NCBI GenBank assembly: GCA_051382335.1
Contig: JBBCAX010000004.1
Span: 1 to 42,658, forward strand
Direction of reading: 5' to 3'
From: Deltaproteobacteria bacterium TL4
GTDB lineage: Bacteria > SAR324 > NAC60-12
DNA length: 42,658 nt
Shown here: positions 1 through 42,658 of the stretch, piece after piece
Layout: each line of letters begins with the position of its first letter
How positions within the stretch are numbered: the stretch's first letter is position 1
The notes under the pieces: model-generated
Seen by the model: only the letters and a program-made list of their open reading frames with translations
Databases searched by the model: none
What the model was told of the DNA's origin: nothing
Program-made: the position numbers and the translations under genes

Positions 1-46
1 TGGATGTCTTTTTTTAGCTTCCTAATTCTATTAAAACAGGCCCGTT

Positions 47-397
47 TTAGTTCATTTTCGGGTCTGGCAATTGGAGGATGGGTTCCCCCAAAGCTCTTCT
101 AAGTTCGTCTAACCAATGCTGAGGTTCTTGTTTTTTGAACAGGCTTTTGGCGGAATTTCCAGCCCGTTTTCCTCGTTGAAAGATTTTATGATTGAGGTAA
201 AATCGAATTAAGTTCAATCGGTTTTGATTGAGTTGCCCTCTACCGGAATCGAAAAATCGTCTTAAGCGAGAGTTCACATTTTCAACATAGGACGATGCCC
301 GGATCACCGAATTGAGTAACCAAGTGGTTTGATTCCAAAGAGAGTTAAATATCGCTTCTCCCAAGTCTTCACTCAGAGCGGTTTTCCAGAAATTCAT
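47..397 (-). pseudogene. Transposase C-terminal fragment
   Basis: Motif RASSYVENVNSRLR...LIRFYLNH...RGKRAG resembles IS transposase C-termini; upstream frames are broken by stops. Confidence 0.55.
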
Positions 398-539
398 TTC
401 ATTAAATTATAATTTTTTCTCAATATGAAACTCTTGAGTTCGGAAAAACATAAACAATTTTTGAGAAATCAGACTCTGTGGGAAGATGTCCCAATATCTT
501 GAATTCGTTCCAATGAATCAAGAATTTTTTCTAACGGAG

Positions 540-591
540 GGGGTGCGTTTTTCGGCTGCCACAGGGGTGCACTTTTCCCTTGCCATAATCA
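540..591. mobile_element. Isolated IS21-like terminus
   Basis: Two 22-bp imperfect direct repeats (540-561 GGGGTGCGTTTTTCGGCTGCCA; 564-585 GGGGTGCACTTTTCCCTTGCCA) ending in CA at 590-591, the architecture of IS21 ends. Confidence 0.5.
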
Positions 592-1353
592 GGCAGGAAT
601 GGTGAAATAAAATTGACACCCCTTGCCTGGGGTGCTTTCGACCCAGATTTTTCCACCATGCAACTCAATCAGGGCTTTGCAGATGGAAAGCCCTAAACCG
701 GCCCCTCTGTTTTCCCAACTCCGGTCGCCAACTTGAATAAATGGTGCAAAAATCATTTCGAGTGCCTCACTGGGAATTCCAGCGCCATTGTCCTCAACTT
801 TGACCCTTAATGCATGGTTTGTTGAAGTTATTTCCAAATGAATTCTGCCTTGGTACGGCGTAAATTTTATCGCATTGTGGATCAGATTATTCAAAACTTG
901 TCGGATTTTGAAAATATCCATGGTGAGGGGAGGGAGCGTTTCTTGAATGTTACACGACAAGGTGATCTGTTTGCTTTGTGTGGATAATTTAAAACTGGCT
1001 TGTATTTCTTGAAAGAAGGCTCTTAAAGACTCGTTATCAAAAGAGTTGAGTTGTAACTGCAACTGTCCGGCTTCGAGTTTGGGGGCATTCAGATAGGTGT
1101 CAATCAAAATCATTTGCTGATGACAGTTTGCCTGGATATCCTCTAATAATTCTTTGAAAATGCCCTGTGCTTCAACACGGGTAGAGAGGGCGTTGGCACA
1201 CAGAAGGATATTGGTGATAGGGGAGCGGAAATCATGAATCGCAATGTTGATTAACTGATCTTTTAAGTGGATTATTTTTTTAAGCTGGGAATTTGATTCT
1301 TCAAGTTCTTGCATCCGCTGCAATAACGCTTCAGGGCTCATGGGATCCATCAA
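589..1353 (-). CDS. Soluble histidine kinase (HisKA + HATPase)
   Basis: H box HDFRSP, N box NLIHNAIKFT, G boxes DNGAGI and GAGLGL; no sensor or TM domain. Confidence 0.9.
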   Translation of the reverse strand: MMDPMSPEALLQRMQELEESNSQLKKIIHLKDQLINIAIHDFRSPITNILLCANALSTRVEAQGIFKELLEDIQANCHQQMILIDTYLNAPKLEAGQLQLQLNSFDNESLRAFFQEIQASFKLSTQSKQITLSCNIQETLPPLTMDIFKIRQVLNNLIHNAIKFTPYQGRIHLEITSTNHALRVKVEDNGAGIPSEALEMIFAPFIQVGDRSWENRGAGLGLSICKALIELHGGKIWVESTPGKGCQFYFTIPA

Positions 1354-1379
1354 TCTTCCTTTGCTGCGAGAGCGTGCGT

Positions 1380-3404
1380 TTAATTCCGATATTTATCGAG
1401 GTGAGCAAAAAATTCCGAACGTGATTGTTCTCGTTTTTGTAATTTTTTCTCAGGACTCATTTGGCCTCCAATAGGGACGTCAAATAAATCGGGATCAATC
1501 TCTTTGAGAAACCGGGAGGGTTCCTGCCTGATGACTTCCCCATACCGTTTTCTTTCTTTGGCCATCGAAAAGGTTAACTCTTTCTGTGCTCGGGTGATAC
1601 CGACGTAGCATAAACGACGTTCTTCAGCTTCACCCCCTTCATCCAAGGCTCGTTTGTTGGGAAATACCTCATCCGCCATGCCCACAATAAAAACGTAGGG
1701 AAACTCCAAGCCCTTTGCGCTATGCAAGGTCATCAAGGTCACTTGGTTGGTTTTTGTTTCCTCTTCAGAATCATCCATGGCAAAAAGCATCAGGCGTTCC
1801 AGAAAATCTTTCAAGGCTTTATCCGCGTTTTTTGCCACGTACAGGTTAATCGAGCGCATAAATTCATAAACATTCGCAAGGCGTCGTTCCTTGATTTTTT
1901 CAGAAGAGCTCTTTTGTTTTTCCAATTCACGGATGAACCCCACATGTTCCATTAAGTCATGGCACACTTTGTCTAAAGGCTCCCGATTAAACCGTTCCTG
2001 ATAATCTTCAATCATGATGCCAAACGATTCCATGGATTTGGCAGCCTCTGCGACGATGCGGGTATGTTGCGTCGCCTGCTTTATAATGGCAAAAAGAGGA
2101 CGTTTCAATTCGTTGGCACAAGTATTGGCATTGATCAAGCTGCTTTGTCCAATTCCCCGTTTGGGAAAATTAATAATCCGATGCAGACTGACTTCATCCA
2201 AGGGGTTATAAATCACGCGTAAATAAGCGATGGCGTCCTTGATTTCCTTGCGGTCATAAAAACTGCTGGAGCCCAACACCTGGTAAGGAACATTGCCTTC
2301 TCTCAAGGCTTCTTCAATCACACGGGACTGAAAATTTGAGCGGTAAAGGATGGTATAGTCCCGGTATTGACGCTTCGATTTTATGATTTGCAAACGAATA
2401 CGATCAACCACTTTTTGCATCTCTTCTGTTTCATCAGCACCCGTAATCCACTCCAAAGGAATGCCGCCTTGTTTGTCAGACCATAATTTTTTCGACATCC
2501 GTTTGGGATTGTTGGTGATCACCTGATTGGCCGCGTTTAGAATAACTTGAGTAGAACGATAATTTTGTTCTAATTTGATGACCTGTGCCTCAGGGAAATC
2601 TTTTTCAAAATCTAAGATATTACGAACGTCGGCTCCTCGCCACCCGTAAATGGATTGATCATCGTCACCAACCACACAAATGTTTCGAGAGGCTTGGGTT
2701 AAATGCCGAATTAATTGGTATTGAGTTCTATTCGTATCCTGATATTCGTCCACCATCACATACCGGTATTGACACCGAAAGGCTTCCATCGCTTCAGGGT
2801 GATGTTCAAAGAGGGTCAAGGTCAGATTGAGAATATCATCAAAATCAATGGCGTTACACCCCTTCAATACGGCATTGTATTGTTTAAAGAGTTGACCAAA
2901 AAACACATCTTTGGAAGATTGTCGGAGTGCTAAATAATCTTCTGGTGTTTTCCCCAGCATTTTCGCCTGACCAATTTCAAATTGAACGGCCTTGGCCTCA
3001 ATCACACCCGTATCTTCATATCCCCCTTCCTCAATCAGTGTCTTTAAAACCGATAATTGATCTTGGGTATCATAGATCAAAAAGTTTGGGCGATATCCCA
3101 AGTGATGAATGGTCTTCCTCAAAATTTTGACACACAAAGAGTGAAAGGTACTGACTTGCACTCCCTTTTTCCCGTTCAGCATGGGAGTCAGTCGCTCCTG
3201 CATCTCTCGAGCCGCTTTATTGGTGAAGGTCACAGCTAAAATAGACTCAGGGTCCACTTTTTTTTTCTGAACCAGATACGTAATCCGGTGAATGATGACC
3301 CGTGTTTTTCCACTTCCGGCTCCTGCAAGCAAAAGAACAGGACCATGAGTTGTGGTGACAGCTAAACGCTGCTGAGGGTTTAAAGAATCCAAATCTAAGT
3401 TCAT
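1380..3404 (-). CDS. UvrD/Rep/PcrA superfamily 1 DNA helicase
   Basis: AGAGSGKT, VDEYQDTN, VGDDDQSIY, HSAKGLEF, EERRLCYVGITRA; 674 aa, Rep-like length. Confidence 0.95.
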   Translation of the reverse strand: MNLDLDSLNPQQRLAVTTTHGPVLLLAGAGSGKTRVIIHRITYLVQKKKVDPESILAVTFTNKAAREMQERLTPMLNGKKGVQVSTFHSLCVKILRKTIHHLGYRPNFLIYDTQDQLSVLKTLIEEGGYEDTGVIEAKAVQFEIGQAKMLGKTPEDYLALRQSSKDVFFGQLFKQYNAVLKGCNAIDFDDILNLTLTLFEHHPEAMEAFRCQYRYVMVDEYQDTNRTQYQLIRHLTQASRNICVVGDDDQSIYGWRGADVRNILDFEKDFPEAQVIKLEQNYRSTQVILNAANQVITNNPKRMSKKLWSDKQGGIPLEWITGADETEEMQKVVDRIRLQIIKSKRQYRDYTILYRSNFQSRVIEEALREGNVPYQVLGSSSFYDRKEIKDAIAYLRVIYNPLDEVSLHRIINFPKRGIGQSSLINANTCANELKRPLFAIIKQATQHTRIVAEAAKSMESFGIMIEDYQERFNREPLDKVCHDLMEHVGFIRELEKQKSSSEKIKERRLANVYEFMRSINLYVAKNADKALKDFLERLMLFAMDDSEEETKTNQVTLMTLHSAKGLEFPYVFIVGMADEVFPNKRALDEGGEAEERRLCYVGITRAQKELTFSMAKERKRYGEVIRQEPSRFLKEIDPDLFDVPIGGQMSPEKKLQKREQSRSEFFAHLDKYRN

Positions 3405-3810
3405 AGCGAAAACAGTGCGGAAAAATATAGTGAGCTGAGGCGAAGTGGCAACAAAGAAACAGATACGCGGAAAGTATGCTGTCTCTTCTGAAGCATAAGG
3501 TCAAGCTAGCTGTTGGTATTTTTTAGAAGATCTTGATTGTAAAGCACAAAATTGTTGCCTTCGCTGGGATCGAGGGTTTGGGGCTCTGTCCGAGTGTTCA
3601 GGGAGGCGCTGAGTTTTTGAGTGGCGATAATTTTTTTCTGGGGATTGTTTATGATCGTGCATTTATTGTTGATTTCTGGTAACTACAGTCTCAGCAACAG
3701 GAAAAGACACTGGGAAAATAAGAATTTTCCTTTTTCTGTGATGGCGTTGTGACGGTTTTTGGAGGGAGTGTCCGTGAAGTACAAACTTGGAATAACAAAA
3801 GGAGGTTCCT

Positions 3811-4743
3811 GTGTCATTGAAAGTTAAAGCGGTTGTGAATCCCCGTTCAGCAAATGGACAAACGGCCATACGTTGGCCTGAAATTGAGCAAAAGTTGAAC
3901 CGGTCGATTGGGGCTATTGATGCCGAATTCACCCAAGGCATAGGTTCGGCAACACAGATCACCCGTCGTGCGATCAAAGAGGGGTATGGCCATATTATTT
4001 CTATTGGTGGCGATGGTACCCTCAGCGAGGTAGTCAATGGATTTTTTGAGGAGGACAAAGTACTCCAACCTGAAGTTTTATTGTCGGTCATAACGCAAGG
4101 AACCGGGGGGGATTTTCGCAAAAGTATGGGTTTGAAAAACAATGTAGATACCGCAATCAAAGCCATTGCTCACGGTTCGGTCCACCCTATCGATATTGGA
4201 AAAATGAGCTTTGTTGGAAATGATGGTGTTCCCCATCAAGTCCGTTATTTCAACAATATTGCGAGTTTTGGTATGGGCGGAGAGGTGGATCAACGTGTGA
4301 ATGCTTCTGCTGCCGCTAAAATTATGGGCGGTCAGGGGGCCTTTCTGTGGGCTACCTTGCGGACCATGATTCTGTATACCAACAAGAAAGTTCGACTGCA
4401 GATTGATGACCACTTTGATGAACAACTCACCATTCGTAACGTCGCAATTGCTAATGGACAATATTTTGGTGGAGGCATGTGGATTGCTCCAAAAGCAAAA
4501 TTAGATGACGGTTTATTTGATATTACCATCATGGGCGATATTGGCCGTGCCGAGCTGTTACGACAAATGAAGCATTATTACGATGGACGCTTATTTTCTC
4601 TACCTAAAGTGCAATATCTTCAAGGAAAAAAGATCACGGCGACGTGTTCTGAAGAAATTTTGCTGGATGTCGATGGTGAAGCACCGGGCCGATTGCCAGC
4701 AACTTTTGAGCTCCTTCCGCATGCGATTAAATTGAAACATTGA
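3811..4743 (+). CDS. Diacylglycerol kinase family lipid kinase (YegS/BmrU-like)
   Basis: NPRS, GGDGT, GTGGDF, NGQYFGGG, DVDGE motifs; RBS GGAGG before GTG. Confidence 0.9.
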   Translation: MSLKVKAVVNPRSANGQTAIRWPEIEQKLNRSIGAIDAEFTQGIGSATQITRRAIKEGYGHIISIGGDGTLSEVVNGFFEEDKVLQPEVLLSVITQGTGGDFRKSMGLKNNVDTAIKAIAHGSVHPIDIGKMSFVGNDGVPHQVRYFNNIASFGMGGEVDQRVNASAAAKIMGGQGAFLWATLRTMILYTNKKVRLQIDDHFDEQLTIRNVAIANGQYFGGGMWIAPKAKLDDGLFDITIMGDIGRAELLRQMKHYYDGRLFSLPKVQYLQGKKITATCSEEILLDVDGEAPGRLPATFELLPHAIKLKH

Positions 4744-5109
4744 TCTTATAGTAGGCTCCTGATATGCTTGCTAGCGGGGTATTTATATTTAATCTGCTGT
4801 TTTAAACGAGCACCTGTGAGCCTTGGAACCCTTTGGAGGGAGTTGCTCTGGGGTGCTCATGATTTCTCGAACCGAATGCCACTTTATGGACTCGAATAGG
4901 GAGTGGATTGTAGGGAAAATCAATAATCGAATAGAGGTGATGGTACAATAATTGCCTTGCTAGAGGTGTCTTGCATGCGTAGTTTATACGTAGGTCGTCT
5001 TTGAATTCTTTAAGTATTTGGTATGCTTTGGAATCTAATCAAGTTTGTGGATGAGGTGCGAGAGTTTAAGCTTGACCTCCCCCTTCCTCAATAAAACGGT
5101 GAAACTGAG

Positions 5110-6459
5110 ATGGCAAAAAAAAAGCTTCCTGTTATAACAACTGGGGATATGTCTTTTGAGGAAATCGTCAATAAGACGATTTTTCAAGGGGGGAAAGATC
5201 TCAAGTATTTGGATCCCGCTGAAGGCGTAAGCAAACATCTGATTTTTTCAAAAGATTCGGGTAATATTCCAGGGATCATCCATAAACATTGGGATATAGA
5301 GGTTGCAAAACGCGTCGAGGAGATTCATGAGGCGAAGGGGAATAACAACTTTTTTACACATGCGACGGCGTTGCTCTTGGGTCGTAAGGATAATACCCGT
5401 GTTGATGGCACAGAGCTCTCGAAATATAGTCCTGCCGGATCCAAAAACTCAGCCAAAATAAACGTTTATCTCAAACGTCTTTCTCAAGACCCTGCTGATG
5501 CCATTGCCCGTATGAATCTTGCGGTGATCATTGCGGATCCTGAACGAATGTTTAAAAAAGAGGGCAGAGAAATAACGGTAGAAGTTCATCGAACCGCATT
5601 TCTTCAAGCGACCGCGAGTTGTTTGCTGGGAGAATATAATCTGAAACAGCTTTTTGCGGCCCTCACCCTTCAACATAATTATTTGGAGCAGCTTAAACTT
5701 AAGTGCCGTAATGATGTCAAAAAACTGGAAGCGTTTGCGGCATCTCATTCCTCGGTTCCAGAATTTAAAAAAAAGGTTGACCGCCTGATCGTGATGATTC
5801 GACGAAACCAATCGATTGTCTCGGAACTTCAGTCACAAAGCAACCCCCTTCATTTGAAACATCAATCGAACCTCGATTTTGTTGTAAGTCTTCGCGAAAT
5901 CTCTGATTTTTTACTGCGTGATGAAAAAAAAGCTCAGGATGCCGAAAAAATCAGGCACATCCTGGGGGGATCGGTGCGTATTGTGAATGTGATGAAATCG
6001 ATGCCTCTGATGTATAAAAAAGCCCATGAGCTGACGGATGCATTGATGAAATTAGATGCGGGAAGTCCTATTCCAGCCTTTCTTAAGGCTCGTATTGAGA
6101 AAAATTGTTTGGTATTTGCTAATAGTCGATTTACCTCAGGAGAACGGACCAAAGAAGTATTGGAATTAGCCAAGAAACACTTTAAAACCGCCTATAATTA
6201 TTATGGACAAGCCCGTAAAATTATAGGAAATATGCCATCTCAAAATGATTGTACTGTCCTTTTCGAATATGCTCAGGTTGCCTATCTGTTCTATCAGATA
6301 GCCCCGATGCTCGACATTCAACTGCCTAAAGTATGGGTCAAGACCGTCTTTCAAAACTCTCAGAAAGCCTTGGAACTCGTTGTTGCCGCGGATACTAAAA
6401 TTACTGGGGTTATTGAGTTACAGCGAAATATTGCCAAGGCGCTGGAAAAAGAAGGATGA
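5110..6459 (+). CDS. Hypothetical helical protein
   Basis: 449-aa ORF followed 10 bp later by the next gene; no recognised motif. Confidence 0.7.
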   Translation: MAKKKLPVITTGDMSFEEIVNKTIFQGGKDLKYLDPAEGVSKHLIFSKDSGNIPGIIHKHWDIEVAKRVEEIHEAKGNNNFFTHATALLLGRKDNTRVDGTELSKYSPAGSKNSAKINVYLKRLSQDPADAIARMNLAVIIADPERMFKKEGREITVEVHRTAFLQATASCLLGEYNLKQLFAALTLQHNYLEQLKLKCRNDVKKLEAFAASHSSVPEFKKKVDRLIVMIRRNQSIVSELQSQSNPLHLKHQSNLDFVVSLREISDFLLRDEKKAQDAEKIRHILGGSVRIVNVMKSMPLMYKKAHELTDALMKLDAGSPIPAFLKARIEKNCLVFANSRFTSGERTKEVLELAKKHFKTAYNYYGQARKIIGNMPSQNDCTVLFEYAQVAYLFYQIAPMLDIQLPKVWVKTVFQNSQKALELVVAADTKITGVIELQRNIAKALEKEG

Positions 6460-6469
6460 GTTCCCACCT

Positions 6470-7246
6470 ATGACGCTAGTCACGCTCACTACTGATTTTG
6501 GAACACAAGACGGATATGTCGGGGCAATGAAAGGACGGATTCTTTCCCTTGCTCCAAGCGCCACCATTCTTGACCTGACTCACGAGATTGCTCCCCAAGA
6601 CCTGATTCAAGCGGCTTTTTGTATTAAGCGCAGTCTGACTTACTTTTCCCGGGATACCATTCATGTGATGGTGGTTGATCCCGGTGTCGGATCGCTTAGG
6701 GAAGGGCTTGTTGTACAAACCAAGTGTGGACTGTTAGTCGCTCCTGATAATGGAATTTTAAGTTTATTTTTGGCAGAGACAAGGCCTCAACAAATCCGAA
6801 GAATTCGTAAAGAAACCCTACTTTGGAAAGCTCATAGCAGTTTTGACGGGTTGGCTGTTTTTGCGCCTGTTGCCGCGCACTTAGCTCAGGGAATGTCCCT
6901 GGATCAAATAGGAGACATTGTTGAAGCGATTCAACCCTTGGCGCTTCCGGAACCTGATATTCAAACGAGTCATATCGAAGGGGAGATCCTTCTTTTTGAC
7001 CGTTTTGGAAATGCGATTACCAATATCCCGTCCGCTCAACTCCAAGCTAAAGAATTTTCCGTTCATTGTCAGCGTCATAGCCTTCCTTTTCAGTGTCATT
7101 ATAGTACTGAAAGCGAACAGCCTCATCCTGCAATAGCGATCATGAATAGTGATCATCTGTTAGAATTAGCCGTTTATTGCGGTTCAATAGAGGAGGAATT
7201 TCAACTTAAAAGGGGGATGAAGGTCAGGGTCGAATTTAAGACTTAA
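6470..7246 (+). CDS. SAM hydroxide adenosyltransferase / SAM-dependent halogenase family (DUF62)
   Basis: TLTTDFG, VVDPGVGS, APDNG, DRFGNAITN motifs; start moved to ATG 6470. Confidence 0.9.
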   Translation: MTLVTLTTDFGTQDGYVGAMKGRILSLAPSATILDLTHEIAPQDLIQAAFCIKRSLTYFSRDTIHVMVVDPGVGSLREGLVVQTKCGLLVAPDNGILSLFLAETRPQQIRRIRKETLLWKAHSSFDGLAVFAPVAAHLAQGMSLDQIGDIVEAIQPLALPEPDIQTSHIEGEILLFDRFGNAITNIPSAQLQAKEFSVHCQRHSLPFQCHYSTESEQPHPAIAIMNSDHLLELAVYCGSIEEEFQLKRGMKVRVEFKT

Positions 7247-7309
7247 TAAAGTGAGGTCAAAAAGGCGGGACTAGCCCGCCTATTTCTTAACGTTTCATGT
7301 TAACCATTT
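7220..7309 (+). repeat. Junction direct repeat copy 1 (attL-like)
   Basis: AAGGTCAGGGTCGAATTTAAG...TTAACGTTTCATGTTAACCATTT; DUF62 3' end, terminator and last codons of flgE; one mismatch to 14945-15034. Confidence 0.95.
7259..7288. terminator. Intrinsic, probably bidirectional terminator
   Basis: AAAA-AGGCGGG-actag-CCCGCCT-ATTTCTT. Confidence 0.8.
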
Positions 7310-7496
7310 AAAACACGAACACTTATGGGACTGACCCATCTCTATCTCCAAAAACAGGGACTTGTTTCTATCAGACAACTTTGGATCAAGTGTCACTATC
7401 TCGCGACAGCGCAATGATTTCTACAAACCGCCGTATGCTTCAGCCGCATGTCCGGTGGTGTGGAAGGTGGCGGAGAAAAACCGCTACCTACCCGAT
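7310..7496 (+). mobile_element. 5'-truncated group IIC intron (RT/maturase tail, domains V and VI)
   Basis: Frame MGLTHLYLQKQGLVSIRQLWIKCHYLATAQ* (stop 7415-7417); DV AACCGCCGTATGC...GCATGTCCGGTGGTGTG with CGC triad; DVI ending CTACCCGAT. Confidence 0.85.
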
Positions 7497-7505
7497 TGGG
7501 CGGGT

Positions 7506-8021
7506 TCACTCATACCCACATCCGCAACATAGTGTCTGATCACCACGTGGACACTTTTCCGCAAAACTTCCGAAATCAATCAGATCCACATGGCGTTTCA
7601 AAATCTCCGGAATATTTTGCATCGTGTAATTAGGATAAATGCCCACAATTTTTGAATCCTGATCGGCCACCACGATGATGGAAGTTGCATTGCTTCCATC
7701 CAGGCCTACCTCATCCGATACTTCTTCACGATCATCGCCTGAAAGCCATCCTCCCAGACACTCTACAACTTCTCCATGAGTACCACAGTCATCAAAAACA
7801 CACATTGTCGGCAACCCTTTCTCTACCACATAAATGTAAAACTTTGATCGAGGTACATTTTTATAGGGATATGATGTTGAATCTCCTGGTCTCTCAAGAG
7901 CAGGTTCCCCCAGTTTAAGAGGACCAAACTCCTTGATCTTGCCTCTATCACAGGCTATTAACAGAAGTATTGGAATAACCATAAAGAGAAAAATAAAAAT
8001 GATACGTGGCCTCATGGTCAT
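7506..8021 (-). CDS. Hypothetical lipoprotein, integron cassette gene
   Basis: Hydrophobic N-terminus with lipobox LIAC; stop is followed by a partial R'' GCCCA. Confidence 0.65.
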   Translation of the reverse strand: MTMRPRIIFIFLFMVIPILLLIACDRGKIKEFGPLKLGEPALERPGDSTSYPYKNVPRSKFYIYVVEKGLPTMCVFDDCGTHGEVVECLGGWLSGDDREEVSDEVGLDGSNATSIIVVADQDSKIVGIYPNYTMQNIPEILKRHVDLIDFGSFAEKCPRGDQTLCCGCGYE

Positions 8022-8434
8022 TCCACGACCTGAAGTGTACCAATACTGATTCCATCGCCTTTTCTGGCCTTAATCAAAACACGGTATAATTCATCCCATC
8101 GCTCTCGTTCCAGGATGGTAATACATCCCAGTGAAGCTCTTCCGGTGTGAATGAAAGTCTTCAGATCAACTGGGATCGTGGTTTGCAGACTCCCAACATC
8201 CTTGAAAACCGGATCTCTTTCAATGATGCGAATCTGGACGGGCAAAGAGAACGAAGGTTGGCTGGTGAGAAACTGTCCAATTTCCTGGTTGAGATTAACA
8301 CTTTTCCCTTGGGACAGTTTCTTGTTGATTCCCAGAAAACGGTTGGGAACCTCCATTTCAATCCGTAAGTTCCTGCCAATGGAATCCCCGGAGTATTTCA
8401 AACCGACCCACTTCAGTATGACGATTTTGTTCAT
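8018..8434 (-). CDS. Hypothetical cassette protein with an HxGxxSxGC (L,D-transpeptidase/Tlde1-like) C-terminal motif
   Basis: HTGRASLGCIT; starts just after attC R'; 4-bp overlap with the lipoprotein gene. Confidence 0.5.
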   Translation of the reverse strand: MNKIVILKWVGLKYSGDSIGRNLRIEMEVPNRFLGINKKLSQGKSVNLNQEIGQFLTSQPSFSLPVQIRIIERDPVFKDVGSLQTTIPVDLKTFIHTGRASLGCITILERERWDELYRVLIKARKGDGISIGTLQVVE

Positions 8435-8455
8435 TGTAATCTCTTCGAATAGTAC

Positions 8456-8542
8456 GCCCAACGCTTTGCATCACCGGCGGCAAAAAACAGAACGACAAAT
8501 GATCGGCGCTTTTTGCTGTAAGAATGCATGCGCTTATTAGGC
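8456..8542 (-). mobile_element. Integron attC site (degenerate R'')
   Basis: Minus strand GCCTAAT...TGCAT...GCAAAAA...TTTTTGC...ATGCA...GTTGGGC; 87-bp imperfect palindrome between co-oriented ORFs. Confidence 0.75.
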
Positions 8543-8565
8543 TTTTTCATTTTTTATCAAATTGC

Positions 8566-8880
8566 TTATAGTGCGTTTGCATCTAGTGCCTCTCGTTCTT
8601 TGTCGCATTTCTCCGAGTTTTCAAACTCATACTGAATGTAAACATCACCTTTTTCGTGACCAAGGCCAGTAGCTATCAAGATAATGGCTTTTAAATTATC
8701 TGTTAGCGTGGACTGTTCTTCGGCATCCCAATAAGCACAAAGGTATCTTTCCTCTTTGGTTAAACCAGCCATAAAATCTTCTGGCTCATCCCAGATACTG
8801 CCAGGCAAAAGAAAATCTTGTGTTTTGTGCTTTCCATATTTTTTAGCTAAAGCGTCCTTTCATGAATGAAACTTTTCCAC
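8566..8880 (-). pseudogene. 5'-truncated cassette gene
   Basis: Frame extends upstream as KDALAKKYGKHKTQDFLLPGSIW, then meets a stop and the repeat element at 8881. Confidence 0.5.
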
Positions 8881-8900
8881 CTGTGCAGGTACCTTTTTTT

Positions 8901-9051
8901 GGCTACTGGCCTAAGACGGGACAGCCATCATTTCAGTAGGTTGGGTAGAGCGGTAGCGAAACCCAACATCCAGGCAGTAATGTCCGTTTTTCGTTGGGTT
9001 TCGCTACGCTCTACCCAACCTACGTTTTTGTCCCACTTTAGACCGGTAGCC
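8901..9051. mobile_element. MITE carrying a REP doublet
   Basis: 23-bp imperfect TIR (GGCTACTGGCCTAAGACGGGACA / GGCTACCGGTCTAAAGTGGGACA), 8-bp TSD CTTTTTTT (8893-8900, 9052-9059), inner inverted pair GTTGGGTAGAGCG...CGCTCTACCCAACCTAC. Confidence 0.85.
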
Positions 9052-9057
9052 CTTTTT

Positions 9058-9172
9058 TTAACCACGAAAAACACTAAAAACACGAAATAAAACCTGCAAA
9101 ATAGGGTTTCACGGAGGAATTCATTTATTAAAAAATCATTTATTTCGTGTTTTTCGTGTTTTTCGTGGTTAA
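9058..9172. repeat. AACCACGAAA-type inverted repeat element
   Basis: TTAACCACGAAAAACACTAAAAACACGAAA ... TTTCGTGTTTTTCGTGTTTTTCGTGGTTAA. Confidence 0.8.
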
Positions 9173-10434
9173 TTTTCAAACCACCTGCACAGCTCGAAAT
9201 TTTGAATGGTGGTAAAAACGATTCCGCCACCGGCAACGGAGAGAAGTTTTTTAAGATGGTCTCTGTTTTCCGCCTGTACGGGGTCTTGGCGGAGCAGTTG
9301 TTTGCAGTTGGCAGAGGTATCAAATAGCTGATCGTCCAAGTCATTGCGGTCGGTTATCACAACAATGGTGGGATTATTGAGGGTGATAACCACTTTCCCT
9401 GAGTAAAAAACCATAGAAAGCGATTTTCCCGATCCTTGCGTATGCCAGATTACTCCCGCTTTACGATCTCCTCTTGGCTGACTTTCCACGCTGGGTTGAC
9501 CATAAACCGCAGGATTTTCTTGAACGCATATTGCGGAAATATCCGTAGCGCGAAGCGTGGATTCCACTGCTTTGTTGACGGCAAAGTATTGATGGTACGC
9601 CGCAATTTTTTTTATCGTTGTGACTGTGGTTAATCCGATTTGGTTTGGGCAATCACAAGGAGTTGCCCCTACAGATTTGGATTTTTCAAACACGATGAAC
9701 TGCCGGATGAGATCAAGAAGCACCTCTTTTTTGAGCATCCCTTTGGTGAGGGTCTCAAGCTGAGGAATGGTGGTGCCGTCTTCTTTCACGCCATCGACCG
9801 ATTTCCAGGCAAGAAAGCGTGACCAATCCGATGAGACGGTTCCCGTTTTGGCATCGAGTCCGTCAGAAGCGACGAGAATGCCGTTATAGTAAAACAGGGA
9901 AGGAATGGCTTTTTTATAGTTTTGAAGCTGGGTATAGGCTTTGTGAACGGTGGCGTTTTCATCGGCAGGATTTTTGAGTTCAATCACCACCAGCGGGATA
10001 CCGTTAATGAGAAGCACCACATCCGGACGTTTATTCACATTGTTTTCAATGACCGTGAACTGATTGCAGACGAGAAATTCGTTGTTATCTGGATTTTCAA
10101 AATCAATGAGTTTTACTTCATCGTATTTCACCTCTCCGTTTTTCATGTACTCAATACGAATACCTTCGGTGAGCATCAAGTGAACCGCCTCATTGTTGTC
10201 CATGAGGTTTTGGCTGGGAAGGTTGAGAAATTGACGGATTGCCTGTTCCTGGGCATCGGAGGGGATGGAAGGGTTGAGGGTTTGGACAGCTTCCCGTAAG
10301 CGGTTTTTGAGAATCACTTCGGAGAGGCTTGGTCGTTCAGTTTCCTGATCTTCGGGGGAAAAGTAAGAATACCCCTGTGATTCGAGGAGTTCAACGAGGT
10401 ATTGTTCGATGTCGGATTCGTAAAGAGCGGTCAT
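9169..10434 (-). pseudogene. hsdR: Type I restriction subunit R, C-terminally truncated
   Basis: RPDVVLLINGIPLVVIELK, WHTQGSGKS, TDRNDLDDQL; ends right after FTTIQ, before the DEAH box. Confidence 0.9.
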
Positions 10435-10985
10435 GGGGATTCCTTGACAAATAGAGAGTCCTCTGTCCAGACACGGGGATTGTTCAGGATATATTCCTGT
10501 ATTTGATTTAGGGAGGCTTCATTGCGAATGATATGTTCATAATAATTGCGTTGCCATAATTGATTTCCCGGGGTTTGACGCCATGCATTGATGTGTTTGG
10601 TGGATACCGTTTTGAATGCACCGATCAAACGCCCGAGGGGTTTGCGTTTTTTCGGATGATTTGTAGGGGCGGTTCGCGAACCGCCCCTACCGTCATCGCC
10701 ATTATCACCATCATCTGTCAAAACAATGATTCCGTGAAGATGATTGGGCATCACCACCCAATTGTCCAAATCCACATGGTCATATTGCGATGCCAACCAT
10801 TCCCACGTATCCACGACAATCTGACCTGCCCCATTCAACCGCATTGCCTCATCCACAATTTTTCCAAACAGGCATTCCCTGTTCTGAACACAGATCGTCA
10901 CAAAATACGCTCCGTTTTGCGTATAATCATACCCCTTCAACCGAATCGACCGGCGATGATGTTTTGCGGGATCGTATTTCATCAT
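10431..10985 (-). CDS. REP-associated tyrosine transposase-like (Y1 HUH) protein
   Basis: RRSIRLKGYDY, YFVTIC, VMPNHLHGI, WQRNYYEHIIR, YILNNP. Confidence 0.9.
   Translation of the reverse strand: MMKYDPAKHHRRSIRLKGYDYTQNGAYFVTICVQNRECLFGKIVDEAMRLNGAGQIVVDTWEWLASQYDHVDLDNWVVMPNHLHGIIVLTDDGDNGDDGRGGSRTAPTNHPKKRKPLGRLIGAFKTVSTKHINAWRQTPGNQLWQRNYYEHIIRNEASLNQIQEYILNNPRVWTEDSLFVKESP
10663..10690. repeat. Perfect 28-bp REP-like palindrome inside the transposase gene
   Basis: GTAGGGGCGGTTCGCGAACCGCCCCTAC; half copy at 11028-11042. Confidence 0.9.
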
Positions 10986-12307
10986 AGCTTCCGTTGATGA
11001 ATGTCTGTTATGTCCATGAACGTGTCCGTAGGGGCGGTTCGCTGCACCCTCACCTCCCCCTTCATCAATTTTGGAAGCAAGGTGTCACGGAGGTTTGAGA
11101 GCGTTTGGATTTGCTGAAGATTTGAAAAATTTTTCTCAAAAAGTGGTTGAACAATTTTTTCAAAACCATTTATTAGATTTTGGTTGGGGATTGAGACTAA
11201 TCGCGACTCGAATGTCGATACAGTAATAGCATCAAAAACGGCACCGCTGGCTGAACGCTGAATTTTTTCAATCAGGTTCTTTGTCAAAAGAAAAATAAAT
11301 AAATTTAAAACACCTGTTCCATTAGTGCATAACATGATTGATTCATTGCCATATCACAAGCTGCTAAAGTACATTTTCCAACAGTTCCCCGTGCAGTGAT
11401 AAATACTGTGTTTTTCGGGTACAGATGACTATTACATTTTGATAGTCCCGTTTCAGTAATGCTCTTTTCTGTCTCTAAAACATAAAATGAATCTTTAGCA
11501 TCTTTTGGTGTAAAAAATGGAATATTTCCATTCCAATATTCTTCAATATTCGTTTTTGGGGTTCCTCCACTCAGAATTTCTGCGATGTCTGTAAACTTCC
11601 CAACTCTCCACCCCTCAGGAATCTCCCCAAGTTCACTCTCAATCATTTTTCCGCCGGAGTCCTTATACGGCTCCTCATTCTCGTCAGGAAAATTGAAATC
11701 CACAAACCACCGCTTAAAAAGCGTCTGCGCCAAGGCTTCCAGTGATTTGTTTTGTTCTCGGAGCAGTTCTATTTTGTCATCAAGGGCGGAAAGAACAGAG
11801 GCAATGGCTTTTTGTTCGGGGAGAGGGGGGAGAATTATTGGAAGTTGTTTTAATGATACGATTGTAAATGCTTGCTGTGTTGAACCTATTTTTGCATGAG
11901 TTAGAGTTTCTTTCCCTTGAGGTGAAACTATCCAATAAAAAAGCCACTTTGGGTATATACCTTTATAGTTTCGAAACCATGTTAAATTTCCATCTTTGAA
12001 ATAGAATTTAAAGTTTTTCTCTACTAAATATGGGTTTCCAAGCGTTCCAACCGAAGTTAATAAAATATCGTTTTCTTCTGGTACTCCAAATTTATTCTTG
12101 ATCTCATTATATTTGTTCTCTGAAATAAACAATTCTGTTGAAATAGCACTTCCATTAAATCTTTCTGTTACCTCTTTTCCTCTCAAAATAAGGAATACCT
12201 GAAGATTGGTATTCTCTTGCAAAAATTCGCTTTGAAGAAGTTATTTCACAAACTTCCCCTAAACTTATTTTAAGCCAACCCTCCAACATATTATTTTCTT
12301 CATCCAT
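10982..12307 (-). pseudogene. hsdS: Type I specificity subunit with two frameshifts
   Basis: Three consecutive frames (breaks near 12185 and 11320); PPLPEQKAIA, LGEIPEGW, LRDTLLPKLMKGE. Confidence 0.9.
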
Positions 12308-12308
12308 A

Positions 12309-13349
12309 CTATTTTCCTGTATTATTAAACTCCAATCCCTTGACCACACGGTCAAAATCCGATTCATAGAGTCGATCCTGAATGGGACGATACTTTTCAA
12401 ACTCGCTTTCAGCAAACGTTTTGGCAATTTCTGCGGTGACATGCCCTGCATTTTCTAAAATTTCTTTGGTGTTGAATTGTAAAAACGCATTCAGTTTTGA
12501 AGCCCAGTCGTTCATGGTCATAGGGATACCTTGTTCCGCTTGGTCTTCCGCATAATCGAGGTACATGGTCACAAACCGATTGAGGGACTTTATTTCCTTT
12601 TCACCCAGATAATTTTTTGCGATTGAGACATCAGATTTAATAATTTTTCCAGAAGGTGCTTTTTTCCACGTAGTGAGTCCCATATAATCTTTCGTATGGT
12701 CGGCTCGTTTCATAATAAGTTCTGCGGCGGTGTTTCCATGGATGGCGTAGTGAAGTTTATTTTGTACCATCGCAAAAAAATCTTTGGTGGTTTTTGATTG
12801 GGCGTCATAATCCATCGCCGTCGCATAAATATCTGTAATTTTCTGGTAAAAATTCCGTTCGCTTGCACGAATATCACGAATTTCAAGAATGAGATCATCA
12901 AAATATTGTTTACTTAAATAAGCCCCGTTTTTAAGTCGTTCCGCATCAAGAACATATCCACGAACAGCATAGTTTTTAAGAATTTGGGTTGCCCATCTTC
13001 GAAACTCCGTTGCTCTTTCAGAATTAACGCGATAACCAAGAGAAATAATGGCTTCAAGATTGTAATGATCAATTTCTCGTGAAACATCCCTTTGTCCCTC
13101 TTTTTGAACTATTAGGAATTTCCTAATAGTTGCTTTTTCTGTAAGCTCATTTGACGAAAAAATATTTTTCAAATGTTCATTGATGGTTGGAATTTGAACT
13201 TCAAAGAGCTTTGCTATGAGTTTTTGTGTCAACCATACGTTGTTATCATGGATTCGCACTTCTATGGTATTTTCTCCTGCTTGAGAAGTGAATATGAGAA
13301 ACTCTGTTGTAGAATTTCTTATCGAAAGCTGTTTATCGTCTTTTTTCAT
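12309..13349 (-). CDS. RhuM-family protein
   Basis: VWLTQKLIAKLF, YNLEAIISLGYRVNS, IRDIRASER, IAKNYL. Confidence 0.9.
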   Translation of the reverse strand: MKKDDKQLSIRNSTTEFLIFTSQAGENTIEVRIHDNNVWLTQKLIAKLFEVQIPTINEHLKNIFSSNELTEKATIRKFLIVQKEGQRDVSREIDHYNLEAIISLGYRVNSERATEFRRWATQILKNYAVRGYVLDAERLKNGAYLSKQYFDDLILEIRDIRASERNFYQKITDIYATAMDYDAQSKTTKDFFAMVQNKLHYAIHGNTAAELIMKRADHTKDYMGLTTWKKAPSGKIIKSDVSIAKNYLGEKEIKSLNRFVTMYLDYAEDQAEQGIPMTMNDWASKLNAFLQFNTKEILENAGHVTAEIAKTFAESEFEKYRPIQDRLYESDFDRVVKGLEFNNTGK

Positions 13350-13363
13350 ACAAAATTCCTAAG

Positions 13364-14356
13364 TTATTTCCTTAACAAAAGTAAAACAAGTCCCACCATC
13401 CGGTCTTTGTCTTTCGGGTTGCTTTCGGCGACAAGCAGGGTCAATGCGGTCAGTGCTTCGGGGCTGAGACGGGAAGGATTGAGCAATCCCGCTTGTTTCA
13501 AAAACCACACAAAGGCGAAGGCTCCTGATCGTTTGTTGCCGTCCGTAAACGGATGATTTTTGACCAAGAAATAGAGCAGGTGCGCCGCTTTTTCTTCCAG
13601 CGTCGGATACAGGTCTTCACCTCCAAAGGATTGCAACACATTGCCCACAATCCCTCCCACGCTATCCGGGGAACGTTCGGCTCCAAATAAATCCGTTGCT
13701 TCGCCTTTATCTTTCAATTCCTGTTTCAATTCAGCCAGAGCTTGCGTCAATTCCTGGGCGGTGAACTCCACTTGTTTTTGGGTGGCACCGGTGGTGGGCA
13801 AAGCGGACTTGTCATACGCATCCAGCGAGAACCAGGTGTTGGCAAAAAGGTTGATGAGTTCCAGCACGCTTTGGGTATCCACAGTTCCACCGGTGGGGAG
13901 CAGTTTTTTCACCTCCTCGACCGCCCGCAGAAAGGTATCGTAATTTTGGGCAAGCCGTTCCGGGTTGAGGGTGTAGCCTTCCCAAATATGTTGACGGAGG
14001 GTTTGAGTCGCCCATTGGCGAAATTTTGTGCCTTTTTTTGAGTTGATCCGATATCCGACAGAAATAATGACATCCAGATTGTACATTTTTTGTTTTCTGC
14101 GAACCGTCCGGTTCCCCTCTCTCTGAACTTGTAAGGATTCCTTACAAGTTGCCTGTTCGGAAAGTTCCTCGTCACGATAAATGTTTTTCAGATGCAGGGT
14201 GATATTCTGCGGAGTGGTATCAAAAACATCAGCCATTTGAGCCTGTGTTGCCCAAAGGGTTTCTGCTTTCGTATCAGCCTGAAACTCTATTGCCCCATTT
14301 TTTGCCTGGTAGATGACAATCTCTGTATGTTTTTCCTGTTTCATAATCTCATACAT
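13364..14356 (-). CDS. RhuM N-terminal domain + Fic/Doc domain protein
   Basis: YNLDVIISVGYRINS and Fic motif HPFTDGNKRSG. Confidence 0.9.
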   Translation of the reverse strand: MYEIMKQEKHTEIVIYQAKNGAIEFQADTKAETLWATQAQMADVFDTTPQNITLHLKNIYRDEELSEQATCKESLQVQREGNRTVRRKQKMYNLDVIISVGYRINSKKGTKFRQWATQTLRQHIWEGYTLNPERLAQNYDTFLRAVEEVKKLLPTGGTVDTQSVLELINLFANTWFSLDAYDKSALPTTGATQKQVEFTAQELTQALAELKQELKDKGEATDLFGAERSPDSVGGIVGNVLQSFGGEDLYPTLEEKAAHLLYFLVKNHPFTDGNKRSGAFAFVWFLKQAGLLNPSRLSPEALTALTLLVAESNPKDKDRMVGLVLLLLRK

Positions 14357-14466
14357 TACAAAGTAATTCCGATATTCCCCAACTGCTTCTCAATCTCCGC
14401 ATTGAGGCTCATTTCTTGAGTCATCTGCTCTCTCAATTTACCCGTCAATTCCGCAATTTTATCCTC
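14356..14466 (-). pseudogene. hsdM: HsdM C-terminal remnant
   Basis: Manual translation EDKIAELTGKLREQMTQEMSLNAEIEKQLGNIGITL*; the stop overlaps the next ATG (TAATG). Confidence 0.7.
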
Positions 14467-14825
14467 ATGATTTGGCACCTTTCAAAAACGATAAATTCTT
14501 GAGTTTAAAAAAAGATCTTTGACAATTTAAACCTATGGCGCACTTTTTGTTTCAGGCCGCTTCTGGCAAAGAAATATCATACACTTCGTCCAGCGCTACT
14601 AATTCCTTGGTTGCTTTTTGAGGATGTTTGATATGAGCCTTCGTCAATTTGATCCATTTTTGTACAAAATTCTCATCATTTTGGATTTTATCAATGAAGG
14701 CCTTCATATTATCTGCTTCGGCTTGTCGGACAATGGAAGGAATCGATAGAGATTCCTTTTGTGACCCCTCAGTAGTGCCTTTGTAATTTTCATAATGGAG
14801 GAGGAAGTCAATCCAGGAAATGAGG
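14465..14825 (-). pseudogene. Probable IS 3' remnant (transposase tail and right end)
   Basis: Startless frame LISWIDFLLHY...DISLPEAA* (stop 14552-14554), then a spacer ending GGTGCCAAATCATGAG at the hsdM breakpoint. Confidence 0.4.
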
Positions 14826-14930
14826 TATAGTGCTCAAGATAAGTTTTGTCCTGGGAGCGAGGGCGTCCCGCCCTCCGGTGAGGGCAAGATGCCCTCGCTC
14901 CCAGGGAAAAAACTTTCCTGGACAGCTATA
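14826..14930. mobile_element. MITE family A copy 1
   Basis: TATAG ends, core CTGGGAGCGAGGGC...GCCCTCGCTCCCAG; homologous to 29709 and 33996. Confidence 0.85.
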
Positions 14931-15213
14931 TGCAATTACACCCAAAGGTCAGGGTCGAATTTAAGAATTAATAAAGTGAGGTCAAAAAGGCGGGACTAGC
15001 CCGCCTATTTCTTAACGTTTCATGTTAACCATTTCTTGAACCATTTCATCAGAAGCGGTTACCGTTTTAGCATTCGCCTGGAAGGCTCGTTGAGTTTCAA
15101 TCATCTTCACAAACTCTCTCGCCAAATCCACGTTAGACTGTTCCAAAGTCTGTCCACGAATGGTTCCCAGACTGCCTTTTCCTGGCTCACCCAAGACTTC
15201 TCTGCCGGCATTA
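14928..15213 (+). repeat. Junction direct repeat copy 2 (286 bp)
   Basis: Matches 23982-24267 with 10 mismatches by manual count; includes terminator hairpin 14988-15006. Confidence 0.95.
15012..15213 (-). pseudogene. flgE: Duplicated flgE 3' fragment
   Basis: 66 residues identical to the FlgE C-terminus; five nucleotide differences, all synonymous. Confidence 0.9.
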
Positions 15214-15320
15214 TAGACGTTCATAAAATTAGTGACACAGTGACACAGTAGAAGAGGCGTCTCGCCTCTTTCAAGGAGCGGGACGCTCCTTCTACTGTGA
15301 ATTTATTAAAATAAACGTCT
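15214..15320. mobile_element. MITE family B with GTAG REP doublet
   Basis: Ends TAGACGTTCAT / ATAAACGTCT; core CACAGTAGAAG...CTTCTACTGTG at 15244-15299. Confidence 0.75.
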
Positions 15321-15451
15321 TAACCCATAATTGCGTCACTCCTGCTGTACTGGGCGCGGGAGCGCCAATTTAGGCATTCCCTCGCAGGAGCGTGAGAACG
15401 AGAAGTTTTCATAGTTATTCTTTTGCCGTTCCTTACCAACTCCTAATGATC

Positions 15452-18400
15452 TTAAAGATGTGCCCCTTTTCCCCGATTGCACTCCCGACAAACTGCACGC
15501 AGGTTGCGAGGCTCTGTTTTGCCCCATTTTGATATAGGAATGATGTGATCGATTTCCAAAACGACTTTGTCCGTCACAGAGCTTTTTCCACACACCACAC
15601 AGCGAGACTGATCACGTTTCAAAATGTGATAGCGCAGTTTCTGCGTTAGTTTCTGACGTTCGTTGTTAACCCATTCGGAAGGGGGTTTAATTTGACGAAT
15701 ATAAGCAGGATGCTCTTCATTGATCGCTTCAGTTTCATTTTGAGTCAGGGTTCCATCCACCAGACAGTCCATAAAATCTTCCGATTGAATAGAATCACAT
15801 CCATTCAACATATCCTGTGCCAGTTTACGTTTGTTATCCAGAAGACGAGTCAGTATGGATTCAAATGTTACTATGTCTTTGGAAACTACGGTTGGAGTAT
15901 AAACATAAACCTGTTTAGTTTGACCAATGCGATAGGCTCGATCTGTCGCCTGATCTTCTTTGGCAGGATTCCATGGACGCGTGAAATGAATCACATGATT
16001 GGCAGCTTGAATATTGACACCAAAACCCATTGCTGAAGTTCCAAGAATCAGCACTCCAAAGTTAGCCTTGTCCTGGAACCGGTCAATCAGAATTTGTCTG
16101 GAACGTCCTTTGGATGAAGTGGGAGTTTCTCCATTGATAATGACAGGAGAAAACCCGAATTTTTCCTGAATTGCTTTCTGAATCACACGTTGCAACTCCT
16201 TGTAGTCCGTAAATATAATGACTTTTTCTGCTTTGGATTCAATCCGTTTTAGTTGTTGGAGCATCCAGTTTAGTTTGGGGGAATGTTTCAATATCTCATC
16301 AAGTTTCAGATTTGCCCCCTCTTCAATCGGGTGAGCGCAAATCATTCTCAACCGATGGATAAAGCCCAACAATTGATTCCCCGCATTTTTATCATTTTTC
16401 TTGAGATCCTCTATTTTCTGATGATATTCCTGCCTCACTTGCTGGTACATTTGTTGTTGTTTTACGGAGAGGGACAGCTCAAGACCTGCTGGGTCTGGAT
16501 TGTCTATTTTGGGTGGTAAATCTTTGGCGACCTCCGTTTTCATGCGCCTCATAATTTGGGGTTCAATCAACGCTCGCAATTCTTCGAGTTTGTTTTTTTG
16601 TTCCTCTGTTTGGGATTCAATAGGACGAGTATAGCGGGAGCCGAATTCATTCAACTCTCCCAGAAAACAGGGCTGAATGAAATCGAACAGACACCATAAA
16701 TCAGTGAGCGAGTTTTCCACAGGAGTTCCCGTACAGGCAATCTTGAAGCGTGCGTTTTGTTTTTTTACGCCTTGAGTGACGAGCGCCCCAGGGGTTTTAA
16801 CTTTTTGAGCTTCATCGCAAACCATGATACTCCAAGTGACCGCCGCTAAGGAAAATTCATGATCTCTGAGCGTTTCATAAGTAGTCAACACAATATCAGC
16901 GTTTTGCTGCCAATTGGGTTTCAAAAATTTGGTCAACCCCTTTTCTAACAGGGTTTCCTCAATCTGGCTTTTTGGCAATTTCAATGCGGACAGAGAATCG
17001 CCATATAGCTTTAGAACACGGGCAAAAGCTGGGACGAAAAAACGTTTCATTTCATTTTCCCAGTTATCCAGCAATGCAACGGGAGCGACTATCAGGACAG
17101 GATCACGCTGAGGTTCTTTTTCAAAAAAATGGGCAATGAACGTCAACATTTGCAGGGTTTTTCCGAGTCCCATGTCATCAGCGAGAAGGCATCCACGTAC
17201 TTGGTCGGGGGATTTACTCCACAAGTGTTGCAACCAGGCCACTCCCACTTTTTGATGATCCTTCAACTGAACTCCAGGTTGTAATGAGGAAGGCAACTGC
17301 GGAGGTGTGTCTTTATCAAATTTTAGCATTTGAACACGTTTTTCCTCATATTCCCGTTCCTCAATATTCTGTTTGATCTGCAAAACTAACCGTTCCTTGG
17401 GCAGTATCTTTACAGATTCCTTCTCGGATATTGTTTTCGCCTCTTCGCTTTGCTTTACTAAAAGAACATCCCTGATTTGAGATCGAAGTTTAATGGCCTC
17501 CGGCACGGAAAGCGGTTGTGGTAAGTTGGGAAAGACAATTTGAGTCTCTCCCTTTTGCTGTGCATCCGTAATGCGCTGTTCCAGAGCTTCAATATCCTTG
17601 TCAGAACATTGCAGATAAATTGTCTCTTTTCCCTCAGCTTGCCAGGGAATGACCACCGGAACCTCAGTCGGAATCCAGTCTTTTTCACCCGATGTTTTTG
17701 AAATAAATGGAGAATAAATTGTTTGACGTTTGCCGATGCCTTCCACACGTTCTGAATAATTGGAAAGGTCAAATACGGTCTCTTGACGAATTTCTGTGTG
17801 AAGAGTCTCCTGAAACGCATTTTCTGGTGAGTTGATTGGCTGCGTTTCAACTGGAACAGTGTTCCAACACTCAAGCGTTGCCTTCAGTTGCGATAGTTGT
17901 AATTCTGAATTGTTGTCCAGTTCGAGTTCATAACCTTCCCAGAAACAGCACAGCATGTTTTTGGCTAACTTGGATTCCAGTTCATCGACAAACTGCCTTA
18001 GGCGTTTCGGAGAATCGAGGAAAAACTTTTCAGAAGGCGTGGTCTCGGAAGAAATGGATTCTATTCGAATATCCACTCCAAGCATGGCTTCATTTTCATG
18101 ACAAACTTGGTGTTGAAAGCGATAAAATTCAAGCTGGGCGGCCTGACGATCCGCCTCAAAGACTTCAGGCGGAATGACTTGTATGGCGTCTTCACCCAGC
18201 AAGGCATAAGGATTGCGGACGAAAGCTTGCGCCCGGAGTCCCGAAACTCTGCGAGCGGGCATCCGCTTGATTTCAGAAAGCACTGTTTTGACGGCTGGAG
18301 CGATCACTACATGAATGATCCCGCTTGAGGGAGTTGTAATGGAGTAACGATCTTGAACACCATTGTATTGATCGAAGGTTTGCAGCCAGTTTGCTGGCGC

Positions 18401-19126
18401 TTCTTCAAATGTAGGCTGGACTTCCACTACCTGCGTGTTTGCGACAAAGACAGGGTTCATTTTCAGGTGGAGGCTTTCAGGCGTGAGAATAATCGTTTTT
18501 TCCAAGAAATCATCAAGCCTTGCTCCTGCTGAGAGTGCCAATTTTCGGATGTGTCCCCATTCTTGTTGATGACGTGCCTGTGTTTTCTCAGCAGGAAGCA
18601 ACTCTGCCAATTTTTTAACAGCTTTCACCAACCGCCAGGCCGATCCTGACAACAGGAATGTGTCAGAGGGGTTGGAGGAATTCTCGAAAATGGCTCCTGT
18701 GAGCCTTACTCCTCGAATCTCTTGACCAGACGCATTGCGCCAGCCTACGAGATTGATTTGAAAATCAGCATCGCTCAAGCCGCTCCAACTCGACAGGCAT
18801 GGTACATAACCACAGATTTTCGACAATTTCAGCAATCCGACACTGCTTTGGTGCGTTTCATCGTCCAGGATGCGATACACATGCTCCCACGTAATCAAGA
18901 GCCGAGACCCCTGGAATTCTGCCAGTTCTTCCTCTTCCAATTGCGCCAGATAGCGCACAGTTTCCTGATCTTCCTTCTGAAACAGCGCTGGTTCTGTAAA
19001 CCACCATTCCGTTGATGTTGGCGATTGCTCCTCTGGAAAAAATTCGAGTCCTGCCTGAGTAAAAGAACGCTGTAAAGATGAAAATTTAGAAGATTTTATG
19101 AAGGAGAACATAGTCATTGTTTCCAA
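15452..19126 (-). CDS. zorD: Zorya ZorD: SNF2 helicase with C-terminal HNH nuclease
   Basis: LADDMGLGKT, DEAQ, TGTPVEN, QATDRAYRIGQ; tail CVVC...DHIIP...N...CRECN; last gene after zorABC; start may be 19117. Confidence 0.85.
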   Translation of the reverse strand: METMTMFSFIKSSKFSSLQRSFTQAGLEFFPEEQSPTSTEWWFTEPALFQKEDQETVRYLAQLEEEELAEFQGSRLLITWEHVYRILDDETHQSSVGLLKLSKICGYVPCLSSWSGLSDADFQINLVGWRNASGQEIRGVRLTGAIFENSSNPSDTFLLSGSAWRLVKAVKKLAELLPAEKTQARHQQEWGHIRKLALSAGARLDDFLEKTIILTPESLHLKMNPVFVANTQVVEVQPTFEEAPANWLQTFDQYNGVQDRYSITTPSSGIIHVVIAPAVKTVLSEIKRMPARRVSGLRAQAFVRNPYALLGEDAIQVIPPEVFEADRQAAQLEFYRFQHQVCHENEAMLGVDIRIESISSETTPSEKFFLDSPKRLRQFVDELESKLAKNMLCCFWEGYELELDNNSELQLSQLKATLECWNTVPVETQPINSPENAFQETLHTEIRQETVFDLSNYSERVEGIGKRQTIYSPFISKTSGEKDWIPTEVPVVIPWQAEGKETIYLQCSDKDIEALEQRITDAQQKGETQIVFPNLPQPLSVPEAIKLRSQIRDVLLVKQSEEAKTISEKESVKILPKERLVLQIKQNIEEREYEEKRVQMLKFDKDTPPQLPSSLQPGVQLKDHQKVGVAWLQHLWSKSPDQVRGCLLADDMGLGKTLQMLTFIAHFFEKEPQRDPVLIVAPVALLDNWENEMKRFFVPAFARVLKLYGDSLSALKLPKSQIEETLLEKGLTKFLKPNWQQNADIVLTTYETLRDHEFSLAAVTWSIMVCDEAQKVKTPGALVTQGVKKQNARFKIACTGTPVENSLTDLWCLFDFIQPCFLGELNEFGSRYTRPIESQTEEQKNKLEELRALIEPQIMRRMKTEVAKDLPPKIDNPDPAGLELSLSVKQQQMYQQVRQEYHQKIEDLKKNDKNAGNQLLGFIHRLRMICAHPIEEGANLKLDEILKHSPKLNWMLQQLKRIESKAEKVIIFTDYKELQRVIQKAIQEKFGFSPVIINGETPTSSKGRSRQILIDRFQDKANFGVLILGTSAMGFGVNIQAANHVIHFTRPWNPAKEDQATDRAYRIGQTKQVYVYTPTVVSKDIVTFESILTRLLDNKRKLAQDMLNGCDSIQSEDFMDCLVDGTLTQNETEAINEEHPAYIRQIKPPSEWVNNERQKLTQKLRYHILKRDQSRCVVCGKSSVTDKVVLEIDHIIPISKWGKTEPRNLRAVCRECNRGKGAHL

Positions 19127-20742
19127 TATCCTTTGGTAACATAAAGCTTAAACCCCCATTGCTCTAACTGTTTGCCAAACCGGGATATTACAGATTTCCT
19201 ATCAGATTCATCCTCGTGAGGGGTTCCGTTTAATTTGTGATAGTATCTCACCCAAAGAGCACCTCCTTTAGGTCTTAAGTCTTCAACTTCATAAGGAAAT
19301 ACATACTGTTTTATTTCCTCAATAGAAGGGGGTTTATTGGGTGGGTTGGTAGGAAAATGAGATTGATACTGATCTGGATCAATTCCTAATTTTGCCAATT
19401 CTGATTTAAAACCATATTCCCATTGGTGGCCACTATGATTTCCCCAAAAGACACTTTCATTTTTATGCTTTAGTGTATAAATGGTGAATCGTTCCGATGG
19501 AACATGAGAATGCAGATGTCCATCGATTGGATAGCCGTAACAGGCATTGCCAGTTTCACTGAATTCAACAAAATAATATTCACCTATCCTCATGATAAAG
19601 GCATTGGTTGACGATGGGGCATCCTTCAAGTAACTCAACCGATTGTTTTTTTTTCGTTTGTTACGAAATTCAACATAGTCTGGATCACTGGAATACCTGG
19701 CGTCATTTCCCAAAACGATTTGGGTATAGGTAATTTGCTTAAGATACTGTTTCCAGAACTCATAACGTCTGGAATCTCCTACTCTATCCGATTGCAGAAT
19801 GTTAAAAAACTCTTCTAGGTCTTCCAGTGCCAGCCATTGACTGACCATGTTCTTCACATTATGTTCAACCAATCCCCATTTTGCCTGGCGGATAAGCTGA
19901 GGGCTTCCCCAACATTCAATGGCAAAATCCCTCAATCCTTCATGTCTCATGAGATCAGAACATTGGTGATAACGGATAAGAATCAATTTCAAACCTTTAT
20001 CATGATAGAGGGGATGCGTTTTCAACTGTTCCAGCATTTGATTCAGATAGTTTTTGAACCCACTATCGGGCAATTCAGTAACTTGTTTGATTTGCGAAAG
20101 AATGATTTCTCCCCAGAACCAGCTTCCTTCGTGAATTAACTCCCGTAATGAGTCCAACTGAGTCGTATTTCCATCTAACAATGCTTTTGCGTAAGATGGG
20201 CAAGGATTGTCAAAAAACAATTGAGGATGTTGAGAAAGTAATTCCATCCAAGGCAATGTTTTTTTGGGGAGGTTTTTAATAATCTTGAAAGTAAGTGCTA
20301 GAAATTTCTGCAAGGTCTGCCAGTTAGTATAAGCAGAAGCATTTTCAGCATCTGGTTTGCGTTGAAAATAGTTATGTAAGAGGCCACGCCACCAACCTGT
20401 GCTGATGAGTTGGTTTTGTTTCAACAGTTCGTTAATATCCTTAAAAAACTGAAGTAAACAGGAATCATCCAGGAACTGGGAGTTATCCTTAAGCTTTGTG
20501 GTTAAATTCCAGCATAAAACCCGTAATTGTCGTGTAGATTTCAAACCTTGAGATTGGTAAGTACGGATGGCTATCGCCAGTTGATCTTGTGAAATCTTGG
20601 GGACGGAGACTTGATTGAATTTTCGTTTCAAGTCTTCCCCTGTTTTTTGTAGTTTAAGAGGCGGAGCTATATTTATTTTATTTCTAAAGCTGGAGTTCTG
20701 TTGATCGAGTTCATTTTTCAGCATTTCAATGGGTGAAGTCAT
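19114..20742 (-). CDS. zorC: Zorya ZorC (EH-signature domain)
   Basis: RYEFWKQY and FVEFSETGNACYGY motifs; position between zorB and zorD; start 20742 or 20775. Confidence 0.85.
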   Translation of the reverse strand: MTSPIEMLKNELDQQNSSFRNKINIAPPLKLQKTGEDLKRKFNQVSVPKISQDQLAIAIRTYQSQGLKSTRQLRVLCWNLTTKLKDNSQFLDDSCLLQFFKDINELLKQNQLISTGWWRGLLHNYFQRKPDAENASAYTNWQTLQKFLALTFKIIKNLPKKTLPWMELLSQHPQLFFDNPCPSYAKALLDGNTTQLDSLRELIHEGSWFWGEIILSQIKQVTELPDSGFKNYLNQMLEQLKTHPLYHDKGLKLILIRYHQCSDLMRHEGLRDFAIECWGSPQLIRQAKWGLVEHNVKNMVSQWLALEDLEEFFNILQSDRVGDSRRYEFWKQYLKQITYTQIVLGNDARYSSDPDYVEFRNKRKKNNRLSYLKDAPSSTNAFIMRIGEYYFVEFSETGNACYGYPIDGHLHSHVPSERFTIYTLKHKNESVFWGNHSGHQWEYGFKSELAKLGIDPDQYQSHFPTNPPNKPPSIEEIKQYVFPYEVEDLRPKGGALWVRYYHKLNGTPHEDESDRKSVISRFGKQLEQWGFKLYVTKGYWKQ

Positions 20743-21493
20743 GAGCTTGTTGAAGTTGGCAGTTTCCGAGTTCATTGTTCAAAGAAGGAATATCCTGGCG
20801 AGTTTCGTCCAATCCATAGAACTCCAATCTTAATTCAACACGTCTGCTTTCTGCGGGTTTTGCCTTGGCCGAATTGAAAGAGAATCCTCCCACCAGAAAT
20901 AATTTTTGAATTTCTTCTTTTTGGAAATCATTCAATGGAATTTCCTGAGGCATTGGCGGACGAAAAAGGGAGCAAAGCACTTGCTGGGCACGTTGCAGAC
21001 TGAGATTCAAATTGAGCAAGTAAGCCCCACGCCTATCAGTAAATCCCTCCACTACAATTCGTTTCAACCATTTTTGACCTGTATCGGTATTGGCGATTTT
21101 CAGGATTTCCGGTACAAAACTACGTAACGCTATTTCAGCGTTTTGAGACAGATTGTATTTTCCAAAATCAAACAAAGCCTGGGTTCCAAAATCAATACGG
21201 TTATTCACGCAATCGACTGTAATAGTTCCAAAATTAGGAGAGGTTTTGGCCACCTGATTGATCTCCTCACACAAGTTATTGATTTCCTGTATCCGCCCTT
21301 CAAATCTGGCTATGCGCTCTTTTTCAACCTGATTTTTTTCATCAATTTTCTGGTTAACCACAATCAATGACACACTCATCACAACTAGAAAAAGCATCAT
21401 GAGAGCCGTCATTAAATCCGCATACGAAATCCAGAATGGTTTTTCCCCTTCGTCTTTGCTTTTTTTCCTATTTACATTCCGGCTGCCAAACAT
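20726..21493 (-). CDS. zorB: Zorya ZorB (MotB-like TM + OmpA-like domain)
   Basis: EKPFWISYADLMTALMMLFL with the conserved Asp; VEGFTD, LSLQRA, SRRVELRL. Confidence 0.9.
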   Translation of the reverse strand: MFGSRNVNRKKSKDEGEKPFWISYADLMTALMMLFLVVMSVSLIVVNQKIDEKNQVEKERIARFEGRIQEINNLCEEINQVAKTSPNFGTITVDCVNNRIDFGTQALFDFGKYNLSQNAEIALRSFVPEILKIANTDTGQKWLKRIVVEGFTDRRGAYLLNLNLSLQRAQQVLCSLFRPPMPQEIPLNDFQKEEIQKLFLVGGFSFNSAKAKPAESRRVELRLEFYGLDETRQDIPSLNNELGNCQLQQAHDFTH

Positions 21494-21497
21494 GATA

Positions 21498-21640
21498 TAG
21501 ACTTTCATTTAAATAAATTCATATTTTTTTATATCTTTCGCATGCTGAGCGGAGTCGAAGCACTGTCATTCCAGGGATTGTCACAACCCCTTCAACTTCA
21601 CTCAGGGTGCGGCTTTTGAAACTATTTAAATGAACGTCTA
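21498..21640. mobile_element. MITE family B between zorA and zorB
   Basis: 18-bp TIR TAGAC(T/G)TTCATTTAAATA with 1 mismatch, TA at both ends; core GCTGAGCGGAGTCGAAG / CTTCAACTTCACTCAG. Confidence 0.85.
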
Positions 21641-21646
21641 GAGTTC

Positions 21647-23758
21647 CTAATGTTTGAGTTTGTTGCCAATACCTGAAATATCATCAGCAACACCACTCAG
21701 TTCATCAATAGCCGTACTCAACATTTGGACAGCGTTGCTGAGGGAACTATCAAATTCTGCTTTTGATTTGCTCAAACTTTTCTCAACGGAGTCACCAAAG
21801 CTGTTAAAACTTGTAGTTAATACTTTTGAAATCTGGTTGAGATAGTCGTTGGTTTGTTGCTGAACTTCAGAAAGTTTGCTGGAAACCTTTTGCATATCGC
21901 TGACGATTTGATGATTCATCCCAGCCTCATTTTTAGCATTTTCAATCAACTCTTTCAGAACAGCCACCATTTGAGTGATCGTGCTTCGAGCCTGGGTGTA
22001 GTCCTGCAAGATATTTTGGAGGGTTCTAGCGGATTGCTCCATTGTCATTCCAGTCGCGTTTAGTTTTCCGTAAACTTCATTAGCGGTAGTCATTACCCCC
22101 TGAACACTTTCACCGGCCTGCTGGAACTCACTGGCTGCAATAAAGAGATTTTCCGCTCCCTGATTCATTCTCGAAACAGCATCTACAGTAACTTGAGTAA
22201 TGGATTGAGTATTTTCCTTGATGGCCACGATTATTTCTGAATTTTGCTGGATCAAACCTTTCAGTCCATCTTGCAGACTACTCACCACTTGCTGGTTGGT
22301 TTCATGGGTTTGAGCCTGGTGCTCTTTTTCGTCATCCAACACAGATTTTCTCTGTTGGGTAAAATCACTCATGATTCCGCCCATTTGTTCAGATAAATGG
22401 GTAATGGACATACTCAATTGTTCTGTCATGGCAGACTGTGATTGATTTGCTGTACTGCGTATTTGGGTAACCCATTCCTGCATTTGGCTTCCCATTTGCT
22501 TCTGCTGGTTTTCAATGTTTTCCATCATTTCTCTGAATCGGGTTCCGATTGCGGATGTATTCCCATCACTGACTTTACCCATTGCTTCAACCAGTTGCAT
22601 CATTTGTTGATTCATCTGATTTTGACGAACTTCCGACTGGCTCATGACCTGAAGTAATTGGTTGCCCATGGTATTAGTGTTGTCGGAACCTGCACTTTTC
22701 AAGTCTGTAATGAGGTGTTGAAATCCCTGCTGCATATTCTGCATCGCATGAACGGACTCGGTCATCATGGTATTCAGTCCCTTCATTGATCCGCCAAAAG
22801 TATCTTCAAGTTTGGCAGTAAATGCTGCTAAAATATTTTCCAACACCCCATGAACTGCGTGGCTCTGGTCTTGTCTGACGCCATCCACCGCACTTGCAAT
22901 TTGTCCCAAAGGTAACATGCTGGTATGAATTGATTCCTGAATTTGATTGGCAATTTTATGAGAACTTTCTTGATAATAGATCTGACTGGCCTGAATCTGA
23001 CGTTCCGTCAAATTGGTGAGCAATTGTTTCAGCTCACCAACCAGACTATCCTTGAGTTGGGTGGTTTGGGTGGCGTTTTGTTCAGAGGAATAGACTAACT
23101 GGGATAAATACTCTTCACCTACTCCAGAGTCGTACAAGGCATCAATGGCTTGCACCAGATCGCCTACAGCTCTGTAACAACCAGCCAATAATATTTTTTC
23201 AAAAAGAGTGATCAGCATCGCCACAAAAATGGCAATTCCTGATGCAACAAAAGCTACTCGTACACCATTGAGTAATGCCTGAAGACTTGCTCTTACTGCC
23301 TCTGGTTCGCCTCCCGGTTGAAAACCATTAAGTCCCTCAATCAATCCCCAAAAAGTACCGATGATCCCGATCCCCGTCAAAATTCCAGGTAAGTGTCTAA
23401 AGAATTCGGTGTGAAGTGGAATATCAACTAATACTTGAGTATTGAAAAAATTCTCGGCACTAACGGTTGAGCGAATGCGTCCATCTTTTTGAGTGTGCAG
23501 GGTTTCCTTATACTCTGACCAAAGATGTTTTAAGGTGCGATTTTTTCCTATATCCTCATTCAATACTCCATGATCAAGCTCTGCCCGCTTTTTCTTATCT
23601 CTAATCAATTGGATAACAGGCCGAAAACGAAAAAACCAAAACCAGAAAGCAGGGAAGACATAAAAGGCAACAAAGCATACGAAAGCAAACCCCACGAGGC
23701 TCATTACCGTAGCTGGTACAAGGTTTTGCCAAGCATCTAACAATAACGACTTAATCAT
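21647..23758 (-). CDS. zorA: Zorya ZorA (MotA-like TMs + long helical tail)
   Basis: HLPGILTGIGIIGTFWGLIEGL, three hydrophobic segments, long Q/M/S-rich helical tail. Confidence 0.9.
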   Translation of the reverse strand: MIKSLLLDAWQNLVPATVMSLVGFAFVCFVAFYVFPAFWFWFFRFRPVIQLIRDKKKRAELDHGVLNEDIGKNRTLKHLWSEYKETLHTQKDGRIRSTVSAENFFNTQVLVDIPLHTEFFRHLPGILTGIGIIGTFWGLIEGLNGFQPGGEPEAVRASLQALLNGVRVAFVASGIAIFVAMLITLFEKILLAGCYRAVGDLVQAIDALYDSGVGEEYLSQLVYSSEQNATQTTQLKDSLVGELKQLLTNLTERQIQASQIYYQESSHKIANQIQESIHTSMLPLGQIASAVDGVRQDQSHAVHGVLENILAAFTAKLEDTFGGSMKGLNTMMTESVHAMQNMQQGFQHLITDLKSAGSDNTNTMGNQLLQVMSQSEVRQNQMNQQMMQLVEAMGKVSDGNTSAIGTRFREMMENIENQQKQMGSQMQEWVTQIRSTANQSQSAMTEQLSMSITHLSEQMGGIMSDFTQQRKSVLDDEKEHQAQTHETNQQVVSSLQDGLKGLIQQNSEIIVAIKENTQSITQVTVDAVSRMNQGAENLFIAASEFQQAGESVQGVMTTANEVYGKLNATGMTMEQSARTLQNILQDYTQARSTITQMVAVLKELIENAKNEAGMNHQIVSDMQKVSSKLSEVQQQTNDYLNQISKVLTTSFNSFGDSVEKSLSKSKAEFDSSLSNAVQMLSTAIDELSGVADDISGIGNKLKH

Positions 23759-23981
23759 TAAGTTTCTTCATGGATGAGTGAATCATGCTACGTCCCCCCT
23801 ATTCAGGACCACCCCAATCCCACCTATCCAGAACCACCTGATTTTTGAATATGATTCTGGCAAAGGATAGTGATAAAAATGAATAATTTATGACAGATTT
23901 GTCGATTTTTGATATGAAAAATTACCTCTAAACCTTATACTTAGAAGGGTTAACAAAAATCCTGTGAAACCTTTCACCTAA

Positions 23982-24267
23982 ATATGCAATTACACCCAAA
24001 GGTCAGGGTCGAATTTAAAAATTAAGAGCGTGAGGTCAAAAAGGCGGGACGAGCCCGCCTATTTCTTAACGTTTCATGTTAACCATTTCTTGAACCATTT
24101 CATCAGAAGCGGTTACCGTTTTAGCATTCGCCTGGAAGGCCCGTTGCGTTTCAATCATCTTCACAAACTCTCTCGCCAAATCGACGTTAGACTGTTCCAA
24201 AGTCTGTCCACGAATGGTTCCCAGACTGCCTTTTCCTGGTTCACCCAAAACTTCTCTGCCGGCATTA
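23982..24267 (+). repeat. Junction direct repeat copy 3 (attR-like)
   Basis: ATATGCAATTACACCCAAAGGTCAGGGTCG... continuing into intact flgE. Confidence 0.95.
24038..24067 (-). terminator. flgE terminator
   Basis: AGGCGGG/CCCGCCT stem followed by a T run on the minus strand, just after the flgE stop. Confidence 0.8.
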
Positions 24268-25556
24268 GGTGTTTTCTGGAACAAGTTATCTCCACTTTTA
24301 ATCAAGTTCGATGGATTATCAAACTTGGCAAGCACCATTTTGCCTAAAGGACGAATATAGCCAGAGTCAAAGCGTCCCTCAATCAAACCATCCGTTTGTA
24401 AGGTGATATCCTCCAAGGTTCCCGCAGGATGTCCATCGGCCTCAATGGCATTTACTTTTGAAGCGGAAGAGAACTGAGTCAGTCCATCCAATCCGGTTCG
24501 ATCATCCCCAGGATCATTAGGATTAGACCCCAAGCCTAAAGACACGCCAAGGACTTGAGGTGAATTTTCTCCAAAATCAACGGTGATTTGTGGCTTTCCG
24601 GTTTCCGGGTTAACAGGCGCCGGCTGCAAAATGGGGGGGCCCGCAGCAATCGGTTTTTTGGTTACGGGGTCGAGACCACCCGGTTGCGCTACAAACTGTC
24701 CTCCTGTGGCTTGAATAAGACGTCCGTCATCATGAAACTGCAGGAATCCACCTCCGACCGCGACGGCTGTTCCGGGGCGCTGTCCAATTTCTGAGCCTTC
24801 AAACATAACATACCACTCCCATTGATTTTCAATCGCGGGTTGAGCGGGTTGTCCAGGTTGTCCAGGAGCGGCTCCTGGTTGTGCGGGAATATCAGGTCGT
24901 TTCCGAAAAGCCACGGTTGCCAAATGTTCTGATCCACTTCGATCATAAACACTGATGTTCGTGGAAAAATTGTACATATTGGTTTGGACATTGGTTGGAT
25001 CAAAAGGCAGCTCTATTATTTTTGCGTTATTATCCAGGTTTCCTGACATGTTCACGCCGCTGCCGTTGGCTCCATCGCCTGTTGCCTGGGGAGCATCAAT
25101 TCTACCTAATATCTTAATATCATGAGGTAAACCGATGGAATCTTTAGTAATAGGATCCACATCCTTGACCTGGACTAATAGCCCGCGATCCGTTGCCAAT
25201 TTTCCTTCTTCATTGTAGGTAAATTGCCCTGCACGAGAATAAAACGTTTTATTGAAGCCATCTTTCATCACAAAAAAGCCCTCGCCATTGATGGCCATAT
25301 CCGTTTGAACTTCGGTTTGTTCAAAGGCACCTTGCGTAAAATCGGACCGGATACTGGAGACCCCCACCCCTTGACTGAGTTTGGTTTTTCCAGTTCCTTG
25401 ATTAAAATCTGAAGAAAGCACATCCTCAAAAGAGGCTCTGCTTGTTTTATAGCCATACGTGTTCACATTGGCGATATTACTACCAACCACTGTCATTGCT
25501 TTTCCATAGGCCCGTACCCCACTAGCACCCGCGGTTAAAGATCCTAACAAACTCAT
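24066..25556 (-). CDS. flgE: Flagellar hook protein
   Basis: NIANVNTYGYK, DMAINGEGFF, YSRAGQF, LEQSNVDLAREF. Confidence 0.95.
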   Translation of the reverse strand: MSLLGSLTAGASGVRAYGKAMTVVGSNIANVNTYGYKTSRASFEDVLSSDFNQGTGKTKLSQGVGVSSIRSDFTQGAFEQTEVQTDMAINGEGFFVMKDGFNKTFYSRAGQFTYNEEGKLATDRGLLVQVKDVDPITKDSIGLPHDIKILGRIDAPQATGDGANGSGVNMSGNLDNNAKIIELPFDPTNVQTNMYNFSTNISVYDRSGSEHLATVAFRKRPDIPAQPGAAPGQPGQPAQPAIENQWEWYVMFEGSEIGQRPGTAVAVGGGFLQFHDDGRLIQATGGQFVAQPGGLDPVTKKPIAAGPPILQPAPVNPETGKPQITVDFGENSPQVLGVSLGLGSNPNDPGDDRTGLDGLTQFSSASKVNAIEADGHPAGTLEDITLQTDGLIEGRFDSGYIRPLGKMVLAKFDNPSNLIKSGDNLFQKTPNAGREVLGEPGKGSLGTIRGQTLEQSNVDLAREFVKMIETQRAFQANAKTVTASDEMVQEMVNMKR

Positions 25557-25686
25557 AATTCCCTTCCCCTATACAAGATAGGTAATAACTCGACCAAAGT
25601 TGCATCCATGCTTTACACAATTGACGATAAGATGCTCAAGGGTGATGGCGAAGCCTCACTGCTTTCATCCATCAAGAGCAAACAGT

Positions 25687-26475
25687 CTATTTCTTATTTT
25701 GACTTTCCTCGGCATTGGGGAACGTCAGCGTTTTCCTGGTACTCAATTCTCGAAGAATCGGAAGCGGCAGTGCCTGATCAAACTGACGTTCAGACTGGTT
25801 ACCCATGCCTTTTATTTTTTCTGCTGGCAGCCATTCGCCATTGACTTTAACGAGCGGTCTTCCATTTTCAAAGTTGAGCATGGAGACTCGCCCCTTCTTG
25901 GCTTGCGTGACCTCAATTTTTTCTCCAGCTTGTGTTTTGGCAATAACATTAAATTGATATTTCCCATTGGACAGGACATCACCGTCCTCATCTAACCCAT
26001 CCCAGTTATAGTGATGACTTCCAGGTCCTTGATTTTCTACAGAAACGGTGCGGACTGTTTCACCCGCTTCATTAGTAATGAAAATCGAGACTTTTTCTGC
26101 GTCTCCGCCTAAACTGTAAGAGAGAGGAGAAGCCACACCACCCGACAAGTTGATGGACTGGCTATTCAACTCCACATCTTTCTCCAGTAAGGCACTTGCG
26201 CTGGATCGGGAAATATCACCTTGGACGGTCAGGAGTTGATCAATTTTTGTATTCAAGTTCTGCAATTGCTCTACGGTTCCCATTGCGGCCATTTGCTGCA
26301 TCATGGCTTTGGAATCCATCGGATCCATGGGATCCTGATTGGCCATTTGAGTCATCAGCAAATTGAGGAAGTCCTGCTTTCCCAGTTCTTTACTCCCTTC
26401 CTTACCATGACGAGTTGCCGCGTTTCTCTGGGAATCTCTCGCTTGATTTACGGCCTGCTCAACATTTGTTCTCAT
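25687..26475 (-). CDS. flgD: Flagellar hook capping protein
   Basis: DFLNLLMTQMANQDPMDP, WDGLD. Confidence 0.95.
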   Translation of the reverse strand: MRTNVEQAVNQARDSQRNAATRHGKEGSKELGKQDFLNLLMTQMANQDPMDPMDSKAMMQQMAAMGTVEQLQNLNTKIDQLLTVQGDISRSSASALLEKDVELNSQSINLSGGVASPLSYSLGGDAEKVSIFITNEAGETVRTVSVENQGPGSHHYNWDGLDEDGDVLSNGKYQFNVIAKTQAGEKIEVTQAKKGRVSMLNFENGRPLVKVNGEWLPAEKIKGMGNQSERQFDQALPLPILRELSTRKTLTFPNAEESQNKK

Positions 26476-26507
26476 ACAACTCTCACTGTTTAAGATGATT
26501 TGAGGCT

Positions 26508-27986
26508 TTAAGCATAAACACTCAGCCTTGAACCTTGTCGAACGCGCCGAATGGTTTCAGAAACGGGAATTTCCTTACTCAGTCGTTCCTGTTGCTGAGC
26601 CGCTGTGTAATCCTGCTCAAAGCCACTCGCTTGCTGGTAATTTCTTGCTCCGCTATCAATGTCGACAGAAAATTGCATCTGATCAAAAGCAAAATCTTGC
26701 CCTAAAAAGCGATTTTTCAACTCATTGAAATTAGATTCAACCATATGTTTGGCTTCTAAATTCGCGACTTTCATTTCAACGGTAAGCCGATCGCCTTCTT
26801 GACGTATTTTCATGGTCATTTTGCCTAATTCCTCAGGCTTTAAGTCCAACGTGATTTCTTGGCTTCCCTCTTGGACTTTAATTTTACTGACAATTTGAGT
26901 CACATCAAACGGGGTATCCGCAAGTGCGGCCTGGGGAGAATTTGCTCCGTTAACAACCTTTTCTCCTTGGACTTTGCTAAAGATTGAATGCTCCTTGAAC
27001 GAACTGAGAGGAGCATCAAGAGTCACATCAGAAAGAGCCTCAGCAATCGCCTCATGACTGGCTTGTGCTTCCTCTTCCTTTAAAACAAAAGACTCTTTGG
27101 TTGCCATGAATGCTGAGGCTAATCCTGCAGGGATGCCATCAGACTTGGATTGCGGAATACCCGCCGTATTGCGCATGTTTTGAAGTGTGGTTTGTTGGAT
27201 TTTTAAACTATCCATTTTGTCAATTTCAGGATCAGCCCCTTCGACCATGTTCAAATGTTCTGCGGGCGTTAAAGCCACAGCCTCTTCATCCTTGTTATGT
27301 TTTTTGAGGGTTCGATGAAGCATCTCACTGGTAAAGCGTTGCGCGGGGTTTATCATCGCTTTGGGCGTCACTCCAACGGTATCCTCCTCCAGCAATTCCG
27401 ATTGTTTGATTCCCAACTGTTCGTTGATGGTGATTGCGGCACGCTCCGATTTTTCCAACTCCAGAGGCTTGACTTGGAAACGTGAGTCAGGAGCCTTTGA
27501 CTCCTGCAGGCCATCGGCCGCAGCCAAGCCTTTAAGGTTCGTGTGTAAAATCGCCTTTAAGTCTTTGCCCAAAATTTGAGTTGAGTCCAGGTTCGACTCC
27601 AGTGGCGAGACCATCTCAGGTAGAGAACCCATGTCCTCCATCTCGCCAGGAATCTCAAAAGTTGTATTTGGAACGTCACGAATCTGATAGTTGATCGGCA
27701 CCATCAGTGCGGACAATTCCATGTTTTGATCCGTTAACAAAAGTTCATCCCCTTCAATTAGGGAAAGGTCCTCATTTTCTGCAGATACAGAGAGTTTCGT
27801 TGGTAGGGGAAATGCGGCTAAAAGTAAGGCTTCTTGGCTCAGATCTTCATCCGCCGTATCGTCAAGCGCATTTAATTCACCTTCAAAACTCATTCCGGTT
27901 TTTGGTGAATTAGCTGCGACACGAGGTATCCCCGAACTCTGTACACTTGAACCGGGTACAAGAGCTGGAATCATTTTTTTCCTCAA
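26508..27986 (-). CDS. fliK: Hook-length control protein
   Basis: C-terminal LKPEELG motif, low-complexity N-terminus, upstream of flgD; start uncertain. Confidence 0.85.
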   Translation of the reverse strand: MRKKMIPALVPGSSVQSSGIPRVAANSPKTGMSFEGELNALDDTADEDLSQEALLLAAFPLPTKLSVSAENEDLSLIEGDELLLTDQNMELSALMVPINYQIRDVPNTTFEIPGEMEDMGSLPEMVSPLESNLDSTQILGKDLKAILHTNLKGLAAADGLQESKAPDSRFQVKPLELEKSERAAITINEQLGIKQSELLEEDTVGVTPKAMINPAQRFTSEMLHRTLKKHNKDEEAVALTPAEHLNMVEGADPEIDKMDSLKIQQTTLQNMRNTAGIPQSKSDGIPAGLASAFMATKESFVLKEEEAQASHEAIAEALSDVTLDAPLSSFKEHSIFSKVQGEKVVNGANSPQAALADTPFDVTQIVSKIKVQEGSQEITLDLKPEELGKMTMKIRQEGDRLTVEMKVANLEAKHMVESNFNELKNRFLGQDFAFDQMQFSVDIDSGARNYQQASGFEQDYTAAQQQERLSKEIPVSETIRRVRQGSRLSVYA

Positions 27987-28062
27987 GATTTATTAATTGA
28001 GACCGATATAAAGACTATCCGATGAGTGAAAATGATTTTCTTCCATGAAAATCAAGAGTGTT

Positions 28063-28668
28063 TTATTTTTTAAGTGTCATGCCTTGAATCAACTCTGCCG
28101 CTTTGCTGGGTTTCATGTTCGCTAAAATTTCTGAGGCTTTCTTGTCTTTCAGCTTCATTAATATTTTAATAGCGGTTTTGGCCTCGAGTTCTGCAATGGA
28201 CAGAGCGGCTTTGGGCGCTTCCATTTTATCATAAAGGGCAACCGCCTTATTAAACTGCTCATTATCCAGAATTTTCTTGGTTTCAATATCCTTTCCTATT
28301 TTTTGCTGCACCAGCTCCAGTTGTACAATTTGATTTTGAATGTCTTCCTGAAGTGCTTTTAATTGAGCTTCACGCTGATTCAGTAAACCTTCTTTTAACT
28401 GCATCTGCTTTTGCTGCTCCAGCAGACGGGTTAGAACTTCTTTTTCACTTTGCGTGAAATTTTGAAGTTTTGCTTCCTCGTCATCTTTCTCAATTTTTTG
28501 CTGGGCTTCTGTTTTTTTCTCTCCAGCACAGAACGTCATGTTGAACTTGCCGCATAACTCTTCAATTTTCTTTGGTATGCTATAAACGGGCCGCGCTGTA
28601 AAAAGGAACAGCGTCATGACACATACCCCACTGATAAATAAATTAAATCTATTAAAATTAGACATCAT
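28063..28668 (-). CDS. MotE/MgtE-N-like flagellar protein
   Basis: N-terminal TM, coiled coil, YDKMEAPKAA...ILANMKPSKAA repeats; between fliJ and fliK. Confidence 0.75.
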   Translation of the reverse strand: MMSNFNRFNLFISGVCVMTLFLFTARPVYSIPKKIEELCGKFNMTFCAGEKKTEAQQKIEKDDEEAKLQNFTQSEKEVLTRLLEQQKQMQLKEGLLNQREAQLKALQEDIQNQIVQLELVQQKIGKDIETKKILDNEQFNKAVALYDKMEAPKAALSIAELEAKTAIKILMKLKDKKASEILANMKPSKAAELIQGMTLKK

Positions 28669-28725
28669 GGCAGAAACATCATTTATGATTTGGCCTTGCC
28701 TCTAGTGGCATGGCGGAAAAATTGA

Positions 28726-29169
28726 TCAGGTTTGTTTCGTAAAACGGTGACGGTTTATGGCAATTTCATCCATCTCTGAGCGTTCTAAATACTCCATTTT
28801 TTCTTTGTAGCGCTTTTCCTCTTTGCCTTTCAGGATCTCTAATACTTTTTTACCTTGAGCCGCTTTTAATAAGGCCTTTTGCTTCACCGCAAGGACTTGC
28901 TGTTGCTGTCTCATTTGTTCTTTTAAAATCAGAATTCTTTGTTTCGCCCGTTTTTGAAAATTATCGTTGAATCTCAGTTGCATAATGGTAAAGCCTTCCG
29001 ATTTGGAACGATTCACGGCTTGTGAGCTTTGGGCCATTGAGTCTTCAATTCCCAGAATTTCATCCTTGATTTTTTGCACTACTTGCAGTTGCTGCGCAAC
29101 GTCTTTTTGTTTCAATTTTTCAACACGTTCCCGGACGTCTAAAGCGGTTTGTAAACGATAACGTGGCAT
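28726..29169 (-). CDS. fliJ: Flagellar export protein
   Basis: YRLQTALDVR start, EMDEIA end, 147-aa coiled coil. Confidence 0.85.
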   Translation of the reverse strand: MPRYRLQTALDVRERVEKLKQKDVAQQLQVVQKIKDEILGIEDSMAQSSQAVNRSKSEGFTIMQLRFNDNFQKRAKQRILILKEQMRQQQQVLAVKQKALLKAAQGKKVLEILKGKEEKRYKEKMEYLERSEMDEIAINRHRFTKQT

Positions 29170-29322
29170 AAAAACTCCTTCGGTTTAAGCAAGACAGGGA
29201 CCCTGTTTAAAAACCATTCAACCATCGTACCATCTCACGCACAACCTCCGTTTCTATCTGTTTCATAAGTTCAACGGCTGGCAAATTGGGGCTCAAACGG
29301 GAGCTGTCCGAGAATGAGTTTT

Positions 29323-29407
29323 GTAGGGTGCGCTTAAGCGAAGCGAGCACACCAGAAAACGGCTGTCTTCTTTGTGGTGCGCTCGCTTCGCTTAAGCGGC
29401 ACCCTAC
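29323..29407. repeat. REP doublet (REPIN-like)
   Basis: GTAGGGTGCGCTTAAGCGAAGCGAGC ... GCTCGCTTCGCTTAAGCGGCACCCTAC. Confidence 0.85.
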
Positions 29408-29708
29408 TGAGGCTCAACGCTGGAATGATGACGATCGCACCAAGGATTAAAACAATAATGATCTCGTTTTTGTTCCGATATTTCGTGTCCGTAATCGTTA
29501 GACGTGCTCGTGAACGAATTGAAAGGGTTCGAGCACGAGCACGATTCACGGAGACAAAAATGAAAACACTGCTTTTGTCTGAAAACAGACAGAGACCAGG
29601 TCCTTGAACACTGGATGCTTGAACGTTTGTTCCTCCCAAGATTTGTGGAGAACGACAGAACGACAAAGTATTCCCAGATTAGCGTTGAAAATAGTCTTCG
29701 GATGATGT

Positions 29709-29812
29709 TATAGATGTCCAGAAAAGTTTTGTCCTGGGAGCGAGGGCGTCCCGCCCTCCGGTGAGGGCAAGAGGCCCTCGCTCCCAGCACAAAATACTTT
29801 TCTGAAACACTA
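29709..29812. mobile_element. MITE family A copy 2
   Basis: Core nearly identical to 14826-14930; TA ends. Confidence 0.85.
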
Positions 29813-29832
29813 CAGAATGGAACCTACAAAAT

Positions 29833-32800
29833 ATGAAATACCCTCAGCATTTTTCAAAACATCAAGAATTCAACTTATGGCATCCTCAAACCTCTCAAAA
29901 TGTATTTAATTATTCCGACGGAACAGAAACAGAGAACTATATTGAAGCCTGTGTTCGGAACGCGAAGGATTTGGGAACCCACTCTCCTGAGTTAGTCGCG
30001 GCAATTCGGGATTGGCCGTCCCATTACCACTTTTCGCCTATGCGCAGCAATCTGCTACGCCCCTTTCAATGGAAAGATTGTCGCTCTGTATTGGAATTAG
30101 GCGCGGGCTGTGGGAGTTTAACCCGTTATCTTGGAGAAAATGTACCAGAGGTTGTTGCCATCGAAGGGAGTCCTAAACGGGCTCTGATCGCTGCCTTGCG
30201 TTGTCAGGATCTGCCCCGTGTTTCTGTCATTTGCAATAATTTTCAAGACACTCAATTCGATAGAAAATTCGAGATCGTTACTTTGATTGGTGTGCTCGAA
30301 TATAGTGGCACGTATATCAACGCCAAGTCACCCTATCAAACTGTTTTGGAATTGGCACAGCAGCATTTGACTGAGGAGGGGATTGTCATCCTCGCCATTG
30401 AAAATCAGTTAGGACTGAAATACTTTGACGGTTGTGTTGAGGAACATACAGGGGTGACCTATAAAGGGATTGAGGGCTATGATTCGAGGACACCTATGCG
30501 TACTTTTGGTAAAAAACAATTAACACAATTGCTCCAATCCGCAGGCTTGGAATGCATGGAATTTCTCTACCCCTTCCCTGATTACAAATTGCCACAGGGG
30601 GTCATGAAAACTTCAAGCCCTGACTATCAAAATCACCCTCCCTTTTTATACCAATGGCTGAGTTATGGTGGATCTGAAAATTATGGCAATTCACGCGTCA
30701 AAGGTTTTCAGGAATTTCTCGCGGCCAAAGAGTTAGAGTCCAATGGGTTGCTTGGTGAAACCGCCAATTCCTTTCTGGTTTTGGCAGGCAGATCCCAACG
30801 CACCATCAAGCGGTTTCTCGGATCAAAATGGTTGGTCCGAAAATATAGCGTCAACCGTGCCAAGCCTTATATGACGGAAGTTCAACTTTGTGTCGACAAT
30901 CATCAATTTCAAATCAAACGAAGTCCTCTCTACCCCGAATTACTTGAGCCTAGTATCCAGACCACTCCTTTGGCACACTATGCTTATGAAGAAACTCCGT
31001 TTATTACAGGGACGCCACTGATGGAACATGTCCTCAGAGCCTCAACCGAGTCCATCAACGCTTGGAAAAAAGTGCTTCAACAGTGGCATGATTTTTTAAT
31101 TCAAGAAGCGTCAAAATATGAGATAAAGAAAGGTCATCTTCCTGGTGATTATGTGGATTGTGTTCCGTGGAATTTGATGGAAACCGCAACAGGAGAGTTG
31201 ATTCTATTTGATCGGGAATGGAACTATCGCGAAACGCTGCCGATTGAATACATTTTGTGTAGAGGACTGATTTATATCTATCATTGGCTCTTCCGCTGGT
31301 TGCAGGTAACCTTGTTAGCGCAACTCCCTGAACCCTCACTTCGAAAATTCTGTAATTATTGTTTCAACATGCTCCACTTATCCCTCACAGAGTCACAATG
31401 GAGTAATTATCTTCAATGGGAGTGGGAATTTCAGAAACAAACAAGCCTATATTTGGGACAGGATTTTGAGACTTATCGGCAGAAATTGGAAAACTATGCT
31501 CCGCCTAATTATCCTCGTGAAGCCGCACCCTTGTTAGCGCAACTCAGTACGATTGCGACCCTTTATGACCAGGCGGTTTCAACCCTTGAGCATCAAAACA
31601 AAATCGTTAAGTCTTTGGAAAAAATCAGGAATATCCGCTCCGTAAGCAAGCGCTTAACGCAACGAACGCAGCACACCTTACAGGCTTCTATTTGGATTCC
31701 CTTGGTGGCTCCATTTAAAAAACGCTGGCCTTTTTGGAAAAACCTCTACCAGCAATTTGGCTGGCGTCATGTCATGAAAGAAGTCCTTAAACGTATCCTT
31801 GATCGACTGGGACGTATCGGCTTCAAAGGCTTTGTGGCGATTGTGGACACGTTTCCGGGAATCATCCAAAAAGGCTTAAAGGGCATTCCAATCAGTGATG
31901 ATCCTTATTACTACGTGTGGTTACTGCGTCACTATCCCAAAACCGCAGACCTGAAAAAAAGGCGACAGCAGGTGGATACCTTAAGGTTTCGTCCTCTCAT
32001 TAGTATTGTGATGCCTGTCTATAACCCTCCGGAACGGTTTCTTCGGGAAGCCCTTGAATCGGTACTTCAACAGGCCTATCCCGATTGGGAACTTTGTATT
32101 GCGGATGATGCTTCCACCAAACCTTATGTACACCAACTCCTTGAGCATTACCGCTCACTGGATGCTCGAATTAAAGTTGTGTTTCGCCAGAATAATGGCC
32201 ATATTTCTCAGGCCTCCAATTCCGCTTTGGTCTTGGCAAGTGGCGATTATATCGCACTTTTGGATCATGATGATTTGCTGACGCCCCATGCCTTATATGA
32301 AGTTGCCTCTTTTCTGAATACACATCCTCATGCGGACATGATCTACACCGATGAAGATAAAGTCGATGAACGCAATCGTCTGAAGTCCCCCTATTTCAAA
32401 CCGGACTGGTGTCCGGATTCTTTTTTGACCAAAATGTACACCTGCCACTTGGGAGTTTATCGAAGATCCATGATTCAACAGATTGGCGGTTTTCGCCCGG
32501 GTTATGAAGGTTCTCAAGACTATGATCTGGTCTTGAGATTTACGGAACAAACAGACCAGATTTTTCATATTCCGGAGGTCCTCTATCATTGGCGTATGCA
32601 CAAAGATTCAACAGCGATTGGCCCCGATAATGTGAAACCCTATGCTTTTATAGCGGCAGAAAAGGCACTGGCTGACGCAATGCTCCGCCGCAATGAACCA
32701 GGTACGGTTACCGGCATTCCAAACTTGCTCGGATTTTATCAAATCAGGTACCAGATCAAGTCTTATGAGCGGGTAAGCATTCTCATCCCTACCCGGGACT

Positions 32801-33600
32801 TGAGTCCTATTCTGGACCGGTGTTTACGCTCTATTTTTGAAAAAAGCACCTATCCGAATTATGAAGTCATTTTGATTGATAATGGAAGCACTGAGCCTCA
32901 AACCTTTAAACTGATCGAAAAATGGAAACAGTCCGAACCCCAACGATTTCGGTGCTATCCTTTGGACATCCCCTTCAATTACTCAAAACTTAATAATTTT
33001 GCCGTCTCCCAAAGCACAGGCCGTTACTTGCTCTTTTTGAATAATGATACAGAAGTGCTCACACCCGATTGGATCGACGCGATGGTGGAACAAGCTCAAC
33101 GTCCCTCTATTGGCGCAGTTGGAGGACTCTTGCTCTATCCTGACGGGACCATTCAGCATGCTGGCGTGGTGCTTGGACTCGGAGGCGCTGCGGCTCACAG
33201 TCATCGGGGAGAACTGCCGCTACGACCTGGTTACTTTGGGCAAGTCTGGAGCATCAATAACTATTCCGCGGTAACAGCGGCGTGCCTGATGTGTCGTAGG
33301 GAAGTCTTTGACGAAGTTGGTCATTTTGAAGAAGCGCTTGCGGGACATTATAATGACGTGGATTTATGCCTGAGCATGGTGGCCAAGGGATATCATAATG
33401 TGTATCTGCCTCATGTCAAACTCTCTCATCATGAATCCAAAAGCCGGGGACAAGACAACACTCCTGAAAAGCAAGCACAATTTGTCCATGCCTTTGAGTA
33501 CCTGAGACATAAATGGTATCAATATGTGGAGCATGATCCTTGTTATAGTCCTCATTTAACTCGAGCTCATGAGGATTATCGGATGCGGCTCAAAGGTTAA
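29833..33600 (+). CDS. SAM methyltransferase + tandem GT2 glycosyltransferase fusion
   Basis: LELGAGCG; ISIVMPVYN...LDHDD; VSILIPTRD...FLNNDTEV. Confidence 0.9.
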   Translation: MKYPQHFSKHQEFNLWHPQTSQNVFNYSDGTETENYIEACVRNAKDLGTHSPELVAAIRDWPSHYHFSPMRSNLLRPFQWKDCRSVLELGAGCGSLTRYLGENVPEVVAIEGSPKRALIAALRCQDLPRVSVICNNFQDTQFDRKFEIVTLIGVLEYSGTYINAKSPYQTVLELAQQHLTEEGIVILAIENQLGLKYFDGCVEEHTGVTYKGIEGYDSRTPMRTFGKKQLTQLLQSAGLECMEFLYPFPDYKLPQGVMKTSSPDYQNHPPFLYQWLSYGGSENYGNSRVKGFQEFLAAKELESNGLLGETANSFLVLAGRSQRTIKRFLGSKWLVRKYSVNRAKPYMTEVQLCVDNHQFQIKRSPLYPELLEPSIQTTPLAHYAYEETPFITGTPLMEHVLRASTESINAWKKVLQQWHDFLIQEASKYEIKKGHLPGDYVDCVPWNLMETATGELILFDREWNYRETLPIEYILCRGLIYIYHWLFRWLQVTLLAQLPEPSLRKFCNYCFNMLHLSLTESQWSNYLQWEWEFQKQTSLYLGQDFETYRQKLENYAPPNYPREAAPLLAQLSTIATLYDQAVSTLEHQNKIVKSLEKIRNIRSVSKRLTQRTQHTLQASIWIPLVAPFKKRWPFWKNLYQQFGWRHVMKEVLKRILDRLGRIGFKGFVAIVDTFPGIIQKGLKGIPISDDPYYYVWLLRHYPKTADLKKRRQQVDTLRFRPLISIVMPVYNPPERFLREALESVLQQAYPDWELCIADDASTKPYVHQLLEHYRSLDARIKVVFRQNNGHISQASNSALVLASGDYIALLDHDDLLTPHALYEVASFLNTHPHADMIYTDEDKVDERNRLKSPYFKPDWCPDSFLTKMYTCHLGVYRRSMIQQIGGFRPGYEGSQDYDLVLRFTEQTDQIFHIPEVLYHWRMHKDSTAIGPDNVKPYAFIAAEKALADAMLRRNEPGTVTGIPNLLGFYQIRYQIKSYERVSILIPTRDLSPILDRCLRSIFEKSTYPNYEVILIDNGSTEPQTFKLIEKWKQSEPQRFRCYPLDIPFNYSKLNNFAVSQSTGRYLLFLNNDTEVLTPDWIDAMVEQAQRPSIGAVGGLLLYPDGTIQHAGVVLGLGGAAAHSHRGELPLRPGYFGQVWSINNYSAVTAACLMCRREVFDEVGHFEEALAGHYNDVDLCLSMVAKGYHNVYLPHVKLSHHESKSRGQDNTPEKQAQFVHAFEYLRHKWYQYVEHDPCYSPHLTRAHEDYRMRLKG

Positions 33601-33965
33601 TCCCCAATCAGGCGTTTGACTACAGACAAGGCACTGGGCCCGTCAAAAGGTTTAACAATCCAGGCCCTTACTTTTAAGGGTTTGCATTTCTGTTTGAATT
33701 CAGGGGTATTTTCATTGGTCAAAATCAAGATCTTCACTTCCTGATTTCCCATTTCATGCCTGATCTTGTCCAGCATCGTCATGCCGTCCATTTCAGGCAT
33801 CATGATATCGGTAATAATCAGTTTAATCTTGGAGTCTTTCTTTAATTTGGCAATGCCGTCAAGACCATTAACCGCCGTCACCACATCAATTTGATTTTCT
33901 ACAAGGAATCCCGCAACCGCATTTCTTACGGCACTGGAATCATCTACAACTAATACATCGGCCAT
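33597..33965 (-). CDS. CheY-like single-domain response regulator
   Basis: VLVVDD, TDIMMPEMDG, KPF. Confidence 0.9.
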   Translation of the reverse strand: MADVLVVDDSSAVRNAVAGFLVENQIDVVTAVNGLDGIAKLKKDSKIKLIITDIMMPEMDGMTMLDKIRHEMGNQEVKILILTNENTPEFKQKCKPLKVRAWIVKPFDGPSALSVVKRLIGD

Positions 33966-33995
33966 TCTAAACTCCATCATGTGTTATCAAGACTA

Positions 33996-34099
33996 TATAG
34001 CTGTCCAGAAAAGTTTTGTCCCGGGAATGAGGGCATTTTGCCCGCATCGGAGGGCGGGACGCCCTCGTTCCCAGGACAAAACTTTCCTTGAGCACTATA
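33996..34099. mobile_element. MITE family A copy 3 (inverted)
   Basis: Reverse complement aligns end to end with 14826-14930. Confidence 0.85.
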
Positions 34100-34166
34100 C
34101 TTTATAGCCTTTCATATTGAGAAACACGCCTTGCATGTCAAATTTTTTATCCCGAGTTTGGGCCTT

Positions 34167-35633
<1,467 letters not shown>

Positions 35634-35814
35634 CGGACATTCTCAAAATTGATGTATCGTTATCTAAGGTTCTGCTTGATTCACCCTGTACTGTGTGAAA
35701 CGCTTCAACTGGGTGGTGTTCACGAACTCTCATTTTCCCAGACACTTTGAGGGGGCTGTTTCGCAACCCCTCCTAACAACCCATTCCCGGATAATCACCC
35801 AAGTTTGTGGCTCG

Positions 35815-36750
35815 CTACGGTTCTATTTTTTGCGGAATCAAAAGCGCAATTTCGACTCTACGATTTCCTTGTAAGACTTCAGGCGTCCATTTGTTAATAA
35901 GGGGATGATGGGGGCCGTATCCCGCAATCGATACTCGAGAAGCCCGAAGGCCGACATCATCAATGAGATAACGGGCCACTCTGAGCGCTCGGGCCGTAGA
36001 AAGCTCTAAATTGGTAGGAAACACCTCTTTGAGTTCCACGCTTCTTATTTTTTGATAATCACTATGACCTTCCACCTGAATATCTCTGTTTTTAATCTGC
36101 TTCAAACTTTGGCCTACTTCTTTCAACAACTGAATTCCTGATTCACTCAGGGTGGCCGTAGCAATATCAAATAAAACTTTCTCTTCCAAGCGAACCACGG
36201 TTCTTTCGGAAAATTCTGATATTTTAACTTGTTGCGATTCGATTTCTTTTTTTAAGGAGTTAGTCAGTGCGGTCATCACTGTTTTATTGGTTTTCTGATC
36301 TTTCTGAGGCATTTGTCCTCCGACTCCTTTTTGCATAATCACCATTTTTTGTACCAGAACCGATTTTTCGTCAATTAAGGTACTTTCACGATTCTGCGCC
36401 TGTTCGAGCTGTGTTTTAAGTGCGGCAATCGTATGATTGAGTTCACTTTCACGCTCGATCAACTGTTTCTCACGATTTTGTGCCTGTTCTACCTGTGCGG
36501 TTAGAGTCCCTACGGAGTCTTTGAGGTCTTTAACAGACGGTTGCTGCTCTGCATTCTGAAGTTTATTTTCCGCTTCATGAAGCTGTTGCTTTAGCTCGAA
36601 GAGCTTTGTGGATTGTTCTTCTGCCATTTTTTTATATTTTTCCGCGTCTTCGGATCCACACCCACCCAGTGTCAAAACAAACAGGACCAGTATTAAGGTC
36701 AAAATCTCACAAAATAACAATGATTGAAAACAGGGATGATCACTTTTCAT
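35815..36750 (-). CDS. OmpA/MotB-family peptidoglycan-binding protein with coiled coil, possible lipoprotein
   Basis: LTLGGC, VEGHSD, ELSTARA, NRRVEI; start uncertain. Confidence 0.8.
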   Translation of the reverse strand: MKSDHPCFQSLLFCEILTLILVLFVLTLGGCGSEDAEKYKKMAEEQSTKLFELKQQLHEAENKLQNAEQQPSVKDLKDSVGTLTAQVEQAQNREKQLIERESELNHTIAALKTQLEQAQNRESTLIDEKSVLVQKMVIMQKGVGGQMPQKDQKTNKTVMTALTNSLKKEIESQQVKISEFSERTVVRLEEKVLFDIATATLSESGIQLLKEVGQSLKQIKNRDIQVEGHSDYQKIRSVELKEVFPTNLELSTARALRVARYLIDDVGLRASRVSIAGYGPHHPLINKWTPEVLQGNRRVEIALLIPQKIEP

Positions 36751-36973
36751 TTTAATCTTCCTATAACGAAGGTTATACTCATTCAGGAAGCCCACAATCT
36801 GATCCTTGGACTCCAGAGGTGTTCGGCCATAAAGGTTCAAAGACGCCTCCCTCCTTTTCTAACAACAAAGGAGGACTCTTTAAAGAACCAGCAAGCCCTC
36901 TAAAGGGATTCTTAACAAAAGAAGTGAGGCTTGTCAAAAAGCTTTTTTATAATTGTAGCCTCTGTTGTTTATT

Positions 36974-39307
36974 TTAGGAATTACCGATCTCGCGTTTTTT
37001 TTCATAATAGGCTTGTTTGTCTTGATACATCCGCTCATCAGCAACTTGATACATTTCTTCAACAGCGCACTCATCGGAACTGACCGTGCCAATACTGATC
37101 CTGATGGGGAGAACTTCAGTCAACCCATTGGGGTGTTTGGCGATCATGTTTGTGTCTTTTTCCTGGATCCTGATCCGCTCTAATAAGGTTTGAATCCCGG
37201 ACTGAGTAGTCCCATGGCATAAAACAACAAACTCATCGCCGCCAACACGGGCTAAAATTTCTGTCTGTCGACAAACGGACTTCAGCAGTTTTACAACATT
37301 ATCAATCAACAAATCCCCTGTTTTGTGACCAAACACATCATTGGCCCTCTTAAGACCGTTGACATCAATCACCATCATTGAAAAAATGCGTTCTGGAGAC
37401 TCCTTTGCGGTTTGGATGGCTTTGTGGTATTCCCTTTCAAAATAGGCACGATTGAAGATTCCTGTCAGCGCGTCCGTATTCGCCATTTTGACAAGTTGTC
37501 TGTTCAACAGTTTGTTTTCTGAAAAAATGGTCACCTGCTCCAAAAATAACAACATGACATTGACGTTGTCTTGCGTTAACGAGGGTCCCTCAATAATCAG
37601 CTTTCCAATGACATGCTCATTACTATCGATCATTGGAAACACGGTCAGGTGTTTCAGATAGTTTTCCTGAGACTCGCGCATTAAATCAACTTCACCGTTT
37701 CCCTCCCCCGAGGCCTGTCCAGGTGACGACATCAACGATTGAGTTGCCAATTCCAACAGGCTTGCATTATGATCAATCAGAAGGTTTTGTTTGTCTTTCG
37801 AAATCCCCACGAACGATTTACATTCGATGAGTTCCGCGTGGCCTCCATCAATGATGATTCCAAAATTGTAGCTTTCAAACAGTTCATAAAATTGTTTCAG
37901 GGTAAAGTGCAGGGTTTCTTCGAGTTTCTTCGCATGAGTTAAGGCCGTGCTTGTTTCCAAAAGCGTTTGAAAAACTTTGTTGGAATGGTCGAGTTTGAAA
38001 AGCGAGTTTTGTAACGCTTTTGTCCTTTCAGAAACTTTGCTTTCCAGTTGTTCATTGGCTAGCCGTTGTTGTTCTAACGCTTCCGCTTGCACCTTTTCTT
38101 TTTCCAAACGTATGATTTTGAAACGATCCGCAAGGGCTAACGATAAAAGAACAACCTCCATTACCGAACCGATTTGAAAAGCGTATTCTGTGACAAAAAC
38201 GCTAGGTAATAGCCCTGACGCTTTTAAGGCGTAAACGAAGCCTCCTACCATGAGAGCGCTCCACGCAATTAAGAAAAACCGTGCCGTTTTCAATCCATTT
38301 TTCCAACTCACAAAGGCTAAGGGAAAGGCAAAGATCGGCCCGGCTCCCACAAGCACAGTCGTGAGTCTGATGGCAATCGCGTAGTTAAACACTAAAGGCA
38401 GAAACATCGCGGCGAACAAAACAACCATGTAGCCCGAAAGAAACTTGTCCCAGACTGGTAAATGTGTTTGTGTTTCTAAAAAACTGCGACAAAAGATCAG
38501 GGCGAAAATCGCGAAAAAAGGTAAGAACATGGGAAGACTGATATTGGCCCATTGGGGGAAATTGGGCCAAAGGTATTCAAACGCAAACCCATTCACCGAC
38601 ATCTGAAAAAGAATATAACTGCCAATGTAAAGAACGTAGTGGATGTAGGTTTTATCGTTAATCACAAAGTAGATGAATAGATTGTACAACCCCATCACCA
38701 GCATAATTCCAAAAAAGAGCCCAAAGCCAAATTGTTCCTGATTGACTTTTTCAGAGAACGCTTGCGATTCCCATAGCGTTAAAGGCAAAGACAGGGAGCC
38801 TTGCGTTTGAAACCTCAAATATAACGTCTGTGATTGCAGGGGCGGTAAGACCAGGTTGAAAATAAAATTGTGATACAGCAGATCCCGTTTTTCAAAAGGA
38901 AACAGATCTCCTGCTTGTTTGATCACAAAGAGTTCAGGAGTCGAGGGAAGATAAAGATCAATACGATCATGATGAGGATATCCGACCTCCAGCAACATGG
39001 GGTGAGGCATCGGAAAGGGAGAGTTGATTTGAACTTTTATCCAATACGCCGATTGGGTGAAACCAAAATTTGGTGAGGGTTCAGTGCTGGGAATAAACTG
39101 ACTCAAAACCTCTGGCCGTGTCACATCCTCAAGAGTCCACAACCCCTTCTGATCCTCAAGAAGATCCAGGTGCAATCCCAAAACATAGGATTTCTGATGA
39201 CTTTCAAGCATCACAGGAGGAGCTGCTATTATAGACGTATCAAAGCCGATGATCATAAAGAAAACCGCCAAAAACTGAATTTTTGACAGTTTTAAATGAT
39301 GGAGCAT
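36974..39307 (-). CDS. 7TM-DISM sensor diguanylate cyclase
   Basis: NFGFTQSAYW extracellular domain, multiple TM segments, DALTGIFNR, GGDEF. Confidence 0.9.
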   Translation of the reverse strand: MLHHLKLSKIQFLAVFFMIIGFDTSIIAAPPVMLESHQKSYVLGLHLDLLEDQKGLWTLEDVTRPEVLSQFIPSTEPSPNFGFTQSAYWIKVQINSPFPMPHPMLLEVGYPHHDRIDLYLPSTPELFVIKQAGDLFPFEKRDLLYHNFIFNLVLPPLQSQTLYLRFQTQGSLSLPLTLWESQAFSEKVNQEQFGFGLFFGIMLVMGLYNLFIYFVINDKTYIHYVLYIGSYILFQMSVNGFAFEYLWPNFPQWANISLPMFLPFFAIFALIFCRSFLETQTHLPVWDKFLSGYMVVLFAAMFLPLVFNYAIAIRLTTVLVGAGPIFAFPLAFVSWKNGLKTARFFLIAWSALMVGGFVYALKASGLLPSVFVTEYAFQIGSVMEVVLLSLALADRFKIIRLEKEKVQAEALEQQRLANEQLESKVSERTKALQNSLFKLDHSNKVFQTLLETSTALTHAKKLEETLHFTLKQFYELFESYNFGIIIDGGHAELIECKSFVGISKDKQNLLIDHNASLLELATQSLMSSPGQASGEGNGEVDLMRESQENYLKHLTVFPMIDSNEHVIGKLIIEGPSLTQDNVNVMLLFLEQVTIFSENKLLNRQLVKMANTDALTGIFNRAYFEREYHKAIQTAKESPERIFSMMVIDVNGLKRANDVFGHKTGDLLIDNVVKLLKSVCRQTEILARVGGDEFVVLCHGTTQSGIQTLLERIRIQEKDTNMIAKHPNGLTEVLPIRISIGTVSSDECAVEEMYQVADERMYQDKQAYYEKKREIGNS

Positions 39308-39358
39308 TTTAATAACATTCCCGGTTAAACTTTGAAGAACAACTCTTGCCAGACTTCC

Positions 39359-40639
39359 CTAAGAACGACTAGTGATCGGAACATAAGCTCTTTCTGTTGC
39401 TCCGGTATACACCTGTCGGGGACGTCCGATTTTCGTGGGTCCTTGGCTCATTTCTGTCCAATGAGCAATCCACCCGGGCAAACGTCCTATGGCAAACAAG
39501 GGTGTAAACATTTGAATAGGAAATCCTAAGGCCTTATAAATAAGGCCACTGTAATAATCAACATTCGGATAGAGTTTTTTATCTATAAAATAGGCATCTT
39601 TCAGTGCTTTTTCTTCTAATTCCCTGGCAATATCCAACAACGGATCATTCCCTACGGCGTCCAACATTTGATCACAATACCTTTTAATGATGGTTGCTCG
39701 AGGATCAAAATTCTTATAGACACGATGCCCAAATCCCATCAATCTAAAGCTGGAATTCTTGTCTTTGGCTTTTTCTACAAATTTGGAAACATGGCCTCCG
39801 TCGGCTTGAATCTCCAGTAGCATTTCAAGTACCGTCTGATTCGCGCCACCATGTAAGGGTTCCCACAAGGCCGAGATGCCTGAAGAGATTGAAGAATAAA
39901 GGTTGGATTTACTGCTGCCCACCAAACGAACCGTAGAAGTCGAGCAGTTTTGTTCATGATCCGCGTGCAAAATCAACAACACATCCAACGCTTTCGCAAA
40001 AAGTTCAGGAACTTCATACTCCAGCGGTGGTAAGGCAAACATCATGTTCAGAAAATTCGCACTGTACTTCAACTTATTGTTAGGATAGATGAAGGGCAAC
40101 CCTTCACTCTTCTTGTAAGCCCAGGCTGCGATAGTGGGTAACTTACCCATCAAGCGGGAGACCGTCAGATCTATCGACTCCTGATCCGAATGCTCAAAAA
40201 GCGGATAGAACGCGGATAGTGCGGAGACCACACTGGACAGAATGGCCATAGGATGAGCTTTCCCAGGGAACGCTTTAAAAATATGTTTTAAATCTTCATG
40301 CAGTAAGGTGTGCCGTGTGATATTATTCTCAAATTCTGCCAACTGGTCTTGGGTTGGAAGTTTTCCGTAAATCAATAAGTAACTCACTTCTATGAAACTG
40401 GACTGTTCCGCAAGTTGCTCAATGGGATACCCTCGATAGCGGAGAATCCCTTTTTCTCCATCTAAAAAAGTGATTTCGCTCGAACATGAACCTGTATTGA
40501 CAAAACCTGGATCAATGGTAATCATACCTGTTTCTTGTCGCAGATTTGAAATGTCCAGAGCCACTTCTTTTTCTGTTCCCTCAACCAAGGGTATTCCTAT
40601 CCGTTTTCCCTCAACTTCGAGAATTGCCGTTTTGCTCAT
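39359..40639 (-). CDS. gltA: Citrate synthase
   Basis: LHADHEQNCST, HGGAN, GFGHRVYK, YPNVDYYSG. Confidence 0.95.
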   Translation of the reverse strand: MSKTAILEVEGKRIGIPLVEGTEKEVALDISNLRQETGMITIDPGFVNTGSCSSEITFLDGEKGILRYRGYPIEQLAEQSSFIEVSYLLIYGKLPTQDQLAEFENNITRHTLLHEDLKHIFKAFPGKAHPMAILSSVVSALSAFYPLFEHSDQESIDLTVSRLMGKLPTIAAWAYKKSEGLPFIYPNNKLKYSANFLNMMFALPPLEYEVPELFAKALDVLLILHADHEQNCSTSTVRLVGSSKSNLYSSISSGISALWEPLHGGANQTVLEMLLEIQADGGHVSKFVEKAKDKNSSFRLMGFGHRVYKNFDPRATIIKRYCDQMLDAVGNDPLLDIARELEEKALKDAYFIDKKLYPNVDYYSGLIYKALGFPIQMFTPLFAIGRLPGWIAHWTEMSQGPTKIGRPRQVYTGATERAYVPITSRS

Positions 40640-40885
40640 AGTTTATCTCCTCATGGTTAGTAACCAAAGATAATACTTTGATTTATTTTATCGTTTCTAA
40701 TGGTGTTTGTCTTAAGCAGACTTAATCTCTCTATCAAAATCTCTGTAGCAGAGCAAGCTTCATCTGTGACTTTGGCAATATTCCTTTTTGAGTTTCCCTT
40801 TGACAGATTCGGTGTTATGTCTATGCCCTCGTTTACAAAACTTTAAAAAAGACCTGTCTCTGTGCATCAAACTTTCAAAGGGACT

Positions 40886-42340
40886 ATGAACACGCTTCTG
40901 ATCAATACATCTTTCAATCGCTATGCGGGCATGAAGGGGCATGGCGGTTCCTCGGCTCCCTTGAATTTGGCATGCCTCGCCGCTTACTTGCGACAACAAC
41001 GCCTGGACGCGAAAGTCACCATTCTGGATGCGGAAGCCTATGGACTCAGTTATGAAGAAACGCTGGAAAAGATCGCGGAGGTCCAACCGCAACTCCTAGG
41101 GATTACCACCACAACACCCTCATTTGACGTGATTACCGAATTGATCCAGCGTATCAAGCTTCAGTTTCCCTCTGTCTCTGTGATTATCGGAGGTCCTCAC
41201 GCCACGGGCCTTCCTGAAGAGTCCGCAATGATTCCTGGCGTTGCTGCCGCTGTGATCGGGGAAGGCGAGTTAACGTTGGTTCATCTTTATGACGCCATCG
41301 TGAATCGCACAGGTTTCGATTCCATCCCCGGGATTTGTTTCAATGACAAGGGAGTTCCTCATCGCACTCAAAATCAAGCTTTGATTCAGGATTTGGACAA
41401 GCTGCCTTTTCCCGCAAGGGATTTGTTACCGATGCATTTGTATAAAGCACCTCCTACCAAAGCCTTATCTGAAGAAGCTTCTATCAATATTGTCTCTTCC
41501 CGAGGCTGCCCTTTTCATTGCACCTATTGCTTGTCCGATATGATGTGGACTCGGAAATACCGCGAGCGAAGCCCCGAAAATGTGATCGAAGAAATACAGG
41601 AAATCATCCAAAACTATCAAGCCAAGGAATTTAACTTTAACGATGACCTCTTCACGGCCAATAAACGTCGACTGCAACGCTTTTGTGAATTGCTCCTTGA
41701 AAAAAAGCTCCCTATTCGCTGGATTTGTATGAGCCGTGCGGACTACTCTTTGGACTTGGAACTCTTGCGTTTAATGAAAAAAGCGGGTTGTGAAAAAATT
41801 GCGATGGGATTGGAATCAGGTTCCCAGGACGTTCTCAAAGCTATGAATAAACGTCTGGATCTTGCCAAATCGGCTGAAGCCGTTCGACGCATTAAACAGG
41901 CGGGAATCAAAGTGGGAGCCAGTTTTGTGCTTGGGCATGTGGGCGAAACACCGGAAACCCTCAAAGAAACCATCAAACTCGCGAAACGCTGCAATCCGGA
42001 TACCGTTGCGTTTTTTCAAGCAAGCCCTTATCCTGGAACCGAATTTTACCGCATGGTGAAAGAAGCCGGTTATCTGAGAAAAAACCTGAAGTGGGAAGAT
42101 TATGCCATTGTCAGCAACAAGATTTCTACGGTAGACCTCCCGGGACTGCCTGCGGAAGAAATCCATCGTTGGGTGATTCGTGCGTATCGTTCTTTTTATC
42201 TAAGTCCTCGGTACCTTCTGACACGCCTTTGGAACATTCGCTCCTTACACGATATCTCCAATCTACTGGCAGGGTTCTGGATTTTCGTAAAAATTACGGC
42301 CACAACTCCACCGAGGCTTTTCAAAGATAAACGGAGATAA
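40886..42340 (+). CDS. B12-binding radical SAM enzyme
   Basis: GGPHAT, GEGE, SRGCPFHCTYC. Confidence 0.9.
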   Translation: MNTLLINTSFNRYAGMKGHGGSSAPLNLACLAAYLRQQRLDAKVTILDAEAYGLSYEETLEKIAEVQPQLLGITTTTPSFDVITELIQRIKLQFPSVSVIIGGPHATGLPEESAMIPGVAAAVIGEGELTLVHLYDAIVNRTGFDSIPGICFNDKGVPHRTQNQALIQDLDKLPFPARDLLPMHLYKAPPTKALSEEASINIVSSRGCPFHCTYCLSDMMWTRKYRERSPENVIEEIQEIIQNYQAKEFNFNDDLFTANKRRLQRFCELLLEKKLPIRWICMSRADYSLDLELLRLMKKAGCEKIAMGLESGSQDVLKAMNKRLDLAKSAEAVRRIKQAGIKVGASFVLGHVGETPETLKETIKLAKRCNPDTVAFFQASPYPGTEFYRMVKEAGYLRKNLKWEDYAIVSNKISTVDLPGLPAEEIHRWVIRAYRSFYLSPRYLLTRLWNIRSLHDISNLLAGFWIFVKITATTPPRLFKDKRR

Positions 42341-42503
42341 ATTCCTTTTCAATCAATCGCATGGAACTCCAATCGAGTGTTTCCGCCAACTCCGAGGGCA
42401 GATAACTCTGAAGAAAACTCGCGGCTTCTTTGGTATCAGAAAAGACCGTTTTGAAAAGCTTATCGTGCGGATTATGAATTGTGTCTTGAGTGGATTTTTT
42501 CAT
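42321..42503 (-). pseudogene. Rpn/YhgA-like nuclease N-terminal fragment
   Basis: HNPHDKLFKTVFS...FLQSYLP...LDWSS; ends after about 60 aa, overlapping the radical SAM gene stop. Confidence 0.75.
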
Positions 42504-42519
42504 GGGAAGGTCTCGTGTA

Positions 42520-42658
42520 TAGACGTTCATTAAATAAATTCAGAAAACTCATCCTGTCGCGAGATCCGTTTAAACAACGCTGTTTCAGGAGTGCCAAAGC
42601 TTGCTTTGGCCAGAAAGGCGAAGGCCTTTCTTTGGTTTTGGCCCAGGGCTGTTCATTT
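42520..42658. mobile_element. MITE family B end; other end not seen in the window
   Basis: TAGACGTTCATTAAATAAATTCA matches the 21498 and 15320 ends; inner palindrome GCCAAAGCTTGCTTTGGC. Confidence 0.6.

Follow-up and report, generated by a model that had tools for sequence, protein, structure and literature searches.

The window analysed here, a stretch of 42,658 nucleotides (positions 1-42,658, forward strand) of contig JBBCAX010000004.1 from Deltaproteobacteria bacterium TL4 (SAR324; NAC60-12 in GTDB), belongs to a fragmented assembly of 445 contigs built at k = 127 (GCA_051382335.1). It holds an intact DUF62 / SAM hydroxide adenosyltransferase gene (6470..7246, plus strand; PF01887, E 8e-51; PF20257, E 4e-15) and an intact flagellar hook gene, flgE (24066..25556, minus strand; assigned by profile search and comparison with relatives), separated by two intervals of 7.6 and 8.8 kb that go with duplications of 90 and 286 bp. 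An earlier note made from the sequence had claimed three direct copies of the junction between these genes, and we confirm a 90-bp core at 7220-7309, 14945-15034 and 23999-24088, the other two copies being 99% and 93% identical to copy 1. The core is made up of the last nine codons of DUF62, a 40-bp gap with a hairpin (24042-24060 in the DUF62-flgE gap) and the 3' end of flgE. Copy 1 (7220..7309, plus), which contains the end of the intact DUF62 gene, continues past the terminator hairpin for just 23 bases of flgE. Copies 2 and 3 extend over 286 bp at 97% identity (14928..15213 and 23982..24267, both plus) and start with the same 17-bp arm, followed by the core and, in copy 2, by 202 bases of the flgE 3' end or, in copy 3, by the live flgE 3' end itself.

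When the sequence left of copy 1 is joined to copy 3, the DUF62 end comes out intact and lies 40 bp from the stop codon of flgE, in agreement with the proposal that deletion between the outer copies restores a convergent gene pair. The same junction is empty in five of the nine family relatives that have DUF62 (five genomes, four other genera). When the three copy regions were compared by BLAST with all 445 contigs, the core matched nowhere outside this contig. A tRNA scan of the window returned none, and the islands do not stand out in GC content (0.427 and 0.425 versus 0.434). The analysis supports the view that foreign defence genes have been stacked at a junction of protein-coding genes rather than at a tRNA.

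Cargo of the two intervals

The first interval begins with the last 22 bases of a multicopy insertion sequence that has terminal inverted repeats and that we take to be IS4-like (7306..7327, plus; 19 genome matches with a common inner flank, both ends found), followed by a group II intron 3' remnant with the end of the RT frame and domains V-VI (7328..7497, plus; RF00029, 31.4 bits against a gathering score of 40, E 9e-4; the genome has 20 matches of 100 bp or more, itself included). Two cassette-like ORFs (171 and 147 aa) and a third, cut one (7506..8868, minus; from the ORF list) match no Pfam, NCBIfam or PADLOC family, and a hairpin at about 8455-8541, which we presume from its end motifs to be attC-like, folds no better than shuffled sequences. 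A 335-bp multicopy element (8869..9203, from genome repeat matches) connects the cassettes with hsdR, present as its 5' part only (9169..10434, minus; 421 aa versus a model of about 1030; PF04313; PADLOC REase_I positions 5-380 of 1029). Next come an ORF resembling REP-associated tyrosine transposases, which are of the HUH family and not integrases (10431..10985, minus; NF047646 at 68.6 bits, cut-off 80; PF01797), hsdS in three pieces with two frame breaks (10982..12310, minus; PADLOC), and apparently intact RhuM (PDC-S05) and RhuM-Fic (PDC-S23) genes (12309..14356, minus; PADLOC and profile search). The final 41 codons of a probable hsdM (14356..14481, minus), a label that we assume from the sequence and that no NCBIfam match accompanies, precede a second insertion sequence, reduced to one end and a 3' transposase piece cut at MITE-A (14484..14825, minus; contig C441 has a 372-aa ORF that is 47-54% identical). 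The restriction-modification (R-M), RhuM and Fic cargo read earlier is found, but all three genes of the type I R-M system, hsdM, hsdS and hsdR, are broken, and the interval is wrecked.

The second interval is occupied by a type I Zorya operon (15452..23758, minus), as the earlier note had recognised: zorA (703 aa), zorB (260 aa), zorC (553 aa) and zorD (1224 aa) have open frames and take ZorA1, ZorB1, ZorC1 and ZorD1 as their best PADLOC matches, all four at E 1e-98 or better, and judging from these frames the operon is intact. The ORFs likewise confirm that the cargo genes lie on the minus strand. Just upstream of zorA is an 83-bp remnant of a repeated terminus, probably an IS end (23786..23868, plus; genome repeat matches). 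A search for ZorB in 88 genomes of the class gave a match only in G009, at a different locus, and against a collection of genome contigs it gave 12 distant OmpA-type loci.

Transposon scars, recombinases and the arm/core edge

Many defence islands carry no mobility gene. Here both intervals are patchworks of transposon remnants, and of the four places where a repeat borders inserted DNA, three are transposon scars (one IS end and two MITEs) with non-matching flanks. The right edge of copy 1 joins the IS end through a 4-base microhomology, and copy 2 has MITE TA sites at both edges: MITE-A (14826..14930; 27 near-full copies at 90% identity or more) has flanks of different origin, the IS body on its left and copy 2 on its right, and MITE-B with a REP-like unit (15212..15435; genome repeat matches) has a left flank that differs elsewhere in the genome. 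Composite transposition of copy 2 between the two MITEs was considered and rejected, as the outer flanks are not one target site. Since IS/MITE deletions produced most of the repeat edges at a later stage, the absence of an integrase from the islands may reflect erosion.

That absence, noted earlier for the whole window, is borne out by a profile search in which none of the 33 window ORFs matched a tyrosine or serine recombinase family, and by tblastn with 12 of the recombinases of the genome, which reached at best E 0.008 for the window and E 0.13 for the interval; nor were integration or transfer genes found in the window. The genome has 12 tyrosine-recombinase matches, two of them integron integrases, and two serine-recombinase domains are matched 4 and 5 times; any of these might in principle serve an active family of integrase-less elements excised from and inserted at the core by a recombinase encoded elsewhere. 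We consider such a family very unlikely, as the arm-plus-core is confined to one contig, the left end of each interval is destroyed and no intact pair of att sites of matching length remains in either, and other low-copy repeat pairs in the genome yielded no defensible common edge motif. The search for an integrase next to the core, proposed in the earlier note, found no recombinase beside it anywhere in the genome, and mobilisation of two related elements in trans is not supported as proposed, the synonymous-only repeat differences described below pointing to strain alleles.

The remaining edge is of a different kind, in that copies 2 and 3 have in common one sharp left edge with the 17-bp arm. 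Across the arm/core edge of copy 3 (23988-24015) lies an inverted repeat matching at 8 of 10 positions with an 8-bp spacer, and the identity edge falls one base inside the spacer, as a tyrosine-recombinase crossover would give; an equal score turned up at 0.9% of 50,000 positions drawn at random from the genome, the repeat having been spotted before testing. Two other accounts of this edge were set aside: the arm as a diverged DUF62 allele, in which the conserved L..G..V spacing, judged by eye, would be broken, and a dif/Xer site, as the GC-skew turn near 7 kb tracks gene direction and the site is, we assume, unlike the dif consensus sequences.

Such an edge would suit two related integrative elements that entered in turn, at the DUF62 tail or, bringing a replacement flgE end with them, inside flgE, and then lost their integrases through IS/MITE deletions, as in the CIME model described in PMC5704250. 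Deletion scars do adjoin both arms, where an integrase would sit, and in the relative G054 the DUF62 tail is duplicated around a HEPN/nucleotidyltransferase pair, the congener G055 being empty. We nevertheless keep this as a live but less likely reading: only one side of the inverted repeat is matched by the host site (best 4/10), no integrase remnant is found in the window, an element targeting DUF62 would have to carry at least 200 bases of dead flgE with zero amino-acid changes, and the duplication edge of G054 is some 75 bases further into DUF62, hence not TL4's site. Neither the genome nor the DUF62 loci of 35 relatives (up to 1.5 kb per side) held an integrase-bearing element at the same site. 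The core in a related context was also absent from the virus and phage records searched. Pattern scans with 21 bases of the core in metagenomes and with 17 bases in viral sequences found 2 and 3 matches, all unrelated beyond the pattern, and searches of phages and viral contigs with the DUF62 and flgE C-termini gave nothing useful. Among the papers listed in literature searches, we found no account of DUF62-family genes as integration target or island neighbour and none of SAR324 defence islands. The proposed att-like accretion hotspot is supported in part: foreign cargo lies at a non-tRNA junction that is empty in relatives, but the evidence does not support, as proposed, the repeats as att sites of two related elements.

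Allele-like differences and possible origin of the tandem array

Of the 286 positions, 10 distinguish copy 2 from copy 3, and no amino acid is altered: five lie in flgE, all synonymous, one is synonymous in the DUF62 tail, and four are non-coding. After simple decay of one copy, five synonymous changes out of five would arise by chance with a probability of 0.0005-0.015, depending on the model, and the flgE piece carries about 0.11 synonymous changes per site between the two copies. Copy 1 departs from copy 2 at one of 90 bases, and copy 3 differs at 5-6. Because the differences are synonymous only, copies 2 and 3 look, on sequence grounds, like working alleles of two strains. A wider set of repeat pairs for synonymous comparison comprised 30 hand-picked from 606 in the genome, many of them paralogues, and was uninformative.

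Copies that resemble alleles of different strains could also come from an assembly chimera of two strain haplotypes of one locus, in a genome split into 445 contigs and with one join, at 8869-9203, that rests on repeat resolution: stretches of up to 201 bp of the 335-bp element, above k = 127, recur exactly elsewhere, and this is the only interval join crossed by an exact repeat longer than 127. We hold this to be highly improbable, as the longest exact repeat over all three copies and both MITE joins is 108 bp (89 bp for the longest exact stretch shared by copies 2 and 3), hence each should be spanned by single k-mers, and a search of the genome found no second flgE or DUF62 haplotype in the bin.

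We give about an even chance to one old insertion junction, with two strain versions of the locus stacked by host recombination and then eroded by transposons. A single insertion in the last DUF62 codons would have created the arm/core junction, and the carrier strains would then have diverged and acquired different cargo. Incoming DNA of one strain might have been joined by homology on one side and by a repeat or microhomology on the other, or might have arrived as a circle integrating by a single crossover, either of which would leave both versions in tandem. MITEs and insertion sequences would subsequently have entered the redundant flgE copies and the R-M genes, and deletions between them would have shrunk the array. 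The copies are long enough for homologous recombination, so loss between repeats is possible as suggested earlier; RecA acting between copies 2 and 3 is predicted to be able to delete or amplify Zorya, and a dedicated integrase would be unnecessary.

This strain-stacking reading is drawn from the synonymous-only differences, the transposon joins at three edges, the lack of a recombinase trace and a parallel at the mltA/dnaA locus of the same genome, where a duplicated mltA tail, one copy cut by an intron remnant, surrounds a 20.7-kb type III-B CRISPR block before dnaA, on a contig (C237) with no recombinase match and no inverted repeat at the duplication edge. A loose motif seemingly common to the DUF62 and C237 edges was discarded, the C237 'arm' being diverged mltA and the flank alignment being at background (P 0.18). 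The reading also draws on precedents in PMC2853133 and PMC3784515 and on ComEC and DprA genes in the genome, although these also occur in 10 and 11, respectively, of 14 control genomes and are no proof of competence. Against it, two rare joining events are required and the first junction is left unexplained; the inverted repeat at that junction, itself weak, also counts against the reading. By analogy with e14 in icd (PMC13626634), synonymous-only differences would also be expected of an element with a replacement gene tail, and the parallel loci lack the synonymous pattern (in C237 one synonymous codon stands against eight changed ones, in G054 there are four of each).

Relation to known systems

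R-M insertion with long target duplication was described by Furuta, Abe and Kobayashi (2010; PMC2853133, citing Nobusato 2000), and those insertions resemble the TL4 locus in their type I R-M genes, inserts under 20 kb, direct repeats of more than 30 bp over a stop codon that keep the host gene intact, and lack of an integrase. The TL4 locus differs in its three tandem copies, its second cargo of Zorya, its broken R-M content (the hsdR 5' part and hsdS pieces found by PADLOC, and 41 codons of probable hsdM) and its many transposon remnants, and copy 3 is a diverged allele, unlike the fresh target copy reported there. The insert is also not free of other mobile elements, as it contains IS ends, MITEs, the intron remnant and the RAYT-like ORF, which may be later arrivals. 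CIMEs and tandem accretion at att sites, as presented in PMC5704250 (citing Pavlovic 2004 and Bellanger 2011), likewise feature integrase-less tandem blocks at a gene 3' end with a hybrid site copy between them, whereas at TL4 no helper or integrase is known, the repeats are 90-286 bp versus 8-60 bp of identity, and the left ends are destroyed. Similarly, e14 in icd with its icdC pseudogene (PMC13626634) shares a long duplicated protein-gene 3' end with mainly synonymous differences, but e14, a prophage, brings its own excision system, and the TL4 locus has no phage genes and duplicates two convergent gene ends.

Transformation merodiploids of Streptococcus pneumoniae (PMC3784515) are also tandem, joined at incomplete transposon copies and formed by host recombination, although they are laboratory duplications of 100-900 kb, whereas TL4 has only short remnants and transformation is putative. 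The core defence hotspots of Pseudomonas aeruginosa and additive flexible islands (PMC10250203, PMC5217437) similarly place defence genes between conserved flanks, often with no mobility gene and with transposases at the edges, but these involve tRNA or tmRNA genes and many strains, whereas TL4 is one genome, for which 'hotspot' is a putative label. Overall, the locus likely represents a known route of defence-gene pile-up rather than a new mobile element.

At present the locus is one eroded example in one assembly, yet an unusually readable record, with allele-level repeat differences and transposon ends at the edges. An unlikely extension would be an integrase-free shuttle, in which a MITE or IS beside the cargo attacks a TA site in the host gene and frees a circle with about 0.3 kb of flank, which RecA would then introduce by a single crossover into the same junction of another strain; systems would stack in tandem, each with its own terminator, and such landings would recur at the DUF62 tail within the phylum (TL4, G054). 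Reads holding MITE-B circles or crossovers within the 286-bp repeat would make the locus a direct natural case of integrase-free defence stacking. As a separate observation, the relative G083 has a TA pair behind DUF62, without duplication.

The DUF62/flgE junction and its assembly

A 90-bp core, in which a terminator hairpin separates the final 9 codons of DUF62 from the flgE end, occurs three times, starting at 7220, 14945 and 23999 (copies 1 to 3), exactly where the earlier note had placed it, and was not found elsewhere in the 445-contig, 6.6-Mb genome, of which the window is one entire contig (C4). Between copies 2 and 3 the repeat is longer, at 286 bp. In-silico removal of copy 1 to copy 3 leaves the end of DUF62 intact and 40 bp away from the flgE stop, confirming the clean convergent pair described in that note. 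The comparison of this interval among relatives that the note had called for shows an empty junction in 5 of the 9 genomes carrying DUF62 (36 family genomes in all): in G003, G007, G008, G009 and G016 DUF62 and flgE face each other across an empty gap of about 50-95 bp, and the remaining four genomes have DUF62 elsewhere. The intervening 16.8 kb is therefore an insertion. Upstream of DUF62, a 449-aa ORF (5110-6459) has no Pfam or NCBIfam family.

We consider it unlikely that the stack is an assembly chimera. In 122 cases contig ends share a 127-bp overlap, suggesting an assembly k of 127, and within 6400-24600 exact repeats of that length are confined to a 335-bp element, so the Zorya half is well joined; the weak point of the assembly is the link between the cassettes of copy 1 and hsdR.

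Cargo of the two intervals

As the earlier note had recognised, interval 2 (between copies 2 and 3) carries Zorya, here as a complete type I operon. Interval 1 (between copies 1 and 2), by contrast with the type I restriction-modification (R-M) cargo proposed for it, is to judge from its reading frames not a working R-M island: hsdR ends at 421 aa, at the 335-bp repeat, hsdS is split into three pieces, and of a probable hsdM, a label we presume, nothing but the last 41 codons is left. The other proposed components stand, with RhuM and RhuM-Fic frames open and cassette-like ORFs present left of hsdR beside a group II intron 3' end; the attC label in this region is likewise our assumption. No recombinase family matched any of the 33 window ORFs, and no remnant was found in the window with 12 of the genome's own recombinases as queries, in agreement with the first reading. 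Many cassette-like stretches with group II intron remnants occur at 7328-8868 and on more than 15 other contigs, and two integron integrases (L002 and L004; TIGR02249, above cut-off) lie on other contigs. A relative encodes zorA-zorB-zorC homologues at another locus, with no adjoining zorD (G009:C26:17274-21903, L049).

Edges of the repeats

Four edges abut inserted DNA. The right edge of copy 1 is joined, by way of four shared bases, to the terminal 22 bp of an IS occurring 19 times in the genome. The left edge of copy 2 is the TA end of MITE-A (14826-14930), whose other flank is the interior of a transposase gene. On its right, copy 2 stops at the TA terminus of MITE-B, an element that at other genomic sites belongs to a unit flanked differently on the left. 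These three transposon-bound edges are joins made by deletion or recombination, at the cost of the original repeat lengths and of any integrase. The left edge of copy 3 is the sole one without a recognised repeat; an 83-bp IS-like end 113 bp away breaks the zorA upstream region (23760-23981) 28 bp before the start. Copies 2 and 3 diverge from copy 1 at one sharp point, common to both, and share a 17-bp arm left of the core, as far as MITE-A; one end of the two intervals is therefore of common ancestry. Genome-wide there are hundreds of partial copies of MITE families that have TA ends and a REP-like core (in the window at 14826-14930, 15212-15322, 29709-29812 and 33996-34100). A perfect 6-bp palindrome upstream of zorA (about 23965-23979) resembles a CRP-type site.

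Origin of the stacked copies

Of the 286 sites compared between copies 2 and 3, 10 differ: five lie in flgE, all synonymous, one, also synonymous, lies in the DUF62 tail, and four are non-coding, one of them within the hairpin loop; copies 1 and 2 differ at a single site. Because five of five synonymous changes are improbable under simple decay of a dead copy (chance 0.0005-0.015), the flgE piece of copy 2 looks as if it was functional until recently and of another lineage than copy 3. The reading we favour, with roughly even confidence, is that host recombination would have stacked alleles of different strains at the DUF62/flgE locus, which transposons would then have eroded. ComEC and DprA are present in the genome, but are common.

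Site-specific accretion followed by integrase loss is an explanation that ranks only a little lower. The junction shared by copies 2 and 3 is spanned by a 10-bp inverted repeat (8 matches, 8-bp spacer), equalled in the same search at 0.9% of 50,000 random positions, the repeat having been noticed before testing, but the host version of the site has only 4 of 10 matches. G054, from the same order, has a duplication (88.5%) of the terminal 122 bp of DUF62, with a HEPN/nucleotidyltransferase pair enclosed between the copies (L022, G054:C593), and the DUF62-hemB junction of its congener G055 is empty; the duplication edge nevertheless lies at another DUF62 position than in the window, and this was the one case among 35 relatives' DUF62 loci scanned (at most 1.5 kb a side). 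Site-specific accretion can also yield synonymous differences, as at icd/e14 (PMC13626634). Of the att-like hotspot originally proposed, the stacked copies stand and site-specific accretion is a close rival, whereas an active family mobilised in trans is unlikely. Every reading would predict RecA-mediated Zorya loss between copies 2 and 3. In G083, a PIN-type toxin-antitoxin-like pair lies directly 3' of DUF62 (L082, G083:C57), with no target duplication there, and is missing in its congener G082.

The locus works like an R-M insertion with long target duplication but differs in containing other mobile elements (PMC2853133), and looks like a decayed tandem of integrase-less CIMEs but has no cognate integrase that we found (PMC5704250); for these reasons we file it under neither class. 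Further comparisons are repeat-bordered merodiploids (PMC3784515), single crossovers that yield 109-950-bp duplications (PMC3240628), defence hotspots and flexible islands (PMC10250203, PMC5217437) and 10.64898/2026.01.13.699239. Our literature search found no report of DUF62 as an insertion site. The original observation was real and well described, and the locus belongs among known kinds, set a little apart by its triple tandem, readable allele history and MITE edges.

A same-contig repeat scan of this genome (606 pairs, 30 hand-picked, 7 inspected closely) gave one clear parallel among the seven, which favours host recombination. On contig C237, 95-123 bp of the mltA end are duplicated, and diverged, around a 20.7-kb block between mltA and dnaA whose cargo includes type III-B cmr genes (G000:C237:10264-31150; L112, L113). 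An intron remnant lies at one edge and a repeat near the other, with no inverted repeat at the edge and no recombinase match on the contig. The C237 duplicate has 1 synonymous and 8 changed codons and that of G054 has 4 of each; in lacking the clean synonymous pattern, both count against our preferred reading. The C237 block adjoins dnaA directly. Small islets on contigs C220, C359, C397 and C78 have 35-56-bp imperfect direct repeats, with no motif common to them and no recombinase, and several hold toxin-antitoxin-like ORFs.

Follow-up and report, generated by a model that had tools for sequence, protein, structure and literature searches.

The window, here the whole 42,658-nucleotide stretch of DNA analysed from Deltaproteobacteria bacterium TL4, is best read as carrying a type I Zorya operon in which the C-terminal slot of ZorD holds a captured and conserved HNH domain, probably acting as the predicted DNA-cutting effector. 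On sequence grounds, the HNH-tailed ZorD is a rare variant of the known Zorya system, and no such protein was found in the literature searched.

Results

Organization of the operon

The type I gene set is complete, with zorA, zorB, zorC and zorD adjacent on one strand and all four ORFs open (Table 1). PADLOC profiles matched the zorA product (ZorA1, E = 2.9e-215), the zorB product (ZorB1, E = 4.7e-98) and the zorC product (E = 3e-110). ZorA was also recognized by the NCBIfam model NF033916 (472 bits, cut-off 250), and its MotA-like domain exceeded the Pfam cut-off (PF01618). Identity to ZorA, ZorB, ZorC and ZorD of E. coli E24377A was 32, 46, 27 and 44%, respectively. Of the NCBIfam models, the equivalogs for type I Zorya (NF041794, NF041788, NF041789 and NF041790) scored best, yet all remained below the curated naming cut-offs (scores/cut-offs of 501/750, 276/400, 270/490 and 1170/1500, respectively). 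The ion-binding aspartate of ZorB is retained (D31, aligned with E. coli D26), as are all six E. coli residues considered in ZorC (D332, R335, W339, E400, H443 and W458) and, in ZorD, the E. coli residues E651, D730, E731 and Q733 (here E692, D771, E772 and Q774). The complete gene set, the PADLOC matches and these residues uphold the type I assignment made in the initial annotation. Translation of zorB probably starts at Met6 (position 21493), and that of zorD is likely to start at an ATG at 19117, overlapping the zorC stop codon. A promoter scan did no better than chance, with 13 hits against 16 expected.

Table 1. Coordinates of the Zorya operon, the parts of ZorD and the neighbouring repeats in the window
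Feature	Position	Strand	Description
zorA	21647..23758	-	703 aa; MotA-like membrane part, then long helical tail
zorB	20726..21508	-	260 aa as listed; MotB plug and OmpA domain (Pfam)
zorC	19114..20775	-	553 aa; EH-signature DNA-binding protein, PF15611 (E = 2.1e-48)
zorD ORF	15452..19126	-	Single unbroken 1224-aa frame
ZorD core, residues 1-1122	15761..19126	-	N-terminal domain and SNF2 ATPase
ZorD linker, residues 1123-1153 (31 aa)	15668..15760	-	pLDDT about 50 in model
Four-Cys zinc HNH, residues 1154-1224, and stop	15452..15667	-	Pfam, model, fold matches
MITE-like element, 143 nt	21498..21640		Terminal inverted repeats, TA ends; between zorA stop and probable zorB start
Degenerate second MITE-like element	15214..15321		End abuts downstream direct repeat
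Upstream copy of 286-nt direct repeat	23982..24267	-	Left edge of Zorya island
Downstream copy of direct repeat, orphan flgE 3' end	14928..15213	-	Right edge of Zorya island
Third flgE-end copy, 90 nt	7220..7309	-	Closes second island

ZorD architecture and the HNH domain

Residues 58-1121 of ZorD align with residues 48-1076 of the 1080 in E. coli ZorD (8QY7; E = 7e-261). Pfam placed SNF2-rel_dom at residues 624-933 and Helicase_C at 956-1068; in the tail, it found no match to Mrr_cat (PF04471) and, in its place, an HNH domain (PF01844, residues 1176-1222; E = 1.5e-10, 41.5 bits against a cut-off of 21.4). The D-H/N/N site is intact, with D1193-H1194, N1208 and N1217, and the zinc pairs are C1176/C1179 and C1213/C1216. 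An AlphaFold2 model of the tail, based on a 124-row alignment, had a mean pLDDT of 84 (40 for folding without an alignment). Its best structural match was 4H9D, a nicking endonuclease of the HNH type (Z 9.1; rmsd 2.3; 80 aligned residues); EcoKMcrA (6GHC) matched at Z 7.0, and ScoMcrA and TagI were also among the matches. The tail thus has the fold of a beta-beta-alpha-metal HNH domain together with its D-H, N and N residues and both CxxC zinc pairs, so that the succession of SNF2 helicase, linker and zinc-binding HNH noticed in the initial annotation is borne out by both profile searches and structure prediction.

McrA- and TagI-type enzymes read DNA modification through a separate domain beside the HNH. 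The ZorD tail might by analogy be a modification-dependent cutter of the McrA type (type IV), in which case Zorya would target modified phage DNA, and the presence of EcoKMcrA, ScoMcrA and TagI among the fold matches, together with a weak PADLOC type IV match (E = 0.0011), is compatible with this idea. We nevertheless consider it very improbable, because these matches span the catalytic finger common to all HNH domains, unrelated HNH proteins score alike, and the ATPase and the HNH are separated only by a variable linker of 31 aa, with no modification-reader family detected there by Pfam. The different DNA-modification specificity initially suggested for this system is thus not sustained.

A second protein, labelled SAR324 and from a separate assembly (MBF0236971.1, hereafter P0002), has the identical fusion layout and is 70% identical to the window ZorD. 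This independent sequence rules out chance or mis-assembly as the source of the fusion. All eight metal, base and zinc residues of the HNH are identical in the two proteins. Identity reaches 79% in the HNH core and 78-82% in the ATPase lobes, but drops to 54-68% across the N-terminal domain and to 32% across the linker. The HNH core is therefore as conserved as the ATPase while the linker drifts, which suggests that HNH and motor are under similar constraint and points to selection acting on the HNH, as judged from the protein identity of two sequences rather than from dN/dS. An intein or homing element was also considered, and appears unlikely, since the HNH lies at the protein end and is conserved to the same degree as the motor.

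Distribution of ZorD C-termini

Three states of the C-terminal slot were observed (Mrr, empty and HNH). Among 338 distinct ZorD ends, 190 carried a full Mrr domain, 135 were bare and two, those of the window ZorD and P0002, carried an HNH; counting full and partial domains, Mrr was the nuclease at this position in 196 of the 338, and the bare tail accounted for about 40% of the homologues. In another phylum (searches of 401 genomes of the phylum, of 339 from one class and, at order level, of a single genome), the 12 ZorD proteins comprised 11 of the Mrr type and one bare, with no HNH tail. HNH-tailed ZorD was thus rare in the survey and was not found in the literature searched, which bears on the initial caveat that it might be common and already described. 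The survey also corrects a common label. Most ZorD proteins outside E. coli do carry an Mrr tail, and the Mrr label is already in print for ZorD in general, but the model E. coli protein, to which the initial annotation had attributed a C-terminal Mrr-like nuclease, has no added domain, and Pfam found no Mrr_cat in that of E24377A.

More targeted searches recovered the same two fusions. A word search with ZorD residues 1095-1224 gave two matches among 70 candidates, and a joint profile of the helicase end and the HNH, applied to 7999 candidates, scored with both halves only in these two proteins (288 and 270 bits; next candidate, 175). A phmmer search of 1.84 billion representatives revealed no further long fusion among the best 150 matches (cut-off 75.7 bits), a result to be read in the light of the median of 36 bits scored by tail-less ZorD ends alone and of the fusions that may escape because they are hidden inside 50% clusters or bear a distant HNH. 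No additional HNH-tailed ZorD emerged from pattern scans using single proteins or, among the 80 stretches kept from each, from scans with alignment A3 (at least 600 and at least 597 stretches). A search of the Atlas returned helicase clusters only, under 0.9. Downstream of 73 tail-less zorD loci, the first 1.5 kb contained no separate HNH or Mrr gene.

On the trees, the state of the tail switches at least 13-14 times, most switches being between Mrr and a bare end. Both trees leave the sister group of the HNH-tailed proteins at an open fork. The effector-domain swap proposed initially stands insofar as the HNH occupies the slot taken by Mrr in other ZorD proteins, but the trees do not separate a direct swap from loss of Mrr followed by gain of the HNH.

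Origin of the HNH domain

The closest relatives of the domain belong to a family of generic four-Cys HNH proteins (P0121-P0269), whose identity to it reaches 67% across the domain; the nearest of them, P0122, also shares with the window ZorD the helix preceding the domain. Proteins of this family are 92-556 aa long, and Pfam detected a helicase domain in none of the 40 scanned. By contrast, comparison with one ZorE sequence, that of EDL933, gave 29% identity over 48 aa, and the single ZorE model used scored 15.3 bits on the window HNH (cut-off 600; E = 0.0066). In the HNH tree, the branch leading to ZorE is very long, and the host genome contains no ZorE above the cut-off. By these comparisons, the window HNH is derived from the widespread generic family rather than from type II ZorE. 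A true type I/II hybrid, with the ZorE nuclease grafted onto ZorD, one reading of the hybrid variant suggested in the initial annotation, would draw on the HNH fold of both nucleases and on the weak model match; in view of the scores, identities and branch length given above, we regard it as already largely refuted and its probability as negligible, and the hybrid label fails because ZorE is not the source of the HNH. A search of 87 other genomes of the phylum turned up no close donor of the domain. The tail does not stand out as foreign in GC content (0.453 versus 0.446; genome, 0.434).

Genomic context

The operon is bordered by direct repeats. The upstream copy comprises the last 202 nt of an intact flgE, a terminator-like hairpin and a spacer; it differs from the downstream copy at 10 of 286 positions, and all five coding differences are synonymous. 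The third copy of the flgE end differs from the copy at 14928 by one nucleotide and from that at 23982 by six, and closes a second island whose type I restriction locus is decayed. The flgE end is thus present in three copies in the host genome, whereas none of 44 family relatives (26 of them with a match) has more than one. In one relative (G043), the site is empty, flgE directly facing a SAM_HAT gene without an island. The Zorya operon is an island gained at the 3' end of flgE, the likely source being a related strain.

The element between zorA and zorB belongs to a MITE-like family of which the genome contains 65 paired copies, most of them 176-193 nt long. It puts 153 nt between the stop codon of zorA and the probable start of zorB (12 nt without the element; 13 nt in E. 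coli) and folds strongly (z = -6.1), and it may lower ZorB synthesis and thereby impair this copy. A Zorya system of the described kind, silenced or weakened here by the element, with an HNH that matters only in relatives, would fit with this displaced start and strong folding and with the decay of the adjoining restriction island. We judge such silencing improbable: the two ends of the element have diverged from each other, suggesting that the insertion is not recent, and yet the four frames are intact and the key residues kept; furthermore, an in-frame ATG lies inside the end of the element.

Discussion

Proposed mechanism

In the sections of the E. coli study on which we draw (PMC11946911), ZorAB senses envelope disturbance and recruits ZorC and ZorD, the latter being autoinhibited, at full length, by its N-terminal domain. 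Carried over to the window, the first of these steps would bring ZorC and ZorD to a ZorAB complex responding to the envelope, and near the membrane ZorD might be freed from its autoinhibition. Its SNF2 ATPase would then load onto the incoming phage DNA and move along it, bringing with it the tethered HNH, which may nick without strict dependence on sequence or modification. Repeated nicking would destroy the phage genome, self DNA presumably being spared by location and autoinhibition rather than by methylation.

The HNH might instead be active but accessory, the core doing the essential work and the tail speeding degradation or widening the range of phages. Tail-less E. coli ZorD defends, and its C-terminal domain degrades DNA in vitro, unlike the DEAQ and E651 mutants; the residues concerned are retained here. 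A tail can be dispensable because this protein defends without one and because so many homologues are bare, and the repeated switching of tail states on the trees also fits an accessory role. We hold this to be unlikely, if less so than the other alternatives, given that conservation of the HNH matches that of the ATPase although the linker varies, and that the published E. coli experiments, in the portions on which we rely, name no separate nuclease active site and describe mutants of the ATP site only. An HNH acting as the effector remains our preferred reading.

We put forward more tentatively a broader proposal, in which the ZorD C-terminus would be an exchangeable nuclease socket on a constant SNF2 motor, with Mrr the usual and probably ancestral occupant, the HNH captured more than once and the tail-less E. 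coli form derived; the window protein would then be an ATP-coupled HNH nickase resembling ZRANB3 and switched by a membrane motor. E. coli ZorD degrades DNA without a recognizable nuclease domain. In a natural HNH-tailed ZorD, the ATPase (D771/E772) and the nuclease (H1194) would be separable by single mutations and, should the socket proposal be true, the window protein would be the first ZorD to offer for mutation an active site that is small and unambiguous. We consider the variant moderately surprising: nuclease-domain exchange on defence ATPases is familiar, HNH-tailed sequences number two, and the role of the HNH is predicted.

Comparison with known systems

The window operon has the four-gene order of E. 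coli type I Zorya and keeps the residues tested there in ZorB, ZorC and ZorD. E. coli ZorD (8QY7, E24377A and ETEC4068; 1080 aa) ends where the window linker begins, and the window protein runs about 100 aa further, into the HNH. The Mrr-tailed ZorD proteins (such as P0003, Polaromonas WP_011797920.1 and Nitrosospira WP_213539904.1) share the common core, at about 43-47% identity among the homologues listed, and have their nuclease added after the same conserved helicase end, but the added domain is an Mrr_cat of about 130 aa, as opposed to a zinc HNH of ~70 aa here. The effector of type II Zorya, ZorE (NF041791), is a nickase (PMC11890865) and resembles the window HNH in being an HNH-fold nuclease downstream of a ZorAB motor; it differs in being a stand-alone protein of 367 aa with an internal HNH, in a system lacking ZorC and ZorD. 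The fold itself is common to the generic HNH proteins, the Gme HNH nickase (4H9D) and EcoKMcrA. Beyond Zorya, human ZRANB3 combines SNF2 and HNH in a single chain, and its cutting requires ATP hydrolysis in the assays drawn from PMC5481773, and Halomonas HmaA is an ATPase-nuclease fusion with an essential nuclease, according to the parts of PMC11232893 used here. As far as these two sources extend, both proteins have an SNF2 ATPase followed by a C-terminal nuclease, but they belong to separate lineages without ZorABC, ZRANB3 acting at replication forks and HmaA carrying a PD-(D/E)xK nuclease, and the parallel with the window ZorD is purely architectural.

Operon organization and the ZorD HNH domain

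The four zor ORFs of the window are neighbours on the minus strand, and their products are 32% (ZorA), 46% (ZorB), 27% (ZorC) and 44% (ZorD) identical to those of E. coli E24377A. In E. coli numbering, ZorB retains D26, ZorC all six residues of the EH network and ZorD E651, D730, E731 and Q733; the ZorC and ZorD positions are those named in PMC11946911. The top-scoring NCBIfam models for the operon proteins were type I Zorya equivalogs, yet all scored under cut-off; the broader ZorA model NF033916 gave a score above cut-off for ZorA. The operon is a real, rare and apparently selected type I Zorya variant.

Features of the Zorya operon and its surroundings in the window
Feature	Position	Strand	Description
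zorA	21647-23758	-	703 aa; PADLOC ZorA1
zorB	20726-21508	-	260 aa; PADLOC ZorB1
zorC	19114-20775	-	553 aa; PADLOC ZorC1
zorD	15452-19126	-	1224 aa; PADLOC ZorD1; frame unbroken up to the stop
MITE-like element	21498-21640		143 nt, inverted ends; between zorA stop and probable zorB start
MITE-like element, second copy	15214-15321		abuts the direct repeat of the Zorya island
Third flgE-end copy	7220-7309		90 nt; closes second island, with decayed type I restriction locus

Pfam identified SNF2 and Helicase_C domains in ZorD, followed by an HNH domain, above cut-off, at residues 1176-1222. Its key residues (C1176, C1179, D1193, H1194, N1208, C1213, C1216 and N1217) occupy eight positions that are invariant or nearly invariant in a 124-row alignment of relatives. 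These residues, the Pfam assignment and the unbroken frame confirm the SNF2 helicase and terminal Zn-binding HNH recognized in the initial annotation. The fold predicted for the tail from the same alignment (mean pLDDT 84) matched HNH nucleases, the top match being that to the Gme HNH nicking endonuclease, with 80 aligned positions at rmsd 2.3 and Z 9.1; a phage HNH and EcoKMcrA were also among the top matches.

Only one other HNH-tailed ZorD was found, P0002 (MBF0236971.1, labelled SAR324 cluster bacterium). Between the two proteins, the eight key residues are identical and the HNH core (79% identity) is conserved to about the same extent as the ATPase lobes (78-82%), with values of 54-68% for the N-terminal domain and only 32% for the linker. 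This domain-wise conservation between two sequences suggests that the HNH is a working domain. We consider an accessory role for it unlikely.

ZorD tails across the family

The initial annotation was based on the premise that E. coli type I ZorD has a C-terminal Mrr-like nuclease. This is a published generalization that is untrue of the E. coli protein, because the 1080-aa proteins stop after the helicase and Pfam detected no Mrr domain in E24377A ZorD. Residues 48-1076 of the solved E. coli ZorD (8QY7, 1080 aa) align with residues 58-1121 of the window protein. Matches were obtained by blastn in 97 of 5426 E. coli genomes; two of the four examined have a full 1080-aa zorD terminating just past the helicase, and two have fragments. 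In the latter two, the zorD-like pseudogene fragments adjoin insertion sequences (L008:8554-9288 and L009:8975-9490). Prior work is said to report an Mrr-like domain in ZorD (PMC11890865), and PADLOC labels likewise assign one. PMC11946911 places the nuclease activity in the ATPase-containing C-terminal domain, and the word "Mrr" is absent from its main text and searchable supplements.

We classified 394 ZorD-type sequences according to what follows helicase motif VI: 120 homologues, 117 of 120 from the fusion-profile listing (two repeats and one HNH-only protein were left out) and 157 of 160 loci (three lacked motif VI). Drawn from the top of longer match lists, these sets form a non-random sample, in which the tail was Mrr in 221 sequences, partial Mrr in six, bare in 160 (some possibly cut by contig ends), short and unassigned in four, cut in one and HNH in two. 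After duplicate removal (n=338), the corresponding numbers were 190, 6, 135, 4, 1 and 2, so the HNH tail is rare. Among the 157 loci, for which the stop was visible, 69 had a bare tail, and 12 ZorD from another phylum (one already in the survey) comprised 11 of Mrr type and one bare. As the most frequent tail, present also in distant clades, Mrr is probably ancestral. At least 13-14 changes of tail state were counted on the ZorD trees. The two HNH-tailed proteins form one strongly supported pair; direct swap and loss followed by gain are indistinguishable, because the sister group of this pair is an open fork. In one ZorD (L199:7187-11150, genome G216), a frameshift lies just past helicase motif VI, with an Mrr tail in another frame.

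Word search, a joined helicase-HNH profile and phmmer yielded no third fusion among the matches listed, although members within 50% clusters or carrying a distant HNH could be missed. A search of 87 further genomes of the phylum at E 1e-100 revealed no member of the window's ZorD clade. In a genome of the same family (G043), zorA-zorB-zorC 32/50/29% identical to those of the window are followed by a tRNA nucleotidyltransferase-like gene (L247:4245-8901, contig C26); no zorD was found beside them, or in the genome at E 1e-100. We found no description of an HNH-tailed ZorD in the Zorya literature, as covered by the accessible parts of PMC11890865 (with supplements), PMC11946911, PMC11232893, PMC12904381, PMC8565338, PMC5481773 and preprints 10.1101/2022.06.16.496414 and 10.1101/2024.10.26.620412; subscription papers and preprint supplements could mention one.

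Origin of the HNH domain

A type II ZorE origin was rejected: the ZorE model, whose cut-off is 600, gave the HNH a score of 15.3 bits, and the HNH is 29% identical to EDL933 ZorE over 48 aa, whereas identity reaches 67% to C-terminal HNH domains of a large generic family. Derivation from ZorE thus has a negligible probability, and the proposed type I/II hybrid was not upheld. The nearest non-ZorD HNH, on a tree with few columns and little resolution, was that of P0122 (252 aa), a generic HNH-family protein with no Pfam family in its N-terminal part. P0122 and P0127, another such protein, also have the helix that precedes the HNH domain in ZorD and constitute a candidate donor family. The different DNA-modification specificity envisaged initially found no support; ZorD contains no modification-reader domain, making modification-dependent cutting very improbable.

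Genomic islands at the flgE 3' end

The Zorya operon is flanked by a 286-nt direct repeat corresponding to the flgE 3' end. All five coding differences between its two copies are synonymous, the pattern predicted if each end had been functional, in separate strains. Two tandem islands occupy positions 7220-24267, bordered by three copies of that end. The flgE end was matched once each in 26 of 44 family relatives, and G043 (L249) represents the empty site, in which flgE directly faces the SAM_HAT gene that follows the third copy in the window. Over 90 bases, the third copy differs from the second at one position and from the first at six. Zorya likely arrived last, from a related strain, because the copy now completing flgE is the most diverged. 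Pfam detected no integrase in either island.

In the decayed restriction locus (9169-14478), hsdR is truncated at 421 aa and hsdS is broken into three; the locus also contains two genes of the RhuM family, of which one is fused to Fic, as well as a REP-associated Y1 transposase-like gene. An ORF of 40 aa (14356-14478) may be an hsdM C-terminal remnant. Beside the third flgE-end copy lies a candidate group II intron 3' remnant (7426-7496, plus strand; Rfam RF00029, 31.4 bits, under the gathering threshold of 40, E 2.2e-4). Three ORFs (449, 171 and 147 aa) at 5110-6459 and 7506-8461 matched no Pfam family above cut-off.

The MITE-like family has TA ends and 65 paired copies in the TL4 genome. 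The 143-nt element is predicted to fold (z -6.1); without it, the zorA-zorB gap would be 12 nt, versus 13 nt in E. coli. The element may reduce ZorB synthesis; silencing of the TL4 operon by it seems improbable.

Proposed mechanism

In E. coli, ZorD recruitment is motor-dependent and ZorD is autoinhibited (PMC11946911). From this work and the parts present, we consider it fairly probable that the HNH is a DNA-nicking effector on a released ZorD motor: the SNF2 ATPase, once released, would engage incoming DNA, the tethered HNH would then nick it, and self would be discriminated from foreign by location. According to the respective papers, cutting can be coupled to the motor in two SNF2-nuclease fusions, ZRANB3 (PMC5481773) and HmaA (PMC11232893), which are architectural parallels of the window ZorD rather than its relatives.
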